DNA of 64,000 nucleotides from Styela clava. Its lineage: Eukaryota. Under the pieces are notes generated by a model. The model did not search any database and had not been told where the DNA came from. It saw only the letters and a list, made by a program, of their open reading frames with translations. Within the stretch, counting starts at the first letter, position 1; each line of letters starts with the position of its first letter. Made by a program: the position numbers and the translations under genes. The stretch covers positions 8,990,001 through 9,054,000 of the forward strand of contig NC_135259.1 in the NCBI RefSeq assembly GCF_964204865.1, given 5' to 3'. Shown here piece by piece: positions 1 through 64,000 of this stretch.

Positions 1-503
1 ATACAATATTGTCCAATGCTTTATTTTAATCCTAAATACTCCACGTGATCTGACGTTGGTACAAGTCTTAATTTTATTTTTCACAGGTCAACAAGTTTGT
101 CAGTGGTAAAGTACGTTCCATATTCAAATATTTCGTCATATACAATAGCAAATTAGAAATGATGTTATTTTCAAATTCGGAAATAATTAAATTGTATTTT
201 TCTACTTCGTCCGATAACGTTAGATTTCATCAGAAGCGGTGTATTTGGATTCTTACTTAGATTTTGGAATGTTGTGGCTATCGTGAAAGGGCTTTACCCT
301 ATCAGTAACTCTGTAATGTTTGCGAAAACCAATCAAATGGCCTTCATCAATAATATCCGCAAACATATATAATCATATAAAAATTTCATGATATATTTGT
401 GATCCGTAACTAATAAACCTTACAGATTTTGAAATATGATATTGTACTTTAGCACAGCGAAGAAGAAAATGAACTTTGTGTATCTCACTTGGCGGTAAGA
501 ATG

Positions 504-588
504 GTTACATCATCGTCACCGCAGAAACATTTTACTATCTCACGATTGAGTTACGCTCTCGTTCTCTCGTTTGTCACGGGGAATCACC
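504..588 (+). promoter_or_regulatory. Putative bZIP / TTCTCTCGTT / NF-kB module upstream of gene 1
   Basis: GTTACATCA 504-512, TTCTCTCGTT 562-571, GGGGAATCACC 578-588; the same order recurs at other paralogues. Confidence 0.5.
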
Positions 589-861
589 TTTACGGTAAAG
601 CCGTATTTATTTATTCGTCAAATTATCGCTGCTTCAAAATCAATATATCTATTCTACATTGCTAACCAAATAGTGCGATTGGACTGAAAACCCCACTTTA
701 GATTATGTATTATCCGCTAAACTAAATATATGAACGACAAGACAGAATGTTCATCAAAGCAGTTAAACGAGATATTGTACGTAGAAAGGTATCAGACTAC
801 AAGTTTATAATATCGAGATTACTACTCATATTTTTGAAGAAAAAAAGTTTATCAAACCGCT

Positions 862-2662
862 ATGGCAAGCTTGGAGCTTTACATCAAGGTAATCTAAGGA
901 AATAATATAAGACCATAAGAAACATGAATTACGTGCATTATAGTAATTGACGGTTTCATACGGGAATGATCGTATTCTAAAGAATTACTTTTTGTAAACT
1001 TACCTATATTTGTGACCGATATTCATCCGTAGGCTCAATATGACGACGGAACAATAAGCTTATAACAGACTTTAGTAAATGGCCAGATGATATATTATGT
1101 AAATTTTCGTATAATATGGTTCTATTGATAGATGATATATTTTTGTGTCCCATCATATTTTTAAGTAATGAGTATATGTAGGTTTAAATATAAAAGTCTA
1201 ACGAGGTTTTTGTTTTTTTAGATTGTTGCATTATGCTCCGTCTGTCTTATCAGCGTATCTTCATTTGACCCTGAGTAAGTGTTTAGTTATGTTCGCCAAT
1301 TTTTCGTAATATATTTATCGGCGTTTTAAGATAGATTGAATTATTAAACTAATATCTAGTATTAATGTATTAATTAAATGTCATACATTGCATAATTTAG
1401 GGTAAAATTAATTCTGACTAGTGCGGTGCTAAAGAATTTAAAAAAAATTATTTATTTTGTTAAAAAATAACATTCATACAGAATTTTGGAATGGTATATA
1501 TGTCTATTTATTCGTATAAATAATACTCTTCATTAAAATCGTACGGTTCTTTAACAAATATTATCTTTTTCCTATAGCTCAGAGTTTATAAGAACTCACA
1601 ACTGCAAAGTCAATAAAACAGAAACAGTAGATGATGGATTTGCTTCTTATTACTTGCATGAGTGAGTACCGAATACATATTTCAACTTTCTAAGACAGTG
1701 TAAAAATGAGTCTGAATTTCCTACGTGCTTTGATTTATTTATCTGTTTTATTACAAAGCTAGTGATATTCTTATTCCGGCTGAGTAATACCACTCGGCAT
1801 TAATATAATTTTAGCTAGACACAGATTCCACATGTTTGTCGCAAAGAGCAATACTTTTTTATATTTTGCTTGGAGAATAAACTAGCTAATTTATACTTCC
1901 CTCCCTTTATAAAACCTTGCAAAATTTTACGATTCATTCATCTACGATATCCGTATTTTCAGGGTTAATTGTATAAACTTAGAGCCAAGTTCTTTCCCAA
2001 GCGCCATATGTTCATCCACAAGATGTCGCGAACCTATAAATGGAAAACCCTTGTCTGGCAAAAGATACGAACCAAAAGAAGTATTGTTTAAACTACACTT
2101 TGACAGTCGTCTAAATGGCAAATTCACAAAATCACTAACAGTTGCATGCAGGTATGTTTTTTATTTCATATTTTATTGCAATATTTAAATTACCCAATAT
2201 ACTAAAAATGCTAACTAGCATAAGAAATTGGTGTAATATTTAACCTCTCAATAAAACAAAAGTTGGGCAGCTATATATTGATAAACACAAGATTGAAAAG
2301 TAAACTATAATATGTTTTTCAACAAAGATCATTCTGAAAATGATTTTGTTTTGTTTTTTCTATTTTCAGTCAACTATCAAAAGTTAATTTAGATTTCAAA
2401 AGAGTATCTTATATTAAAGGTGTATGATTCCTCTTCGCCTTATTAATTAGAAATAGATCATACAATACTTCTTATGGCATCATAAATAATGAAATTTCAA
2501 ACAATAAAAGTGAACCAACATTTAATATTTTACTTTAGATGTGTCAAAGTCGAAAAATTGACTAAACGGCGAAAAGGAGGACGGGGCCGAAAGGGAGGAA
2601 AAGGCAAAGACAAGAAATCTCGTCGAGGAAAAAAAGCGAGAAAAGCTCACACAGACTCATAG
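862..2662 (+). CDS. IL-17-like secreted cystine-knot protein, cluster gene 1 (5 exons, 158 aa, polybasic C-terminal tail)
   Basis: Exons 862-888, 1222-1274, 1578-1661, 1963-2151, 2539-2662; all GT-AG and in frame. Protein: MASLELYIKIVALCSVCLISVSS-FDPDSEFIRTHNCKVNKTETVDDGFASYYLHEVNCINLEPSSFPSAICSSTRCREPINGKPLSGKRYEPKEVLFKLHFDSRLNGKFTKSLTVACRCVKVEKLTKRRKGGRGRKGGKGKDKKSRRGKKARKAHTDS. Signal peptide, C-x4-C and terminal VACRCV resemble IL-17 EAxC..C and VGCTCV. Confidence 0.85.
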
Positions 2663-3365
2663 TGCTTCATTGCCGAACTATTCAGACGTGATTGAAATTG
2701 AAAATGTTTTGTTATCTATTATTTATATATTATTTATCTATTTTTTCATGATTTCGTTTAAGGTAAAAATATTTAAAGCTGACTTTTGTTTTCACTATAT
2801 TCATACATATATATGAAATGCAATATTTTTTTGGGGAATCCAAGTTTGCTTCAGTGTTAAATCGTATAAAATATTTTCAAAAGTAATTATATTTATTATA
2901 TTTTCATGTATTTATTTATCAATTCTATTTATTATTTCCACTGAAAATTGTTCCTTCTTTTAAATATTTTTATAATTTTAATCGACCAAATTTATAGTTT
3001 TCTATTAGCTATTATTTCAACTGGTTTTATCGAAGTCATGGTGCTAAACTTTACATAATTTAATATATTTGTTATATTTGTGCTTCTAATAATTTTAAAT
3101 GAATTACTTTCTGCATAACATGGGCATCTATGATATAGTTGTAGATATGAAAAAGTTGAGTGGATAAGTTAATAACCGTTTTTTGAGGGATTTTGCTTAT
3201 GAGTGAAGTGTGAGTGCGAGTGGAATATTTACCTACGGCGGTAAGAACGATTACATTATCGTCACCACGATAATACTTATTATCTCATGCTTGAGCTGCG
3301 CTCTCGTTATATTGTTCTCTCACCTGTCACGGAGAATAACCTCATGCTTATTACAGACTTTAGTG

Positions 3366-3772
3366 CAGGAGTCGGAAACCTTTTGTCGCTCGCGTGCCAA
3401 AATTAAGGGGTGCGAGTCATTGACGGGCCGCACATATTTTTAGAAAGTTGAAAACCGAACGGATGATACGTTTTATAATAAAAATGAAGCAGTGATACAT
3501 CTCTCGAATAGAATATTGATTTATTTTCTCAATGCATCTCAAAAAATTGCATAGCATCTCAAAAAATTTCATTTGAATATTTTCGGCGCCATTGTACCCT
3601 TTGTATTTAGCATCACCTCTTCTGCGTTTAGTTGCCATTAATTAAACGAGTTCAATAAACGAGGAATTATGAATTTTAATATAATTCAGGGTACACGTGT
3701 CTCACAATAAATTCTGTTACGTATCATTCTGTTGGTCAAAACAGCTGTTGTGCTACTATAATTCAGTGAAGT
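3366..3772 (+). mobile_element. hAT/Charlie-type MITE, truncated copy
   Basis: Starts CAGGAGTCGGAAA; the interior (GGGCCGCACATATTTTTAGAAAGTT...GTCAAAACAGCTGTT...TATAATTCAGTGAAG) matches the complete copy at 51200-51613; the right TIR is absent. Confidence 0.7.
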
Positions 3773-4819
3773 GAATGAATTAATATTTTATAAATGGAAT
3801 TCGTTAGATTGCTGATTTATTGTAGTATGTTTTTATGTGACTCCTGTTTTAAACAAAAGGTTGTACGTATACGACGAATCTTACATGCTAATGTCTTTCG
3901 TGTTTATGTTCTATCCGCTAGGGGGTACACGAGAGGCAATTTATAATTGTTGATAAAATGACATTACATTTTCTCACCGTTCTCTGGCCCTCTATTTGAT
4001 AACTTTCAAATTGGAACGTCTATGTACCATTAATGGTTTTAAATGAATATGGTGGGTGTATTCATTCACTTTTGAATTTGATGCAATGTATTTTTGAATT
4101 TTAAAGTGAGATTGAGATAAATTCACGTTATAAGCAGTAAAAATAGACAGAAAATGGTTCAAATCCACGATAACAAAAGCTACTTTAAAATTTTTTATAG
4201 ACCAAAGTAAAATGAGCCGTCAATTAATGGTATGACGTAAAATTAGATTTTTTTTTCATAAAACCGGCGTTTGTAGTGTATATGTGTATAATATATATAA
4301 TATCTCCGTATTAATGTGATAACAAAAATTTGTTCGTAGTTTTCCAAATGCATTTGAGTGGCTTCGTGATACTTGGCGTCACATCAATTCAAGATATTTA
4401 AATTGTCCAGCGCAATACTCATAAATGAGAGAAAAAAGATGAATAATTGGCTTCCAACATTTCCCACACTCTACAGGGGGGGTTTTCGACGACGGAGTTC
4501 CGCAGTTACATTTCAGGATTAAGTTTACATTATTAAGTATAATTTTTCACGGGTATAGCAAATGTTATTAAACTTGTATCATTGTGTTTTGACAGTTTCA
4601 CATTATTAGAGAATGATTGTATAAATGTGTAATATATATTTATTTATATTTTATACAAATTTATATAGCCCTGCAGCCTTACAAGTATACTGTAGATAGG
4701 TGTGTAAAATAACGTATTGTAAACTATTGTATTGGGGTTCCCCAAACCTCCAGAATATTCCATAGAAGTTCCACTCCGTCTAAAAGGTTGAAAATGACCC
4801 GTTTATTGATTACATTCAA

Positions 4820-5346
4820 CATCGTTTCCCAAACCTATTTTCCCGGAACACCTACGCTTTTATCTCGCCACGCGGAACACCAAAAAATAAGAAGGTAATA
4901 TTGATAATGAAAGAATTGTGTAATGGATTTACCTTGTGCTCAACTTGCACAACTGGCTTATCGCGACATCTTTTGAGGTTTTCAGCTTTATTCAAACAAT
5001 TCATTGAAAAGGGTGCTCTCCAAAAATTTAGTCTATTGTAAAATAAAAAAGTTTACTTCAACCTTACCAATTGAAAAACTAGGCCGATAGTTAACGATAT
5101 TCAACGGTTCACAAAAATACCATGCTTTGCATACTGGCACGAGACCTGTTTACCTGCTTAGATAGCAAGGCCTGTCTGCCTTTATTCGCCAGTTGAAAGA
5201 CAAATTTACGACCCAGAGGCGTCGAAGTACGACCAAGATCGCCATGGCGGCCAATTTAATTGCAATTTCGATTACTGTTCCGCGGAACACTCCAAAGTAG
5301 CTCGCAAAACAGTAGTGTTCCGGGGAACACATTTTGAGAAACGCTG
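4820..5346. mobile_element. hAT-like MITE
   Basis: Imperfect TIRs CATCGTTTCCCAAA / TTTGAGAAACGCTG with subterminal GGAACAC repeats at both ends; no convincing TSD. Confidence 0.55.
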
Positions 5347-6087
5347 GACTACAGCTTTCCACAATGAGACTTATTCTCAGCACAATAAAACACCAGGATC
5401 GAGTATTTATTAATGTAAATCATTTTTTTGCATACGGGGGACTGGTCATGAATAAGCGAAATCATTGACACTGGTTTTGAAAAATGAACTTTAAGAACAG
5501 AATATTCGTTAATTGGCGTGGATTATGTTTTTATTCATAAATACAATATTGTCCAATGCTTTATTTTAATCCTAAATACTCCACGTGATCTGACGTTGGT
5601 ACAAGTTTTTTCACAGGTCAACAAGTTTGTCAGTGGTAAAGTACGTTCCATATTCAAATATTTCGTCATATACAATAGCAAATTAGAAATGATGTTATTT
5701 TCAAATTTGGAAATAGTTGTCGCTTAATAACGTTCGATTTCATCAGAGTCGGTCTATTTGGTTTCTCACTTAGATTTTGGAATGTTGTGGCTATCGTAAA
5801 AGGGCTTTACCCCATCGGTAACTTTTCATATTTCGAAATATTTCGTGGGCGTGACTGTATTGTTTGCGAAGACCAATCAAATGGTAGTTATCAAGAATAT
5901 TCCCAGCTATGTAGAATCATATAATCATTTTTGACATTCATTGCATGATATATTTGTGATCTGTACCCAATAAAGCTTACCGATTTTAAAATATTAGTTG
6001 AACTGTAGCACAGCGGTAAAGAAAGTAAACTTTGTGTATCTCACGTGGGATATTAGCGCGGAATACTTACCGACATCGTTAAAAATG

Positions 6088-6179
6088 GTTACATCATCGT
6101 CACCACAAAAACACTTATTATCTCACGCTTGAGTTACGCTGTCGTTATATCGTTCTCTCGTCTGTCGTGGGGAATAACC
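6088..6179 (+). promoter_or_regulatory. Putative bZIP / TTCTCTCGT / NF-kB module upstream of gene 2
   Basis: GTTACATCA 6088-6096, TTCTCTCGT 6153-6161, GGGGAATAACC 6169-6179. Confidence 0.5.
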
Positions 6180-6446
6180 TTCACGGAAAAGCCGTATTTG
6201 TTCGTCAAATTATCGCCGCTTTAAATCGATAACTATACTATACTGCTAACCAAAAAGTGAGATTCGGCTGAAACCCCCTATTTAGATTATGTATTATCCG
6301 CTAAACTAGATATATAAACGACAAGACAGAATGTTCATCAAAGCAGTTAAACGAGATATCGTACATAGAAAGGTATCAGACTACGAGTTTATAATATCGA
6401 GAATTCTACTCACTATTTATAACATAGAAAAGCATATTCAACCGCA

Positions 6447-8145
6447 ATGTCAAGCTTAAAGCTTTACGTCAAGGTAAGCCGTAGAAATAATATCATACCA
6501 TAAGAAACATGAATTATGTGCATTAGTGATTGACGGTTTTATATGGGACTGATCGTATTCTAATAAAATAACTGTTCGTAAATGTACATGTAGCCTATTT
6601 GTGACCGATATTGATCTGTAGGCTGAATATGACGACGGAGTAGTATGATTATAACAGGCTCTAGTACATGTCCAGATGATATAATATGTAATTTTTTAAG
6701 AGAAGATGGTACTAAATATTTTGTAAAATATGGTTGTATTGATAATGATATATATTCATGTGCCATCATATTTTTGAATAATAAGTACATGTGAGTGCTA
6801 ATATAAAATTTTAACGTGGGTTTTATTTTTAGATTGCTGCATTATGCTCCATCTATCTTATCAGCGTATCTTCATTTGACCCTGAGTAAGTGTTTAGTTA
6901 TGTTCACTAATTTTTCGTATTATCGGCGTTTTAAAATAGATTAAATAAATATCCAGTATTAAAGTATTAATGAAACGGCATATTTTGTAGATATTGGCAA
7001 ATAATTCAAATGCTCTTCAACAATATCGTATGGCTTATTAACAAATTCTATTTTTTTATAGTTCAGAGTTTATAAGAGCTCACAGTTGCGAAGTTGTCGA
7101 ATCAGAAAAAGTAGATGATGGATTTGCTTCCTATTACGTGCATGGGTGAGTACCCAGTGCATATTTCAAATTTACAAGAGGGGGTTAAAATGAGCCTGAA
7201 TTTTCCTCGTGTTTGATTTATGTATCTGGTTTATTATAAAGCTAGTGATTCCTTATTCCGGTTGAGTAACAACACTCGGCATATTAATATACTTTTAGAT
7301 GGACACAGTGTCAACAGGTTTGTCACAAAGGGCAATACATATTTAGTTTTTGCTTCAAAAAAAGGACAGCCCTTATGCAAATAAATGTATTCCTCCCTAC
7401 CATTAAAAAACTCAATATAATTTTACAATTTATTCATTTACGGTATTCGTATTTTCAGGATTGAATGTAAAAACTTATCGCCAAGTTTCTTCCGCAACGC
7501 AACATGTTCATCCACAAGATGTCGCGAACCTATAAAAGGAAAACATTTGTCTGACAAAAGATACGAACCAGAAGAAGTATTGTATATTCAAAACTTTGAC
7601 AGTCGACTCAGTGGAAAACTTTCACAATCACTAACAGTTGCATGCAGGTATGTTCCCTTTTTATATCATATTTTTAAATCACTAAAATACCAAAAGTATT
7701 AACTAAAATCAGACGATTGATGTAATATTCAACGTCTCAATAAAAGTTGAGCAACTATATATCGACAAACACAATATTGAAAAGTAAACCATAATATTTG
7801 TTCAACAAAGATCATTCCGAATAAGACTTTGTTAATTTTATTTTTTCCAGTCAACTATTAAAAATTGATTAAACATTTGAAGGTATGCTAAATAAAACAT
7901 GCATGATAATTCCTCCTTGAGTGCTTAACTTACACATAGAGAATACAATACCATTTGTAGTATTATATGCAATGAAATTTCAAACTAGAAAAGTAATCCG
8001 GAATTTAATTTTTTTTATCTTCAGATGTGTCAAAGTCGAAAAATTGACTAGACGGCGAAAAGGAAGAAAGGGCCGAAAACGAGGAAAAGGCAAAGACAAG
8101 AAATCTCGTCGAGGAAAAAAAGAAAGAAAAGCTCACAGAGAATAA
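6447..8145 (+). CDS. IL-17-like secreted cystine-knot protein, cluster gene 2 (recent duplicate of gene 1, polybasic tail)
   Basis: Exons 6447-6473, 6833-6885, 7062-7145, 7459-7647, 8025-8145. Protein: MSSLKLYVKIAALCSIYLISVSS-FDPDSEFIRAHSCEVVESEKVDDGFASYYVHGIECKNLSPSFFRNATCSSTRCREPIKGKHLSDKRYEPEEVLYIQNFDSRLSGKLSQSLTVACRCVKVEKLTRRRKGRKGRKRGKGKDKKSRRGKKERKAHRE. Confidence 0.85.
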
Positions 8146-10435
8146 TAATGCTCTATTGCCAAATTGTTCAGACGATGTTGAATTTGAAATTGTTTAGTTA
8201 CTTATTATCTGTTAATATATTTTTGTATTATTTATCTATTTTTTCATGCCTAATTCAAAAGTTAAAATTATTTGAAACTGACATTTTGTTTCTATTGTAT
8301 TCATACATATATATATGGAATACAATATTATTTTGCGGAATCCAAGTTTGCGTCAGTGTTGAATCATATAAAATATTTAAAAAACTTATTTATTATATTT
8401 TCGTATATTTATTATTTATCTATTTATTATTTCCACTGACAATTGTTCACGTTTTTAAATATTTTTATATTGTTGAGCGACCAAAATTTTATTGGCTATT
8501 ATTTCAACTAATTTTATTGAATTCATGGTACAAAAATTTATATGTTCGGAATATTTGCTATTTTGGTGCTGCCACTCATTTTGAATAAATTATTTTTTGC
8601 ATAACAAAAGATCGGCTTTATCAAAGTGAACTATGATATAGGCTCAGATAAGAAGGCCGAGTTTATAAACATGTCTTTGAGGGCTTTGGTTTTTGAGTGA
8701 ATCAATTGTTTTGTTTAAATGCATTGATTCTAAAACATGATACATTATAATATTGTATGCAAGTATGTATTCTCACAGAAACTATACAGACCTAAGGGAG
8801 AGAGAGAGAGAGCCGAAGTAAATTGTGTATAAAACTTAATCCAAATTTAATATTTATACAGTCTTGTTATAACAAATTTACGTTATATTCACTTAAATTA
8901 ATCGTAAAATTTCATCTAATATATAAATAAAAATAAAGTATTACATATTTATAAATCGTTTAAATGCTTCAAACAAAGCTCAAATATAAATGACGAAATG
9001 CCGTCAAATTTAATTATGACTATTTAATTGATTGGCTGTTTTGATCAGGTTTTGCTTCAAGTAATTCAATGTCGTCATTTCAATTCTTGTCATTGGGTTG
9101 CGATTGCAGATTAAAATGAAGTTAAATTACAATTCTAAAAATATATAGAGACAAGTAAAATTACAGGTGGTTCGTATTGAGTATTAGAATGGCGACCCCT
9201 ACTTAGATGTTGATTTGAAAATATTGTCTAAATATCAATAAATTTTACCTTGTAGTTGGATTAACCCCAACGTTTAAAGTCGATGATTCTTGCCTAATTT
9301 TCCCAGGTCAGAATTGCGCTCGAGGCTGTGCATTTACATTATTTGGCAATCGATAGTTTTAGAAGGTATTTAAATAAATTAGCACCAATTTTAAGCAAAT
9401 GAGTACAAAATCATTATTATGTAGGCATTTGGAGTTTTGTTAATTCAAAAAATATATTAGGAAAAAAAAAGTATTTTAGTTTCAGCAAATAAATTTCTTC
9501 AAAAGTAAACGTATATTTGCGCAAAATTTAGGCAAGTATACTTACTATTTTAAGAGTATTATTTCTGATACTAATTCCATCGCATTACTCTAAAAATAGA
9601 ACCTAATGCCTGCGCATAGGGATATTAAGAATATTATTTCAAGACCTTAGTATATAACAATGTCATACCAATAACTGAACTTTGTCTATATCATTTTGCA
9701 CATAATCTGGTTTTATTTTTTACATTCGAATTCCATCAAATATATATACTATATACGCACTGTTTAGTTATTTAAAACGCAGTATTCTTCTTGACGTCAT
9801 ATACCAAAAAATAGTTAATTTGAAAAACATTGTCGTGAGATAATCTTTTATTTGCGCGAGGAATTACTACGACAACAAATTTGTCACGTATTGGAAATGT
9901 ACTAGTACAGAAGTGTAAACTTTTGTGAAATACCGGTCTGTATATACCTATCAATTTGAAATAGTTTATAGAAACATCTATGTTTAGATACTTTTATAAA
10001 TTGTTGACTAATAATTTTACCCTGGCGGAACAATACCTAGGGTATTGTAATAAAAAACCTTTCAAATATTACTTGGGCATTGTAATATGGAAGCACCAGT
10101 GTGACAATAAAATGGAATTTACGTCTACATCTTTGAAAACATATGCTATAGCTAATTAATCAAATCGTCTTTATGGTGATCATGGACCTGAGAGACAATA
10201 TGTTTCACAAATTCGTGCACAATTTCTAACGGTAATGTTCTATTCCTAGAAGAATAACGAAAGGCGGAAATTGGCTGGCATGCACAGACAGTCTTGATTA
10301 CGTATTCGGCATATTCTCTGAAATTGAAATGTGTGCAGTTAATAATAATATATTATATTGGTATGATATCAATGAGTGCGTCAAGATCGTTACGTGAAAA
10401 ATCGTGACAGTGAAATTCGAGAGAATATTACTCCT

Positions 10436-10484
10436 ATTACGTAAATATTCTCTCGTTCTTACACACGTGTTAAAGGAAAGCCCC
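10436..10484 (+). promoter_or_regulatory. Putative bZIP / TTCTCTCGTT / NF-kB module upstream of gene 3
   Basis: ATTACGTAA 10436-10444, TTCTCTCGTT 10448-10457, GGAAAGCCCC 10475-10484 (reverse complement GGGGCTTTCC matches GGGRNWYYCC). Confidence 0.55.
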
Positions 10485-10735
10485 AATATTGTCGACTGCT
10501 GTGACTGCAACATTCGAAATAAAATAGCGCCCTAAAATAGACCGGAAAAGAATCAGAGTTCCAGTATTAAAGCCAGATTTTTTTTTAAAAATATTCCTAG
10601 ATACGAAAAAAAAGGAAAGTAATTTCGCAATGTATCGATCAAAGCTTTATAAAGCTCGCATGTCGGTCGAATTATCATTAAAATCATTAAACAGATGAAA
10701 CTAACAAAACAAGAAAAAGCGAGAAGAAATAATTT

Positions 10736-11929
10736 ATGAATTCCTGCACTAATAACATGGTAATGGATTTTTTTTTTAAATCGGCATACAGTATGTGATT
10801 AAAGTTATATTAATGTTGTATATTTTTGTTCTCACAGACAACTTCTGCGACTTTATTGGCTTTTCTTACTATGTTTGCATGGAGTACGACAATGGCCCTT
10901 TCAGGGTAAGTAGATCGAATTTGTGTGGTTATTTCGTAACGTGGGTGAAGCATTATAAATGCATATTTAGTTTAGTCGGCTCACAAGTCAAGCTCGTTAT
11001 GTATCCAAGGTACAATCTGTATTGTTTGTTACCCGGACGTGTATTATCAAGTCGCCCGTAATTTCTCTGCGCTATATATTAGCACTATATCATCTAACTA
11101 AATCATACCATCATATTTAAACCTAATTCAAATTTGATAGAATTTTTTTTTGAAAAAATACAATTGCTGTATGAATATAATTCAAAAGTATTACCTAACG
11201 TTCTATAATATTTCAATTCCAGGGCGGAATTTTCAAAAAATCATCGTTGTCAAGAATTTCTGGATGTTGAACTAAATGATAGATATGCACCGCATACCAT
11301 GAGATGGTAAGAAATAACTGAGATTGATTTGTGCCTGCTCTTGATAGAAATATTATATTAAAAATTATTAATTCATCGAACATTTTTCCGCAGTTTGTAT
11401 AATTTGAAGTTGATTGTTGAGGTAAAATATCAATTTTATCTCAACTCCAACATATCATCATTCATGGGAAAAATAATAATGTGCTTATACCGTATATACA
11501 CTAACATGATCCTTGTGATTTTGTAAAGGTTCGAATGTACGAACATGGTTCCCTCAACATACTCAAATACGACTTGTCCACTAAGATGTAGAGATCCTGA
11601 AACAAATCAGTTTCTACCTCTTTCAAGTTTCCGACAGCTGCCTGTATTTGCATGTGAAAGTTTTGAGGTCAGGAGAAATGGAAAAATTTTCAAAGAATCT
11701 GTTGCAATTGTAAAAGGGTGCAGGTGAATTAGTTTTTACTCAACATTTTTTTGGTTGAAGTATTTTAACATTGTAAAAAGTAAATAGGGATTTCTTAAAA
11801 AACAAGTCCACTACATTTCAATTAACACTACAGGATAAGCTATCAATTTTAATTTATTATTTTTTCATTTTATCTAGTTGTGTGGAAGCTGCAACTGCAA
11901 CTAGTAATACATATAGCGTCATGTGTTGA
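10736..11929 (+). CDS. IL-17-like secreted cystine-knot protein, cluster gene 3 (extra internal Cys and C-terminal Cys)
   Basis: Exons 10736-10759, 10838-10905, 11223-11306, 11529-11723, 11878-11929; TATAAA at 10648. Protein: MNSCTNNMTTSATLLAFLTMFAWSTTMALSGAEFSKNHRCQEFLDVELNDRYAPHTMRWFECTNMVPSTYSNTTCPLRCRDPETNQFLPLSSFRQLPVFACESFEVRRNGKIFKESVAIVKGCSCVEAATATSNTYSVMC. Confidence 0.85.
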
Positions 11930-14451
11930 TAACAAAGAAATGATATTACAACGAACACATGCAACGTAGCTCTGGATAACTATGACGAACGCACAAATAT
12001 TTTCCATTTTTATGTTAAAGATTTTTATTTAAAAATTTATATTTTTATATTAATATTTCATTTATTTATTTATCATTATGCAATTTTATTCACATTATAT
12101 TTATTTTTTATTGACGAATACTGCATACACGATGGGTTGCAATATTTCTACGGGAAAATTGTGCAATATATGCAATAGTATTCGAAAATTGCTAATTTAT
12201 TTACAAAGAAATGTACTCTTTTAGTCTATACAAGTATTTTATTTATTTAATCAATCTTTTGCACTCAAAAATATTTTAAAAATGTTATATTTTTTAGTAT
12301 CTTCATAATAAAAAGTTTTATTAATATTTATTTAACAGTTTACTTCCATTGTAATAAACATTTATATATTGAGCAGAAATATCATTTGTATTGTAATTAA
12401 CTGCAGTGAAATCAGGAGGATTTATCGTAAAAAATAAACTGAGGGCACGTGTTAGAACTTATACTATTAATATCTTATTCACTAGTGCTACTATATATTA
12501 AACATAATAGCTTGTGAAATAGAACAACTGCATCCGCAAGCAGAAAGTTCCATAATCGAATATCGGTTAGAATGGTTTAAATAACAAGATATTAGTGCTC
12601 AAATATACGGTCACGTAGGCCACAACAAAGTAGTACGGGTATCAATTCGGTACTCATAGTCTTCAAGACTTCGACTGACCACCAGAACGCGAAAACCTCC
12701 ACACGCTGTGTAATTTTTAATTTTTATGACGGGATCACACATGCATTAAATACCGTATACCACACAGGCCGCAGGTATTTTTGAAACAAATAAAAGTAAT
12801 AGCCTTCTAGCGACAACGAAAATACATTAGTTGGTACAGTCGTTCTGAAGTAGATCGTTTTGAAACCTTTACAAAGATCTCAAATTGCGTGTTCCTCGTC
12901 ATTACTTTGCAAATCACGAAAGAAGCGTCTAATGACATCATTTATTATTACTTTAACAAGAAACTCTTCTCCTCCTATTTATTCTAATGCATTTGAAGAA
13001 CATATGTTTATTTGAAAGTGTATATGTATATATATTATTTTTTTCCTTATTTATGTACTTACATATTCATAACATATAAATATATATATATATATCCAAT
13101 TGGCATAATCAAAGACAGTCAAAGATATGTTTAATCGTAGGAAAAAAATCAAGTGTCATTTGCTTAATCATTGATTCTTTATTACGATCTGGTGCATACT
13201 ACCGAATCTTGTTTGCCAAATATCATCATGCTTTAAAAGAATTTTTCCACACTTCTTAATAACTCCCATAACGCGATAGGACATGCTTCTTCTCTTTTGT
13301 TATAATTCAGAACGTTTCATTACTAACTAAAAGTGATCAATTTCACCCGACAATGAACAGGGAGGCATAGACACGGCCATTTAGTATGTATATGATCACA
13401 AAACAAAATGTTTATTCCATATCACAGATAGTATAGGAGGATATAATATCTATTCGCATTGTCAAGAAAGCAAATTATGAACTTTAGATACAATAATAAA
13501 CAACGGATGATTGTTGACGATATGATTCGCCTCTAGTGAAATCGTTTGTATTCCCCAAAGCGCAATTATTTCAACTAAATATGCTTGTTGCATCACCACG
13601 AATTTTAAATGCCACTATTGCTTTCAGGGAGTAATTAGACGACATTGGTTTCGAATGCAATCAACACGTAAATGTTATTCACGTTCTACGTGACGAATAA
13701 GATACTGAGATGACATACGTCAAGTTTTCAGCAGTTTTTATCAACGCAGTTTGTTGCAAGATTTGAATGTACCCGAATTACTTACTTTGTTATAAAGACG
13801 TTTGTCACGAGGTGTTCTAAATTGAATGAAAGGTATCCAATTCAGATTGTTTTCCTGTATTAAAATATTATAAAATGGAATATAATGAAAAGTTCAAAAA
13901 ATAACGATCTACATTCTACACAAACATCGTTTCAATTTAATTCATTTTAAATATGCGTCAACATGAACATGCATTCTAAAAATATTGAAAATAACAAAGA
14001 TGATAGCTAAATGGATATTTTTTTTATAAATTGTTGTTGAAAATCACGTTGTGAATTAACTTGGATGGCGTTTTGTGATGGCATATTTCTCGTTTTTCAT
14101 GCTGCTGTCATACAGAGAGTTCAGAAGAATTTCAGATCAAATTGCATGCGCAATCCCAGGAGTGTCATTCGTAATGCTTTGTAGAAACCTGCAGTACCAA
14201 TCGAAGTTGCGATTACGTAATTTGGAAAGTACCTTCCAAGATATTATACGTAGGGAATATTGGTTTTCCTGTATCAAAACAATATTTTTCCAAATTAACT
14301 TATACTCCGGTAAAAACTTGGATATTACTAAAGGTAAATATGGGAAAAAGTTTCTGTATAAATAACACTCGCGCGCTAATGAGAAATGTAAGAAATCTGA
14401 CCAGTGTGTTGAAGAAAAGGAGAATTTACTTTGGAGAAAAGACAAAGAAAC

Positions 14452-15684
14452 ATGAAGATCTCATTTATTAGCACAGCCGTAAGTTTTATAATTTTTGTTA
14501 GATCTCAAATATATTTGTTCTAATATACGCATTGTGTTGTTTAAAACTTTCCGATTTCTTTTTTTCACAGACAAAAATCTTTACAATGATTATTACTATG
14601 ATACACTTTTTTGGACACAACACATTAGCATTCGATCCTGAGTAAGTTGTAATTGTATTATCTACTTTCTTGTGATTTATATCAAATTAAACAGGTATTA
14701 CTTTGATGTACAAAACTGTTATTACGTGTTTTTAACTTTTTTCAAATATATTGATTTTAGCTCTGAATTTTCAAAACTGTACGATTGCAAGCATTTGGAA
14801 ACGTTGGATATTGAATATAACAATGGATTTGCTCCCTACACCCTGCAATGGTAAGTAAAACAAAATAAATTACAAATGTTGTTTTTTAGAAGTAACACTA
14901 CAAGTGCAGCAATCAAAATACGAAAAATGAAAAATTCAACTCAGAATATAATATATAAGAAATAAAGTTGCGCAAATGCTCTACCTGTAATCTTTAATGC
15001 TAATATTTTCAGGATTGATTGTGGACGCAATATCTCTCCTTCAATGTATTCCAACACAACATGTTCTACAAGATGTCAAAGATCCTTCTACTAATCAGTT
15101 TTTATCCGAAATATATCAACAGCAACCGATTCTTGTTTGTGAAACTTTTCAAATCCGAAAAAGAGGACAAATTTCAAAAATTAGAATTAAACTGGCCAAG
15201 GGCTGCAAGTAAAACATTTTATTTTTTGCTTATTTTTCTTATGTGATTCTATCTAAAAGCTGGCAATGGGACTGGTAATAAAACTAAAATATATAAAATT
15301 AGAATATAAATATGTCCTAACCCTAACCTGGTACACATACCGCTGGAGTACCATATTTTTAACATTTTAACCCAGTTTTCTCTCTCACTTAGTGTTTTTT
15401 TTCTGGTAGGGAAAATCTGATGTTACTGCTAATTATCAGATATGCTTGCTTATAAAACACATTTTAAGCAGTAGGAAAGATATCAAGATAAAATTATTTT
15501 AATTAAGTCTAGTTTCTATTTTAATTTCATAAAAATTTAGATGTAGAAAAGTCTAAATCTCTAAATTCTTACACACTATATATCAAGTAGCAATTAATAA
15601 ATTATTTGAATTTAAAAGAAATCTTTTTCCAGGTGTGTCAGATATTCTGACGAATACAGAGATAATATTGAAATTGACTGCTAA
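14452..15684 (+). pseudogene. IL-17-like cluster gene 4, frameshifted in exon 4 (pseudogene, null allele or sequencing error)
   Basis: Exons 14452-14478, 14571-14641, 14761-14850, 15013-15208, 15633-15684. Exon 4 is 196 nt against 195 nt in the closest paralogues. TGTCAAAGAT at 15074-15083 has one extra base, giving TAA at 15092-15094. Corrected protein: ...FDPDSEFSKLYDCKHLETLDIEYNNGFAPYTLQWIDCGRNISPSMYSNTTCSTRC(Q/K)DPSTNQFLSEIYQQQPILVCETFQIRKRGQISKIRIKLAKGCKCVRYSDEYRDNIEIDC. TATAAATA at 14357. Confidence 0.75.
15315..15355 (+). repeat. CCCTAA-containing dispersed repeat fragment (also at ~41418-41460 and inside 62103-62580)
   Basis: CCTAACCCTAA(C/A)CTGGTACACATAC is present at both ~15317 and ~41419. 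Confidence 0.55.
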
Positions 15685-17133
15685 GATATTTTATGGTGAA
15701 AAGGAGAATATTATTCAAGGACAGCATTATGAGATTCTAGTTTTATTTTTTACTATTTAAATTTCCCTCGTGTATGCAATGTTAAAACCTTATTTAATAT
15801 TTATTCGCACATAGCTTCTATTATGCTCTCATTTTATTTATTACACTTTAATTTATCTAGTAGTCACTTATATTTATGAGATTTTCGTAGAAACATTCGT
15901 CATTACTAACTTGACGTTGAAAGAAAGTATATTGTGTATAATTGGTTGCAAATTTTATTATAAAATGTTCTAATGTATGAGGTTTTGGATTACATTACAT
16001 GTGAACCTTGAATACAAAGAAATACTTATTCAAAAATTCAGTAATACAAATGCCAATCATCATGCAAATTTCAGTTGCATATAGAATTTAGGAAAGCGTT
16101 AGGACCTTGATGGCTTAACGGTTTTCCCCGTAATATGAAGAATTACGTTGAGCTTTGAAGTGGTATCATAGCTTGTGAATAATATGAAGCTTACAATATT
16201 GCAACATGTAGTGAAATATTCCTAATTATAGCCAAGTAAATAGATATTGCCGGACATGTTTTGGTTCTAAAATTGCGGAACTACAATCGCTCACCAGCTT
16301 AACATATAAAACTTCCCTGGTTTTATACTAGGTCACAGATATCCATGATTGATATTTATCTAGAAACCATGCGTACGACGTAATTAATCTAATGATGCAA
16401 CTAAGTTGCGTCTAATGTCCAAAAGGTAAATTTTGCGACTTTGGACTCATGAAATTTTGTTGCAAAATATCCCTAATAAGTTTTCCTTAACTATTTATGT
16501 ATCGCTTTTGCATTGCTCAATAGAAATTGACGAAAATATTGAGGCTTGTCTTACGCCGTAGATTTAAATTAATAAACAACAATGGGATCTACTTACACGG
16601 ATAATAACAATACTCATGCGTCGAAACATAAAATGAAGTATATTATACATTAAATAAAATACAGACAAATAATTTCTAAAAATTAGTTCGATAAGCTCAA
16701 CCCAGTCTTTCAATTTAGAGTAATTTTTATTTTTATTTTCCATTCAAGCTTGTAATCGAAAATCAGCAAATTTGCAACTTTCAATAACTTGAAGTTAAAT
16801 TTTACATTGAATAAAAGTTCGAATACATTTATCAAATAGATATTCATAAAACATTATACATTAAATATCTTTAGCGCATAATTTGTGCTTGAATATTTAC
16901 CGCGCAAAAATTAGTATATGATCAGTTTCAGATTTACTAGAATTGATAAATGGACCTAAAATATATAATATCTTCAGCATGGGAGTCTTTTTTGGATTAC
17001 GAATCTGATTCTTTTTCGTAATATATTGTTATATGATATTCATTTGAAGGCGTTTTATATAACTGTTCATTTTATGTATATACCTTTTCTAACACAATTT
17101 TATTCACATAATTAGAAAAGGAATTCTCGAGTT

Positions 17134-17197
17134 AATTTCCCCAAAATGACATACAAACGAGAGAAATGATACTAAAACGAGAGAATAATGTTACAAT
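17134..17197 (-). promoter_or_regulatory. Putative module upstream of gene 5 (inverted)
   Basis: AATTTCCCC 17134-17142, AACGAGAGAA at 17156 and 17176, C/EBP-like TTACAAT near 17191. Confidence 0.45.
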
Positions 17198-18282
17198 ATG
17201 GAGAAGACCTTACTTGCCCGTTTGTACATGCGTGACACATTTAAAACCAAGTTGAATAATTCAATATCAAACTAAATTGGTTTATGTCACGATTAGGCCT
17301 ATTTTGGGTTATACTGTTACGAAATCAAAACAAATCTTGTCAAAGGGCTAATTACATTAAACCATGAACTACACGTCAGTCATGTGATAGAATTAGGTTT
17401 TGAATGTTGAACCGTGAACATTATTTATTATGATTCACGTTACATTTGTATACATTCGAGACAAACCATGCAATCTCAACATTCTTAAATTTATGATACT
17501 AACATAATGGAGATTAGAAAAGCAAAGCCGAAGTTTAGACCTTGAATTCTATTTTCAGACGTTTTGTCATAAACGATAGAGTATGTTACTCTCTGGTTTA
17601 GTTATATTCGATTTATTTTGCAGTACTTCATTAATTTCAACAATCATAATAGGGGAAAGGGAATTCCAAATTTTTTCCGAAATTTTTTGTGGGCGAAATA
17701 TTCTTTAAAATATAATAGCGCAAACACGGAATCGATACCAACAGCATGTGCAAAAATGTTTAAATTTCAGGTAGATTTAAACACCAGCGAGTGGGTTACG
17801 CTCTAACGATTTTAAATTTGATAAACCTCACATCGAAGGACAAAAGTTAACAGTCAGTTCAAACTTGAACATTGACTGGGGCTACTGGAGGACAGAGTAT
17901 TATCAATTGTTACATCATATCTAACACAAATATTCCACTGAACCCACGTACGATTCACGCTGAATGACTTTTGTTTAGCATGTCGGAAAATAACCGCCAT
18001 CAAAAAAAAAATATCTATAATATACTATAATTGTTCAATTTACCAAAATATATCAGTTTTGGCTAATATTTATATTGGCAATTTCCCGTTTTGGGGTTGG
18101 TAATATCCACTTAGATAGGTATAAATTCTAGGAAAGTATCTCCTAAATATCACTCTACGAAAAGACATTAAGACATTGACATCATTGAAAAAGATTGAAA
18201 AACAGACATACGCACTGAATTTACAACTTGGATCAAACGTTGGAGTTTTCTTTTAAATTTTACATGATAAAAACTGACCAGG

Positions 18283-19475
18283 ATGGCAAACTTAAAAATC
18301 CAGTTAAGGGTAAGTCAAGATAATTCTGAGCCTAAATGTCATATCTCGGGCCCTAAACCTACCTCGAAAGCTTTTAATATATTATTCCTAAAGAATTTCT
18401 ACTAATCACAGCAAATAGTTCAAAATTTATTCAAATTATACTCGATTTTTTACAGTTATAATACCGAGTACAATGATCAATAAATCGGAGCAATTTTGTC
18501 GTGACATAGTCGATAAAATTTAATGCACAGTAATCAAATGTTTATTTTATCGTCTTATTGAGACAGTAGATATCTTCAAATGTTCAAGTCGGTAAATGGA
18601 AATATAAACCTATTTTTTTATATTTAGATTTCTACTATTTTCACCATTTGCGTCTTGAGCATATCAGCATTTGACCCCGAGTAAGAGTCTAAATATTATC
18701 TAAACTTAATTTCTAAACGTGAGGATTTCATAATTATAAATCAAAAATACTTTTATTGTTGAACTTCCAAATCGTAATTCCTCAAATAGATATGAATAGA
18801 ATTAGAAATACTATATATTTAATTTATAAATCCATTTTTCTATTACTTTTTCACACAAACTTAATCTACTGTCACATTTTACGTTAACAGTTCAGAATTT
18901 TTAAACACGCACAAATGCAAAGTTGTCGAAACGGAATCAGTGACCAATGGATTTGCAACTTATTACGTAGAAAAGTAAGTGAAATATCTTCTAATACCAT
19001 TTTATACGTATTTGCAATATCATTGTATATCATAGCCCAAAGTAGCTCAATTACTTAATGCTTTCAGAATTGAATGTAGAAATCTTTCACCATCATTGTT
19101 TGTAAACGCGACATGTTCATCTGCAAGATGTCAGGACCCTCAAAACGGCAAACTTCTGTCTGGTAGAGAATACAAACCAGAAAAAGTAGTCTACGTGGAA
19201 CATTTTGGAAGCCGAAACGTATCGATTACACAAACATTGACAGTTGCATGCAGGTGTTTACTTATATTTATATTGGTAATATTCCATGCTTCTGGAATGG
19301 TTTCTCACTAACATCCCGAATAATTTTGAAAATAAAAATAATAATGTTATTTGAAACGACAAAAAGTTAAAACAAAAGGATTAATCCAAATTTTATATTT
19401 ACTCATTGAAGATGCGTGAAAGTTGATAACTTGCGTAGCCAGGAATTTGTAGGAAGGGGACAAAGAAGGGGATAA
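18283..19475 (+). CDS. IL-17-like secreted cystine-knot protein, cluster gene 5 (gene 1/2 subfamily, truncated basic tail)
   Basis: Exons 18283-18309, 18628-18680, 18891-18974, 19068-19253, 19412-19475. Protein: MANLKIQLRISTIFTICVLSISA-FDPDSEFLNTHKCKVVETESVTNGFATYYVEKIECRNLSPSLFVNATCSSARCQDPQNGKLLSGREYKPEKVVYVEHFGSRNVSITQTLTVACRCVKVDNLRSQEFVGRGQRRG. TATAAAT at 18120. Confidence 0.83.
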
Positions 19476-20644
19476 GCAATGATAGAAAAGCTCGGCGAGG
19501 AAAAAAAAAGAAAAAATACCAATGACTCGTAATTTCACCTAACGTTTTCAACAGAATACCTAATTGAGCAAATGGCCGTGTTTGACGCATAGTTTAAAAA
19601 CTAGAAAAGTATTCTATTTTATTGTTTTAGCAGTAAATCAATCTTGATTTGTTACTTCATTGAAGTGTATAATAATTGTTGATTTACGGAGGTATCAAGT
19701 TTTTGCTTATTATCTATTATATGTGCTGAAATATTTTGAGTTCCGTATTATTTCAAATGTTGCTTATGTTTCATGTTGCTTATACCTTTTATATTATGCA
19801 ATGTATATTACTCAAATATGGATCGTATTATTTTGAAAACCTATCATGCCGACTTTTATACAAAGCCGCCGCAGAAGACGCGGCGAATAACTCTAACTCA
19901 ACAATGAAACTTTAAAATTACACGTGTGTGTCACAAAAATCGTCGGGATTCTATAATAGCTCTAACAGTGAGCCGATTGTCAATTGAGTATGTCAATTTG
20001 AAATCATCGATGGTTACATTGAGATTAAGAGCAATAAAAGGTCTGTGTTCCGAATCGCTAAGAGCAGAAATTCCGGCCAAAGTAAAATGACCATTACGAC
20101 ACCTGTTTGCGCATGCAGCCATTATTAGCACTTTCGTAATTTCCATGTAAAAACCTGTACACAGTGCCGCCTTATGTAATACGATTGTTATATCGCAAAG
20201 ACGTAATAGTAATATTAAGATAATTTCACTACATATCGAATCACAAGTTTTGGGTCTGAATAAATTTCAGTCGACTGACCTCTAAGTTAGCGAGGTTTAT
20301 TTTAGTAAATATATAGTTTTACAATAAATGTGTATAACTACGGATTTTATGAAATTATCCTCTTAAGTAGTCTTCACATTTTTGAATTAGATTGATTTTT
20401 AATGTTTTTCACATTTACTTTCCTATGAAGCTCTTATGGAGCGGACAAATGCAGGGTGAAGTTGGTGTCGAGAATTAAGTACTTGTTTCTTATGCTATTT
20501 TATATTTTTTCTATTTTATGCCAAATTTCAATGAAGTGGTATTCCCATCGTCGATACAACTTTAGAATACAGCTTTAAAAGGTAGACGGCAGCAGGATGT
20601 CGAAAATGTACCAGCATGGCAAGCATTGAGGTCAATCGCGAAGC

Positions 20645-20735
20645 GGAAAGTCCACACAAATACATTCCCCCGTTGTCGAGAATCATAAGGAAAAAGTGTA
20701 ATAAAACGAGAGAACCACAAATCAGCTGATGCAAC
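20645..20735 (-). promoter_or_regulatory. Putative module upstream of gene 6 (inverted)
   Basis: GGAAAGTCCA 20645-20654, ATTCCCCC 20664-20671, AACGAGAGAA 20705-20714, TGATGCAAC (C/EBP-ATF composite) 20727-20735. Confidence 0.5.
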
Positions 20736-22347
20736 TCGACAAATGTATTGTAGACAAATATCACAATGACGTGTTCCCGATGCTAGTTGAAGTGACCCGC
20801 GCACAATAAACTCTAAAGATACTGTTACAAAGCAAATAATTCGAATGTACAAATTCCAAGCGACCTATTTTAAATGTAAACTTACTTGATCTGAAATTGA
20901 TGTATTGATTTGACCCGCCAGTAATAGATATAAAAATCCCCCCATATGAATGAGTGCGATACCCCAATTTATTTTTTTGTAAATTATATCTTTTTCTATA
21001 ATGTCTTTATGAAAGAGCATAAACGTTAGGATAATAAAAATCTTTTGCAAAAAATTGTTAAAATATTTCTTTGTAACGCTTCCCCATTATTGACTATATT
21101 ATTATTGTTCACTATTGTTTGTATTAGCGGAACTAAATATATACCATACTCACGGGGAATTTTGCACTCTAAGTGAGACTGTAGTTTAATAAATTGGACA
21201 TTGACATGAAATTTCTAATATCCTATTTGAGCTTTTTTTGCGTCTACGGAAAAAGTAATTTCTTTTCTGATTTTTCATGGTAGTCAAAATTTTGTGGAAA
21301 TTTGCAGCGGGCATTATCAAAGGTTCTATATAATCATCTTTGTTATGAAAAATCGCCCAAGAAAAATCAATTACATATAAACTAAACATTGTGTTTTTTT
21401 ATCGAATAAAAATGTGTGATGGCTGGGGTGTACCAGCATTGTGGAAGGGTATGCCATTTCGAAAAAGGTTGACAATTAAGCACTGTCCTAGGTTATTTCA
21501 TTTGTGAGAACCATCTTTAACGAATGCGTCACAAAGATCCATGGAATCAATTATGTCGACTTGGTAGGCTTTTGAATGGCATGTTAAATACATTATTGCG
21601 TCATAATCAAATTTTGAATTCTGTGAAATACGAAATTTCAGGCAATATACGTACATTAATAACCCAAATAGATTGTACAGTAAGTTAAATTCAAAATAAA
21701 CTTCAAGTTTAAGAAACCCAGCTGTAACTAAAGCTGTAACTGAAGGTCAAAAACAACCTGAGAAAATATAAATGAAACAATTAAAAATTAAATGCCGAGG
21801 CCCCCAAGACCCGAGACCCCAGGCTTCCGCCTACCTTGGCTAATGACCTTGACACAATAGCTAAATATATCAAAAAAGAAGACAATTGTGCAATATTTCA
21901 TCAGATAATATAGTTAAAATATAAGTTTTGGAATGGAAGACCAATAAATCGACAAGTCAAAGTACAATATGCATATAAAAATTTGCTAGCTAATTACGTT
22001 GACTGCATATTTGGTTTGTGTCTCTATGTTTAAGCACACACGAATGAAGCTGATCAGAATAGGGGGAAATTAAAGACAAATATCAGGCTTAATGATAGCA
22101 TATTTCTCTGTATAAAACAAACATACCAAAAGAAATGTTTGACAGATGAAATCATATACATGACTTGTGATTCGATGGCTTTTCAGTTAATTAAAACAAT
22201 ATTTACATAGTTTTAGGACCTTTGATTGCTTCTCTGGCTTTAAATTGAGTGCGATGCCTTTTCTAGGTATACCTTGTTTAATGCAGCCCGAAAGACGAAC
22301 AGCATCATTTTTATGAAATATAGAGCAACGGCAAAAATAGGTCTAAA

Positions 22348-23856
22348 ATGGAAAGGTCATGTTTACAAGTAAGGATTATTATCAACAGTATCTAAATTAA
22401 ATTATAATATTTAAATTTAAACTATTGACTAGCATGTTAGAAATTTAAAATGCTTAATTTAAAAAAGCTAACTGACTGAAGTATCTGGTTTTACTTTTTG
22501 TTGCAGATTTTTGCGACATTGCTTCTTCTTTACGCAATAGTGCCATCAACACCAGCGTCCGGTACTGAGTAAGTATATTATTTCATGTATTCAAGTGTTG
22601 TCATGACCAAATTCGTTATGCTCAAATAATTCAAGTTGATATTTGGATTTGCAATTTTAATAATATATTTACATACAATACCACACTATCCAGCTCAAAT
22701 CGGATGAACGTAGGCTACATTCATACAACGGGAAATTGATAAATATATTCAATCAATTTCGACGTCATCTTCTTCATTGTTTCAAAACTCAGATAAGACT
22801 TATTGTTTAACAAATCTAAATAGTTTCATTTTATTACAGCTTTCCGTTGTCTTCTGCTCACGAATGCTTAGTAACACATACACATAGACGTGTAAACGGA
22901 TTTGCTCCTTACTACACAAAACAGTGAGTTTTTTTCCTAATTTAATTTTTTAGTTTAAAAGTTTATTTGTCAGAACATTCTTCTTTCTTCATCAAAAATG
23001 GTTGTTGGTAGTTTCACAAGATTTTCTGTTAGATATTATTTATACAATGTAGAGATTTTTGCCAAGGAACTTTCTAAGAAAAAAAGGTGTCAAAAATAAA
23101 CTTTCGCTTTGATAGAATCTCTCTCTTCGAATTTTAATTTGACAGTTTTGATCTAACTTGTTCCAAGTCTTTTGTCAACCGCTACTTACTGGCATCTTTG
23201 ACTCATTTTTCACATAAATACACAGTTCCTACAGTGTCTGTTGACGCCTTCATTTCTCCCATCTGATAATAGCCTAGAACTTCAAGTTAAGCAAATCAGT
23301 AAATATAACTACAAAAATAAATTTTTTAGAATTAAATGCAAGCATTTTGAATTTACAAACGCAACATGCTCTTCCACTTGTCGAGATCCTCGGACGGGAA
23401 AACTGCTGTCAAAGAAAAAATATCGTCCGGACCCAATTTCTTGTGTTCAAACTTTTGACAGCAGAATTGAAGGAAAAATAGAGCTTTCCGTAACAATTTC
23501 ATGCAGGTGAAAAATTGAACTTATATATTTATATAAGCTCGCCTATTCCTAAAGATGAGGGTAAATAAATTTGGAAGTGAATCGTATTATTTATATCAAT
23601 ATTAGGCAATATTGAAATCATAAAATGCTAGCTTCCTAATTTTTAAAATATTTATTTAATTAGTTAAATATTGAGCAACAATAAAGTTGCCATAATAAAA
23701 ACTTAATGTATTCAATTACTTCGGGATACTAGATGCATTAAACGGGGAAAACAAACAAAACAAAAGCATGGAAGAAAGCAAAAGACAAGAACTGGCCAAA
23801 GAAAGAACGAAAAAAAAAAGCAAAAACAAAAAATCATAAATGAACCATATTTCTAG
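22348..23856 (+). CDS. IL-17-like secreted cystine-knot protein, cluster gene 6 (Lys/Gln-rich basic tail, one extra Cys)
   Basis: Exons 22348-22368, 22507-22568, 22840-22923, 23330-23506, 23733-23856. Protein: MERSCLQIFATLLLLYAIVPSTPASGTDFPLSSAHECLVTHTHRRVNGFAPYYTKQIKCKHFEFTNATCSSTCRDPRTGKLLSKKKYRPDPISCVQTFDSRIEGKIELSVTISCRCIKRGKQTKQKHGRKQKTRTGQRKNEKKKQKQKIINEPYF. TATAAAA at 22111. Confidence 0.82.
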
Positions 23857-26800
23857 TAATGTAGAAGTATAATTCATAATTCAAGTATATTGTTTTTTAA
23901 TGTCGTGTTATTTTATATTTTTTTAGATTGAATAGTATTGAGATTGTAAAACTACAGTTATAGTAAATTAGCGTTTACGTTTCTGCTTGTTTAAGATTTT
24001 TAATAACCGTTTTTGATTTTACTTTATTCTACAATAAATACAATGCAGATGAAATATATTGGCTATGACGTGGTAATATGATAATATTACATCGAAAGCA
24101 GACGAATGAAAATTATGATGGAGATACATATACGCTAGCAGTAATAGTAATTATCTTTAAAAGCGTATAATCAAGGGTATTGCACGATGTTTGTTCGGGT
24201 ATCGGTTAGGGTAACATAAAAATGTTTTTTCTAAAAATGCGAATATATCGCGATATTGAAACCTGAATTTTTTATAAAAAAAGCTGCTGCAAACAGTATA
24301 CTTCATTTTCATAAATTATGCGCACGTATAAAAATACCTGAATAAGGATTTAGATTTCAAAGATCAAAAACGTTCTATTCAATAAACATATAACAGTCTT
24401 AAAAATTAAGCTATTAAGGTAGTTTGAAAAACTTGTAATTTCCATTTCAAATTTTTAAAAAATCTTTTTTGAAATTTTTCAGGTATATGGAAGTTTTTCA
24501 CTACATATCATGCAGTGCTATGTCTTTTTGAAATGAAAAATTGCCATGTATACGAATTTTTCACTGCGGTTTGTTTGTGAGGCCACTTCGGTTTGTGCTC
24601 TATTCTACTACACAAATTACCACAATTTACAGAACAGGGGTTACTCTGTCATGATTAATTCAATTATATCTAAATTATATAACCCATACATGATAAATTC
24701 ATTATATTTTCTAGATTTACCTTTACAATACGAATTCAACCTATGGGTAGCTTTAATAAAATCAAGGTTTTACTGTTGAGATTTAAGCTGCTGTTGTTGT
24801 TAAAATACTAATTTTCTTAGCAAATTATGAATCAATCAAGTTCAAATTTTTATCACTTAAAAGCTTAAAGCTTAAAACGTTTTATTTTATCAAGCTTTTC
24901 CCCTCCGCCACGTTTGAGCGCCAATCTCTTCAGCATTGCTATGCATTTTTGTGTTAGAGATACAATTTACAAATATATCAACGTCGTAATAGAAAATACT
25001 AAACAAAGGAGCACTCAATTCTGCAGTCAAAGTATAGATGTTCACAAAACACAACTAATAATCGAAACATACAATTTAAAACATTCTATCGGGTGTCTAT
25101 TTGAAAGTATTTCTAGGATTATTGTAATTAATAGGTAGAATCGAAAGATTTCATTGAACTGACTTTAAAAATGTACGATTTTCATTGACTTTATTTCTGT
25201 CATGAACCTTTATTTCTGTCATGAATACATTTACGAACATGATATTCATTGTGGACAGAAATTGTAAATATACTTCTTCTTTCCATTTGAGGCATAACCG
25301 CAATGGAACTTGAAGCATGTATTTCTGTAGATATAAAAAAAACATTCCGGTGATTTAAAAGTATCAATTGTCAATAAAAACTGAATTCAATTTCACCATC
25401 AAAGCATTTAATAACTTCTAAGATATTTTTCTCAGTTAGGTTGAATATTTTCTAAATTTATGCGCAACTGGAATCGAATTGAATGCTAACTTTCCCCGAT
25501 TATTTTTACGGTTCTCATTTTATAATATTAATAGCAAAATTAACGAAACACACGTAATCAAGTTGATGATGTAAACAGTTGCCATGATAAAATAAAAAGT
25601 AATTGATTTCATCTAGAAAGAATATTATATATTCCCCGAGGACACTTCCTGCTGCTATATGTAATGTAGTAAGACATATTAGGTCGTCATGCGCGTTACA
25701 CGCAGTTAATTACTTCTTACAACAAATAAATGCTGCGAATATGGATAGAGGAATCTGAGTAGGACATAACAGTATATGAGCTGTGTAAAAAATTAACAAC
25801 CACGCGGATAAATTAAAATTTGAAATATTCCACATGAAAATAATATACCGAAGTTTCCAAAATCGTTATTTTATAATAGTTACTGCATCACTTAAGCACA
25901 ACACACATTACAAAACAATAGATACAATTAAATGATTGTGATTGTATTTTTGAGTGAAAACTTTAGATTGCCTCATGGCAGTATATGAGCTCCAAGTTCA
26001 CTTTTCGATATACTGATAAGCTTTCGTGTTTCGTTCCGCCATTACATCGTCTCGAAACAACAAATAAAAAAAAGCAAAGCATGTTATATTTCCCAGGTTT
26101 ATTTTTCGTGTGAATCTGTTCAATGAAAAACAATAAAAACACAAAACGTAATTTAAACAATGATGTAAACACAGCTTTCTGTGACATCATCAAAAGTAAT
26201 TTTTATGGTTTTTAAAATTGGAAGCATTGATTTCCCCTAGGCCTTTTTTGCAGACTTACCTATTTATAAATATGCAGGCACTAACACGAAACGTAACTAA
26301 TTCAATACTGTTGATATTGTGGCTTATGATATCATCAAGAGGTGTTTCCATGACGTCCGAAATAGGAAATATCAATATTCCCTAGGCCTTTTTGGCAGAC
26401 GTCCCGATGCTAACACGAGCTAATCATGAAATGTTTGATTTCCTATGCGCATGCATAAAAAGCAATGTATTTCGAGCAATCTAAAAAAACGTAGTTTTTT
26501 TTATATTGATATGTATATTTCCATTTTGTATAACCCTTCGAAATTAAAGTTAGTAAGCACTTGCATCAATGCAAATATCACCAAAATTATAAATGATTAT
26601 CCCTTGAAGAAAATTGCAATCTCATAATTAGTAGCCCACAAAATAATTTTCACCAATCTGTTTATTTCAAAGTATGGGTAAATGGGATCACTATGTAACA
26701 AAATGCTCAAAAATAAGTTTTTTTTCCAAACAAATAATATTTAATGTACAACCATGCTTTCTGAATATTACCATCATTATTTAATGATGCATTTCAGTTT

Positions 26801-28041
26801 TTTTTTACAATTAAGTTATTATATAAAGACAATGTTTTATCTTTTATTTTAAAATTCATTTATATGAATTTATGAAAAACAAAAACTAATGTGTGCCGTT
26901 AATTGTGTAGAAATCCAGTTTTGGAATCTTGATGGTTTTAAAAAAATATTAAAAAATAATATTTAGAATCACGAGCAACGGCAAGAATTAATAAACTATA
27001 CTTGTTACTTTTTTAATATTATTTTGCATTATTGATTCTTTTTCAATTTGTACTCACATGGACTGGCGTGAACATGTTTTTATGTCACGCTTAGTTTAAT
27101 ATTATTTAAGAAATAAATGTTCGATTGATTTTTCTAATATACCGAATTCGTGATAGAAGGCTTATAAGATATATTACCTATATTTGACAACAATAAGTCA
27201 TTACTTATTGATATGGACCATGTTTGAAAAGCATAAGAACGCACGCACGTTGCGATACTGATCAATAAATGCGCTTCCGCGCAGAAAATTGCTTAGAACT
27301 TTCAGTGGAAAATTTCATAAAACTGGCCCGCATCGAGAATTTTATAAAATGTAATATTTTTTAAAATCGAAATCTAAACTTTGTAAATGTTTCACAAATC
27401 TATTTTAAAACATGACAAACACGACAGCAACCATATATTGTTTTACTAAAAAATAAATAAACTTTATGCTTGAGGCAGATTTTCCTGGAATCGTAAATAG
27501 GTTGAGATACGTAAATAGTAATTTGGTTTCGGCATTGTAATTTTATCAAAAGGTGTTGTTAATGTACAAGTAATTTATAGTCTTTTGATGCCGTGATGAT
27601 TACAAATTTGTTTGAAATGATGAAGCAGCGGATGAAGTTGGTATATAGGTAATATAAAATGTCCCGTTCCATTATTCAAGAAAGAAATTATACTATTCAC
27701 AAAGCTTGTTTACCACCATGGTCAATTCAATACGGGTTTTAATATATACTTTATCCCAATATACAAAATTCGATTTATAATAAAGAGAATTGTCAAGTAG
27801 TGCTTGCAAAATCGAAATGTATCTACGTATCGTATGAGAAGAAACATGAAAGGTAAAAATTATATGTTTTGCTTGGGTTGTAATACTTGAACATAGATTT
27901 AAAATCATATAGTCCACCGAACGTACTGATATCAGTATCAATTCTTTCACTATTCAGGCCCGTGTCGTTGCGTCGTAACATTTCATTTTGTTTCTATTTT
28001 CGAATCGAGTAATCACAAAACTACGGTAGGTGTATCCACCC

Positions 28042-28134
28042 GGGGAATTACCGCCACAAGTTCCCACCGATGAAACAAAAAACGAGAGAATAGCGTGGGA
28101 AAACGAGAGAAGAATTTATAACAGATGATGTAAT
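28042..28134 (-). promoter_or_regulatory. Putative module upstream of gene 7 (inverted)
   Basis: GGGGAATTACC 28042-28052, AACGAGAGAA at 28081 and 28102, TGATGTAAT 28126-28134. Confidence 0.55.
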
Positions 28135-28823
28135 CGTCTACAAACTATTTCGGAAAAACGCGCGCTGAAATTTAGTTAAAGTTTTTAGTTAAAATTGATG
28201 ATACGTCTTAAATTCAAAACTTATATTTTAGATATTTCATTTGATTACATCATACACACATTTTCATAGTAATAATCAGTTAATATTGCTTATTGTCCGT
28301 AGAAATCCAAAGGGTAAATATTAAACTCTATGATAAAACATGCTTTGTATGATTTGTGCACTAGGACTTACAAAAATACCTGAATTTATTACTATTTCCA
28401 CCCTTCCTTCATATTGGTTTCAGAAAAATAAAAAAAATTTGCGCAATTTTGAAATTTATTAATATTGCCTTAAATATTCCAGATCATACTTTAATAGATA
28501 AGTTTAAAGATTTTTTCCGTTGAACATAAAAAATTACCTCACTTGTAAAATGACTTCATTGCTTGTTAGACAGTGATGTAATATAGACAATTTCTCACGA
28601 AAATAACTTTTTTAAACAAAAGAAGTAAGAGTTACACAAAAATCCTTTCATCCGGCGTGTGGTTACTGCCCTTAGGGCTGTTGTATTTCTTGCCTAGCTG
28701 TCCAGTTGGGGTTTTTCACAACACAGAATAGTATATAATGACGAATGTTACACAATCGAGTCATCATCAAATTTTATTTGAGTATATACTTTGCTACAAA
28801 ACGCTTTCAGTATCAATTTCAGA

Positions 28824-30928
28824 ATGGAATATTGTGCCGCTCAACGAGTAACGAAGGTAATGTTTGAATTCAAATATAACTTACATTTTGTGCAGTATAA
28901 TACAATATGTATGAGTATTTTACGGATATGATATTAAAGAATGAGGAAATCAATTTATCACCTAATTGCAAATAGTTTGTCTTGGTAAAATATGTATGAA
29001 AATATGTTTTATTATCTAAAAATATCGTCATTATTGTTACAAAATTCATACAATACAAACAAAGTAATCGGAACAATAATAAACAATTTTCACAAAAAAT
29101 TGTTGATTCTGTAGTTTAACTTAAAAAATAATTTATGGATAAAACTTAATTTGTGCTTTCATTCAATGATAGACCTAGATAGAACCAAAGACATTTACAG
29201 TATAATATAATTTTTCTTATATATGATATTTTTTACTACGAATACCTCTCTATAAGTTTTACTATTTTACTGTTTCACTATTATACTTTAGAGGAAGTTT
29301 GTAATATTCACTGAGATCGTTAATATTATATGAATAGTAATATTATTATTATCTCTTATTTTGTGAACATCTTTCCTTTATTATATATACATAAATATAT
29401 ATTTGTGTTTCAGATCGTCAAACGCACAATTGTCTTCGTATTATGTCTTTTCTTCGTGTTACATGTGACTACGTGTTTTGATCCAGAGTGAGTACGCTGA
29501 CTTATATACATTTTTGTTTTAATAATTTGCACTAGATTTCTTCGTCCAATCCTGCGCTCTAAGGTTTTTGAGTGAGAAGAAAAATGTATTCAATAAACCG
29601 TTGAATGTAGTATACGAAATAGGGCTGTGACAGAATTATAACTTATTCCACAAAGTTGTCACCTGGCAATTAATTTTTCATTCAAAGGAAGGGCAAAATC
29701 GCAGTTTTGTCACCAATCTTATATTTTCTAATGCTGCTTTTGTACAAAAGATATTTAATAAAAATGTAAAATTAAAAACAAGCCTTCTCATGTTTGAACT
29801 TTAATTTTATATTGAAGTCATCGTTTTTTCTATTTTAGATCTGAATTTTCCAAAGCGCATAACTGTAAAATAATTGACAACGGTACTCAGCGGGATGGAT
29901 TTGCACCATACACTGTATTTGTGTAAGCACTTTAGTTTGTAAAGTACATACCATACGGTACTGTAGTGTACAGGTACTTGTTCGATATCAGATTGATACA
30001 ATAACTCCAAGACGAAAAAGTTTACACTCGAAAAACCTAACATATTTCCAATTATTAACCATTTATGTACCTTAGTTAAAATTTATAAATTCACAGATTT
30101 TAGTTATTTCAGCTCTTTAATTTTTATGCGTCTCTGCACCGATATTTGTCTACTGAAAGCATATTACAGAAATAAAAAACCAGATTTTGAATTGTAAAAT
30201 ATATAATATTATTTCTAGTGAGGGATTCAATATATTAAATAGTCCAAATATATCCACGTGAACAAATGCCTTATTTACATGTATTTCTCGGGAAATTATG
30301 AACAAAATAATAAAATAATTTTTATGTTTTCAGAATCGAATGCCAAAACATTTCGCCTTCAGTATACACGGAGGCGACATGTTGGTTGAAATGTCGACAA
30401 CCTCGAGTAAGAAGAAATTTACCACTAACAAGATTTCGACCTAAACCTATTTATTCCTACATGGTGTTTCAAGTGCGACGAGGTGGAAAATTGTTCACGC
30501 ATACCGAGAGAATAATAAGAGCTTGCAGGTCAGTTAAATTTATGACTTTAACTTATTTTACCAAAAGTCTAAGCAAACTTCAAGCAAGTAGAGAAAAAAC
30601 TAGCAATTATAGATAATTGAATTATTTTGCGAAAATTTTATTTATGATTTTCACGTTGAAACTGTGATAAAATCTTAATCTTATTATCTCGTAATGAATA
30701 AACAGAATGTCATCTAATGAGATAACAACCACTTCGTTGTTGTCTTCTAGATAAAAAATTAAGAAATTTCTGTAAAACCAAGCAGGGTTTGCATTGCATA
30801 CATCCTTACAAATAAAGTAAAATCACTATTTCAGATGTGTTATAACTAAAAGACAAGATCGCTGGAGAATCTTTAAAACACTCGATGAAAGAACTTTCAG
30901 TTTACCAACCGTGGGGGTTCAATCGTAA
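28824..30928 (+). CDS. IL-17-like secreted cystine-knot protein, cluster gene 7
   Basis: Exons 28824-28856 (alternative in-phase donor after 28847), 29414-29487, 29839-29922, 30334-30528, 30835-30928. Protein: MEYCAAQRVTKIVKRTIVFVLCLFFVLHVTTC-FDPESEFSKAHNCKIIDNGTQRDGFAPYTVFVIECQNISPSVYTEATCWLKCRQPRVRRNLPLTRFRPKPIYSYMVFQVRRGGKLFTHTERIIRACRCVITKRQDRWRIFKTLDERTFSLPTVGVQS. It keeps the IL-17-like PS..EAxC, PI and VRR motifs. Confidence 0.87.
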
Positions 30929-30996
30929 TTCTTTTAGTCATTGAAAACACTGTGTTACTTATCCTAACTTGCATGTATTTACAATAACTGTATATA

Positions 30997-31044
30997 CAGG
31001 GTGGGCCAAAACAAGTTTACCATTCTTTTTTTCGGCCCACCCTG
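30997..31044. mobile_element. 48-bp Tc1/mariner-type mini-MITE (hairpin) just after the gene 7 stop codon
   Basis: TA-CAGGGTGGGCC...GGCCCACCCTG-TA: a perfect 11-bp TIR flanked by TA. Confidence 0.7.
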
Positions 31045-34000
31045 TATGTTTCATTGTATTTGAATATATTATACCGCCAAATATTCTGTTTTCATCCTTC
31101 TGGATTTTAACATAATATGTATGCAGGAATGGTAAAAGTCGGTCGGAATACCTGATAAATGATATTGCCATGTTTTGAAATTTACCTGACTCTTGCCATA
31201 AATGGAAATAGTAAATTTTAAACTGCTAACTTGTTGAAGTGATAACTTATTTAATAACTTTAATATTTATGTAAAAAAAACATACACCACGTGAAATTTT
31301 AATATATAATATAAAATTATGTTCCGCTGTGATATATTATTGTATATTGTTTTTTTTGCAAAACAGAAACTGTATAAATTTTTTGCACAATTTTTGTACT
31401 ACTTTGTACATGCTTTTTTAAATTTGCAATATTCATTCAGACATATCAAGTTTGTGATGCTTTATATCATCGCGATCATTTGTTCTGAATTTTGAACTGT
31501 TAAACTTTTTATAATTATATATATGAATAAATGATATTGAATAAAAACATGCCTACAAATTTGAATATATTTATATATATATCCAATAACACATATGCTA
31601 GACATGATGCGAACCGTGAAACATTACATTTGAACTACATTAGCCTCAGGGTAAAATAATTCCCTATTCGGATAACCCGGTATCAAATAAAAGATTTATT
31701 TTTATAAACTTCAGCGCTCTGTTGGCGTAAAAATCCTCACGAATATAAAACATAATATGGACAATTTTTAGCAACACAGCTCATAGACTTAGGCTGTGCC
31801 TGTGATTTCCCACCGCACCGACCGGACGAACCGTCGACCAACATGGACTTACAAATGTTTCTCGTTTCACTACGTGACGTCTTCCAAGCTTTGACAACAA
31901 AACCATTTGAATTACACGGTTAATCAATGTATATATATATAAATATATATTTATTTATTAGAATTAACTAGAATAAAAATTTAATACGAATTATGAGGTT
32001 ATGACATTCTGATTTATGTTAAAATCCATCTCTCATATCTTCAATTGCGTTACGGAAATAAATTAATCGATGAGACTCGGCAACGCAACGTATGTAAGTA
32101 AATACATTCTTGACATTCTACCTTGTTAATACGTGTTCTTTATTGAAAGTTTGTTTTATTTTATTTTGTTTACCTTCAGAGCTAGAGAGCATAGAAAAAG
32201 CAATAAACTGTAATCGTACTTTCGCATCAAATCATGACATGTAAATTAATATTATACTATTGCAGAAGTAATCTATGCATGTGCTAATACGACAAAATTA
32301 ACATTCAATATACATATTGTCATCATCGAACGTTTACTAGTTTTAAAAATAGTTTATACCACGCACGACTGATTTCGACAATACTTGAGTAGTTCTGAAA
32401 ACGGAAAGACGGACACGTCACATATCAATTATACGCCTTTCAATATAAGGAGCACATTCATAATGTTTCCTATGTAATATTCGATGAAAAAATAACTTAA
32501 CATTTTGATCAAATCGTCATTTTGCAAAATGATTACCTGCTTTCACTCAATTTTGTTTGTTCGATCTTAAAACTCCTTATACGGAAGATTGTTCTAACAG
32601 GTAATAATGTAAAGGAATTGAGGGGTTCATCTACTTCCTTATAAGGGCAACAAAGAACACTCATCTAACCTATGGGTTCTGCTTCCCTTACATCGCAAAA
32701 GCACCTCACTATAATTTCCAAATTGTTGTGGATAATATAGTCAATGTTGGATGTTGTAATATACTGCTTATACAAAATATACAACATAACGACATAGCTA
32801 CTATTGTATCATCAAATTTAGGTAATGTACTAATGTGCCCAGAGTAATACTATTATTGTGTTATTGTCGGAGCCAGTGGTGAACACATTGCGTAAAATTG
32901 ATTACAACCTATACCTATACCATATCACAGAAGTTACATGCGATAAGTTACTTTTTACTCATCTTTATTAACTATTGTTTTTAATCATATTTTATAAGCA
33001 TGAGGTATTCCAAATTCAGATGGACTCATACATTTAAAAACGCTCCGGCATGCTGCAATATATTTAGAAGTGCGTTTCTCCTCTGTAAAGTGCACAACCC
33101 CAGAGAATATTAAACTTCGAAATTATTTTGAACAAATCGAAAATCATGCATTTGACATGTGCAATGTCTACGTTTGGCCATGCATAAATACACTAATAAA
33201 TATCTATTTAATGTGATTCTGTTGGAAATACCGGAATTATTTTTATTTTCCAGTGTTAAATAAATACACGATGTATCGATACTCGTCAACAAGATCATTC
33301 ATCAAAATTCACCCATTTGCTAAATTTACGAGTTCAATATGGTAGACATCCTCAACCTAGTAAATATAGCAAATACGCCTGAAAACACGTCGCAGCTACT
33401 TTGGTAATTTGAGTCAGTCGACTGGTTGAGTCAATCATTGTTGTAATATTCTGCAGTACTTTTCGTGAAGTGACGTAAAATGAATTTTTTTTGTGAATAA
33501 AGTGCACAATGCAACAAATATTAGTCAATAAATCCCGGGGTACGTCATAAAAATATTAGACGCCATCATGAACAATTTGTCCATATATTGTTGTCGTTGT
33601 CTAACAAGAATAAATGCTAGATAAATATCTGAAATAGCTGAATATATATGTAAACGATCATATAGTAATAGTGAGCAGTAGGCTTGTGTTGGTTCTGGAC
33701 TTCCTAATAACTTTAGAATAGCACTAACCATACATTGTTGTATTAAATATATATTTATTTTCAAATAAAATAGACAAAAGTTGTAAATTGTGTCGTAATT
33801 CGAAAAAGAAAAATTTTGAAACGAAATCAATAAATACTATGATTTTTTTTAATGCAATAAATATATTAAATAAATTAAGTTAATAACAATATAAAAATAA
33901 ATTTCTCAAAAAAATACGTGGAATCTTACCAAAACTCGCTAATATTAAACAAACTGTAGGCTGTAGAATAAAATGATAGAACAACACGATAAAAATGATC

Positions 34001-34573
34001 CATGTAAACATAAAGTATACAAAAATTTTTAAATAACTTTCTTCCGTAAATATATAAATGAATTTATCCAATAATGAATTAATATATATAAATTTATCTA
34101 ATTACTACTACTGTTAGTTACAAAAGTTTATAGTATAGTTTAGTACATTTGGAACCATAATTTGGAAGCACTTCACTTGATCTGCAATAAATTTGGTGGG
34201 CAAAACCCGATCCGACATTTAATTGAGCCTTATACAGAGTTTGAGGGTTGAAACGCCGCATTATCAAAAATTGGTATATTGCAACATATTTCGAAATTCA
34301 ATATGTGACTATTACGTTTGAGGCACGTCACAATAAATAAATAAAATAGTCAAATCAACGATTCAAAAATAAAAAATAGGTGTCAAAGTTCTAGACTGTT
34401 TAGATACATCACAAAAGGCAGGTGACGCTTTTGTGACTTGTCAAATGTTAGTTAATGTAAAAAAAAGTTTTGACGAGATAACATAATATTGATTACAGTG
34501 TTTTTAATATACTCAGTGATAATGCCATATGCCGTATCATTCGTACGCCCTGTTTGATCACATTCTTGCAGAA

Positions 34574-36098
34574 TTAGCGATTGATCTCCACAGTTGGTGT
34601 GGTGCTGTCTACTTCGTTTCCTGAGTGATCATTTTGTAAATAACCATCATGTTTTTTTGTCTTTACGCACCTGATTTGGGGAAAAAATAGAACCATTACA
34701 ATAACTCTAAAATTAAGCTTTGTCGATCAGCAAATTTTTTGAGGAATATTATAAAAGCTCATTTTATAGACTAAAGCACATGTGAATATGCCAAGATGTT
34801 CTTTATTCTTTAAGTAAATGGCAATATATTCACGACATATTTTACGAATACACGAAAAATTAAAATAGTAGTTGCTTGAGAGGAGTAAAGTTGGACAACT
34901 CAATTTTAGTAGATCAAAGACCGGTCTTACCTGCATGCCTGAGTTACTCTGACAGTGTGGCTGTATTCTTTATCATCTTTTCTGACTGTTAATTCAACGA
35001 GTGATTCAATGGGTACTGGGTGATACTTCTTTAGAGTAAGACTTCGTTTACTTCGTGGATCTTTGCAAAACTTCCAACATTTTCCGTCAACGAAAATACT
35101 TGGTGAGGTGTTGACACATTCGATACTGTAAAATTTAAGGTAAAATATAAATACAATGAAACTTTTTAAATATTAAGAAGTTGATGTTTTGTAAACAATT
35201 ATAAACAAGTACGTATTTCGAATCCAAGACATTCATTACGTGTTTTATGATAGCTGTAATATCTGCATTTTTGTTTTATTGGAAGCAAAGTAAAGCGGAA
35301 GGTGGTGAAAAATAAAAGTGAAGCTAAATCTATTACTTTTGAGAATATTCAATGTGCCACTAAAATATAGCGAATAAAAAGTAAATAATTTATTTGCTCA
35401 AAATACCCTCATTGTATACACGACCCAAAAATTACCTTCCAGAACAAGCAAAAACACTCACATTTACTTGAATTAAAATTTTCATACTAAATAATTGGAC
35501 TCCGTGGAAAATAATAAATTGAGTTACTCACATTTCCAGTTTATAAGGAGCAAACCCATCTCGTTTCACAATTCTGTCTATAATATTGCACTTATGATCT
35601 TTCGCGAACTGTGATCTACAAAATAAATGTTCAAATACTTTAAGCATATTATTAGTCGTATGGATACTGCAGTTTCAACATTCAACAATTGCTATTCAAA
35701 TGCTGCTAGTCAGTCGCAATATTGATTGATTAACCTGAGAAAAAATCGCAAAGAGGCTTTTTGATCACGTATTACGATATATAGGCTTGTATAAATCAAT
35801 TTTATGAAAAAATACACTATATAGTAGTGATATTCTGCGATTCTGTACTTTGTATGTATAAAATGTACTTATGTGCTACATACTTACTCGGGATCAAATG
35901 CTTTCGCTCCGGTTATCAAATGTAATAATTCGCAAGTCATTGCAAATATTGCAAGTGTCTTGAACACCTAAAAGTAAGTTAGGAACGAGTTATTAACTTG
36001 TTTACATTATACTATATGAAAAAATATTTAAAGTTTTAACCTAAGAATAATTGTACAAAATCTTTACTTACTTTTGGTGACAACAATTTAGCTGGCAT
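34574..36098 (-). CDS. IL-17-like secreted cystine-knot protein, cluster gene 8 (minus strand, polar/acidic tail)
   Basis: Exons 36098-36072, 35967-35888, 35615-35532, 35125-34931, 34670-34574. Protein: MPAKLLSPKVFKTLAIFAMTCELLHLITGAKA-FDPESQFAKDHKCNIIDRIVKRDGFAPYKLEIIECVNTSPSIFVDGKCWKFCKDPRSKRSLTLKKYHPVPIESLVELTVRKDDKEYSHTVRVTQACRCVKTKKHDGYLQNDHSGNEVDSTTPTVEINR. TATAAATA on the minus strand at 36185-36192. Confidence 0.87.
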
Positions 36099-36304
36099 TT
36101 CTATATATCATCCGCGATATTTTGAGCGTATGGAGTGATTGTCTAATCTTCATGTAAATAAATAATGTGGTAGCAGATGGTGCTTATTTATATTCTTGCT
36201 GGGATTGGTGGAAAAAACCGCGATGAAAACTACTTCCAAACTATGGTAATATTCTTTCAAGTATACAGGGACGCCCCCGTTCTACGCATATCAGCACGTG
36301 CACT

Positions 36305-36347
36305 TTCGAGAGAAAGAGCAAACGAGAGTTTCCCTGAATGATGTCAT
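36305..36347 (-). promoter_or_regulatory. Putative module upstream of gene 8
   Basis: TTCGAGAGAA 36305-36314, AACGAGAGTTTCCC 36321-36334, TGATGTCAT 36339-36347. Confidence 0.45.
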
Positions 36348-39300
36348 CGTTGCCTTCGCGCTATCTCGTTTTGACCGAATCAGTGCCGCCTGTAGTAACA
36401 TTATCAGTACCTCTGTAGTACACATGTCATAGCCAGTTTTATGGGTAGTTTTCAAATAAAAGTGATTTTAAAAAAACTATAACGGAAATACTTTTTATAT
36501 AGGCTAGGCTTTAAAGTCTACAATCGACAATGTCATATTTTCTCAACCATTGGCATTTTATTCTCATTTTAAAGTAGTTATTTGAACAATTGAATAGGCG
36601 TGTTTAAATTTTTATTTTTCAATATGCTGGAAATCGAATTTATCCCCCTGTAAAGAAGCATTCTATTAAATGTTGTAATTTCAACAGAACTCCTCGGAGA
36701 GAAGGAAAATTTTAGTGCGCAACTGCAATTTGTCACTTAAATTTTGCCGCTTTCGTGCATTAGACTTCCCTGGGCTGTTTCGCTACTGTACCGTTTTCTA
36801 CTTTTTACAGAATAACCAATCAATTAACTATTTGTTCATTTTTTTGAATGTAATATACTTCCTCTGACCATATCATACCCACTTCGTTCGCCAATAACAC
36901 TTTGAACGTACGACTTTTGTTGTTGGCATACGTACAGTTAATTTGTCATTTAATAATGATAATTGAACTTACCAATATTATTGGGACCGATGACAACGTT
37001 ATTTATTGTATTAATTTTTAAGTAATACTTTATTCTATATATACGCTTAAAAATAGAGTTTTACATGAGAATACAACAAATAAATCTACCTATAATAATA
37101 AAAGGTATGCATCACCTATATTTTTTTAGCGTGTTCATAAAACAATTTGTAAACTTTTACACATTTCGGAATACACGGAACTAATTTGTTCACTTCATTC
37201 TGTCAATACGTCAGCTAATTACATTAATATCACGTCCAAGTATCATACGTCACAGCGTTGGTTGGTCACAGACGGAATGTTATAGGATTTGTCCAGTAAA
37301 ATCCCAGCAATGTTTTAATTCTGTGTAAGGTGCCTAAACAGGACACATGGAAGTTATTGGTGTTTAAAGTGATGATAGGCGTCCGGAGAGTATTTTTGAA
37401 CAATTCAACATTCTATAAAAATGACTAATAGGCATTTCTCCTTGTGTCTATATTTATTTATATGGTTATTTAAGATCTTGTATTTAATTATGAATCTCAA
37501 TCTCCAAGTATTCCTAACTAAGATACAACATCTTATAGAATACGTGACCCCATAAATCCGTTACTAACAATAAATATACATATAGATAGATACTCGTTAA
37601 CAATGTCCAGACTTTAATGAAGAATATGTAATGTAGGTATAATCGTGCGCTGATTGGCAAATCCTTTTGCTAAATTTATATGTCGTTTCTCTCATATAAA
37701 AATGTGTATGTGTACAAACGAAAGAGATGGTACTAAAATATACCATCCAAATATATCTCAAGAATACTAGTTTCTCGTTTAAAATTTTCACATATAAAAA
37801 AATAATAATGTTGTAAAAATACAGTAGTTGGAAATTACTTAACAATCAGTTCTAGTGTTTAAAGTGGTGAATTAAAAAACTATCTACAGAGGTTGTACGT
37901 TATAAATTAGGTTGAAGTTTAGCAAAAACTTGCATGAATTTCATTTGTTTAAAAAATGGAGCAAAAAAAAGTCAATAACGTTTTATGTGAAATCTCGATT
38001 GATGTAAAATCTGGTAGGCTTGAATCAAGATTACTCAGCTTGATATAAAACCACTATGAATAACCGCTATGCAATATATTAAGAGAAAAGCATCTAAATT
38101 AACCTGCGATATTAAATTGCATAAGCTAGTTATGTCTGGCTTTTAATGAATTAATTCAAAAAGAGAATTAGATGCTTTTCAAGCATTGAATTGCATTGTA
38201 CGCCATAATGTCAAAGCAATATTTCTGAAAATATTTGTTGAAGCATTTCTATGAAAATCAGTTATGACTAGGAAATATGTTAATTCAATTTTTTGACCTA
38301 ATTACGACAATAATGTAAATTCGGAAAGTAAATTTTAGTCAGTATCCACTAGAAGTAAAAAGAATCTTATATTATACCTAATCAAGAACTCCAACAGTAT
38401 ACATGCCTGTGTAAGTGACTGTTGAACTTAACTTCGTTTAGGGGAATAGTATGTAGCACTTATTATAAAATCACTATTTTTTCCATGTTCAGTTATAAAA
38501 ATCAAAAAATATCCACGGGAAACTGATAAACAAAATCTACGACAAGCAACCAATTTAGTAGACAAAATTTTACACTTTCTTGACTATACTTACCATTTTT
38601 CTAGTTTCTATTTCACCCAGTTTAATTGTTTTTTTTTTAAATATACCAAGTCTTGGGATTCTGTCTAAAAGTTTGATGATAATAATACATTTACCATTGT
38701 TGTCTCTTACGTATATGTACGTCTGCGTCATTTAGAGTATAACAGACGTAAATATCTGAACAAAATTTATTCGAAGTTAAATTTGAGTGACTCAACAACA
38801 GCAAACTAACTTTAGGCATGCCTGGATTTTATAAAATATTAGAGGGAAATATTAGAGATTATTGATATATCCATTGACAATAACAAATCTCTATTTAAAG
38901 GCAATATGAAACTACTTGCTGTACGCAGCCTCGGAAATGATTCATATTGCTATGACGCCAGATAACTGGAACGTACGTTTATTTTTGTATAGTAGTCCTT
39001 GCATCGATTAATGACCAATTTCATTGTTTTGAAGTCTATTATTAAATACGGTTCTGTCAGTGGTCTACCCCGGATCTCGTTGAGTGGCATTCCATGATTT
39101 GAAAATTACGAGGTCATGATATGACGCCAGACTTGATTTTTCAAATACGCATAATACATATCATTGCCGTTATGGACAAATACCGATGCAAATCGAGCAA
39201 TGTTACAGGTTTCTTCTGGTTTGTGCATATATATACCCTTAATTGGGCACTTAATTTTTTCCTATGTCTCAAATATTTTTCTGTTTCTTTTAAGATATCT

Positions 39301-39522
39301 GCTTCAACGTAGCAGATTTTTCCTAATTATAATGAGACAGAAGCATTAACAAAGCCTGCTTCATGGTCTCAGCCTATGTACGACACCTCTCTATCAACTG
39401 GCGAAGTGCAGCCCAGCAATTCGCAGGAATATGAAAAATAGGTATGATTTTATTTGAAATGATAAAAACGATAAAATAACATTTCCCAAACTTTTGAATA
39501 TATAATTACAATGAAATTTATT

Positions 39523-41673
39523 CTAAGAAGTTCTAGCAGGCCAACGCCTTGAGTAATGCTTCTCCCGCCATCTGAGAACACATCTAAATCATAAAAAGAA
39601 AGCCATATGAGATGATAATTTTATAATATAATACTAAAGTTGTATTAATTTCAAGCATACATGTGAAATTACCTGCATCCTCTAATCAACCTTTTCGTCA
39701 TAACGAATATTTTTGAGTTTCTTCTTGCTTCGAAGCTATAAATAGCTTCAATAGGCTGAATTCGGTATTTTCTTAAAGAAAGAAATGATTGTGTTCGTGG
39801 GTTTTGACATCGGGTCATGCAGGTGGCATGCATAAAAACACTCGGAAATAAATTATCGCATTCAATCCTAAAAAAATATCGTAAGAAACGATTAAATGAA
39901 CATGTTTGAATACTATGTAAAATATTTTGTCTGTCCAAAGCAGAGTTTCCCAAGCTGGAGTCTTCGGACACCTGTAGCTTTGCGACAGTTGCGATATGAT
40001 AAGAGTCTGAATGATCTTCAATGATTGATTTCATAAAAAAGCCATTGCATCTTTTTAGTTGAGGGTTGCGGAAAAATATCACCGGCTATTAGAAAAGGAA
40101 ATTAATTTTTTTTGCCTTTTGCAACGACCTACATGTGTAAGGCAGCATTTTCAGCTCTTACCAATTTGATGACAAAATACTGGACGAGACTTGATGTAGA
40201 GTCGGAGTTTGCTTGTCACAAATTGCGCCAGGAATTGATAAATTGTGCAGTGAAAAGCAAGCGTATCCGTCACATAAATGCCGTTTGCATTGTTTTGTTG
40301 TGAATGAAACATTATCCTTCCTCGTCGGTCAGGCACAAGAATTAATACGACATATAATGGGGAACCGCCATAGATAAGATTCACAAACAGGGGTCCGCGC
40401 CTAGAAAGTTTGGGAAACCCTGGTCTAAAGAATGTCCGTTTGTTTACTTACATAAATACACGAAAAATACATAGAAAATGTATCTTTATGAAACTATATA
40501 CTGGAATGCGACTGATTGGCTCTGAAATTGATATGATAACCATATACTCACCATTTTAAGTTAAATGGAGCGAGACCATTATTTATCATTTCGTTGCTAA
40601 TGATTCTGCAGTTGAACTGTTTTGCGAATTCTGACCTAAATAAATAAAATACTGAAATTGAAAGATAAAAAAAAATATCATGCAGATAATCAACAATAGC
40701 AAGTAGTGATAAACGAACTCTGACAATCTCAGATACTCACTCAGGATCGTAAGCATTCGCATTTGACTTCAGATGGTTAAACGTCATATACAAAATCAAT
40801 ACCAAAACCTGGTAATAAAAAAATGTTTAAATATTACAAATTGTTGATCATATTACCACTGGTTTCTTAACTATTTGGGATATTTTAGAATGTACTCTCA
40901 GTTCATGAATTTCCTTCCAATACCTACTTTTATCTACAAATCAATATAGAATGCTGATAGTTCGTCAACAAACATTTGATGAAATTTAACTCCCATATTA
41001 GTTGCACAAAGCACGAAAGAGTTGCTTCATAAACAAATAGTAAAACCTCTTGCTCATCTGTATCAGCATGATATTACACTTATTGTTACAAAGTTTATAA
41101 AGTAAATTTAGTAGAACGATTACACCAGTGTTTTTAAGTACAAATATACATAATATTATAGTATGTAATTAAGCACTTTGCAATAGTATTGGGTCCAACT
41201 CTGTTGGCCTCGAATACTATAAATTCTAGATTACATGTCCATGACATCAGTCGGAATGCACTACAACAGATAGGCGTGTGCATAATATCTGCAAAAATGT
41301 CGGCGCTTCAGAAGTATGTGTACCAATATGGAGGTAACTAATTTTGTTCGCCTACTTTAGATCAAGTTATGTAGAGGGACTGAAGCCTATGGGCGGGGGC
41401 TATATTCCCTTGGCTTACACAGACATGTCCCAAACTCGTGATAGAACTAAAATAAAGAAAATCGGAATAAAATTATGGCCTAACCCTAAACTGGTACACA
41501 TACTACGGGTGTGCCAAAATGCCATTGTACACCCCATTACTATATTTCTTATTGTTTGGTTCCTCGACAGGCAATTGATTTAGCTTTTCAATTAATAATA
41601 ACCTAATTTGATGCATTTTGTCTAAACAAATCTACAATCCTTAGAGTATTACCTTATGTTCCCCGCATGCCAT
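39523..41673 (-). CDS. IL-17-like secreted cystine-knot protein, cluster gene 9 (minus strand)
   Basis: Exons 41673-41653 (least certain), 40808-40741, 40635-40552, 39867-39673, 39583-39523. Protein: MACGEHKVLVLILYMTFNHLKSNANA-YDPESEFAKQFNCRIISNEMINNGLAPFNLKWIECDNLFPSVFMHATCMTRCQNPRTQSFLSLRKYRIQPIEAIYSFEARRNSKIFVMTKRLIRGCRCVLRWREKHYSRRWPARTS. Confidence 0.83.
39941..40422 (+). mobile_element. Internally deleted hAT (Charlie/Buster) transposon in intron 3 of gene 9
   Basis: TIRs CAGAGTTTCCCAA / TTGGGAAACCCTG; 8-bp TSD GTCCAAAG / GTCTAAAG. The internal remnant 40112-40210 reads LPFATTYMCKAAFSAL..TKY..RLDVE, the hAT C-terminal dimerization motif. Confidence 0.88.
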
Positions 41674-43520
41674 CAAAAGCGTATATGTCTAAAACTGCTA
41701 CACTTCCAAATATGAAATTCATTAATCAGAAACGTTCTGTAACCAAATCACATGTACTACAACAGAATCATTTTGATTCATTATGTTTCATGAAACTGTC
41801 GGTTCTTTCCAACCTAAAAATATTATTATTTGGTTGAAACTGAAATATTTTTCGAGGGACCCTCAGGTTATGGAAACCATATAATGAGTTTGTGAACTAG
41901 GCATACCTCATTCTGAGGAATTACTAGAATGGTTCAACCTACGCGGCTAGGCTGTCTGTTTTCCAATCTTCTAATATGTTAAATGTAGACAAGTAGGTTG
42001 ATGCCGCCGGCGCGCAAAATTCTATGTTGTAAGACTTAATGGTGAAGACATGACGCCCTAATCAAAACATTGCTTTTCTCCCACAACAAATATCCCAATG
42101 CTGGTAAATACTATTCAAATATGTAATTCTTACCCATGAAGCATAAAGCTTTCGCCAATTACTCAAATAAGAAATTACACCAAACACATTACTTCGAAGA
42201 GAGAAGAGATTGATGGGAAAATAGTAATAACAGGTTACAGTAATTGCTAATTTCTTAGGGCACACGATACTAAATCTCAAACACTCAACATGAAAAGCGT
42301 AAAGGACTTGAAATGTAAATTTTAAATTGCGTTGGTATGTAGACTAAAAAGTCACAATAAATATATATACAAGATTTGAAAATAATAATAGGTAAAAGCA
42401 ATCGACCACAACTTAAAAATTGCGGATATAAGAAAGACGTTATAGTTGTGGTATCCCTTCTAGATTGAACTTGATAATTGATTATAAATAAACTTTTAGG
42501 TCGATTACAAGTTTAATATACAATTATTGGTTTGGTTATATTCAACGAGAAGTTCGAGAATAATTTAAAAACAATTTTTCTCTACCTTAGTTTTTTCTTT
42601 TTTAATTTCTATTTGGACCAAAGCAAAAAGCAAGCTAGACAAACGCCACTATAATAGATGTCCTTTACCAATCCTTCTGAAAATGTTCAACATCAGATAT
42701 TTGACTGTCGAAATTCAATACTTGGAAACTACGGAGGGTGATGGCAATTGATCTTATGCGTAGTAATATTAGAACGTAGCCACCCTTATGAACACACACA
42801 CAAAAAACAATTGCTTTTACTTTGTGCACTCAGGATGAAGCACCATGAAGAGTAGCAATTTGAAATGGGTGTCTGTTGGTGACATTGTAGGTTTCAGATT
42901 TTGCGTTCGAGTGCCGGTGATACCCATTATCTATAATACGGTGTAAAATATTACAATGACTGTGCATACGCGAATCTTGATTTACTTGGAATAGTTTGAT
43001 TTTCCAACATAAATTCTCAAACGCACAAAAAAGACACAACTTGGGAAACTTTCAAAATAATAGATCTCTGATGTTGAGCGAAATAATTTTTTCTTTTTCT
43101 TAGTGACATCAAACAATCAAATTCACGACAATTATATTCAATATCCACCACAAGACATGGTTATTTCTTCGATAATTTTGAAACTGTGGAAGTAAAGTTA
43201 TTTCTACTTGAATTTAGATTAGATATTTAGTACACTGAACAGAGTCAATTTGTATTATAAAATTTATTAAATTTTGAAAAATCCTTTACTTCCCGACTGA
43301 ATACAAAATTGAATTCTAATCCACCGAGCGCATTTTTGTGAATGGTATATTCGTAAAACGTCTATTTGGTTTAAGTGAGCGAAAAAATCTCAAGTTGACT
43401 CGGAGGTTAAATTGTGGTTGTGACTTACGGGTCAAAGCTTATCAAACTAATATACTGTTCTGGTTACACACATTGACGTTACGATTGATACCGCGCTACC
43501 TTAGATCAGCTGTTGAGCGA

Positions 43521-43581
43521 TTTCGTCATCAATTCTCTCGAAATATATCGCTCGTAATTCAATCGATTGCGGGGAATCACC
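43521..43581 (+). promoter_or_regulatory. Putative module between the divergent genes 9 and 10
   Basis: TTTCGTCA 43521-43528, TTCTCTCGAA 43533-43542, GGGGAATCACC 43571-43581 (identical to the gene 1 site). Confidence 0.45.
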
Positions 43582-46500
43582 TGGTAGAGTTCTATTTCAT
43601 TCAAACAGATATAGACCTCACAGGTGTTACTTTTCCGTGGTTCAAGCTTGTCAAGTTATAATTTATTTGAAATGACTTTTCGAATTTATTTAACACTAAA
43701 TGGCAGACTATCAATTATCTCTTATGCTAAATTTCGCAACACGTAATCCACGTGATATTGGATTCAATCGTGCGACGTATTTTATTTGTTAATGCACCAC
43801 CCAGACAAATATAGTTTATTTCGTCACGAAAAAACAATAAAAATATGTCGAATGTGATTAAATTAAAATATCGTTTTACAATTGGGAGGATATATTTAAC
43901 AAAAGAGAAGAATATTACAAATCTGATGCAAACTTCAATTCATTCTCTCCGAGATATATATATATATAATAAGGTTTTTTTTATTTTAAATTTTTTTAGA
44001 TGTTCTACAATGTTAGCTCAGTAAATGGAAATATCATTATGTACATTTTTGAAAATCGGCTAGTTAAAATACCATGTGATAATATACCCGTGGTTTTATA
44101 CATTTTATATAAAAATTTGAAACGAGTTTCAGTATCTCCAATAAAAAGCTTTCCTATCAACTCTGCCAGATCTGCCTTTATTATAACAAATTTTCGGTTT
44201 TGAAAGGAAATAACTGGCATATTGTAATGAATCGACAAAATAATTTTAAAAAGATCGGATATTCTAACAGCGCTACACGCAAGAAGGTTTGGGAGATATT
44301 GACGAGCGAAGAAACAAGCATATATGTGACCAGAATTAATAGTTCAATTTATGATTACTTTGAGAACGAACTGAACAATCAACCAGAAGTGTATCGACGG
44401 CTATTCACGGTTAGCTGTAAGGATATCACACTGTCTTATTTGCCCAGTGTAACTATGACCCAGTTTCAACCCTGTAACGTTTAGTTATTGTCTGTTTGCG
44501 TTCTCTTCACGCAAGAGGAAATAACCAAACGTCGAACACGCACGCGGTTATTGTTCAAATAGCTCTCGCATCGATGGTTCACAATGTGGGGTAAATAGAT
44601 TACGATAACAAAGTACACGCCTACCATTGGAAATTCCGCCCATCGCAAAATCTTCAATAGGTGCAGCGCATAAAAAATTTTACATTTCGAAGTGGGACTT
44701 AATTTGCTTTATTATTTTTGGGTATGCATCGAAGTGATATATTTATATTTGTACACCCACACATAAGAGTTTGTTTGTATTGATTCTTTAATACACGTGG
44801 GACTAAATTAGGAAAGTTAATGTTTCATACAAGGGTAATTCTTATATATTCGGATAATCCATTTCAAACTGAATACCCATTTTTAAGCTGGCATACTCAG
44901 ACCCTTTAAGTGTAATTTTGAACCGAACATATAACTGCACCCTCAAACCCGGCACATAACGACTTCAATATTTGAATTGCTAATAACAAAACGATACATA
45001 TGTACATTTCGTGTCAAAATTAGCTTTTTGCTGTGGTCCAATATTCAAAGACAAGGTCCCGTCCAAGCAACTCATGACTTTTCCTCTTGCGCTACTTACT
45101 ATACATGTCAAAATTAACGTGTTCAATTTAGAAAAATTTAATTCTTTTTGCGGGATGGACAGAATACTTTACCACAAGGGAAATATTTATCAGCAACAGT
45201 TTTTTATTTATAATACCAAGATCAAACATAATAAAATAACACGAAACAGTCACATTTTTGCTAGATAATTCAAATTTAGAAAGTTATTTAATTTTTTTTT
45301 CATAATAAAACTGCCCCAAGCAAGAATATATGACAATATATTGTTCTATAGTGTCTTTAAACAGAGAACCATATTTCAGACAAGGGTATTGTATTCAATT
45401 TCTGATCAGATATTAACGATTGTTACACTCCACACTTAATGGTAATCGTTATGTTGATTCAATATTGAATTACAAAATATTTTTATGGCTACGTATATCA
45501 CTCATAATGTAAATATACCTATAAATAATTATCATTTCAGCGCATCACGTGGCTTGAAATCCCGCCGGTAGATATATCTACATTCTACTTTTTAATCACG
45601 GTACTTTTGTATTTGCTTTACCGGACGTACGCAACATATTGAATGGAGTAGTTTTTTTGAGTATAATATGGAGTTCTGCGTTCATGATTTACAACTGATC
45701 ACACCTAACACATTGCTTTAGTGTTAGAGGAAGCCAAAGAATGCCATTTATGGATGTGATATGATTACATTTAATACACTATCATAATTTTCCCGGCATC
45801 GGAACTTATGATGTAATTTTTTGACGAATATTGAGATAATATTAGTGAGTTTGCAATATTTATGCAAATAAAATGTGAAAATATTATCATTTTTATGGTC
45901 TTTGGTTTAAATATGTTGAGAAATTGTATGTATAATGAAGAATGTTTAACATGGAAGGGGAACGAAATTAGTTTTATAGGTCAGAAAAATATGCAATATA
46001 ACGTGTGCGAAGAATGAAATTTGGATTTAATATGAACGTACACATGTAGTCTTTTTATTCATATTACAAAAAAATATAATAAGCTGACATGCAATTGGGA
46101 AAAGTTATTTACTTAAACCAAATATTGTAATTTATAGAAACTGTACCGATCATATATGATTTTAATTTCACGTAAAGATTTTTTGCCAATTATGAAACAT
46201 TTGCACAGCGTTGAAGAACGTACGCTACAAAAATAAATCAGCTAATTGTGAAAGTCTGTTTGTCAGATGTATGGACGCTGCGAGTTGCAGATGGGTAATA
46301 TCCCGATAAAAAAAGTGAGCGCAATCATTGGCGATAGTTTCATGTTTCATCAGCAACTATATGGTACATAAAGGTGTAGATAAATTTAGAAACCGACATA
46401 GTCAACAGCCCGATCACGGTGAAATGTGACGTGAACCCGTGTGGTTAATCAAGACAGACATGTCCCAATTTGAGATAAAATATTTTTCCACGTGTTGTCG

Positions 46501-47164
46501 GGAGTAACGCTGAACGCCTCCATCACTTGACATATTTGTTGGTGAGTGACGTCATCAACGCCCACTAGTACACCATTCTGCATTATTTTTGAAATTTTTT
46601 TTTTTTTTATTTATTACCAAAACATTTGAGAAAGTTTGTAGCCAATCACATGTAGAAGCAATGTTAAATAGATGGAATTTCCTATATTGTGTACTCTCAA
46701 GATATGTTGATCTAAAAGTAGTAAAACTAGGATATGAATGTATATATCAAAAATTATAGGACTGGCGGAACCTTTATGTTTGTGAATTTATCAAGTATGA
46801 ATACGTTAATTGAATTGCGTAAAATATCTGAAATACTCCTATCCATCCTATTTAAAAATCATTATAAACAATATTTAATAAACTAATGCGCATAATAATT
46901 GTATTTTGATGTGACTGCGATACATTCAAAGTAGACTTGGCCAAAATTCGCATTAACGTAGTAAATTTGATTAGTATTCGTCAGCCATCACGACAATGAA
47001 ACGAATAATTTCTGATTAGTATCACATAGTACGAGATATCACTTGGTCCACGTTAAAAAGATCATATTCAAAGTTTTTCACAGTGCGCCCATGCACGACG
47101 AAGAACACATTGTATTATTTATCTCATGTCGCGATATAAAATGACGATTGACTCTAGGAATACA

Positions 47165-47444
47165 AACGAGAGAACTACACACAAACCTCTCGCGTTACGC
47201 AAAGCTACGTCGTCTCAAAGCCGTGCGTGTTTCCTTTTTTTGCAAACTGAAATTCCCAATCTTGAGAACATAGTTAGCTCACTTTATTTCCAACGTGAAC
47301 AACTGCGACGGGGCCTCGGCCCGCGGCGGAGGAGGCGTGGGTGTGGGTTTTGGAAAGCAAAGAAGGGAATCCCCGTCAGGGATCTGGCTGATATTTAATT
47401 CACAATATGAACATGTTTCTTACAGCATTCCAGAGGGTATAAAA
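47165..47444 (+). promoter_or_regulatory. Gene 10 promoter: AACGAGAGAA, C/EBP site, consensus NF-kB site, TATA box
   Basis: AACGAGAGAA 47165-47174, TTACGCAA 47195-47202, GGGAATCCCC 47365-47374, TATAAAA 47438-47444. Confidence 0.6.
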
Positions 47445-47569
47445 GTTACCAATCATGGAATACATTCATTTAATCCAGCATTTGGTTGAAACTAAGCAGA
47501 GACTTTTAGTGTCAGTGAATTTTTTGAAATTTTATTGCAGTTCAAGTTTTATCTGCAAAAGCAACAGCG

Positions 47570-49177
47570 ATGAAGAAGGTATTTGCATTAACGATAAAAT
47601 TCAACTATTATCAGAAGTCAAAATTCAAAGTACTAACGTATTACTTGCTTTTAAGTCTACGGTAGACGAGTTAATGTTTGAATTTATAACCTCCCAGTCG
47701 TAGGCAATTACCATAGATGCGCATTATTCGTACTATTAATTCAGTAATCTTAATTCATCTTTTTTGAATTCAGGTTTGTTGGTTTTCGTTTGGAGTTATT
47801 TTACTTGTTGTAGTAAGTGGTCCTGTAGAAGCTGCAAAGATGAGAAAAGGACTAACTTGTTTGTCGTGAGTATATTTCATGCAATAATTTTAAATCAAAA
47901 CTTTAATTAAAGTATAAAGCAGATATTTATATATATATATATACATTGTAAATTTGGAAAAATAACTAACCCCGTTCATGAATATTGTTTTTGTACATGA
48001 CCGAATAACAAAATTTAGCGATTGTTAAAACGATCTAAAATACCTATGCTTCAGACTGCAGCAAAAAATAGGTCAAATTGCAAAAGTTACGTTGAACTAT
48101 TCCAATTTTGGAATACATTATCTTTTTTTATTATATAATAGAAAATATATCCGATGCTCAAACACGTAGCACTTTGGAAAACAATGATAATAAACATATT
48201 AATATTATTTTATTTTTATAGGAAAAGATTTATTAGAAAATACTGCACCTCAACTGATGAAGAAATCGAGAGAGATGAAAAGGGATTTGTACCTCATGAA
48301 ATTAGAAAGTAAGTAATGTAGCCTACTTAATTTTAGTAAAATTGAAGTACTTGACACTAATAATTGATTCGCAAATGGCAAAGCATCCAACGGAAAACTT
48401 CGAGATCTTTAATCAGTATAGATATAAATAAATTTTATATTTCAAGATTTAAATTTTTATTTAATCGTTCAAATACAGGTACGATTGCCGTAACTTGAAT
48501 GTCACACAAATAATTGACAAACCATGCGATAAAAAATGTCGAGACCCTGTGACAAAAAAGAAGAAGCCTGGTAAATTATACAAGGTTGAAAGAATTTGTT
48601 ATTACAGAGAGTATGAAAACAGAGACGGAAAAATTGAAAAAATAAAATTGACTGCTGGATGCAGGTGAGATAATATTTTTCAAAACCTCAAAGTCAAATC
48701 TTCAGAAGACAAAATCTAAGGATTTCATAAAATGCGCGAAGTGTCCAATTGAAAGTTCTGTGCCTCATGTTAGATACTTTGACACAGATACTTGTATAAC
48801 TATTTGTTTGCATTTTACTGTCAACCGGGTGCATGGCACATATAGATAAAACTAGGCACAAAGTAGTTTCTGATAGAATAATACACGCGTTCTATAAAAT
48901 AATAGTTTCTGCAAATAAATTATGCGAATAAAACTATGTTCCCTTGACAAGCTCGTAAAATTTCGTTTTTCGGGCCGAATTTTTCATCAACGAATTTCAA
49001 GAGATACTGCTCTAATACTAAATTTGTACAAAATTATTAAATAATAAGGTTGTTAACATAATTATTTTTATAAGGTGAAAATTGAACACGCTTTTACGCA
49101 ACGTCGAAATTGTCGAAACAAATATTACAAACACTTTTTATTTCTACAGATGCGTCAAGAGACGACAAAAATCATGA
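47570..49177 (+). CDS. IL-17-like secreted cystine-knot protein, cluster gene 10 (most divergent copy, two extra Cys)
   Basis: Exons 47570-47578, 47774-47865, 48222-48308, 48479-48664, 49150-49177. Protein: MKKVCWFSFGVILLVVVSGPVEA-AKMRKGLTCLSKRFIRKYCTSTDEEIERDEKGFVPHEIRKYDCRNLNVTQIIDKPCDKKCRDPVTKKKKPGKLYKVERICYYREYENRDGKIEKIKLTAGCRCVKRRQKS. Same intron phases as the other copies; TATAAAA at 47438. Confidence 0.82.
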
Positions 49178-51199
49178 TAGCGCGGAACACGAATAGCAAT
49201 TCAAATCGAGTGGAATAAAATTAAAAGACAATGTATTTATTCTATCCTCTTCTTCACCAACACATTTCATGAAAATTCTCTGAATTAGCTAATCGTACTG
49301 GTTAATGAACAATTGACAACTCTCAAATCAACATTTCTTCAATGTCTAAAAAATTTATTCATATTTATTTATTTATACTTATTTATTGTTGTCGATTATT
49401 GCTTGTATTTATTGTTCGCTAAACATAAAGTGGTATCTCTAATTTGATTATTTTTTAATTTGGTACTTTCCTACATTCGCATTTATAATTAATGTCCCAG
49501 AGCAAAATACAAAAGTCACTGAAAAGCAGTATTGTGGTTCCCTTGGATACGTAAAGTTAATTTGAATCCTTGCAACCCCGTACGATAACAAAATAATGTC
49601 GATAACGTTGAAAGCACTAAATGGCGACTTCTGTGCGCAAAAGTGGACAACTCACCGTGTCTAAACTTGAAAACATTGACGGTTGATTAATTGACTAACA
49701 CCGTTATATATGAAGAATGTATCTCTAGAGACATATCATATACCTCTATCAGAAACAGTTTTGAATGTTGTTGAGTTCTCGTGAAAACATATTAAACCGT
49801 ATTGACTGTAACTTTTCGCTTTCCTGATCATTTATATTTTTTTGTACAATTTTGGTGCAAAACAGATTATATAGCAAAATTGACTAGTACTTTTATACAT
49901 GCTTTCAGATGTATTATCCATTTTTATGCTTTGGAAACGTACATAACACTTTTTTATTATATACATTATTTTTTTTTATCATAGTATTGTTTCAAATTTT
50001 TAATTGATATGACCTGTGAATTTTTTTATTTAAATTGAAATACATTCACGCTGCTTTAAATCTATACCATTGGAAATATGGTCAAGATTATTTGAACAGT
50101 GCAAACATCGGTCCGATTCAACTCATTACATACGATGGTTGTGTTTACTTTACCTTGACCCAACTTCGTGGAAGACGACTGTCCTTATGTCATCGTCTAG
50201 CGGTCTGAATCGGGCATGCAAGAGAATTATTAGATCGGGCATGGAAAACAGTAATATATTATAGAAAGAATTCGAGTATCGAAAGTTCACTCTCCGGCGT
50301 CTTCGCTTAGCTATTTGCATCTCAGTGTAGTATTTTCGAGGTTAATTTTGGAATTTTTTTAAACAGAAATGGCTCTGCTGAGCTTGACAAGCCATTACAT
50401 TCACTGCAAAAATTTACATTTTCCAAATTTTGTCTTCTGATGAGCCCTTTCCCCCAATATTTTGAAAACGCTCTGAGGGCAGGATAGTTGTTGTACAAAA
50501 TTTACCGTACGCTATACATTTTTTTGGCACTTTAAAAACTAAAACAGTTTGTTATAACTTCTTGAAACGCAGTGTTCTTGAACTACGGGAACCGTTTTCG
50601 AACTAACTAAAGCTCAAAAGCGGGCGTAGCGTCAACGCTATCGGTAAGATACGGCGTTACAAACAGTCAAAAGTTGCCAGAGGCCTACTGAGAATCGATC
50701 TCTGACCACAAAAGGGGTCAAGGTCGCAGTTTTATTAACGACAGTCTAAGGCTCTCGCATGATCACAAAAATGAGTTTCCTGCAAAAAAGTCTTCTTGAC
50801 CTTTGATGCACAAATTGCCTTGAAAACCTGAATCTTAGTCGCGCAAGAAAACAACACGGAATTTGAAACATTCCCTCGCTTACCTTCACAATAAATATCC
50901 GAGCCATAGGCGTAGCCAGTACTATCTGATTTTTTGTATTAAATAGGTTGAGGAAAAATGGATGTAAATACTTGCCAAGCGCTACATATTTGCAATAAAT
51001 CCATTTAAACGCCACAAATATCGATAAAGGCTCATGCACACTTTCTCAAGCTGTAGTTCAGTGGTGGGCGCAGTAAGACGCAATCGATAAGCCATTACGT
51101 GAACGACCCTGCGACGAAACCACCTTGCAAAAATTGAAATGCGATCAAATGAATGAGTTTGTATAATCTTGAAAAACTCTATCACTTCAAGCTTTAAAA

Positions 51200-51613
51200 C
51201 TGAGGTCGACAAACTTGTGTCGTTCGCGGGCCAAAATTAAAGTCATTTGCGGGCCGCACATATTTTTAGAAAGTTTGAAACCGAGGGAATGGCTAATGAA
51301 TCACATATTTTCACACAGATTTCAGTTAAATTTCAAGCAGCGTGCAAAGACTGAGTGTTTTCTGCGCCATTAAACCATTTGCACTTAGCATCAACTTTTT
51401 ACGTTTTGTTGCCATTTGTCTAATTATAATCAATTCATAGGCTCATTAAACGAGTGATTGTGAATTATATACTTGTCAGGTTATAATATAATTTAGTGTC
51501 TCTAAACAAATTCTGTTACGTAAAGAATATAATCGTCAAAACAGCTGTTAATATAATTCAGTGAAGCGTCGCGGACCGGATCTGTCCCGCGGGTCGTATT
51601 TTGCCGACCCCTG
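51200..51613 (+). mobile_element. hAT/Charlie-type MITE, complete
   Basis: TIRs CTGAGGTCGACAAA / TTTGCCGACCCCTG; perfect 8-bp TSD CTTTAAAA at 51192-51199 and 51614-51621; GGGCCG subterminal motifs. Confidence 0.88.
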
Positions 51614-51744
51614 CTTTAAAACAAGGTATGCTAGGCATAACCGGACAGTATTCACGTAATGCCTTCATTTTATGAGAAAAATGTCAATACATGAACTCGA
51701 AATCTATATTTTGGCGTCATAACAAATTGGTTGTGGCGTCTCTG

Positions 51745-51845
51745 CAACCAATGACATTAAACAACATGATAGGCAACTCTGACGTCACTCCATAAGACTA
51801 CAGGCAAAACATTGTATTTCATGATACGCTCCAATGCACATATTT
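51745..51845 (-). repeat. Dispersed repeat; inverted copy of 55385-55475
   Basis: TATGTGCATTGGAGCGT...GAGTTGC..ATCATGTTGTTTAATGTCATTG is shared between the two sites. Confidence 0.65.
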
Positions 51846-53038
51846 CTCGTCGCCTTTCGCGTCCGTTTTCCGCTCGCTTTTGCTACTCGGCGTCTTTTTT
51901 ACGTGTAGTACCTGCCTTTTTGCGCCTGTAACGAAACAAAATAATCTCTATATCTAAAAAGTTTTGCTTACTTGGAAAGCTGGAATAACAGGCAAGCTGT
52001 AAAGAGCAATTCTGGACATCATAGACGTTTTTTTTTATCAGAGAAGATTACAAACGCGATAGCGGAAAGATTTGTGTGGAACATTTTGCAGATAATGACA
52101 AAGTTCAAAGTTAGTAATTTTTATGTTTGCGCTTAATCATTGAAATTTCATTTAAAGAGGGTGTCATACAAAACTGTGCTGCGATACAATTCCATAACAC
52201 AAAGTTTGCACCTATCGAACTTGCTTTTGTAGGTGAATTTATTAGACATATTACATATTCAGTTAATCGTAGGTAACATTGCTGGTACATAATGCATCGT
52301 AGATAGGTTTGTTTAAATTTAGGAATTTAGCTCATAGCCCACTAATTAATATTATCTTCTATGCAGGAGGTTGCAGGGCTGAATTCAACTTGCAGCCTTA
52401 CCGATCACCTGACGATGCTCATTTAGTTTGGCTCGAGCAAGTCTTCTTGAAATGCTTGTGTGGATGGAAACTACCCATATTTTTTGCCTTCCTCCGATTT
52501 TAGACAAATTTATTCTGAGGGATTTCGCATATAATTCTCACTGATTGTTGGCTGTTTATAATTCCTATTGATTGTGAATTCTGATTATAACAATGAGTTG
52601 AAAATTTTTTTACCTAATTTACTGGCACCTTTTTCTTGTCAATACTCCAAGCTGAGGTAATAAACATGACAATACATTTATGTCATCTGGAAGCAAAATA
52701 TGCACACTAATTAATAGTTTGGCACATTGAGATAATACATCATGACAGAAAATACAAGTTAAAGATATGTATGACCATCACATGGTAATTAAAATTAAAA
52801 AAAATTAATAGGGGCTGTGGAGTATGGAAAGTTCAAGACAAAGAAAAGAACAAATGTTCATAGCTCATGAACTCTCAAATTTGCCTCCATTGCTTTGTGA
52901 AGGCCAATATATTTCGAGTGGCTGAATTGGTTTACCTTTATGATAGCAACGATTTTGTATTTAATATAGCGAGATTATTTCAATTTAATTGAAGTGATAT
53001 AATTTCCCAAAGCAATGCTTGAATCGTCTAGAATAGAT

Positions 53039-54227
53039 CAGTGGTGTCAAACTCATGGGTTTTCGAGAGCCGCATTGCATTTTGAAAATTGTAAAAAGAG
53101 CCGCAAACAGTTTTTGATAATGTATACTTAAAAGATATTTTTAAGATAGTTTTAGTTTGTGACATATATTGTGATGCAACTAAACAGTTGGATTAAGTTT
53201 TATTATTTTCTTCAATTTCAAATGCAATTACATATTAATATTTGCATTCCACTATTATTGCAACATTTGCAAGTTACAGTATTTATTATAGAAAATCGTA
53301 AAATTCTATGTACAACCATCAAAATCATTTTTGAACAAGCTTTGAATAAGGAAAGAATAATACATACACTAAAAATAACTTAATCTAAATATATGAACCT
53401 AAAATTAACAAAAATACTACAGTATAAACTCAATGTTTTAATAATTACATTTGTCCTGGCGTTTGGCATCTTTTTTGTGTCACCAGCATACTAAGGCCAG
53501 TCTGAAATGATTTTATAGTACCAACTCTAACTAACGAGGCCACATGATCATGGGTTTATCTGGATCTTTACGAATGTTTAATTAATTCCAGTAATGCAAA
53601 AAAGTTACTTTTATCATTTCATGTATAGATCAGTAAAAAAACAAATGACAGATTTTTTCGACAAGACATTTCGCACTACATTGCGTGGCATAGGATTGCT
53701 TGAATTATTATTGATATTGATTTTTAGTAACTAAGTCGTTGTATAATTATATTAATATACAAACACATGGAAATTTTCTGTTCGAAGTTGGTCTTCGAAT
53801 TTGTCATATTGACTGCTGAGCTTATTGTGTTTTTTGATTGTATTGACGGAAATATGACAAATTAAACAATGTGCTTCAGAATTTTGTGAAGAGCAGAAAT
53901 GTTACAACTCCCATTTTCTTTGAAAATGCCACCTTCTTCATGTACTTTGCGTTTAATTTAATTACTCAAGTGTTTTATTCAAGTATTCTTTTGCTAGCTT
54001 GATGTGTATTCTTAATTGGGTCAAAATGTAGACAAAAAAATTAATATTCCAAAACTACTTTCAGTAAATTGTTTTCTGTGTGAATAATCAATTTCACTTT
54101 AGAAAGTTTGAAAAATCTATTACATTTGGATAAAAAAAAAAAAGCTTCAAAAATACTATTACAATTATTGTTAAGCGTTCGAGGGCCGCACTGGAAGTTC
54201 TCTGGGGCCGCGAGTTTGAGATCCCTG
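53039..54227. mobile_element. Non-autonomous hAT element (~1.2 kb)
   Basis: TIRs CAGTGGTGTCAAACTC / GAGTTTGAGATCCCTG; GAGCCGCA / GGGCCGC subterminal repeats; degenerate TSD GAATAGAT / GTCTAGAT. Confidence 0.75.
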
Positions 54228-55504
54228 GTCTAGATTGAAGTTGTTCAAAAAATATATGATAGTATTTTATCATGAATGATGATTATACCCCTTCCGGAAT
54301 TTCTTCTATAGTACTACCAAAAGTTGATGAACCAAATATAACACAGGTGCAGTGAGGTACCCGTAATCCTCATTTCCAAAGCTGTTTTAAGTATGTCTGG
54401 CGTGTTTTGTGCCTTTTTACAAATAAGACCGCTTATGCAATCTTACGCTTTGGAATTTTTAGTTATTTTCCTCAAGCCCTGCAGGATGTGGGGGCCATAC
54501 ACAACTCTACCGGAGGGTCAAATGTCTTTGCATGCCTCCATAGGTTGTTTTTCTATTGCAATTTTCAATTGCATTATATTTCTTGGAATCACACTGTCAC
54601 TGATATGTCGCCAGACTTCTGATATCTCCCCGTCTGCTATAGTTGTCCTGTGAATAAATAATAGGAAATTGAGATTAGACGAATAGTTGAAAGTTTTGCT
54701 TTATGTCGGCTTAATTTCTTGATTGATATACTTACTATTTCTGCTATTGCCTCTTGTGCTGCAAGAGTCTCACAATGCTAAATAAAGCAGTCTATATGAT
54801 TCAGAATGGAAAAGCTAATAAATCCAATATCTCATGTTTTATTTAAAAAATATTTTACTGAATTTGGTATATAAACCAAAATTACAAGCATTCGTGGCTC
54901 CAAATACTTGAAAAAACAGACTATACAATATAGACCGGTATGAGTGAAATGTTAGGTGAACTTGTTAACACTTTGATTCAATACGCAAATAAAAGTGAAT
55001 GCGTAATAGTATGTTACAATGAGCAGCAATCAACAATGAGTATATATCCTCACTGATTAAAAAAATCTAACTGGAGGTGCATGAACTATTTGAAACCATA
55101 AGGGGTAAGTAAATATGTAATTTCGGCAAATGGGCAACTACGTACCGTACTGAATTAATAACTTCGTAGTATTTGACAAAGGCTGGCTTTCCCACATGTA
55201 CTTAACAGTGCGATGCCCGGGTGTGATATACAACAATAGTATTCACCTTACCTTTTACCGATTTCTTTTTACCCCAACTTTCAAAAATATCATTAAAATC
55301 GACAACAACTGTCAAAGCAGACACGAACACCATTCGTGCTACGCCTTGAAAGCAGCACACATCCGCTCGTTTTCGTCTCGTCAAGTATGTGCATTGGAGC
55401 GTGCTATCGAATACGATCTTCGGACAAAAATGCCGGAGTTGCGCATCATGTTGTTTAATGTCATTGCTGCAACAAAGGACTCTAACAATTAGCATAGGCT
55501 AGAG

Positions 55505-56785
55505 CAGCGGTCGGCAACCTTTTTCAAGTGACGGACCGGTAAAGCTTGACCAAACTTTTGGCGGACCACCTTTATACAAACGAACTAAGCTTATGCAATA
55601 AGTTATACGCATTAGGAAATTTATGTTGACAATATACTAAAAATGACGGTGATGCTATTTAATGTGATGTCTGTATTTGTTTGATGGCCATTAACTGTTC
55701 CCATATTCGAGATATGGTCGACATTGACACGCGTAACGTGTTTCTTACTTCCAGCCTATTTCGTTTTTGTAGTTATCAATATTGAAAACCAGGCCTCACA
55801 TTAAGATTTCGGGAAAGTTAACAATGTTTTGTTGGGGAGATCTTAGTCGGACTGATGAGAGATATTCTTATACGGGCGTAAAGAAAACAATCGACCCAGC
55901 ATCATTGCGACATACTGACATGGCAATTGTGTATGAAATCAGACATGTTGCTCAATAGTGTTATGCAGTGGTCGGCAAACTTAATGTACTTGCGGGCCAA
56001 ATATAAACATTTCTGGTAGCGCGCGGGCCGCAATATTTCCGCCTTCGAACAATCGCTACCATAATTAAACTTCAAATTATGGCGCATCCGCATTGCTACA
56101 CTGCTATTGCTGTGTTGAAAGTCTGTCCCAATGAGATGTATATGTGGCGTTTCTTTATTATCCAACAATACATTGTTTTTATATACTTATTATCAATGTG
56201 AAAGATGATGTTTTTATCACAATTCGTCGTCCAAATGATGCTCTATGACGAGTTCATAGAGTTCGTCAAATGACGAGTTTAACATTGAAACCCTTAACAA
56301 CTGCGATGCTGACTGGGCATATCAAGCAAACTGGTTTTGAAATGCGCAAGAAAAAAAAATATTTTTCCGTTCAAGCACTTTGGAATGGTCGACCCGCGTC
56401 GCTCCGTTTTCCAGACATTTTCAAATTTTAAAAATCAAAATTAACTCGAACGACATACAACCGACGCTACTTGTTACATAAGAAGCGCCGTACAGCAGCA
56501 CTTGTCACCGCATAAACCCGTGTAGAGACAATATTAAATTTGAGATTAATTTTTGTTTTATTTATTAAATGTCGGGTCTTTCAAGGGCCGCAACAAATTA
56601 GCTCGCGGGCCGCATTTTTTCCGACCCCTGGTGTTGTGTTTGTCTGATTTACTGTTGGGTGCTGTTTTTTAGTCGTAGGGTTTGTGGTGAGATTGTGAAG
56701 GTTTTATTACGGCCTTGTCCGTTTTTGTGTCACCTCTCTGCGGACCGGCAGTAACCTTTCCGCGGACCGGCGACCGCGGACCATA
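55505..56785. mobile_element. hAT MITE (outer element) interrupted by a nested MITE
   Basis: Left TIR CAGCGGTCGGCAACC with CGGACC subterminal repeats that recur at 56741-56782; right TIR eroded. Confidence 0.6.
55966..56630. mobile_element. Nested hAT/Charlie MITE
   Basis: TIRs CAGTGGTCGGCAAA / TTTTCCGACCCCTG; TSD GTGTTATG / GTGTTGTG. Confidence 0.82.
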
Positions 56786-57647
56786 GGTCCCCAATTTGAC
56801 CGCTTCAAGCCCACGTACCTATGACCTAAACCAATCAAAAAAATTCCTAAGTAATTGTAATGTGTTGCTTCTTACCGATGGTTCTCAACAAGCTGGGGTA
56901 GGTATTCTAGTTTTCGTTCGCCGACAATGCATATCTTAGCGCCGACGCAGAAGTGGTCTCTAAGACGACGGCCACCGCGGTAAACTCCAAAACTAATCAA
57001 ATCTTAAGAATACTGAACAATGACACAGAAATATTCAAAGAATCTTAATTATAAATAAATTATCCCATCGAAAATAGCGTTTTTATATTTATGATTATTT
57101 CAAATGTGTAGATAAATTGTGCAGCAAAGATTAGATGATGCACCAATGCATCAGTATTCCAATTAGTAAGCATTAAAAACTGTGGAAGACATTATTAAAA
57201 TACAGTAGTACCAATATGACAGTGACAGATATAAAATTAAAAGAAAAAATAATGCATCTGGGTTTTTGGCTAGTGAGTCGGTAGGAGAGGTGCATCAGAT
57301 TTTATTTGATAGAAAAGTTAATTTAAATGTATTAATGGTGAATATATTGTGATGCGAAGGTTGTACAATAACAGGACCTGAAAACATCGGTATAAATGAC
57401 GATGAATATTTCAATTGTACAATTGTAATTCTATAGCAAAATACAGCTCTATAAATTTTACAAAAATTAGTACGGTAAGTGGTTCCCAAAAATATATGTG
57501 TATTTTACATTTAAAAACCACGGATGTCTGGCAAACTGGTAATGTATAGAGATCCATTTTACATTTTGCGTCTATCTATTGCATTGCGGTTCATTTCTGC
57601 ATATCCTGAATAGCCAATAATATGCCAAAAAAATTCATTTGATGATA

Positions 57648-60600
57648 TCAGTCTAACAATGGATGGGTTTCAGAAGCATCACCTGAATTTGATTCTGTGG
57701 CATTGAGTGATCTTAAGTCACTGTCAGCAGAACTAGTTCTGTGGATGAGAGTGGTCAATTCATCACCATTTATGACACTTGAACCAGACTGTATTTTTAC
57801 AGGTACAACATGATTTCTTGAAGTTGATGACAAATCGATTTCTTTAATATAATTTGGGAATGTTTCGAAAGAATTACTTATTGCGTTATGATTGGAGTTG
57901 TTGGAATCAATGATTTGGGTGAGGGGTGAAAATTTAACTGCAGGAAGAGTAGCAGATTGATATGCAGATGATACTTTTTTAGTATGAAAAGATTGAGTCT
58001 TCGTATCATTTTTCACCGATAGCATATGAGAAGAATCTTCTAGTTCGCTTTCAATGAAGAATGTAACCGATGGCTGTTTTTCCTTCTTTTTTAAAACATC
58101 TGGTCTGTTATTTTCTTCTATTTCAGGGAGTAGTGGAATGTCAGTGATTTCAATTATTGGGGGAGGTCTACCGGATAACATTTGCATAGATGATCTTAAG
58201 GGCATTTCCGACATTTGCACTGAAGATGAAATATCATCATTGAAAATTTTTCTAACAAATATAAAGGTAGAATTGCTTTTTACCTAAATTAAGATATATT
58301 AGACACAGCTCGCCAATATGAATAGAGCCCCGTGCTCCAGATATGAAAAGTGAAACTAGTATACAGGGTGTTTAAAAAAGTCCAGTTACAATCAAAACTA
58401 TGTTATGAAGTCAGTTGTCGATATATCTTTAACCATGTCTGTTTTATTTAATATTTTAATCATTATTAGTTTAAGTTTTTTCTACTTCATTCAATTTACC
58501 TCTATATGCTTAATATTGATCGATGAACAAATATCTGTGTAATTAATTCGACACGAGTAGGCTACCTTTACTCAAGTAAAAATTGAGTTTCAAAATTCAA
58601 AACATAAAACCTGGATTTGCAAATGACGTCAGTTTTTCCTTCCATTCAGGAAACATAAAAACAACAAAATAAGGAAGAATTTTAGGACAAGCTTCTTCAA
58701 ATAAATGGAGTAAAATTGCAACATCGTTAAATACTGGAGGATTATCAGAAAACCTGTAATTGAAAAGGTATTGTAAGTTATTAGCTCAGATTGAATATGA
58801 AAATTCATATGCGATCTTAGAGAAGAAAATAAGCTGATGTTTTGAATAGTTGTAATTGTTGACCTGTAAAGCCCAGTGCTGCGGGTAAGGGTGCCAAGCC
58901 TTCAATCAGCCCAGAAATACAGCAAAATGAAGTTTATAGGAAATAAGACTTATGAAGAATTTTTCTTTGTTAGTTAGTACTGACCTGAAAGCCCTGCAAG
59001 TCAACAGTGGTGTATCATCTGAAGTATACAGTGTTCTATGTCTTCGTAAGCAGCTATAAAACAAAGCATCTGAAATCTAAACATTGGGTACTCCAATATT
59101 CATTTGAAAAAATATCCCTAAATTAGAATTTTAGGTGAAACTTGGAAATCTACATCAATGAGGTATATAAATCATTTAAGCAGATTGAAAATATATTACC
59201 TGGATATATTGCAGCATGATCTTCGTCTCACAATTGATTTTTCATTAATCCATTTCAATGTTTTACAGTTGAATACACCATAAATTAAAATCACAGTTTG
59301 ACCCATAAACCAAATTATTCTAAAAAATAGACATCGAGAACTTACAAAAAAACATAAAATAAACCAGTCAATATGAATCCATAGTAACAAGAACACTCTT
59401 TGACAGAAACAATGTAAAAACTAATTTAAATAAAAAAAGAATTGTTCTGCTAAACTATTGTTGTGAAAAAATCTACTTACTACTGTACAAATTGATGCTA
59501 AATTATGAAATGACTAATAACTTCTAACTAATTACTTTGAATTTTTTCCATGTGGCAAAATGACCTCCGGTTTATATTTTGATTCAAAGAAACAATATTT
59601 TGATAATTGCCTATTCTCTATCTATATATTTCAGCATTCATTCTTCATTTATAAATAACTGGTATTGAAATTTAAAGCAATAAAATATTTGAATATAGAC
59701 GCGCATAGGTATATAGAAGAGAATTTTTTTGAAATATTTTTTTTCAATTTTCTCAACAAGTTGAAAAATGTAGCCTTATTCAGCAAAATCTGTAATTTTT
59801 AGAATAAATACATTCATATAAAATTTGGAATTTCAAGCACTCATTAAGAGTTAAAAAATGAAAAAAAAAAACATCACTTTCTTACCTTAAAAATGTATCA
59901 TGATCACAGGGTACTATAGAATCTTCTGGACATATATAATAAAATTCGAGAGTGACAAATAAAACAAGATTAATATTGAAGATAGTAATCCATAAAATAA
60001 ATTGTAACAGTGACTTGATTATATATGTGTTCCATATATTTGTTTGCACTGAATGGCTTTCACAGAAAGTCTGAAAAAGAAGTCTAAAATATCACAATTG
60101 AATTTAAAATTCAGGTTTCCATGAAATACTGTATATCCTCGCGTATAGGTCGAGTTTAAAGTAAAAAATGTGGCCAAACTAAGGGGTCAGCTTGTATGCT
60201 CATAACTCTGATCGCACTAACAATGTAACAAACAACAATTTGTAGGGTCAGCTTATATGCGAATTTTTATATGTGACGATACACAAGAAAACACTAATAT
60301 ATCAGAATACAAATAGTTAACAGAATATACATACATTGCATTGATAGTTCTTATCATGATATATAAATAAATGCAATCAATTGCCTATATGCCATTCATA
60401 ACAATAACTGTAAATTGATCCAAAATTTTATTTTGTATAAACCACACATAATCTGATTCAAAACCAAAGACTCGCTCCACTATGCTGTACTTAATTTGCC
60501 TAGTAACCTAATCCACATATTTCAGATTTATTGGATATTTATAACAGTATACCTGTACTTTCTCATATAAATGTCTAGCTTTTGCTTTAGCTTTATAGTC

Positions 60601-63092
60601 TCCATTAGGATGAAATAATGTGTCGAGTAAAGACTTCATATCATAAATTGTCTGTAAAGAGTTGTATTATGTAAAATATTATTATAACAAAGTACTGATA
60701 TATGCCATAATATGCTACTTGATCCAAAAAGTTGGCCAAAGATTTTGCATTGATGTCATTAATATTTATATATAGAAGTCTGCAGTAGAATGCTTCAACT
60801 CTAAACAAGAATTATGGACAAACTGAGCCAAATATATTTTTACATAAACCAGTGTCTTGAAATTATAGGTGATATCCTATTTTTTTATTATACAGCAGAA
60901 CAGATTAGATTTGTCGATAATCCTGGTTGAACATATTATACACGGTATTATGTCATCTGCAATATCCTCATGATATATCATTTGTTTAATAATCACTGGA
61001 TGCTGGCATACGCCCTCATTACTAAAATATTATTCCCTTGGTTGGCCTAGATGATTTCGCAATAACAAATATTAGATATCTGTTAATAAACACATTTAAG
61101 ATATAGGATGATAACTGAATGGAAAACAACTTTGCTCACATTTTCACTGCTTATAACCGAGTAGAGAGATTGAGAAATATCAGAAGATTGACGTTTATCA
61201 GTGATTATGTTTAATGCATTTTTAACCCAGTCACTTGCTTGGCACTCCTCAACAATTTCAGTGAATCTCTTTAGAGTGTGCGTTACTTTAGGTACCTAAA
61301 AATAAAAAAAAGCAAGTTAAAATCATGATTATAATATCCTTACAGTTATAGTTGACAGGATCAATTTGCAACATATTCATTTGAGCTGTAAAAAGCTTGA
61401 TAAGTGTGGCTTTATTAACTGAAGAAATCTGTAATGAGTAAACTCCAGTAACGTTTTACCAAAACTCTTTGGTAAGCATAGCTTCAAGATTAATTAATTA
61501 GATTAATTTAGTTGATGCTATGCTACTACATCAGCGTCTTGACATAAAATCTGCTTTCATTGTTAGTTACACACCTTGTCCCATATCAATCCTGAAAACA
61601 GTAGAATAGTAGATTCAACAAGAAGAATATAAGCAAATACTGTTTGATAATATTTTGCACATTGGACAATTGACCCTGATTCATTCAATGATTCGTTCAA
61701 CTTGTTCACACCTACATTATCTGTCAAGATAAAATGTATTGTTGAATAATGAAGTACATATAAGTCAAAGCAGAGATGGCTATTCTACACCAAACATCAT
61801 AGATTCATATTAGATGCACTGCATATTATGAAACACTAGCAGTAAATGTAGTAGTGACAGTGAACATGTAAAAATTTATAAAACACACAACTCTCGAATT
61901 ATTCTCAATTCATTATAATAGAATTTAAAATATATTTTAATCATTCAGTGTTGCCAAATATGATAATAGCGCAAATAATGATTCGAAAAGGTATGAAAGA
62001 TTCTCCTTATCAATATACTTTGAATAAAGCACACCCACTGTTTTCAGATTTTCTTGAAATGATATGAAAATAGAGAAAGTTTGAAAGGTGATATTATTAC
62101 CGTACTTACTGAATACAGCGCAAAACACCGCTAAGAGCGCGAAATACAAGGAAACCAGCGCAAAACACGAGATGCAGTTATTACCACCTCCTGCCGCGAA
62201 AGAACCACGGCACCTCTCGCCATGGTTTTATGGCGCAATTCCGGCATTATTTAAAAGGTTATGTACCGGATTCTAGGTCATCATGCGAAATTTTAGCTAC
62301 TTTTTTTCATATAACCCTAACCCTAAAGCCAAATCAATCAAAGCTGTATCCAAATGGAAAATGTTCTAAATTATGGTACCCAAAATGTGTCACCAGCAGG
62401 GGCAGACCTGCCATTACAGCCTTGGTTTGTGTTTTTAACTTGCTGCCGTGGTACCTCAAAAAAAAAGGTGGCCCAACTCATCGCAAATTTTTTTTCTGCT
62501 TTGCGCTGTTTCCCTCTGTTTCACACTGTTTTGTGCAGTTTCGCGCTGTTTGCGGTGTTTTGCGCTGTATTCAGTAAGTAGTAAGACCAGGTAAACTTTC
62601 ATTGATTAAAATGTATTATTCTTTGTAGTCTATTTGAATTCACAGACAGAAGGGTAATATGTGTCCTGATTGTGGTGAGAACTGAAGAATGAAACTTCTA
62701 TGGTTGAATAAAATTATTAGATATTGTTATCTCATCTTTTATACAATAGCCAGTGCAAAAATTTACAAAATTATATTAAAATATTCACCTGGTGATGTAA
62801 ATTCATTAAACTTCCCATTTCCTGATAATAATTCTTCATTTTCTTCCAAATCAGATTGAAGAGGTGATGGCCTGGATGTATATACCAAAGTGCCAAATTC
62901 TTTCGGAAATTGGTCAGACTTTTCAAAAAGTTCTTGGGGGCAATTAATTCTCATTGTTGATCCACCAATCCATACCCTCGCTACTCCAATTAAAGCAATG
63001 ACGATGATGAAATAGGAACAGTAATCCAAAAAGCCCTCTCTGGTAGGCTTAATAATTGATGCAAATATTTTGTTGATCGATGAACAATGCAT
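57648..63092 (-). CDS. LRRC8: LRRC8-like (volume-regulated anion channel / pannexin-like transmembrane domain) gene lacking leucine-rich repeats; TM2 region unresolved
   Basis: Exons 63092-62789 (IIKPTREGFLDYCSYFIIVIALIG..INCP, cf. LRRC8A [24 protein letters not shown]..ICLP), 61295-61140 (PKVTHTLKRFTEIVEECQASDWVKNAL, cf. [27 protein letters not shown]), 60651-60553 (AKARHLYEKVQ, cf. QAKALFEKVK), 60070-59886 (TM3 plus C..CDH), 59319-59200 (TM4, LIYGVFNCKTLKWI), 59053-58985, 58753-58611 (SDNPPVFNDVAILLHL, cf. SDIPDVKNDFAFMLHL) and 58219-57648 (Ser/Pro-rich tail). Phases are consistent from 61295 to the stop. LRRC8A comparison strings are from memory. The exons between 62789 and 61295 could not be joined cleanly. 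Confidence 0.75.
62103..62580. mobile_element. Foldback / long-TIR MITE in an intron of the LRRC8-like gene
   Basis: TACTTACTGAATACAGCGCAAAACACCGC at 62103 is the exact reverse complement of GCGGTGTTTTGCGCTGTATTCAGTAAGTA ending at 62580; internal AACCCTAACCCTAA near 62313. Confidence 0.8.
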
Positions 63093-63179
63093 ATTGCCTG
63101 AGCAAGAGATGGCTCATACATCATCATACACTCACTGACTCATATAATATTGCAGTGACAGAAATACATCACCATAAGG

Positions 63180-63525
63180 CTATGTAGGATAGGATTTACA
63201 TATTTATCCCGGCGGAGAGGAAACCCGATAAGACAGCTTATCCATATGACGAACCACAGCCTCTCGTCCAGTTACCATTCCGAGTCGCGTATGGGATTAG
63301 TTATATTGTTTTGTTTTCGGAAGAATGGACTTGGTGGTGGAGGAAGCCGTAACCGACCAGCGGTTACGTGAACCACCCAACGACGGCGAGGAGTCCAGCA
63401 ATCCTCTCGCACATAATCATCCCTGCATGAGATTCGAACCCGCGAACCCACGCAGAGTAATTAGAGGTGTGGTGGCGAGCGTATTCCTAACGCTTAGCCC
63501 GTTGAGAATACGCTCGCCACCGCAA
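63180..63525 (-). mobile_element. tRNA-derived SINE
   Basis: Pol III B-box GGTTCGAATC on the minus strand (63431-63440) in a GC-rich ~340-bp block, with an A-box-like segment upstream and a short ATCCT repeat tail near 63185-63195. Confidence 0.65.
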
Positions 63526-63977
63526 GTTCATCCATCTCCGAACTCCATAAAAAAAAAAATCTATCTGATTATCAGAAACCTCGAAAAATATTATATAATA
63601 CCAGATGGTTATTTTCTAGAATCAGAATATAATTACTTTGAACGACTGATTTTACAAACAAGAAATTCTGAATTAGGTCTACAGTCCAAAGCGTGGGTCT
63701 CGTGTAGTTTCATACCACGATACAGATTGCATTTTTTGCTAGATGAATAATATTTATAGGCTATACCGTATTCAGGTATTTATTTCAAAAATTTCTGTTG
63801 GCTCAATGGGCAGATGGCAGGCAGGATGGGCACATGTTTACCAAACGACGTACCGGTAACCTACTTCTAGTCGGCGTGATACAAACATTTTTGCATATGT
63901 ATTCCTAACTCCCTCCTGAGTCAGTTATCCAAAAATTACGTCACTAGTTACTAGGACGTCAAAACACCCCATAGAGC

Positions 63978-64000
63978 AGTGGTTTCAACCTTTTATGGCC
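63978..64000. mobile_element. Start of another hAT MITE, cut by the window edge
   Basis: CAGTGGTTTCAACCTTTT resembles the other CAG-type TIRs in this window. Confidence 0.4.

What the first reader, a model, noticed from the sequence alone, without database searches (positions are those of the whole stretch)
504..47374. Shared orientation-independent enhancer grammar: bZIP site + TTCTCTCGTT motif + NF-kB site near nine paralogues
Seen: even where flanking DNA no longer aligns, the same motif set recurs at 504-588, 6088-6179, 10436-10484, 17134-17197 (inv), 20645-20735 (inv), 28042-28134 (inv), 36305-36347, 43521-43581 and 47165-47374. It comprises a TTACATCA / TTGCATCA / TTACGTAA / TTGCGTAA-type site, one or two copies of TTCTCTCG(TT), and a GGGGAATnnCC-type site, in the same order at most sites (genes 8 and 10 deviate). 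Distance to the ATG is ~0.2-1.9 kb. Gene 4 has ATTACGTAA next to GGAAAGTACC (14212-14233) but I found no middle motif there. Established: C/EBP and NF-kB are the main transcriptional outputs of IL-17R/Act1 and TLR signalling. Inference: the cluster is co-induced, possibly with feed-forward autoregulation. I cannot assign AACGAGAGAA to any known factor.
Basis: partly seen in the sequence, partly recalled or inferred. Interest (0 to 1): 0.8.

Follow-up and report, generated by a model that had tools for sequence, protein, structure and literature searches.

The report
Shared promoter module of sea-squirt cytokine genes
A cluster of sea-squirt genes for IL-17-like immune signalling proteins shares a short set of three DNA control words just upstream of the genes, which probably switches them on together, although nobody has yet tested this.

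Summary
The motif set is real and not chance. The window is Styela clava chromosome piece C13:8,990,001-9,054,000 and holds ten five-exon genes with an IL-17 fold that public annotation calls 'uncharacterized'.

- **Motif enrichment.** TTCTCTCGTT occurs 8 times against 0.09 in shuffles, and about 0.45 expected from genome density.
- **Ordered trio.** bZIP word, then TTCTCTCG, then a kappaB-like word, stands at 5 genes (4 independent lineages of 9 motif loci). Random placement never gave 3 or more in 200,000 trials. Looser versions stand at 4 more genes; gene 4 has only the outer two words.
- **Position.** Most modules lie about 60-260 bp upstream of TATA boxes, so they are proximal promoters. 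Three strong copies are inverted and 0.7-1.7 kb upstream.
- **Not a transposon.** 9 of the 30 genome-wide TTCTCTCG-to-GGGGAA composites lie in this one cluster. The neighbouring subfamily and the 82 kb of canonical IL-17 clusters read lack the module.
- **bZIP word.** It fits the ATF4/C/EBP composite TGATGxAA better than a plain C/EBP site.
- **Middle word.** It is unassigned. Elsewhere it forms same-strand pairs and also sits in a dispersed repeat.

Co-induction and self-reinforcement are untested; no RNA evidence was found. This is a plausible inducible cytokine promoter with one new word.

The parts
505..588 (+). G1 module: TTACATCA 505-512, CTCTCGTT/TTCTCTCGTT 556-571, GGGGAATCACC 578-588; 274-357 bp upstream of ATG 862
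3251..3341 (+). Relic copy of the G1/G2 module with no gene behind it: TTACATTA, TTCTCTCA, GGAGAATAACC. Homology stops right after the kappaB word.
6089..6179 (+). G2 module: TTACATCA, TTCTCTCGTC, GGGGAATAACC; TATA at 6311, ATG at 6447
10416..10484 (+). G3 module: inverted TTCTCTCGAA 10416-10425, TTACGTAA 10437-10444, TTCTCTCGTT 10448-10457, canonical kappaB GGGGCTTTCC (minus strand) 10475-10484; ATG at 10736
14086..14261 (+). G4 partial set: M-like TTTCTCGTTTT 14086-14096, TTACGTAA 14213-14220, GGAAAGTACC 14224-14233, GGGAATATT 14253-14261; TATA at 14357, ATG at 14586. No exact M.
17120..17196 (-). G5 distal inverted module: two TTCTCTCGTT (17176-17185, 17156-17165), GGGGAAATTAAC 17131-17142, GAGAATTCC 17120-17128; the claimed bZIP word TTGTAACA 17189-17196 is doubtful. 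It lies 1.1 kb upstream of ATG 18283.
17910..18126 (+). G5 proximal weak set: TTACATCA 17910-17917, GGGAAATTGCC (minus strand) 18077-18087, TATA at 18120
20645..20734 (-). G6 distal inverted module: TTGCATCA 20727-20734, TTCTCTCGTT 20705-20714, GGGGGAATGT 20662-20671, GGACTTTCC 20645-20653. It lies 1.6-1.7 kb upstream of ATG 22348.
28042..28133 (-). G7 distal inverted module: TTACATCA 28126-28133, two TTCTCTCGTT (28102-28111, 28081-28090), GGTGGGAAC 28060-28068, GGGGAATTACC 28042-28052. It lies 0.7-0.8 kb upstream of ATG 28824.
28574..28738 (+). G7 proximal weak set: TGATGTAA 28574-28581, TTTCTCACG 28591-28599, GGGGTTTTTC 28708-28717, TATA at 28732
36307..36346 (-). G8 module (gene on the minus strand): TGACATCA 36339-36346, GGGAAAC 36328-36334, CTCTCGTT 36321-36328, TTCTCTCG 36307-36314; TATA at 36192, ATG at 36098
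43524..43581 (+). Orphan module between G9 and G10: CGTCATCA, TTCTCTCGAA, GGGGAATCACC. It is 2.7 kb from the annotated ATG of G9 (40787, minus strand) and inverted to it; it points forward towards G10, 4 kb away.
47165..47444 (+). G10 loose set: inverted TTCTCTCGTT 47165-47174, TTACGCAA 47195-47202, GGGAATTTC (minus strand) 47249-47257, canonical kappaB GGGAATCCCC 47365-47374, TATA at 47438; ATG at 47570
862..49174 (.). Ten five-exon IL-17-fold genes. Coding spans by tblastn: G1 862-2656, G2 6447-8142, G3 10736-11926, G4 14586-15681, G5 18283 to about 19523, G6 22348-23507 or beyond, G7 28824-30925, G8 36098-34577 (minus), G9 40787-39526 (minus), G10 47570-49174.

Best explanation
The motif set is a compact composite promoter module. 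It was inherited from the ancestor of one Styela clava subfamily of IL-17-fold cytokine genes and kept while the rest of the promoters diverged beyond alignment.

In its commonest form it lies about 60-260 bp upstream of a TATA box. Read towards the gene, it holds three parts:
- a bZIP site of the ATF4/C/EBP composite or PAR type (TGATGyAA, TTACGTAA);
- one or two copies of TTCTCTCG(TT), whose factor is unknown;
- a Rel/NF-kappaB-like site (GGGGAATnACC, GGGGCTTTCC, GGGAATCCCC).

Spacing between the words varies: 8 to 36 bp from M to kappaB, and 3 to 56 bp from bZIP to M. The likely mode is therefore loose cooperative recruitment of three factors, not a rigid complex.

The inferred outcome is that the genes are silent at rest and switched on together by immune or stress signals that activate Rel and bZIP factors. 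Three strong inverted copies 0.7-1.7 kb upstream (G5, G6, G7) are either distal enhancers made by local inversion or duplication, or relic promoters.

Shown: presence, order, enrichment, restriction to this subfamily, and position relative to TATA and ATG. Inferred: factor identities, binding, inducibility and selection.
For: Enrichment:
- Each word is enriched in the window.
- Genome-wide, TTCTCTCGTT has 2665 hits in 376.8 Mb. That predicts 0.45 per 64 kb, against 8 seen.
- The composite TTCTCTCG-N(6-36)-GGGGAA has 30 hits genome-wide against 8 for the reversed control, and 9 of the 30 lie within C13:8,960,562-9,033,576.

Order and co-occurrence:
- An ordered trio stands at 4 of 9 lineage-collapsed M loci. 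With random placement of the bZIP and kappaB words, 2 or more occurred in 0.018% of 200,000 trials and 3 or more never.
- Over 214 kb there are 25 M loci. Of the 16 inside the subfamily, 14 have a bZIP word, a kappaB word or both within 90 bp. Of the 9 outside, none does.
- Only the G1 and G2 flanks align, so the other recurrences are not residual alignment.

Independent discovery: an unbiased word count puts TCTCGTT and GGGGAAT at the top.

Promoter context: TATAWAW lies within 300 bp of the ATG in 7 of 9 genes checked; G1 has TATATGA and G3 TATAAAG.

Relic copies: the six promoter copies cut off from their gene carry TCG to TCA in M and GGGG to GGAG in the kappaB word in 6 of 6. The seven gene-linked copies keep GGGGAAT in 7 of 7. 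This is one ancestral event, so it is anecdotal.

Pathway parts: Rel-homology exons lie at 4 or more loci and SEFIR at 4 or more.

Gene identity: the genes have an IL-17 fold.
Against: - There is no expression, accessibility or binding evidence of any kind. No RNA run held 17000-23000, and four runs guessed to be RNA showed no contig on G10 or the orphan module.
- Between G1 and G2 the module is no better conserved (0.70-0.85 identity) than its surroundings (0.77 overall). The TATA/start region is the real peak, at 0.95-0.98.
- The bZIP and kappaB patterns were chosen after looking at the sites, which inflates the statistics.
- Four of nine places fit only loosely.
- The module is absent from the sister subfamily at 9.06-9.14 Mb and from the 82 kb of canonical IL-17 clusters read. 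It is a family heirloom and not a general IL-17 code.
- Most kappaB-like words miss the classical consensus by one position.
Confidence: 0.6

Rival explanations
1. Neutral leftover: the words are fragments of the ancestral promoter that survive by chance and slow decay, with no present function.
For: - The module is private to one subfamily.
- G1 against G2 shows no extra conservation of the module.
- There is no RNA evidence.
- Several sites are degenerate.
Against: - Promoters other than G1/G2 no longer align at all, and exon-4 protein identity is only 28-53% between most pairs. Yet three 8-11 bp words keep their order in four lineages.
- The relic copies without a gene are the ones with hits in M and kappaB.
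Confidence: 0.2
2. Transposon cargo: the trio is carried by a mobile element that landed near the genes again and again.
For: - The 12-mer TTCTCTCGTTTT has 1251 genome hits against 146 for the control.
- 28 of 40 sampled hits belong to one dispersed repeat and 3 to a second.
- The orientation flips would suit insertion.
Against: - Six copies of those repeats find nothing in the 214 kb around the cluster; the best E is 0.06, on a T-rich stretch.
- The flanks of the modules share nothing but the words.
- The M-to-kappaB composite is nearly confined to this cluster.
Confidence: 0.03
3. Over-reading: flexible motif definitions in AT-rich DNA produce an apparent grammar by chance.
For: - The loose bZIP pattern TKRCRTMA hits 88 times in 64 kb.
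- The strict bZIP-to-M pattern is not enriched genome-wide, 29 against 21.
- G5, G8, G9 and G10 need relaxed readings.
Against: Shuffle and placement controls, genome density and the unbiased word ranking.
Confidence: 0.05
4. The inverted distal copies at G5, G6 and G7 and the orphan at 43524-43581 are dead promoters of lost or inverted gene copies, not working enhancers. The real control of those genes lies in their weak proximal sets.
For: - Each of G5, G6 and G7 also has bZIP-like and kappaB-like words next to its TATA.
- The array demonstrably makes relic promoter copies.
- No transcript lies near the orphan.
Against: - No relic exon lies behind any inverted copy: there is no minus-strand family hit near them at E up to 0.01, and no exon-like frame in the 700-800 bp behind them.
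- The inverted copies are the best-kept trios of all, with doubled M.
Confidence: 0.3

Closest known systems
Mammalian inducible cytokine and IL-17-target promoters that combine NF-kappaB and C/EBP sites (IL-6, lipocalin-2 type)
   Same: A Rel-type site and a bZIP site lie within about 100 bp of each other, just upstream of a TATA box of an immune gene. IL-17 signalling activates NF-kappaB and C/EBP, and many IL-17 signature genes hold C/EBP sites in their proximal promoters (passages of PMC4552893).
   Different: - Here the genes are the cytokines themselves, not their targets.
- The bZIP word is mostly TGATGyAA.
- A third, unassigned word sits between the two.
- Nothing has been tested in the animal.
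- The IL-6/IL-8 promoter layout is recalled from memory, not taken from a call.
[quoted passage not shown]
   Same: TGATGTAA at G1, G2, G7 and proximal G5, and TGATGCAA at G6, fit TGATGxAA. The G6 word with its flank, GTTGCATCA, is letter for letter the CARS element quoted in PMC5175342 (passages).
   Different: - CAREs are known from amino-acid and stress response genes, not cytokine genes.
- G3 and G4 have the palindrome TTACGTAA and G10 has TTACGCAA, which fit PAR or C/EBP sites better (recalled).
- Binding is untested.
Homotypic clusters of transcription-factor sites
   Same: TTCTCTCG forms same-strand pairs 4-34 bp apart: 81 times genome-wide against 9 for the reversed control. Within the cluster it is doubled at G5, G7 and G8.
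   Different: - Part of the 81 are repeat copies. About a dozen are TTCTCTCGAATAATTTCTCTCG, and there are several duplicated loci.
- The reversed control lacks the CpG.
- No factor is known. A full-text search for the word found only primers and unrelated sequence.

Membership tests
NF-kappaB/Rel binding site | Match to the consensus GGGRNWYYCC (consensus recalled from memory) | tested here: inconclusive
   Exact matches occur at only 3 sites in the window: 10475 at G3, 47365 at G10, and 4734, which is 1.7 kb upstream of G2. GGGGAATCACC, GGGGAATAACC and GGGGAATTACC read as 11-mers with one off-consensus base.
NF-kappaB/Rel binding site | A Rel-homology protein is encoded in the genome | tested here: met
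   PF00554 exons above the cut-off at C6:8.98 Mb, C9:18.30 Mb and C8:16.81 and 16.83 Mb.
NF-kappaB/Rel binding site | Bound by a Rel protein and needed for induction | not testable with these tools
   No binding or reporter data are available.
C/EBP-ATF composite element (CARE) | Sequence TGATGxAAx (PMC5175342 passage) | tested here: met
   Met at five places: G1, G2, G6, G7 and proximal G5. TGATGYAA has 21 hits in the window against 9.45 in shuffles. Not met at G3, G4 and G10, which carry TTACGTAA or TTACGCAA. G8 and G9 have TGATGTCA and TGATGACG.
C/EBP-ATF composite element (CARE) | ATF4 occupancy and stress inducibility | not testable with these tools
   No data.
Transposon-borne repeat | Modules share extended flanks with dispersed copies elsewhere | tested here: not met
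   Repeat copies that carry the 12-mer give no hit in the 214 kb. Module flanks do not align with one another except G1, G2 and the relic.
Orientation-independent enhancer | The same module works in both orientations and at a distance | tested here: inconclusive
   The sequence shows both orientations: forward at G1, G2, G3 and G8; inverted at G5, G6 and G7 and at the orphan relative to G9. All inverted copies are distal, and function is untested.
IL-17 cytokine family (the genes served by the module) | Pfam IL17 (PF06083) above its gathering score of 24 bits | tested here: not met
   Best score is 17.7 bits, E 0.0047, on XP_039262204. Exon pieces reach 13.2 bits at best.
IL-17 cytokine family (the genes served by the module) | IL-17 cystine-knot fold | tested here: met
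   - AlphaFold model of XP_039262204 from an 18-row alignment: mean pLDDT 86.2.
- All listed Foldseek PDB hits are IL-17A, IL-17F or IL-25: best E 3.9e-3, TM by target up to 0.74, rmsd 1.4-2.0 over about 80 residues.
- In the profile search of PDB sequences, 24 of 27 rows are IL-17A/F, best E 0.022.

The most novel reading that the evidence does not exclude
TTCTCTCG(TTTT) is the binding word of an as yet unassigned tunicate transcription factor with a regulon of its own; it forms homotypic pairs at dozens of unrelated loci. In this one cytokine subfamily it has been wedged between a Rel site and an ATF4/C/EBP-type site. The result is a three-input switch that works in either orientation and lets a lineage-specific battery of IL-17-like cytokines fire together, possibly reinforcing itself through IL-17 receptor signalling.
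Probability: 0.3. Interest if true: 0.65.

Novelty: new variant of a known kind. Interest (0 to 1): 0.45.

Why it matters
Almost nothing is known about how invertebrate chordates control their greatly expanded IL-17 gene families. This cluster offers a natural series of promoters with full, doubled, inverted, partial (G4) and decayed (relic) versions of one module.

That series makes a clean test set for the logic of cytokine induction in a close relative of vertebrates. It also gives a handle for finding the factor that reads the middle word.

If the Rel and bZIP sites prove functional, the pairing of NF-kappaB with C/EBP/ATF-type factors at inflammatory genes would be shown to predate vertebrates. 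If not, the case is a warning about reading paralogue footprints as function.

Tried and rejected
- **Transposon origin.** Rejected.
- **Module as a mark of other immune genes.**
  - The strict M-to-kappaB composite has about 20 hits outside the cluster against 8 for the control. None lies near any of the 40 family hits or the 32 Pfam IL17 exons.
  - In the 800-bp pieces around 20 of them I saw only one further full trio: C19:14,873,956, with TTACGTAA, M and GGGGAATCACC. No gene was recognisable in the 6 kb behind it.
- **bZIP-to-M adjacency as a genome-wide grammar.** Not enriched, 29 against 21.
- **Regulon of the paired M word.**
  - ORFs in 20 such loci gave only a plectin repeat (a coding hit, likely chance) and a NEMO-type CC2-LZ exon beside an intronic pair. 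Those were 2 of the 7 ORFs sent to Pfam, out of 17 ORFs of 95 aa or more. No pattern emerged.
- **G1 against G2 footprinting.** Uninformative.
- **Homology between the flank of G7's inverted copy and G6's proximal promoter.** Only a 60-bp patch, not convincing.
- **Relic exons behind the inverted copies.** None seen.
- **RNA evidence.** None.
- **Assigning M to a factor.**
  - No motif library (JASPAR, CIS-BP, the Ciona SELEX atlas) is on hand, so TOMTOM could not be run.
  - From memory, M resembles an IRF core with GAGA in place of GAAA (AAnnGAGA). In its three TTCTCTCGAA forms it resembles a STAT site with 4-base spacing. It also contains a GAGAG run. None is convincing.
- **Literature.**
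  - No paper on a Styela clava IL-17 cluster or its promoters appeared among the 15 rows listed, of 18 papers holding both 'Styela clava' and 'IL-17' (listing only).
  - Nor in the 12 rows listed for IL-17, Ciona, promoter and NF-kappaB (listing only).
  - The motif strings occur in 227 papers, of which the 20 listed look like primers or unrelated sequence (listing only).
- **Supplements.** These were closed. Supplementary Table S2 of PMC5175342, the list of CARE sites, was not seen.
- **Joined gene models.** Full-length work (Pfam, profile, fold) used only database proteins returned.

Full report
**What the window is.** The window is G000:C13:8,990,001-9,054,000 of a 376.8-Mb genome with about 31% G+C. 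Proteins found with a profile of the window's own exons are Styela clava RefSeq entries, all named 'uncharacterized protein', on a contig of 22,500,630 bases, which is the length of C13.

- A six-frame self-comparison shows ten paralogous cystine-knot exons.
- Mapping the database proteins back gives five-exon genes:
  - a tiny first exon (Met plus about nine residues);
  - a signal-peptide exon ending in FDPE;
  - an exon of the type SEF...GFAPY;
  - the knot exon ending in CR;
  - a last exon starting CV.
Full-length analyses used only proteins returned.

**Are the genes IL-17?**
- By sequence, only weakly. Pfam IL17 reaches 17.7 bits at best, against a cut-off of 24. A family profile hits IL-17A/F chains in 24 of 27 PDB rows, but with E no better than 0.022.
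- By fold, yes. The model has mean pLDDT 86.2. Every listed Foldseek hit is IL-17A, IL-17F or IL-25, with TM by target up to 0.74 and rmsd 1.4-2.0 over about 80 residues.
- The family is narrow: 18 representatives among 1.84 billion proteins at E up to 0.001.
- In the genome it fills C13:8.96-9.23 Mb, with a few members elsewhere (40 matches).
- Pfam-detectable IL-17 genes sit in other clusters on C1, C2, C3, C5, C8, C10 and C19 (32 exon matches).

- TTCTCTCGTT occurs 8 times against 0.09 in shuffles, and TTCTCTCG 13 times against 0.86.
- Genome-wide the 10-mer has 2665 hits, which is 0.45 expected per 64 kb.
- TGATGYAA (21 against 9.45), GGGGAAT (10 against 3.11) and GGGRNWYYCC (3 sites against 0.95 strand-hits) are also enriched.
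- An unbiased count of all 7-mers and 8-mers over nine 2-kb upstream regions (G1 dropped as a copy of G2) ranks TCTCGTT first (9 of 9 regions) and GGGGAAT second among 7-mers. CTCTCGTT ranks second among 8-mers. The background was only 120 kb, so words with zero background counts have soft P values.
- Only the G1 and G2 units still align (1-3207 with 5541-8701, about 77%). Nothing else around the modules aligns.

**Order and co-occurrence.** I fixed these patterns: bZIP as TGATGYAA, TTACGTAA, TTRCGYAA, TGACGTCA or TGATGTCA; kappaB as GGGGAAT, GGGGAAA or GGGRNWYYCC.

- The ordered trio within 90 bp on either side of M stands at G1, G2, G3, G6 and G7. That is 5 of 10 M loci, or 4 of 9 with G1 dropped.
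- Placing the 35 bZIP and 22 kappaB positions at random gave 2 or more trios in 0.018% of 200,000 trials and never 3 or more.
- These patterns were shaped by what the sites look like, so the figure is optimistic.
- Over 214 kb (C13:8,930,001-9,144,000) there are 25 M loci.
  - Of the 16 inside 8.960-9.038 Mb, nine carry both a bZIP word and a kappaB word, five carry one of the two (the first 6-kb unit, G5, G8, the orphan and G10), and two carry neither (a relic copy, and a hit inside G7's knot exon).
  - The 9 outside carry neither.
- G5, G8, the orphan at 43524-43581 and G10 fit only loosely, and G4 lacks M. Details are in the observation check.

- The composite TTCTCTCG-N(6-36)-GGGGAA has 30 hits against 8 for the reversed control. 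Nine of the 30 lie in this cluster; five of those nine are near-identical copies of the 6-kb G1 unit.
- The strict bZIP-to-M pattern is not enriched (29 against 21).
- None of the hits outside the cluster lies near another family member or a Pfam IL-17 exon.
- Both sets of neighbours lack the module.
  - The 82 kb of canonical IL-17 clusters on C3 and C5 have 0-0.05 M words per kb, against 0.49 in the window's first 49 kb, and no trio.
  - The sister subfamily at 9.054-9.144 Mb has 0.08 M words per kb. Its seven M loci are solitary, with no bZIP or kappaB word within 90 bp.
- The module is therefore private to one subfamily. It is not a mark of immune genes at large and not a general IL-17 code.

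**The transposon question.**
- The longer word TTCTCTCGTTTT has 1251 hits against 146 for the control.
- Of 40 hits sampled in order along C1, 28 are copies of one dispersed repeat, 3 of a second, and 9 are unique.
- Six such repeat copies find nothing in the 214 kb (best E 0.06), and the module flanks share nothing with them.
- So the middle word does ride on a common repeat elsewhere, but the cluster's modules are not that repeat.

**The middle word elsewhere.** Same-strand pairs of TTCTCTCG 4-34 bp apart occur 81 times against 9 for the control.

- About a dozen are one small repeat, and several are duplicated loci.
- About 20 unique loci read TTCTCTCGTTTT...ATTCTCTCGTTTT with unrelated flanks. 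Some sit just upstream of a TATA box or an ATG.
- This is the habit of a real factor site.
- I could not name the factor. No motif library is on hand, and the literature search for the strings gave only primers.

**Anatomy relative to the genes.**
- TATAWAW lies 92-237 bp upstream of the ATG in 7 of 9 genes checked; G1 and G3 have near-matches.
- At G1, G2, G3, G4, G8 and G10 the set ends 64-164 bp upstream of the TATA, with the kappaB word nearest the gene. G8 is the exception: there M is nearest.
- These are proximal promoters.
- The best-kept trios (G5, G6, G7, with doubled M in two) are inverted and lie 0.7-1.7 kb upstream. Each of these genes also keeps a weak forward set by its TATA.
- No exon relic lies behind the inverted copies.

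**Evidence on selection.**
- G1 against G2 shows no special conservation of the module.
- The 6-kb tandem array holds six relic promoter copies whose homology stops just after the kappaB word. All six share a hit in M (TCG to TCA) and one in the kappaB word (GGGG to GGAG). The seven gene-linked copies keep GGGGAAT.
- This fits selection, but it is a single ancestral event.

**Factors.**
- Seven of the ten bZIP words begin TGATG. Five fit the C/EBP-ATF composite TGATGxAAx (passages of PMC5175342).
- TTACGTAA and TTACGCAA fit PAR or C/EBP sites (recalled from memory).
- Rel-homology and SEFIR genes are present.
- That IL-17 signalling activates NF-kappaB and C/EBP, and that IL-17 signature genes hold C/EBP sites in their proximal promoters, is stated in PMC4552893 (passages).
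- Feed-forward control is therefore conceivable, but nothing here tests it.

**Expression.** No listed run held 17000-23000 as RNA. Contigs of four runs guessed to be RNA covered only a 35-base low-complexity patch of 43400-49399. That is compatible with genes silent at rest, and equally with no data.

**Verdict.** The finding is a real, statistically robust, lineage-private promoter module of the familiar Rel-plus-bZIP kind, with one unassigned extra word. Its function is inferred, not shown.

Noticed in passing
window 14991-15209: In this assembly G4's knot exon matches the older RefSeq model XP_039260757.1 in two different frames that meet near 15078. This is a frame break or an allelic or assembly difference. 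G4 is also the one gene without the middle motif.
   Followed up: partly
window 40740-40830 (minus strand): The annotated G9 protein (XP_039260756) starts inside the signal-peptide exon. Upstream of its ATG the frame stays open through a hydrophobic stretch back to a CAG acceptor, so a first exon seems to be missing from the model.
   Followed up: partly
G000 genome-wide; samples L066-L105 on C1: A dispersed repeat of more than 100 bp carries TTCTCTCGTTTT; it accounts for 28 of 40 sampled hits. A second small family accounts for 3 of 40. Together they explain most of the 12-mer's 8.6-fold excess.
   Followed up: partly
L055/L056, C19:14,873,9xx (minus strand): This is the only full trio I saw outside the cluster, among the 800-bp pieces around 40 loci (20 M-to-kappaB hits and 20 paired-M loci): TTACGTAA, GTTCTCTCGTTTAC, then GGGGAATCACC, the same kappaB word as at G1 and the orphan. 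No gene was recognisable in the 6 kb behind it.
   Followed up: partly
L033, C14:7,328,917-7,329,019: TTCTCTCG words stand in the intron just before an exon encoding the CC2-LZ/UBAN region of a NEMO/optineurin-like protein (Pfam PF16516, E 8.3e-10).
   Followed up: partly
window 28094-28103 and 20713-20719: A Su(H)/RBPJ-type word, CGTGGGAAAA, lies between the two M copies of G7. A Runx-type word, TGTGGTT, abuts the M of G6. Both consensus words are recalled from memory, and each occurs only once.
   Followed up: no
loci L057-L065 (C3:14.84-14.875 Mb, C5:15.02-15.08 Mb): KappaB-like words (GGGGAAT, GGGGAAA, GGGRNWYYCC) run at 0.27-0.50 per kb in canonical IL-17 clusters and 0.49 in this cluster, against 0.07-0.16 in flanking DNA and the sister subfamily. 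G+C differs a little between the regions, so this is only a hint.
   Followed up: partly
window 351, 6048, 9620, 14320, 18101, 21216, 46296: The 8-mer GGATATTA stands upstream of seven genes (six lineages) and is absent from 120 kb of background. Its position and strand vary widely, from -182 to -1274 relative to the ATG.
   Followed up: partly
window 15271-15404 and 41434-41564; 3358-3771 and 51192-51566: Two pairs of repeated non-coding segments, 72% and 63% identical.
   Followed up: no
I did not look at it.
   Followed up: no

What the first reader, a model, noticed from the sequence alone, without database searches (positions are those of the whole stretch)
2539..23856. Exon-5-encoded polybasic tails on genes 1, 2 and 6
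Seen: the last exon adds ~38-aa K/R/G-rich tails (gene 2 RRRKGRKGRKRGKGKDKKSRRGKKERK; gene 1 similar) or an unrelated K/Q/R-rich tail (gene 6). Other paralogues have polar/acidic (gene 8), Arg/Trp-rich (gene 9), Cys-ended (genes 3, 4) or minimal (gene 10) tails. Established: the cystine-knot factors VEGF-A and PDGF-A use exon-encoded basic tails for heparan-sulfate and matrix retention; such tails are not typical of vertebrate IL-17. Inference: a modular system tuning diffusion range, matrix anchoring, or direct antimicrobial or nucleic-acid-binding activity.
Basis: partly seen in the sequence, partly recalled or inferred. Interest (0 to 1): 0.7.

Follow-up and report, generated by a model that had tools for sequence, protein, structure and literature searches.

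The report
Sea-squirt cytokine array with basic tails
In a sea squirt, a tandem array of about 33 genes for likely secreted, IL-17-like signalling proteins ends each protein differently, and seven copies carry a long, strongly positive tail that would likely tie them to sulfated sugars near where they are made, a trick known from vertebrate chemokines and growth factors but untested here.

Summary
The window holds 10 genes of a tandem array of about 33 five-exon genes in Styela clava. They are divergent IL-17-like cystine-knot proteins: the predicted fold is closest to IL-17A (Z 8.6), but all are below the Pfam IL17 cut-off. The K/R/G tails of genes 1 and 2 are real. Both models equal RefSeq proteins, one probable-RNA contig joins gene 2 exon 4 to exon 5, and the charge (+16, +18) exceeds base-composition shuffles (p 0.007, 0.004). 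Five more copies lie upstream; the scan noted one before (e1-9507954). Three corrections. (1) Exon 5 also encodes the last knot cysteine, so the tail cannot be skipped as in PDGF-A; tails differ between paralogues, as in CCL21 and CCL19. (2) Gene 6's exon 5 is probably a diverged homologue of the gene 2 tail, not unrelated. It is unverified: weak acceptor, a RefSeq model that stops before it, no RNA cover. (3) Gene 5 carries the same tail cut by a stop. Basic tails occur in 17 of 48 relatives. Best reading: glycosaminoglycan binding and local retention (0.55, untested). New variant of a known kind.

The parts
862..2662 (+). Gene 1: five coding exons (862-888, 1222-1274, 1578-1661, 1963-2151, 2539-2662), 158 aa IL-17-like protein
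   Evidence: Model identical to RefSeq P0005
2539..2662 (+). Gene 1 exon 5: last knot Cys plus 39-aa K/R/G tail, net +16
6447..8145 (+). Gene 2: five coding exons (6447-6473, 6833-6885, 7062-7145, 7459-7647, 8025-8145), 157 aa
   Evidence: Model identical to RefSeq P0003; fold
8025..8145 (+). Gene 2 exon 5: last knot Cys plus 38-aa K/R/G tail, net +18
   Evidence: one probable-RNA contig joins exon 4 to exon 5 (run X2, record 15)
11878..11929 (+). Gene 3 exon 5: 15-aa neutral tail ending in Cys; core has an extra Cys
   Evidence: RefSeq P0009
15633..15684 (+). Gene 4 exon 5: 15-aa acidic tail ending in Cys; exon 4 is out of frame in this assembly near 15077 but whole in another RefSeq record
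   Evidence: P0011
18283..19475 (+). Gene 5: five-exon open model; exon 5 (19412-19475) gives a 19-aa tail, net +3, cut by TAA
19476..19535 (+). Remnant of the basic tail behind the gene 5 stop, now 3' untranslated and in a shifted frame
   Evidence: DNA score against gene 2 exon 5 is 52, above all 1000 shuffles; alignment
23733..23856 (+). Gene 6 candidate exon 5: Cys plus 39-aa K/Q/R tail, net +14; probable diverged homologue of the gene 2 tail; use unverified
   Evidence: RefSeq P0022 stops at the exon 4 donor
30835..30928 (+). Gene 7 exon 5: 29-aa mixed tail, net +3
   Evidence: RefSeq P0007; probable-RNA contig over 30848-31045 without a junction
34574..34670 (-). Gene 8 exon 5: 30-aa polar tail, net -1
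   Evidence: RefSeq P0008; spliced joints in run X3
39523..39583 (-). Gene 9 exon 5: 18-aa Arg/Trp tail, net +5
   Evidence: RefSeq P0015
49150..49177 (+). Gene 10 exon 5: 7-aa short basic end, net +4
   Evidence: RefSeq P0012

Best explanation
Genes 1 and 2 and five upstream copies encode likely secreted, divergent IL-17-like proteins whose last exon gives both the final knot cysteine and a 38-39-residue K/R/G tail that is predicted to be unstructured and would likely bind sulfated glycosaminoglycans, holding the protein near the secreting cell. Shown: gene models, charge, exon layout, spread of tail types over the array. Predicted: IL-17-like fold, disordered tail. Inferred: secretion, binding to heparin, heparan or dermatan sulfate, and shorter range than the 18 downstream copies that end three residues after the knot. 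Range would be tuned by paralogue (where the stop falls in exon 5), not by exon skipping. One basic tail probably arose or was kept in the ancestor of genes 1, 2, 5 and 6; it was amplified in the gene 1 type, cut by a stop in gene 5, and is diverged and perhaps unused in gene 6.
For: Models equal RefSeq proteins. A probable-RNA contig joins gene 2 exon 4 to exon 5, while a DNA contig runs through the intron. N-terminal hydrophobic stretch and no later one in 9 of 9 proteins checked. AlphaFold2 with 48 rows: mean pLDDT 84.5; residues 131-157 at 56-67 with no secondary structure. Top three VIA rows include IL-17A Z 8.6 and IL-25 Z 8.1; NGF 5.8, VEGF 3.0. Charge above composition shuffles and above 152,277 of 152,278 background windows. 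Gene 1 versus gene 2: exon 5 has 10 of 118 mismatches and no gap, intron 4 has 76 of 364 and 12 gaps, p 0.002. 13 and 9 overlapping BBXB/BXBB clusters, 3 hydrophobic residues. The tail lifts gene 2's mature pI from 5.9 to 9.9. Basic tails in 17 of 48 relatives, with at least 4 changes forced by well-supported branches, also on unlinked genes with the same intron. Ascidians including Styela plicata are rich in heparin/HS and dermatan sulfate (PMC6627333, passages). Precedent: CXCL12-gamma (PMC2040504, abstract), CCL21 versus CCL19 (PMC9866948, abstract), PDGF-A long (PMC3072383, passages).
Against: No binding, localisation or expression assay. dN about equals dS in the gene 1/gene 2 tail (0.092 vs 0.097, 10 changes), and tail dS is lower than in exons 3-4 (0.24-0.30), so the low divergence could be gene conversion rather than selection. 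Exon 5 is not significantly better kept than exon 4 (p 0.06) or the 3' UTR (p 0.08). The +2 frame of the gene 2 tail is also basic (+16), so A/G-rich DNA does part of the work. No strict XBBXBX motif. The RNA junction rests on one contig of depth 5.4 in one of three runs whose RNA status is a guess; no junction was listed for gene 1 (tables cut). The clade of genes 1, 2, 5, 6 has support 19/0 only. Tails of unnamed relatives are gene calls and some may run into introns.
Confidence: 0.55

Rival explanations
1. The tail, attached or released by proteases, is a cationic host-defence element that binds microbial surfaces or extracellular nucleic acid.
For: Net +16 to +18 in seven copies. A review states that heparin-binding peptides of PDGF-A, HB-EGF and amphiregulin kill bacteria (PMC6930736, passages). 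Two minimal R-x-x-R sites in gene 2. Ciona IL-17s rise after LPS (PMC5465252, passages).
Against: Only 3 hydrophobic residues in 38-39, GRAVY -2.1 to -2.6. No R-x-[KR]-R site in either tail and no R-x-x-R in gene 1. That seawater salt weakens purely electrostatic killing is recalled knowledge. Not exclusive with the best explanation.
Confidence: 0.17
2. The tails are near-neutral extensions: stop codons drift in A-rich DNA behind the last cysteine, and recent duplication multiplied one lineage that happened to be basic.
For: Tail length runs from 3 to 39 aa across 33 copies. Gene 5 lost its tail by a stop. Gene 6's charge equals its base composition (p 0.25). dN about equals dS. The six gene-1-type units are near-identical 6-kb repeats.
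Against: Genes 1 and 2 exceed composition shuffles (p 0.007, 0.004); background windows average +2.4; no gap in exon 5 in 6 of 6 comparisons with gene 2, against 10-12 in the intron; basic tails recur on unlinked genes and in other records.
Confidence: 0.15
3. The tail acts inside the cell or at the receptor: packing with granule heparin for regulated release, uptake or nuclear entry, or damping of receptor binding until it is cleaved.
For: Ascidian haemocytes hold heparin in granules (PMC5465252 and PMC6627333, passages). The CXCL12-gamma tail lowers receptor binding (PMC2040504, abstract and section headings).
Against: No localisation data; the receptor is unknown. Same chemistry as the best explanation, different place.
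Confidence: 0.13

Closest known systems
Chordate IL-17 family, T2 knot (IL-17A 8dyf, IL-25 7uwj; PMC11087794)
   Same: Best fold match (Z 8.6, rmsd 2.8, 81 aligned); four knot Cys (71, 76, 117, 119 in gene 2) with no Cys at the 1/4 positions; signal-peptide-like start; tandem expansion as in sea urchin (PMC5457136, passages).
   Different: Below Pfam cut-off (best E 0.0047 among 9 members). C-x3-4-C instead of the C-x-C-x-G-C seen in 10 of 10 canonical Styela IL-17 loci examined. An extra conserved Cys pair (36, 58). An intron inside the terminal C-x-C, absent from those 10 loci, which end within about 10 residues and have no basic tail.
CCL21 versus CCL19 (PMC9866948, abstract)
   Same: Paralogues that differ by a charged C-terminal extension; the tailed one binds heparin.
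   Different: Chemokine fold, two genes, tested by experiment; here about 33 genes with several tail classes and no test.
CXCL12-gamma (PMC2040504, abstract)
   Same: Unstructured C-terminal extension, about 60% K/R over 30 aa there and 49-58% over 38-39 aa here.
   Different: Made by alternative splicing from one gene; unrelated fold.
PDGF-A long form and long VEGF isoforms (PMC3072383, passages)
   Same: Cystine-knot superfamily; exon-encoded K/R-rich C-terminal stretch.
   Different: PDGF-A exon 6 is a skippable tail-only exon of 18 aa; here exon 5 carries a knot cysteine. Fold similarity is weak (Z 2.7-3.1).
Styela clava RefSeq LOC120337097, LOC144428251 and relatives
   Same: These are the genes themselves (P0003, P0005).
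   Different: Annotated only as uncharacterized proteins.

Membership tests
IL-17 (T2 type) | Cystine-knot fold closest to IL-17 | tested here: met
   VIA Z 8.6 and 8.1 for IL-17A and IL-25, next family 5.8; all Foldseek rows shown are IL-17A/F/IL-25 entries but none reaches E 0.001; Atlas features 0.91 to IL17 clusters
IL-17 (T2 type) | Cys 2, 3, 5, 6 present; Cys 1 and 4 absent | tested here: met
   C71, C76, C117 in 48 of 48 rows and C119 in 47; position 50 mostly Pro and positions 92-93 not Cys among the commonest letters; definition from PMC11087794. Disulfides themselves not measured.
IL-17 (T2 type) | Pfam PF06083 above the curated cut-off (24 bits) | tested here: not met
   Gene 2 12.5 bits; 4 of 9 members match, best E 0.0047; gene 9 20.8 bits; 3 of 41 further relatives pass; none of 32 genome hits lies in this array
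IL-17 (T2 type) | Signal peptide, secreted | tested here: inconclusive
   Hydrophobic N-terminal stretch in 9 of 9 and N-terminal helix in the model; no signal-peptide predictor or assay
IL-17 (T2 type) | Homo- or heterodimer | not tested
IL-17 (T2 type) | Signals through a SEFIR receptor | not testable with these tools
   7 SEFIR matches over cut-off exist in the genome; binding not tested
PDGF/VEGF retention-motif system | PDGF/VEGF fold | tested here: not met
   VEGF and PDGF rows score Z 2.7-3.1 against 8.6 for IL-17A
PDGF/VEGF retention-motif system | Basic motif on a skippable tail-only exon | tested here: not met
   Exon 5 begins inside the terminal C-x-C and encodes the last knot Cys; the two listed isoforms of LOC120338200 both keep the tail
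Glycosaminoglycan-binding basic tails (CXCL12-gamma, CCL21 type) | Unstructured K/R-rich C-terminal extension with BBXB clusters | tested here: met
   strict XBBXBX absent
Glycosaminoglycan-binding basic tails (CXCL12-gamma, CCL21 type) | Measured heparin/HS binding and retention | not testable with these tools
   Needs bench assay

The most novel reading that the evidence does not exclude
A large, unannotated tunicate branch of IL-17-like cytokines builds a range-tuning panel out of paralogues. Because the tail exon also holds a knot cysteine, splicing cannot switch the tail, and the array instead keeps matrix-anchored (7 copies), decaying (genes 5, 6), disulfide-tethered (genes 3, 4) and tail-less (18 copies) forms. 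Heterodimers between them would give graded retention from one locus.
Probability: 0.25. Interest if true: 0.65.

Novelty: new variant of a known kind. Interest (0 to 1): 0.4.

Why it matters
Basic retention tails are well known on vertebrate chemokines and PDGF/VEGF, but my searches found no report of one on an IL-17-like protein or of this family. If the tail binds sulfated sugars, the array is a natural deletion series (long, truncated, absent) in a close invertebrate relative of vertebrates, and shows how cytokine range can evolve by moving a stop codon. It also shows that Pfam-based counts miss about 33 IL-17-like genes beside at least 32 canonical matches in this genome. The mechanism itself would be familiar.

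Tried and rejected
Single-sequence AlphaFold2 of gene 2 was unusable (pLDDT 37.6). A profile search of PDB sequences gave 4 rows, none under E 0.18. Pfam on 9 single exon-4 translations gave no IL17 match. No listed holder was on record as RNA. Exon 5 of genes 5 and 6 had no cover in 4 probable-RNA runs, which is no evidence either way; the tool also skips an A-run at 23795-23840. The acceptor scan missed gene 6's acceptor because of its pyrimidine filter; it was set by hand. One search used exon-5 starts that were one base early for six genes; numbers are quoted. A single origin of all basic tails in the family could not be shown: tails of three unlinked Styela genes do not match genes 1/2 in DNA beyond shuffles (5 of 6 comparisons p over 0.16, one p 0.02), and the 48-row tree is poorly resolved. 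A tail switched by alternative splicing was rejected for this array on exon layout; the two isoforms of LOC120347241 differ at the N-terminus. 'Gene 6 tail unrelated' was rejected as probably wrong. Five partial exon-4 matches (38 in all) were dropped before the count of 33.
Full report
Setting. The window is G000:C13:8990001-9054000 of a 377-Mb genome. A search with gene 2 exon 4 returned a Styela clava RefSeq protein at 100% identity. Ten paralogues lie in the window. Over the 384 kb fetched there are 38 exon-4-like matches; 33 were near full length and were examined for exon 5, and 5 partial ones were dropped. At least three of the 33 look damaged (a missing donor, an in-frame stop, a lost Cys).

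The observation. Genes 1 and 2 have five coding exons with GT-AG ends, and the models equal RefSeq P0005 and P0003. Exon 5 adds 39 and 38 residues after the last Cys, net +16 and +18. Five upstream copies of the gene 1 type, in units of about 6 kb, carry the same tail. In run X2 (probable RNA) one 194-base contig of depth 5.4 joins 7523-7644 to 8022-8093, which is the 7647/8025 junction given three bases that fit either side; a DNA contig of X4 runs through the intron. No junction was listed for gene 1, and the tables were cut. All 18 downstream copies examined have a candidate exon 5 that ends three residues after the Cys.

Chance. Base-shuffled tails that stay open reach the observed charge with p 0.007 (gene 1) and 0.004 (gene 2), but 0.25 for gene 6. 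Of 152,278 background windows 1 reaches +16 and 9 reach +14. Between genes 1 and 2, exon 5 differs at 10 of 118 sites without a gap; intron 4 differs at 76 of 364 with 12 gaps (p 0.002). Exon 4 (p 0.06) and the UTR (p 0.08) are not significantly different from exon 5. dN is about equal to dS in the tail, and tail dS is low, so gene conversion is not excluded. The +2 frame of gene 2's tail is also basic.

Correction 1: exon layout. The last intron falls in phase 2 inside the terminal C-x-C, so exon 5 gives the sixth knot cysteine. Skipping it would break the knot (inference). PDGF-A exon 6, by contrast, is a skippable 18-residue basic exon (PMC3072383, passages). Tail diversity here is between paralogues. 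Two unlinked Styela relatives on C2 and C14 have the same intron and a basic last exon; a third has a tail-only basic last exon; a fourth, which passes the Pfam IL17 cut-off, lacks the intron.

Correction 2: genes 5 and 6. Gene 5 has an open five-exon model. Its exon 5 aligns with gene 2's (score 52, above all 1000 shuffles), stops after 19 residues, and keeps the rest of the basic tail behind the stop in a shifted frame. Gene 6's candidate exon 5 scores 38 against gene 2 (p 0.007) and 29 against gene 1 (p 0.016); none of 19,040 background windows, 157 of them A-rich, reaches 38. Basic tails of three unlinked genes served as a control: 5 of 6 comparisons were not above shuffles and one gave p 0.02. 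The alignment suggests compensating small indels, which is uncertain in A-rich DNA. Whether gene 6 uses this exon is open. Its acceptor scores -0.9, ranks 7th among AG sites in 23530-24400, and only 6 of 43 family acceptors score lower. The RefSeq model P0022 reads through the donor and stops, lacking the last Cys. In favour of use, this acceptor gives the Cys in the right phase and an open frame of 40 codons. The four genes form one side of the best tree, with support 19/0.

What the proteins are. Pfam IL17 matches 4 of 9 members below cut-off. AlphaFold2 on a 48-row alignment gave mean pLDDT 84.5, a beta-rich core and a low-confidence tail without secondary structure. VIA ranks IL-17A (Z 8.6, rmsd 2.8, 81 aligned) and IL-25 (8.1) above NGF (5.8), PTTH (5.0), VEGF (3.0) and PDGF (2.7). 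Foldseek rows are IL-17 entries with E from 0.0024. The cysteine pattern fits the T2 knot that PMC11087794 (parts 1-2 of 6 and passages read) gives as the only tunicate type, with an added Cys pair. The genome has 32 canonical IL17 matches elsewhere; the 10 examined have C-x-C-x-G-C, no intron in the terminal C-x-C and short non-basic ends. Seven SEFIR matches exist. I file the family as IL-17-like: it looks like IL-17 in fold but fails the Pfam test, and dimer and receptor are untested.

Wider family. A profile search gave 48 relatives at E 0.001 or better: Styela paralogues, one Clavelina protein, one paddlefish IL-17A/F, and unnamed records (20 looked up). By a threshold I chose (net +6 in 15 residues), 17 of 48 have a basic tail; the best tree needs 11 changes, well-supported branches force 4, and the bootstrap had not settled. 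Some unnamed tails may be gene-call read-through. An extra core Cys goes with a tail Cys in 14 of 19 rows against 4 of 29 (counted; mainly two clades, so not independent). The Cys-ended tails of genes 3 and 4 are therefore likely disulfide-tethered.

Mechanism. The tail is hydrophilic, rich in BBXB-type clusters and raises the pI of gene 2 from 5.9 to 9.9. This matches CXCL12-gamma, whose unfolded 30-residue extension gives strong surface retention (PMC2040504, abstract), and CCL21 versus CCL19 (PMC9866948, abstract). Styela plicata is rich in heparin/HS and dermatan sulfate (PMC6627333, passages). I put retention on sulfated sugars at 0.55, host-defence activity at 0.17 (PMC6930736, passages of a review), neutral drift at 0.15, and granule packing or receptor damping at 0.13. 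Nothing here was measured at the bench.

Novelty. Six paper searches on Styela, Ciona, ascidian or tunicate IL-17 and on IL-17 with basic or cationic tails listed no paper on this family or tail (listings and abstract starts only). The two supplements of PMC11087794 held as text do not name Styela. PMC5457136 and PMC5465252 were read as passages. Subscription journals are mostly outside the library. The scan noted the same tail on an upstream copy (e1-9507954); that note is not independent support, and its mention of the T2 knot led me to PMC11087794. Verdict: a real feature, a new variant of a known kind, interest 0.4.

Noticed in passing
window 15011-15210: Gene 4 exon 4 is out of frame by one base near 15077 in this assembly, while RefSeq P0011 from another record is whole: a null allele or an assembly error.
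   Followed up: partly
window 11527-11929 and 15013-15684: Genes 3 and 4, and RefSeq P0016, have an extra Cys in the core and a Cys at the end of the tail; across 48 relatives the two tend to occur together, suggesting a tail-to-core disulfide.
   Followed up: partly
G000:C13:8961966-8992662: Six near-identical gene-1-type units with a period of 5.9-6.0 kb, three with identical exon 3-5 peptides: a very recent amplification of the basic-tailed form.
   Followed up: partly
L078:2050-2106 (G000:C14, about 10.07 Mb): Unlinked relative LOC120347241 has a tail-only last exon of 18 basic residues downstream of the knot, a layout that could be skipped as in PDGF-A; the two listed isoforms both keep it.
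   Followed up: partly
L081-L082 (G000:C1:22957107-22963292): LOC120342946 and a neighbour carry the family's extra Cys pair yet P0029 passes the Pfam IL17 cut-off and lacks the C-x-C intron: a possible link between this family and canonical IL-17.
   Followed up: partly
L027 (G000:C6:2014716-2014916): A lone copy of exon 4 with an in-frame stop and a stop after the fifth knot Cys: a likely pseudogene away from the array.
   Followed up: no
G000 contigs C1, C2, C3, C5, C8, C10, C19: At least 32 canonical IL17 matches in clusters, far above the three IL-17s reported for Ciona.
   Followed up: no
G000:C13:9061368-9231434: Eighteen tail-less copies in two sub-families downstream, with repeated partial exon-4 fragments between them.
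   Followed up: partly
window 3370-3770, 12780-12820 and 15295-15350: High-copy repeats with very deep cover in all four runs laid.
   Followed up: no

What the first reader, a model, noticed from the sequence alone, without database searches (positions are those of the whole stretch)
862..49177. Cluster of ten divergent IL-17-like cystine-knot cytokine genes hidden from ORF scanning
Seen: ten five-exon genes with the same intron phases (0,2,2,2), a usually 84-nt exon 3, a 177-196-nt exon 4, a last intron that always splits the CxC motif, signal peptides and six invariant Cys. Established: IL-17 proteins have SPW-x-Y, P..EAxC-x(n)-C, VPI, LRR and VGCTCV motifs. Inference: APY, SPS..(E/N)ATC..C, PI/PV, VRR and VACRCV correspond to these motifs. 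This would be a lineage-specific expansion of innate-immune cytokines, more copies than the six human IL-17 genes. It may extend left, since the window starts inside a duplicated unit. No exon is long enough to be called from the ORF track.
Basis: partly seen in the sequence, partly recalled or inferred. Interest (0 to 1): 0.9.

Follow-up and report, generated by a model that had tools for sequence, protein, structure and literature searches.

The report
Divergent IL-17-like gene cluster, sea squirt
The window holds ten tandem copies (nine intact) of a small secreted protein gene of the sea squirt Styela clava that public annotation calls "uncharacterized" but that sequence profiles and predicted structure place in the interleukin-17 cytokine superfamily, as part of a much larger expansion of about 39 such genes.

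Summary
The window (Styela clava, C13:8,990,001-9,054,000) carries ten paralogues with one five-exon plan: intron phases 0,2,2,2, and a last intron inside the C-x-C motif. Nine read open. g4 has a 196-nt exon 4, which shifts the frame. I did not find exon 1 of g9. A spliced RNA contig confirms all four junctions of g3.

The IL-17 reading is supported:
- Pfam IL17 aligns end to end with four window proteins, but below its cut-off (12-21 bits against 24).
- A family profile hits only IL-17A/F among the first 25 solved chains.
- hhalign links the family to canonical S. clava IL-17 (E 4e-7) and to a Pfam-positive intermediate type (E 4e-9).
- AlphaFold models of g7 and g10 match IL-17A/IL-25 (Z 8.8 and 7.7), clear of NGF, PTTH, noggin and Spaetzle (Z 3.7-5.9).

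The cluster is larger than reported. There are 39 exon-4 matches genome-wide, 31 of them on C13 between 8.96 and 9.23 Mb on both sides of the window, besides 33 canonical IL-17 loci elsewhere.

RefSeq already models these genes as uncharacterized proteins. Cytokine function, dimer formation and receptor use are inferred, not shown. The scan noted similar IL-17-like families on other pieces of this genome.

The parts
862..2662 (+). g1: five-exon IL-17-like gene with a polybasic C-terminal tail. Exons 862-888, 1222-1274, 1578-1661, 1963-2151, 2539-2662.
   Evidence: AG/GT at all junctions, phases 0,2,2,2, open frame. It is the seventh copy of a 6-kb tandem unit that continues to the left of the window.
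6447..8145 (+). g2: five-exon gene with a polybasic tail. Exons 6447-6473, 6833-6885, 7062-7145, 7459-7647, 8025-8145.
   Evidence: Model. It equals RefSeq XP_039260751.2 (P0019), mapped. Pfam IL17 12.3 bits for the sister model P0002.
10736..11929 (+). g3: five-exon gene. Exons 10736-10759, 10838-10905, 11223-11306, 11529-11723, 11878-11929.
   Evidence: Model; equals XP_077972923.1 (P0004). A 411-nt contig of run X10 lies on it in five pieces. The three larger skips are listed with GT..AG ends; the fourth is shown by the pieces. There are no mismatches.
14452..15684 (+). g4: same plan, but exon 4 (15013-15208) is 196 nt. One extra base near 15078-15080 shifts the frame into a stop, so this is a probable pseudogene or an assembly error. 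Other exons: 14452-14478, 14571-14641, 14761-14850, 15633-15684.
   Evidence: The older RefSeq model XP_039260757.1 (P0009) reads through without the shift.
18283..19475 (+). g5: five-exon gene. Exons 18283-18309, 18628-18680, 18891-18974, 19068-19253, 19412-19475. The tail is short; a polybasic tail is readable only in another frame at 19451-19516.
   Evidence: tail remnant.
22348..23856 (+). g6: five-exon gene. Exons 22348-22368, 22507-22568, 22840-22923, 23330-23506, 23733-23856. Shortest exon 4 (177 nt), polybasic tail; exon 5 is uncertain.
   Evidence: The old RefSeq model P0007 ends by read-through after exon 4.
28824..30928 (+). g7: five-exon gene. Exons 28824-28856, 29414-29487, 29839-29922, 30334-30528, 30835-30928.
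   Evidence: equals XP_039262204.2 (P0003). Pfam IL17 17.7 bits. AlphaFold model pLDDT 85. Best structural match IL-17A/F, Z 9.4.
34574..36098 (-). g8: five-exon gene. Exons 36098-36072, 35967-35888, 35615-35532, 35125-34931, 34670-34574.
   Evidence: equals XP_039262112.1 (P0005). Pfam IL17 15.0 bits.
39523..40808 (-). g9: exons 2-5 at 40808-40741, 40635-40552, 39867-39673, 39583-39523. Exon 1 was not identified.
   Evidence: RefSeq XP_039260756 (P0001) starts at an internal Met. Pfam IL17 20.8 bits, the best of the window.
47570..49177 (+). g10: the most divergent copy. Exons 47570-47578, 47774-47865, 48222-48308, 48479-48664, 49150-49177.
   Evidence: equals XP_039261671.2 (P0006). AlphaFold model pLDDT 83. 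Best matches IL-25 Z 7.7 and IL-17A Z 7.6.

Best explanation
These are genes of a fast-evolving, tunicate-lineage subfamily of the IL-17 cytokine superfamily.

Shown:
- Each gene encodes a protein of about 130-160 residues. An N-terminal hydrophobic signal is spread over exons 1-2. The mature part is spread over exons 3-5.
- The mature part has the IL-17 arrangement of four knot cysteines: C-x3/4-C, then about 44 residues, then C-x-C.
- It is predicted with high confidence to take the IL-17 fold.
- At least g3 is spliced as modelled.

Inferred:
- The two knot disulfides pair as in IL-17A/F (g7 numbering C80-C128 and C84-C130). The knot would then be the incomplete 'T2' kind that PMC11087794 describes for tunicates and vertebrates.
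- The two further invariant Cys (C45, C67) close the N-terminal beta-hairpin.
- The proteins are secreted, dimerise like other IL-17s, and signal through IL-17R/SEFIR receptors, whose genes are present in the genome. The likely setting is innate defence.
- The polybasic tails of g1, g2 and g6, and of the copies to the left, tether the ligand to sulphated glycans or add a direct antimicrobial action.

The array grew by repeated tandem duplication. Some copies are identical, and one in the window is decaying.
For: Homology:
- PF06083 gives domain-length, in-register matches to g9, g7, g8 and g2 (20.8, 17.7, 15.0 and 12.3 bits). It is above the cut-off for the family member P0018 (34.7 bits) and for a same-genome intermediate locus, L010 (32.5 bits).
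- The family profile against PDB lists IL-17A/F as 24 of the first 25 hits, E 0.02-0.16.
- hhalign of the S. clava members against canonical S. clava IL-17 gives 92.8 %, E 3.9e-7. Against L010 it gives 96 %, E 3.9e-9 over 83 columns.

Fold:
- AlphaFold core pLDDT is above 95.
- Foldseek's top 38 hits are all IL-17 family.
- VIA-align gives Z 9.4, rmsd 2.1 over 81 residues.
- A search that does not depend on Foldseek ranks IL-17A 8.8 and IL-25 7.9, ahead of NGF 5.9, PTTH 5.6, noggin 4.8 and Spaetzle 3.7. The order is the same for g10.

Genes:
- Consistent splice sites and phases; a spliced RNA contig for g3; RefSeq models.
- Constraint: dN/dS 0.1-0.8 between g1-like copies and g2.
- Receptor side: 7 SEFIR loci in the genome.
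Against: - No window protein reaches Pfam's gathering score, and g3, g6 and g10 get no IL17 hit at all. Exon 4 alone gives nothing.
- The PDB profile E-values are only marginal (about 0.02).
- Both structures are predictions from shallow alignments (18 and 19 sequences).
- Z values of 8-9 lie near the tool's stated grey zone, although they stand about 3 units above the next family.
- Transcription is shown for one gene, by one contig, in a run whose RNA label is a guess.
- No evidence bears on induction, dimer formation (the complex job gave no verdict), disulfide pairing or receptor binding.
Confidence: 0.8

Rival explanations
1. The proteins belong to another cystine-knot ligand family (neurotrophin/NGF, Spaetzle/coagulogen, PTTH/Trunk, noggin, TGF-beta/DAN), and the IL-17 likeness is only the shared knot.
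For: These families appear lower in the structural lists: NGF Z 5.9, PTTH 5.6, TGF-beta2 4.9, noggin 4.8, coagulogen 3.9, Spaetzle 3.7. Six cysteines and local motifs such as C-R-D-P and A-C-x-C-V also recall NGF; that resemblance is from my own memory of the NGF sequence and was not tested.
Against: No Pfam model of these families matches at E up to 10; only IL17 does. The IL-17 chains stand about 3 Z units higher and cover the whole domain at lower rmsd. The cysteine spacing of 4-5 / about 44 / 1 is that of IL-17A/F, not of NGF. hhalign joins the family to this genome's own IL-17 genes.
Confidence: 0.04
2. The proteins have an IL-17 fold but are not classical cytokines. The expanded, fast-diverging copies with polybasic tails would act as effectors (antimicrobial, or binding matrix or tunic) or as non-immune signals, as IL-17-like CFSH does in crustaceans.
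For: Recurrent polybasic C-terminal tails are seen in g1, g2, g6 and the left copies, and in relatives P0013, P0014 and P0016 from unnamed source organisms. Copy number is very high: 39 loci. Constraint is relaxed, dN/dS up to 0.8. PMC11087794 groups CFSH, Trunk and PTTH with IL-17s in its trees, which shows that the fold serves other roles.
Against: Nothing here speaks directly for effector action. Several copies (g3, g4, g7, g8, g9) lack a basic tail. SEFIR-domain loci, such as IL-17 receptors and their adaptor carry, are present.
Confidence: 0.15
3. Most copies are non-functional products of recent tandem duplication, so the array is largely a gene graveyard.
For: g4 is frame-broken. Two copies on the right carry stops. 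Relic exon-2 fragments lie in each 6-kb unit on the left. Three left copies are identical in coding sequence and intron. RNA evidence exists for g3 only.
Against: Nine of ten window copies keep open frames, all splice sites and all six Cys at 23-44 % identity. That is not expected without selection. dN/dS is below 1 in nearly all pairs.
Confidence: 0.08

Closest known systems
Vertebrate IL-17A/F and IL-25 (PDB 1jpy, 4hsa, 7uwj)
   Same: Predicted fold (Z 8-9.4, rmsd about 2 A over about 81 residues). Four knot cysteines with the same spacing. Motifs around S/A-P-W/Y, P-S-x-x-x-A-x-C and G/A-C-x-C-V aligned in register.
   Different: 17-20 % identity. Two extra invariant Cys in an N-terminal hairpin. 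Polybasic tails in some copies. The domain is split by two phase-2 introns, one of them inside C-x-C. The genes lie in arrays of dozens.
Canonical Styela clava IL-17 genes (33 PF06083 loci on C1, C2, C3, C5, C8, C10, C19)
   Same: Same genome, same superfamily by hhalign (E 3.9e-7); also tandemly clustered.
   Different: The canonical genes carry the C-L-C-K-G-C-I ... G-C-T-C-V part in one exon and pass Pfam's cut-off. A branch with 99/98 support separates them from the window family.
Intermediate type: C1:22,958,643 (L010) and the unnamed protein P0018
   Same: It shares the extra Cys in Y-x-C-(K/R)-N-x-x-P-x-x-Y, the N-P-x-T motif and A-C-K-C-V with the window family (hhalign E 3.9e-9). It falls on the same side of the tree.
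   Different: It keeps S-P-W, passes Pfam IL17 (32.5 and 34.7 bits), and has the whole domain in one open frame without the two introns.
Ciona IL-17-1/-2/-3 (Vizzini 2015, as cited in PMC11087794) and the IL-17 expansions of marine invertebrates (Saco 2021, PMC8353272, as cited there)
   Same: Tunicate or invertebrate IL-17 ligands. PMC11087794 states that tunicates have only the incomplete T2 knot, which fits the pattern seen here by alignment.
   Different: No named IL-17 of any species was reached by the exon-4 profile at E up to 1e-3 in 1.84 billion representatives, nor by the family profile. PMC11087794 gives two to four IL-17s for most species and over ten for amphioxus and some molluscs. 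I could not fetch Ciona sequences for a direct comparison.

Membership tests
IL-17 (Pfam PF06083) | Score at or above the curated gathering cut-off (24 bits) | tested here: not met
   g9 20.8, g7 17.7, g8 15.0 and g2 12.3 bits; g3, g6 and g10 have no IL17 hit. The matches cover profile positions 2-3 to 80-81 of 81 (13-80 for g2). The cut-off is met by the family member P0018 (34.7) and the same-genome locus L010 (32.5).
IL-17 (Pfam PF06083) | Four knot cysteines: C-x(3-5)-C, about 45 residues, C-x-C near the C-terminus | tested here: met
   Invariant in all copies. In g7 they are C80, C84, C128 and C130. HMMER and hhalign align them to the IL-17A/F and canonical S. clava knot cysteines.
IL-17 (Pfam PF06083) | Incomplete knot of olfactores (T2: no Cys at knot positions 1 and 4; PMC11087794) | tested here: inconclusive
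   By alignment, Ala/Ser/Thr/Val stands where IL-17F has the Ser before P-W. Position 4 is not aligned reliably. Model coordinates could not be inspected.
IL-17 (Pfam PF06083) | IL-17 three-dimensional fold | tested here: met
   Predicted models only. g7: Z 9.4 (pdb_via) and 8.8 (wide search). g10: Z 7.7. In both, IL-17 family chains fill the top ranks and the next family is about 2.5-3 Z lower.
IL-17 (Pfam PF06083) | Profile-profile homology to accepted family members | tested here: met
   hhalign 92.8 %, E 3.9e-7 to ten canonical S. clava IL-17 exons; 96 %, E 3.9e-9 to L010.
IL-17 (Pfam PF06083) | Secreted: N-terminal signal peptide | tested here: met
   A hydrophobic N-terminus is encoded by exons 1-2 in 9 of 10 copies, read from the models and predicted as an N-terminal helix. 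g9's exon 1 was not found. No signal-peptide predictor was available.
IL-17 (Pfam PF06083) | Dimeric ligand | tested here: inconclusive
   The complex job on two copies of g7 residues 33-140 returned no verdict.
IL-17 (Pfam PF06083) | Binds IL-17R and signals through SEFIR/CIKS | not testable with these tools
   Only the presence of 7 SEFIR loci in the genome was shown.
Neurotrophin / Spaetzle / PTTH-Trunk / noggin cystine knots | Best HMM or structural match to that family | tested here: not met
   No Pfam match at E up to 10. Structural Z: 5.9 (NGF), 5.6 (PTTH), 4.8 (noggin), 3.7 (Spaetzle), against 8.8 for IL-17A.

The most novel reading that the evidence does not exclude
Styela clava carries about 70 IL-17-superfamily genes, the largest such set I know of in a chordate (from PMC11087794 and my own knowledge). 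About 39 belong to a subfamily that Pfam cannot call and that public annotation leaves unnamed. This subfamily gained phase-2 introns inside the knot domain, an extra hairpin disulfide and, in many copies, a polybasic tail. It would act as matrix- or tunic-tethered, possibly directly antimicrobial, IL-17-fold effectors rather than as ordinary diffusible cytokines.
Probability: 0.2. Interest if true: 0.7.

Novelty: new member of a known kind. Interest (0 to 1): 0.5.

Why it matters
[quoted passage not shown] In tunicates the IL-17 ligands I know to have been characterised are three Ciona genes. PMC11087794 gives two to four IL-17s for most species.

This cluster shows that a tunicate can hold dozens of additional IL-17-fold genes that standard domain annotation misses. 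That changes gene counts used in comparative immunology. It gives names to a block of "uncharacterized" RefSeq genes. It also offers a natural series, from identical copies to 23 % identity, with and without basic tails, for asking how IL-17 ligands diversify against a small set of receptors.

It is an extension of a known pattern of lineage-specific IL-17 expansion in marine invertebrates, not a new kind of system.

Tried and rejected
- Pfam on exon 4 alone (nine copies, by reference) gave no IL17 hit at E up to 10. The six-frame PF06083 scan of the genome found 33 loci but none in the window. The domain is too divided and too divergent for exon-wise detection.
- The search for homologous proteins with the family profile returned only four proteins, all already known.
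The organisms behind the unnamed relatives P0010 and P0012-P0018 could therefore not be identified.
- The homodimer job (complex prediction, g7 residues 33-140, two copies) gave no verdict and is not used as evidence either way.
- The supplement of PMC11087794 is not held, so its tunicate species list and counts could not be read.
- Runs X9 and X11 laid nothing on g2-g3. X6 gave only two 18-base pieces of an unrelated contig. g2 therefore has no RNA support here.
- Positive selection: dN/dS stays below 1 in all but one low-count pair, so I make no claim of diversifying selection.
- Pfam on eight other ORFs of the window (33.5-63.7 kb) gave nothing.
Full-length searches used the database proteins returned, which equal my models of g2, g3, g7, g8 and g10. 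g1, g5 and g6 were searched by exon 4 only. Joined reading frames were computed only inside scripts, to check phases.


Full report
**What is there**

The window is AT-rich eukaryotic DNA (GC 0.29-0.35). It is G000:C13:8,990,001-9,054,000 of a 377-Mb assembly. Proteins recovered from it are RefSeq entries of Styela clava, a stolidobranch sea squirt. All are named "uncharacterized protein LOC...".

A motif scan and a tblastn of one exon-4 peptide against the window found ten copies of the same unit of about 63 residues. Seven lie on the + strand (g1-g7), two on the - strand (g8, g9) and one more on + (g10). Mutual E-values reach 1e-25.

**Gene structure**

- In all ten copies exon 4 starts right after an AG. 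It ends with TGC plus two bases followed by GT.
- Exon 5 starts with one base and then TGT or TGC. The last intron therefore sits inside the C-x-C motif in phase 2.
- Exon 3 is 84 nt in eight copies, 90 nt in g4 and 87 nt in g10.
- Exons 1 (9-33 coding nt, phase 0) and 2 (53-92 nt) encode a hydrophobic N-terminus.
- Complete AG/GT-bounded models with phases 0,2,2,2 and open frames were obtained for g1, g2, g3, g5, g6, g7, g8 and g10.
- RefSeq proteins found independently map onto exactly these exons for g2, g3, g7, g8 and g10.
- A 411-nt contig from a public run of the same species (X10, RNA by guess) lies on g3 in five pieces without a mismatch. The three larger skips are listed with GT..AG ends, and the pieces show the fourth junction. 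One of the listed skips is the intron that splits C-x-C.

**Exceptions**

- g4's exon 4 is 196 nt. One extra base near 15078-15080 throws the frame into a stop. An older RefSeq model reads it without the shift (P0009).
- g9 has exons 2-5, but I found no convincing exon 1. RefSeq starts it at an internal Met.
- g6's exon 5 has a poor acceptor.

**What it is**

Exon 4 alone is invisible to Pfam. A six-frame scan of the whole genome with PF06083 finds 33 loci elsewhere but none in the window.

An HMM of nine exon-4 peptides, searched against 1.84 billion representative proteins, returned 18 proteins. Ten are from S. clava: seven are the models of window genes, and three (P0008, P0009, P0011) have no model in the window, P0009 being the older reading of g4. 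The other eight come from unnamed assemblies.

Run as full-length proteins, seven of the 18 match Pfam IL17:
- Window genes: g9 20.8, g7 17.7, g8 15.0 and g2 12.3 bits, all under the 24-bit cut-off.
- Relatives P0013 at 22.0 and P0015 at 10.9 bits, also under the cut-off.
- P0018 at 34.7 bits, above the cut-off.
- All but the g2 match (profile 13-80) span profile positions 2-3 to 80-81.

Further sequence evidence:
- A profile of the 18 proteins, searched against all PDB sequences, lists IL-17A/F as 24 of its first 25 hits (E 0.02-0.16). A-P-Y falls on S-P-W, P-S..A.C on P-S..A.C, and C-R-C-V on C-T-C-V.
- The canonical IL-17 genes of the same genome were fetched and aligned. hhalign of the S. 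clava-only family alignment against them gives 92.8 % and E 3.9e-7.
- Against one Pfam-positive locus of an intermediate kind (L010, C1:22.96 Mb; 32.5 bits), hhalign gives 96 % and E 3.9e-9 over 83 columns.

Structure:
- AlphaFold2 models of g7 (pLDDT 85, core above 95) and of the most divergent copy g10 (pLDDT 83) were compared with the PDB.
- Foldseek's first 38 chains for g7 are all IL-17A, IL-17F or IL-25.
- VIA-align gives Z 9.4 and rmsd 2.1 A over 81 residues.
- The search that does not depend on Foldseek ranks IL-17A 8.8, IL-25 7.9 and IL-17A 7.8. Then come NGF 5.9, PTTH 5.6, TGF-beta2 4.9, noggin 4.8, coagulogen 3.9 and Spaetzle 3.7.
- g10 gives IL-25 7.7 and IL-17A 7.6, then NGF 5.2.

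**Extent**

The exon-4 profile finds 39 places in the genome. Of these, 31 lie on C13 between 8.96 and 9.23 Mb.
- To the left of the window, five more g1-like copies follow at a period of 6.03 kb. Each unit also holds a relic exon-2 fragment. Three of these copies are identical in coding sequence and intron.
- To the right there are at least 16 more places. Most of those fetched belong to a second subfamily (RefSeq P0011 and P0024) with the same five-exon plan. Two carry stops.

A maximum-likelihood tree separates the ten canonical S. clava IL-17 exons from everything else with 99/98 support. Inside the divergent side it recovers g1-g2-g5 and g7-g8-g9-g3-g4 groups. Relations to the proteins from other, unnamed organisms and to the intermediate type are unresolved.

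**Constraint**

Nei-Gojobori dN/dS is 0.65-0.79 between g1 and g2, and 0.1-0.5 among most g1-like copies. Evolution is fast, but positive selection is not shown.

**How it probably works**

Shown: gene plan, splicing of g3, superfamily membership by profiles, and predicted fold.

Inferred from the known behaviour of IL-17 ligands:
- cleavage of the signal peptide and secretion;
- two knot disulfides as in IL-17A/F, that is, the incomplete T2 knot that PMC11087794 reports as the only type in tunicates and vertebrates;
- a family-specific third disulfide between the exon-3 Cys and the I-E-C Cys, which sit at the two ends of the predicted N-terminal hairpin (strands 46-53 and 60-66);
- dimer formation;
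- signalling through IL-17R-type receptors. Seven SEFIR loci exist in the genome.

The polybasic tails are found in g1, g2, g6 and the left copies. They are also found in the relatives P0013, P0014 and P0016 from unnamed source organisms. This suggests glycan tethering or an added antimicrobial action. The idea is untested.

**Novelty**

- The genes are already modelled in RefSeq but carry no name.
- The literature searches found no paper that treats IL-17 genes of S. clava.
- PMC11087794 gives two to four IL-17s for most species and over ten for amphioxus and some molluscs.
- I file this as a new, Pfam-invisible subfamily of a known superfamily, inside an unusually large repertoire (33 canonical plus about 39 divergent loci).
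- First-stage notes of this scan describe similar IL-17-like families on other pieces of the same genome and features of the left-hand units.

**Limits**

- The dimer job gave no verdict.
- Model coordinates could not be inspected.

Noticed in passing
window 15013-15208 (g4 exon 4): One extra base in a short A run (about 15078-15080) makes exon 4 196 nt long and brings a stop after RCQRSFY. The older RefSeq protein XP_039260757.1 reads through. This may be a pseudogene allele or an assembly error.
   Followed up: partly
G000:C13:8,961,221-8,992,662 (loci L014-L016 and window 1-2662): A tandem array of 6.03-kb units, each with a g1-like gene and a relic exon-2 fragment (for example at 8,964,031 and 8,970,063). 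Three units are identical in coding sequence and intron 3, so the duplication is very recent or the repeat is collapsed or expanded in the assembly.
   Followed up: partly
G000:C13:9,061,383-9,231,398 (loci L017-L025 and beyond): At least 16 more exon-4 matches to the right of the window. Most of those fetched form a second subfamily (I-R-C-P-S-N-V-Y-P-S...; RefSeq P0011, P0024) with the same five-exon plan. The copies at 9,132,637 and 9,139,675 carry stops.
   Followed up: partly
G000:C3:14.84-14.87 Mb and 2.18-2.23 Mb; C5:14.72-15.08 Mb; C2:18.35-18.38 Mb and others: 33 canonical PF06083 (IL17) loci, mostly in tandem clusters, each with the whole knot part in one exon. This is itself a large IL-17 expansion for a tunicate.
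   Followed up: partly
G000:C1:22,958,643-22,961,720 (L010): Two loci of an intermediate IL-17 type. They keep S-P-W and pass Pfam, but share the extra Cys and other motifs with the window family, and have no introns inside the domain. They may be a model for the ancestor of the window family.
   Followed up: partly
window 19412-19516 (g5 exon 5): g5's tail stops after 20 residues. A polybasic tail like that of g2 is readable in another frame at 19451-19516, so the tail seems to have been lost by a frameshift.
   Followed up: no
window 40741-40808 (g9) and 23506-23510 (g6): The RefSeq models look incomplete here. g9 starts at a Met inside exon 2 and so lacks a signal peptide. The old g6 model ends by reading through the exon-4 donor into TGA.
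   Followed up: partly
window 57648-63750: Several ORFs of 108-190 aa on both strands gave no Pfam match at E up to 0.01. Another first-stage note calls this region an LRRC8-like channel gene. I did not examine it further.
   Followed up: no
G000:C6:2,014,719; C6:12,853,775-12,881,928; C1:9,808,077; C14:10,069,843; C13:2,694,613; C13:7,989,834-8,011,456: Scattered further matches to the exon-4 profile outside the main cluster. One (C6:2,014,719) has an in-frame TGA.
   Followed up: no
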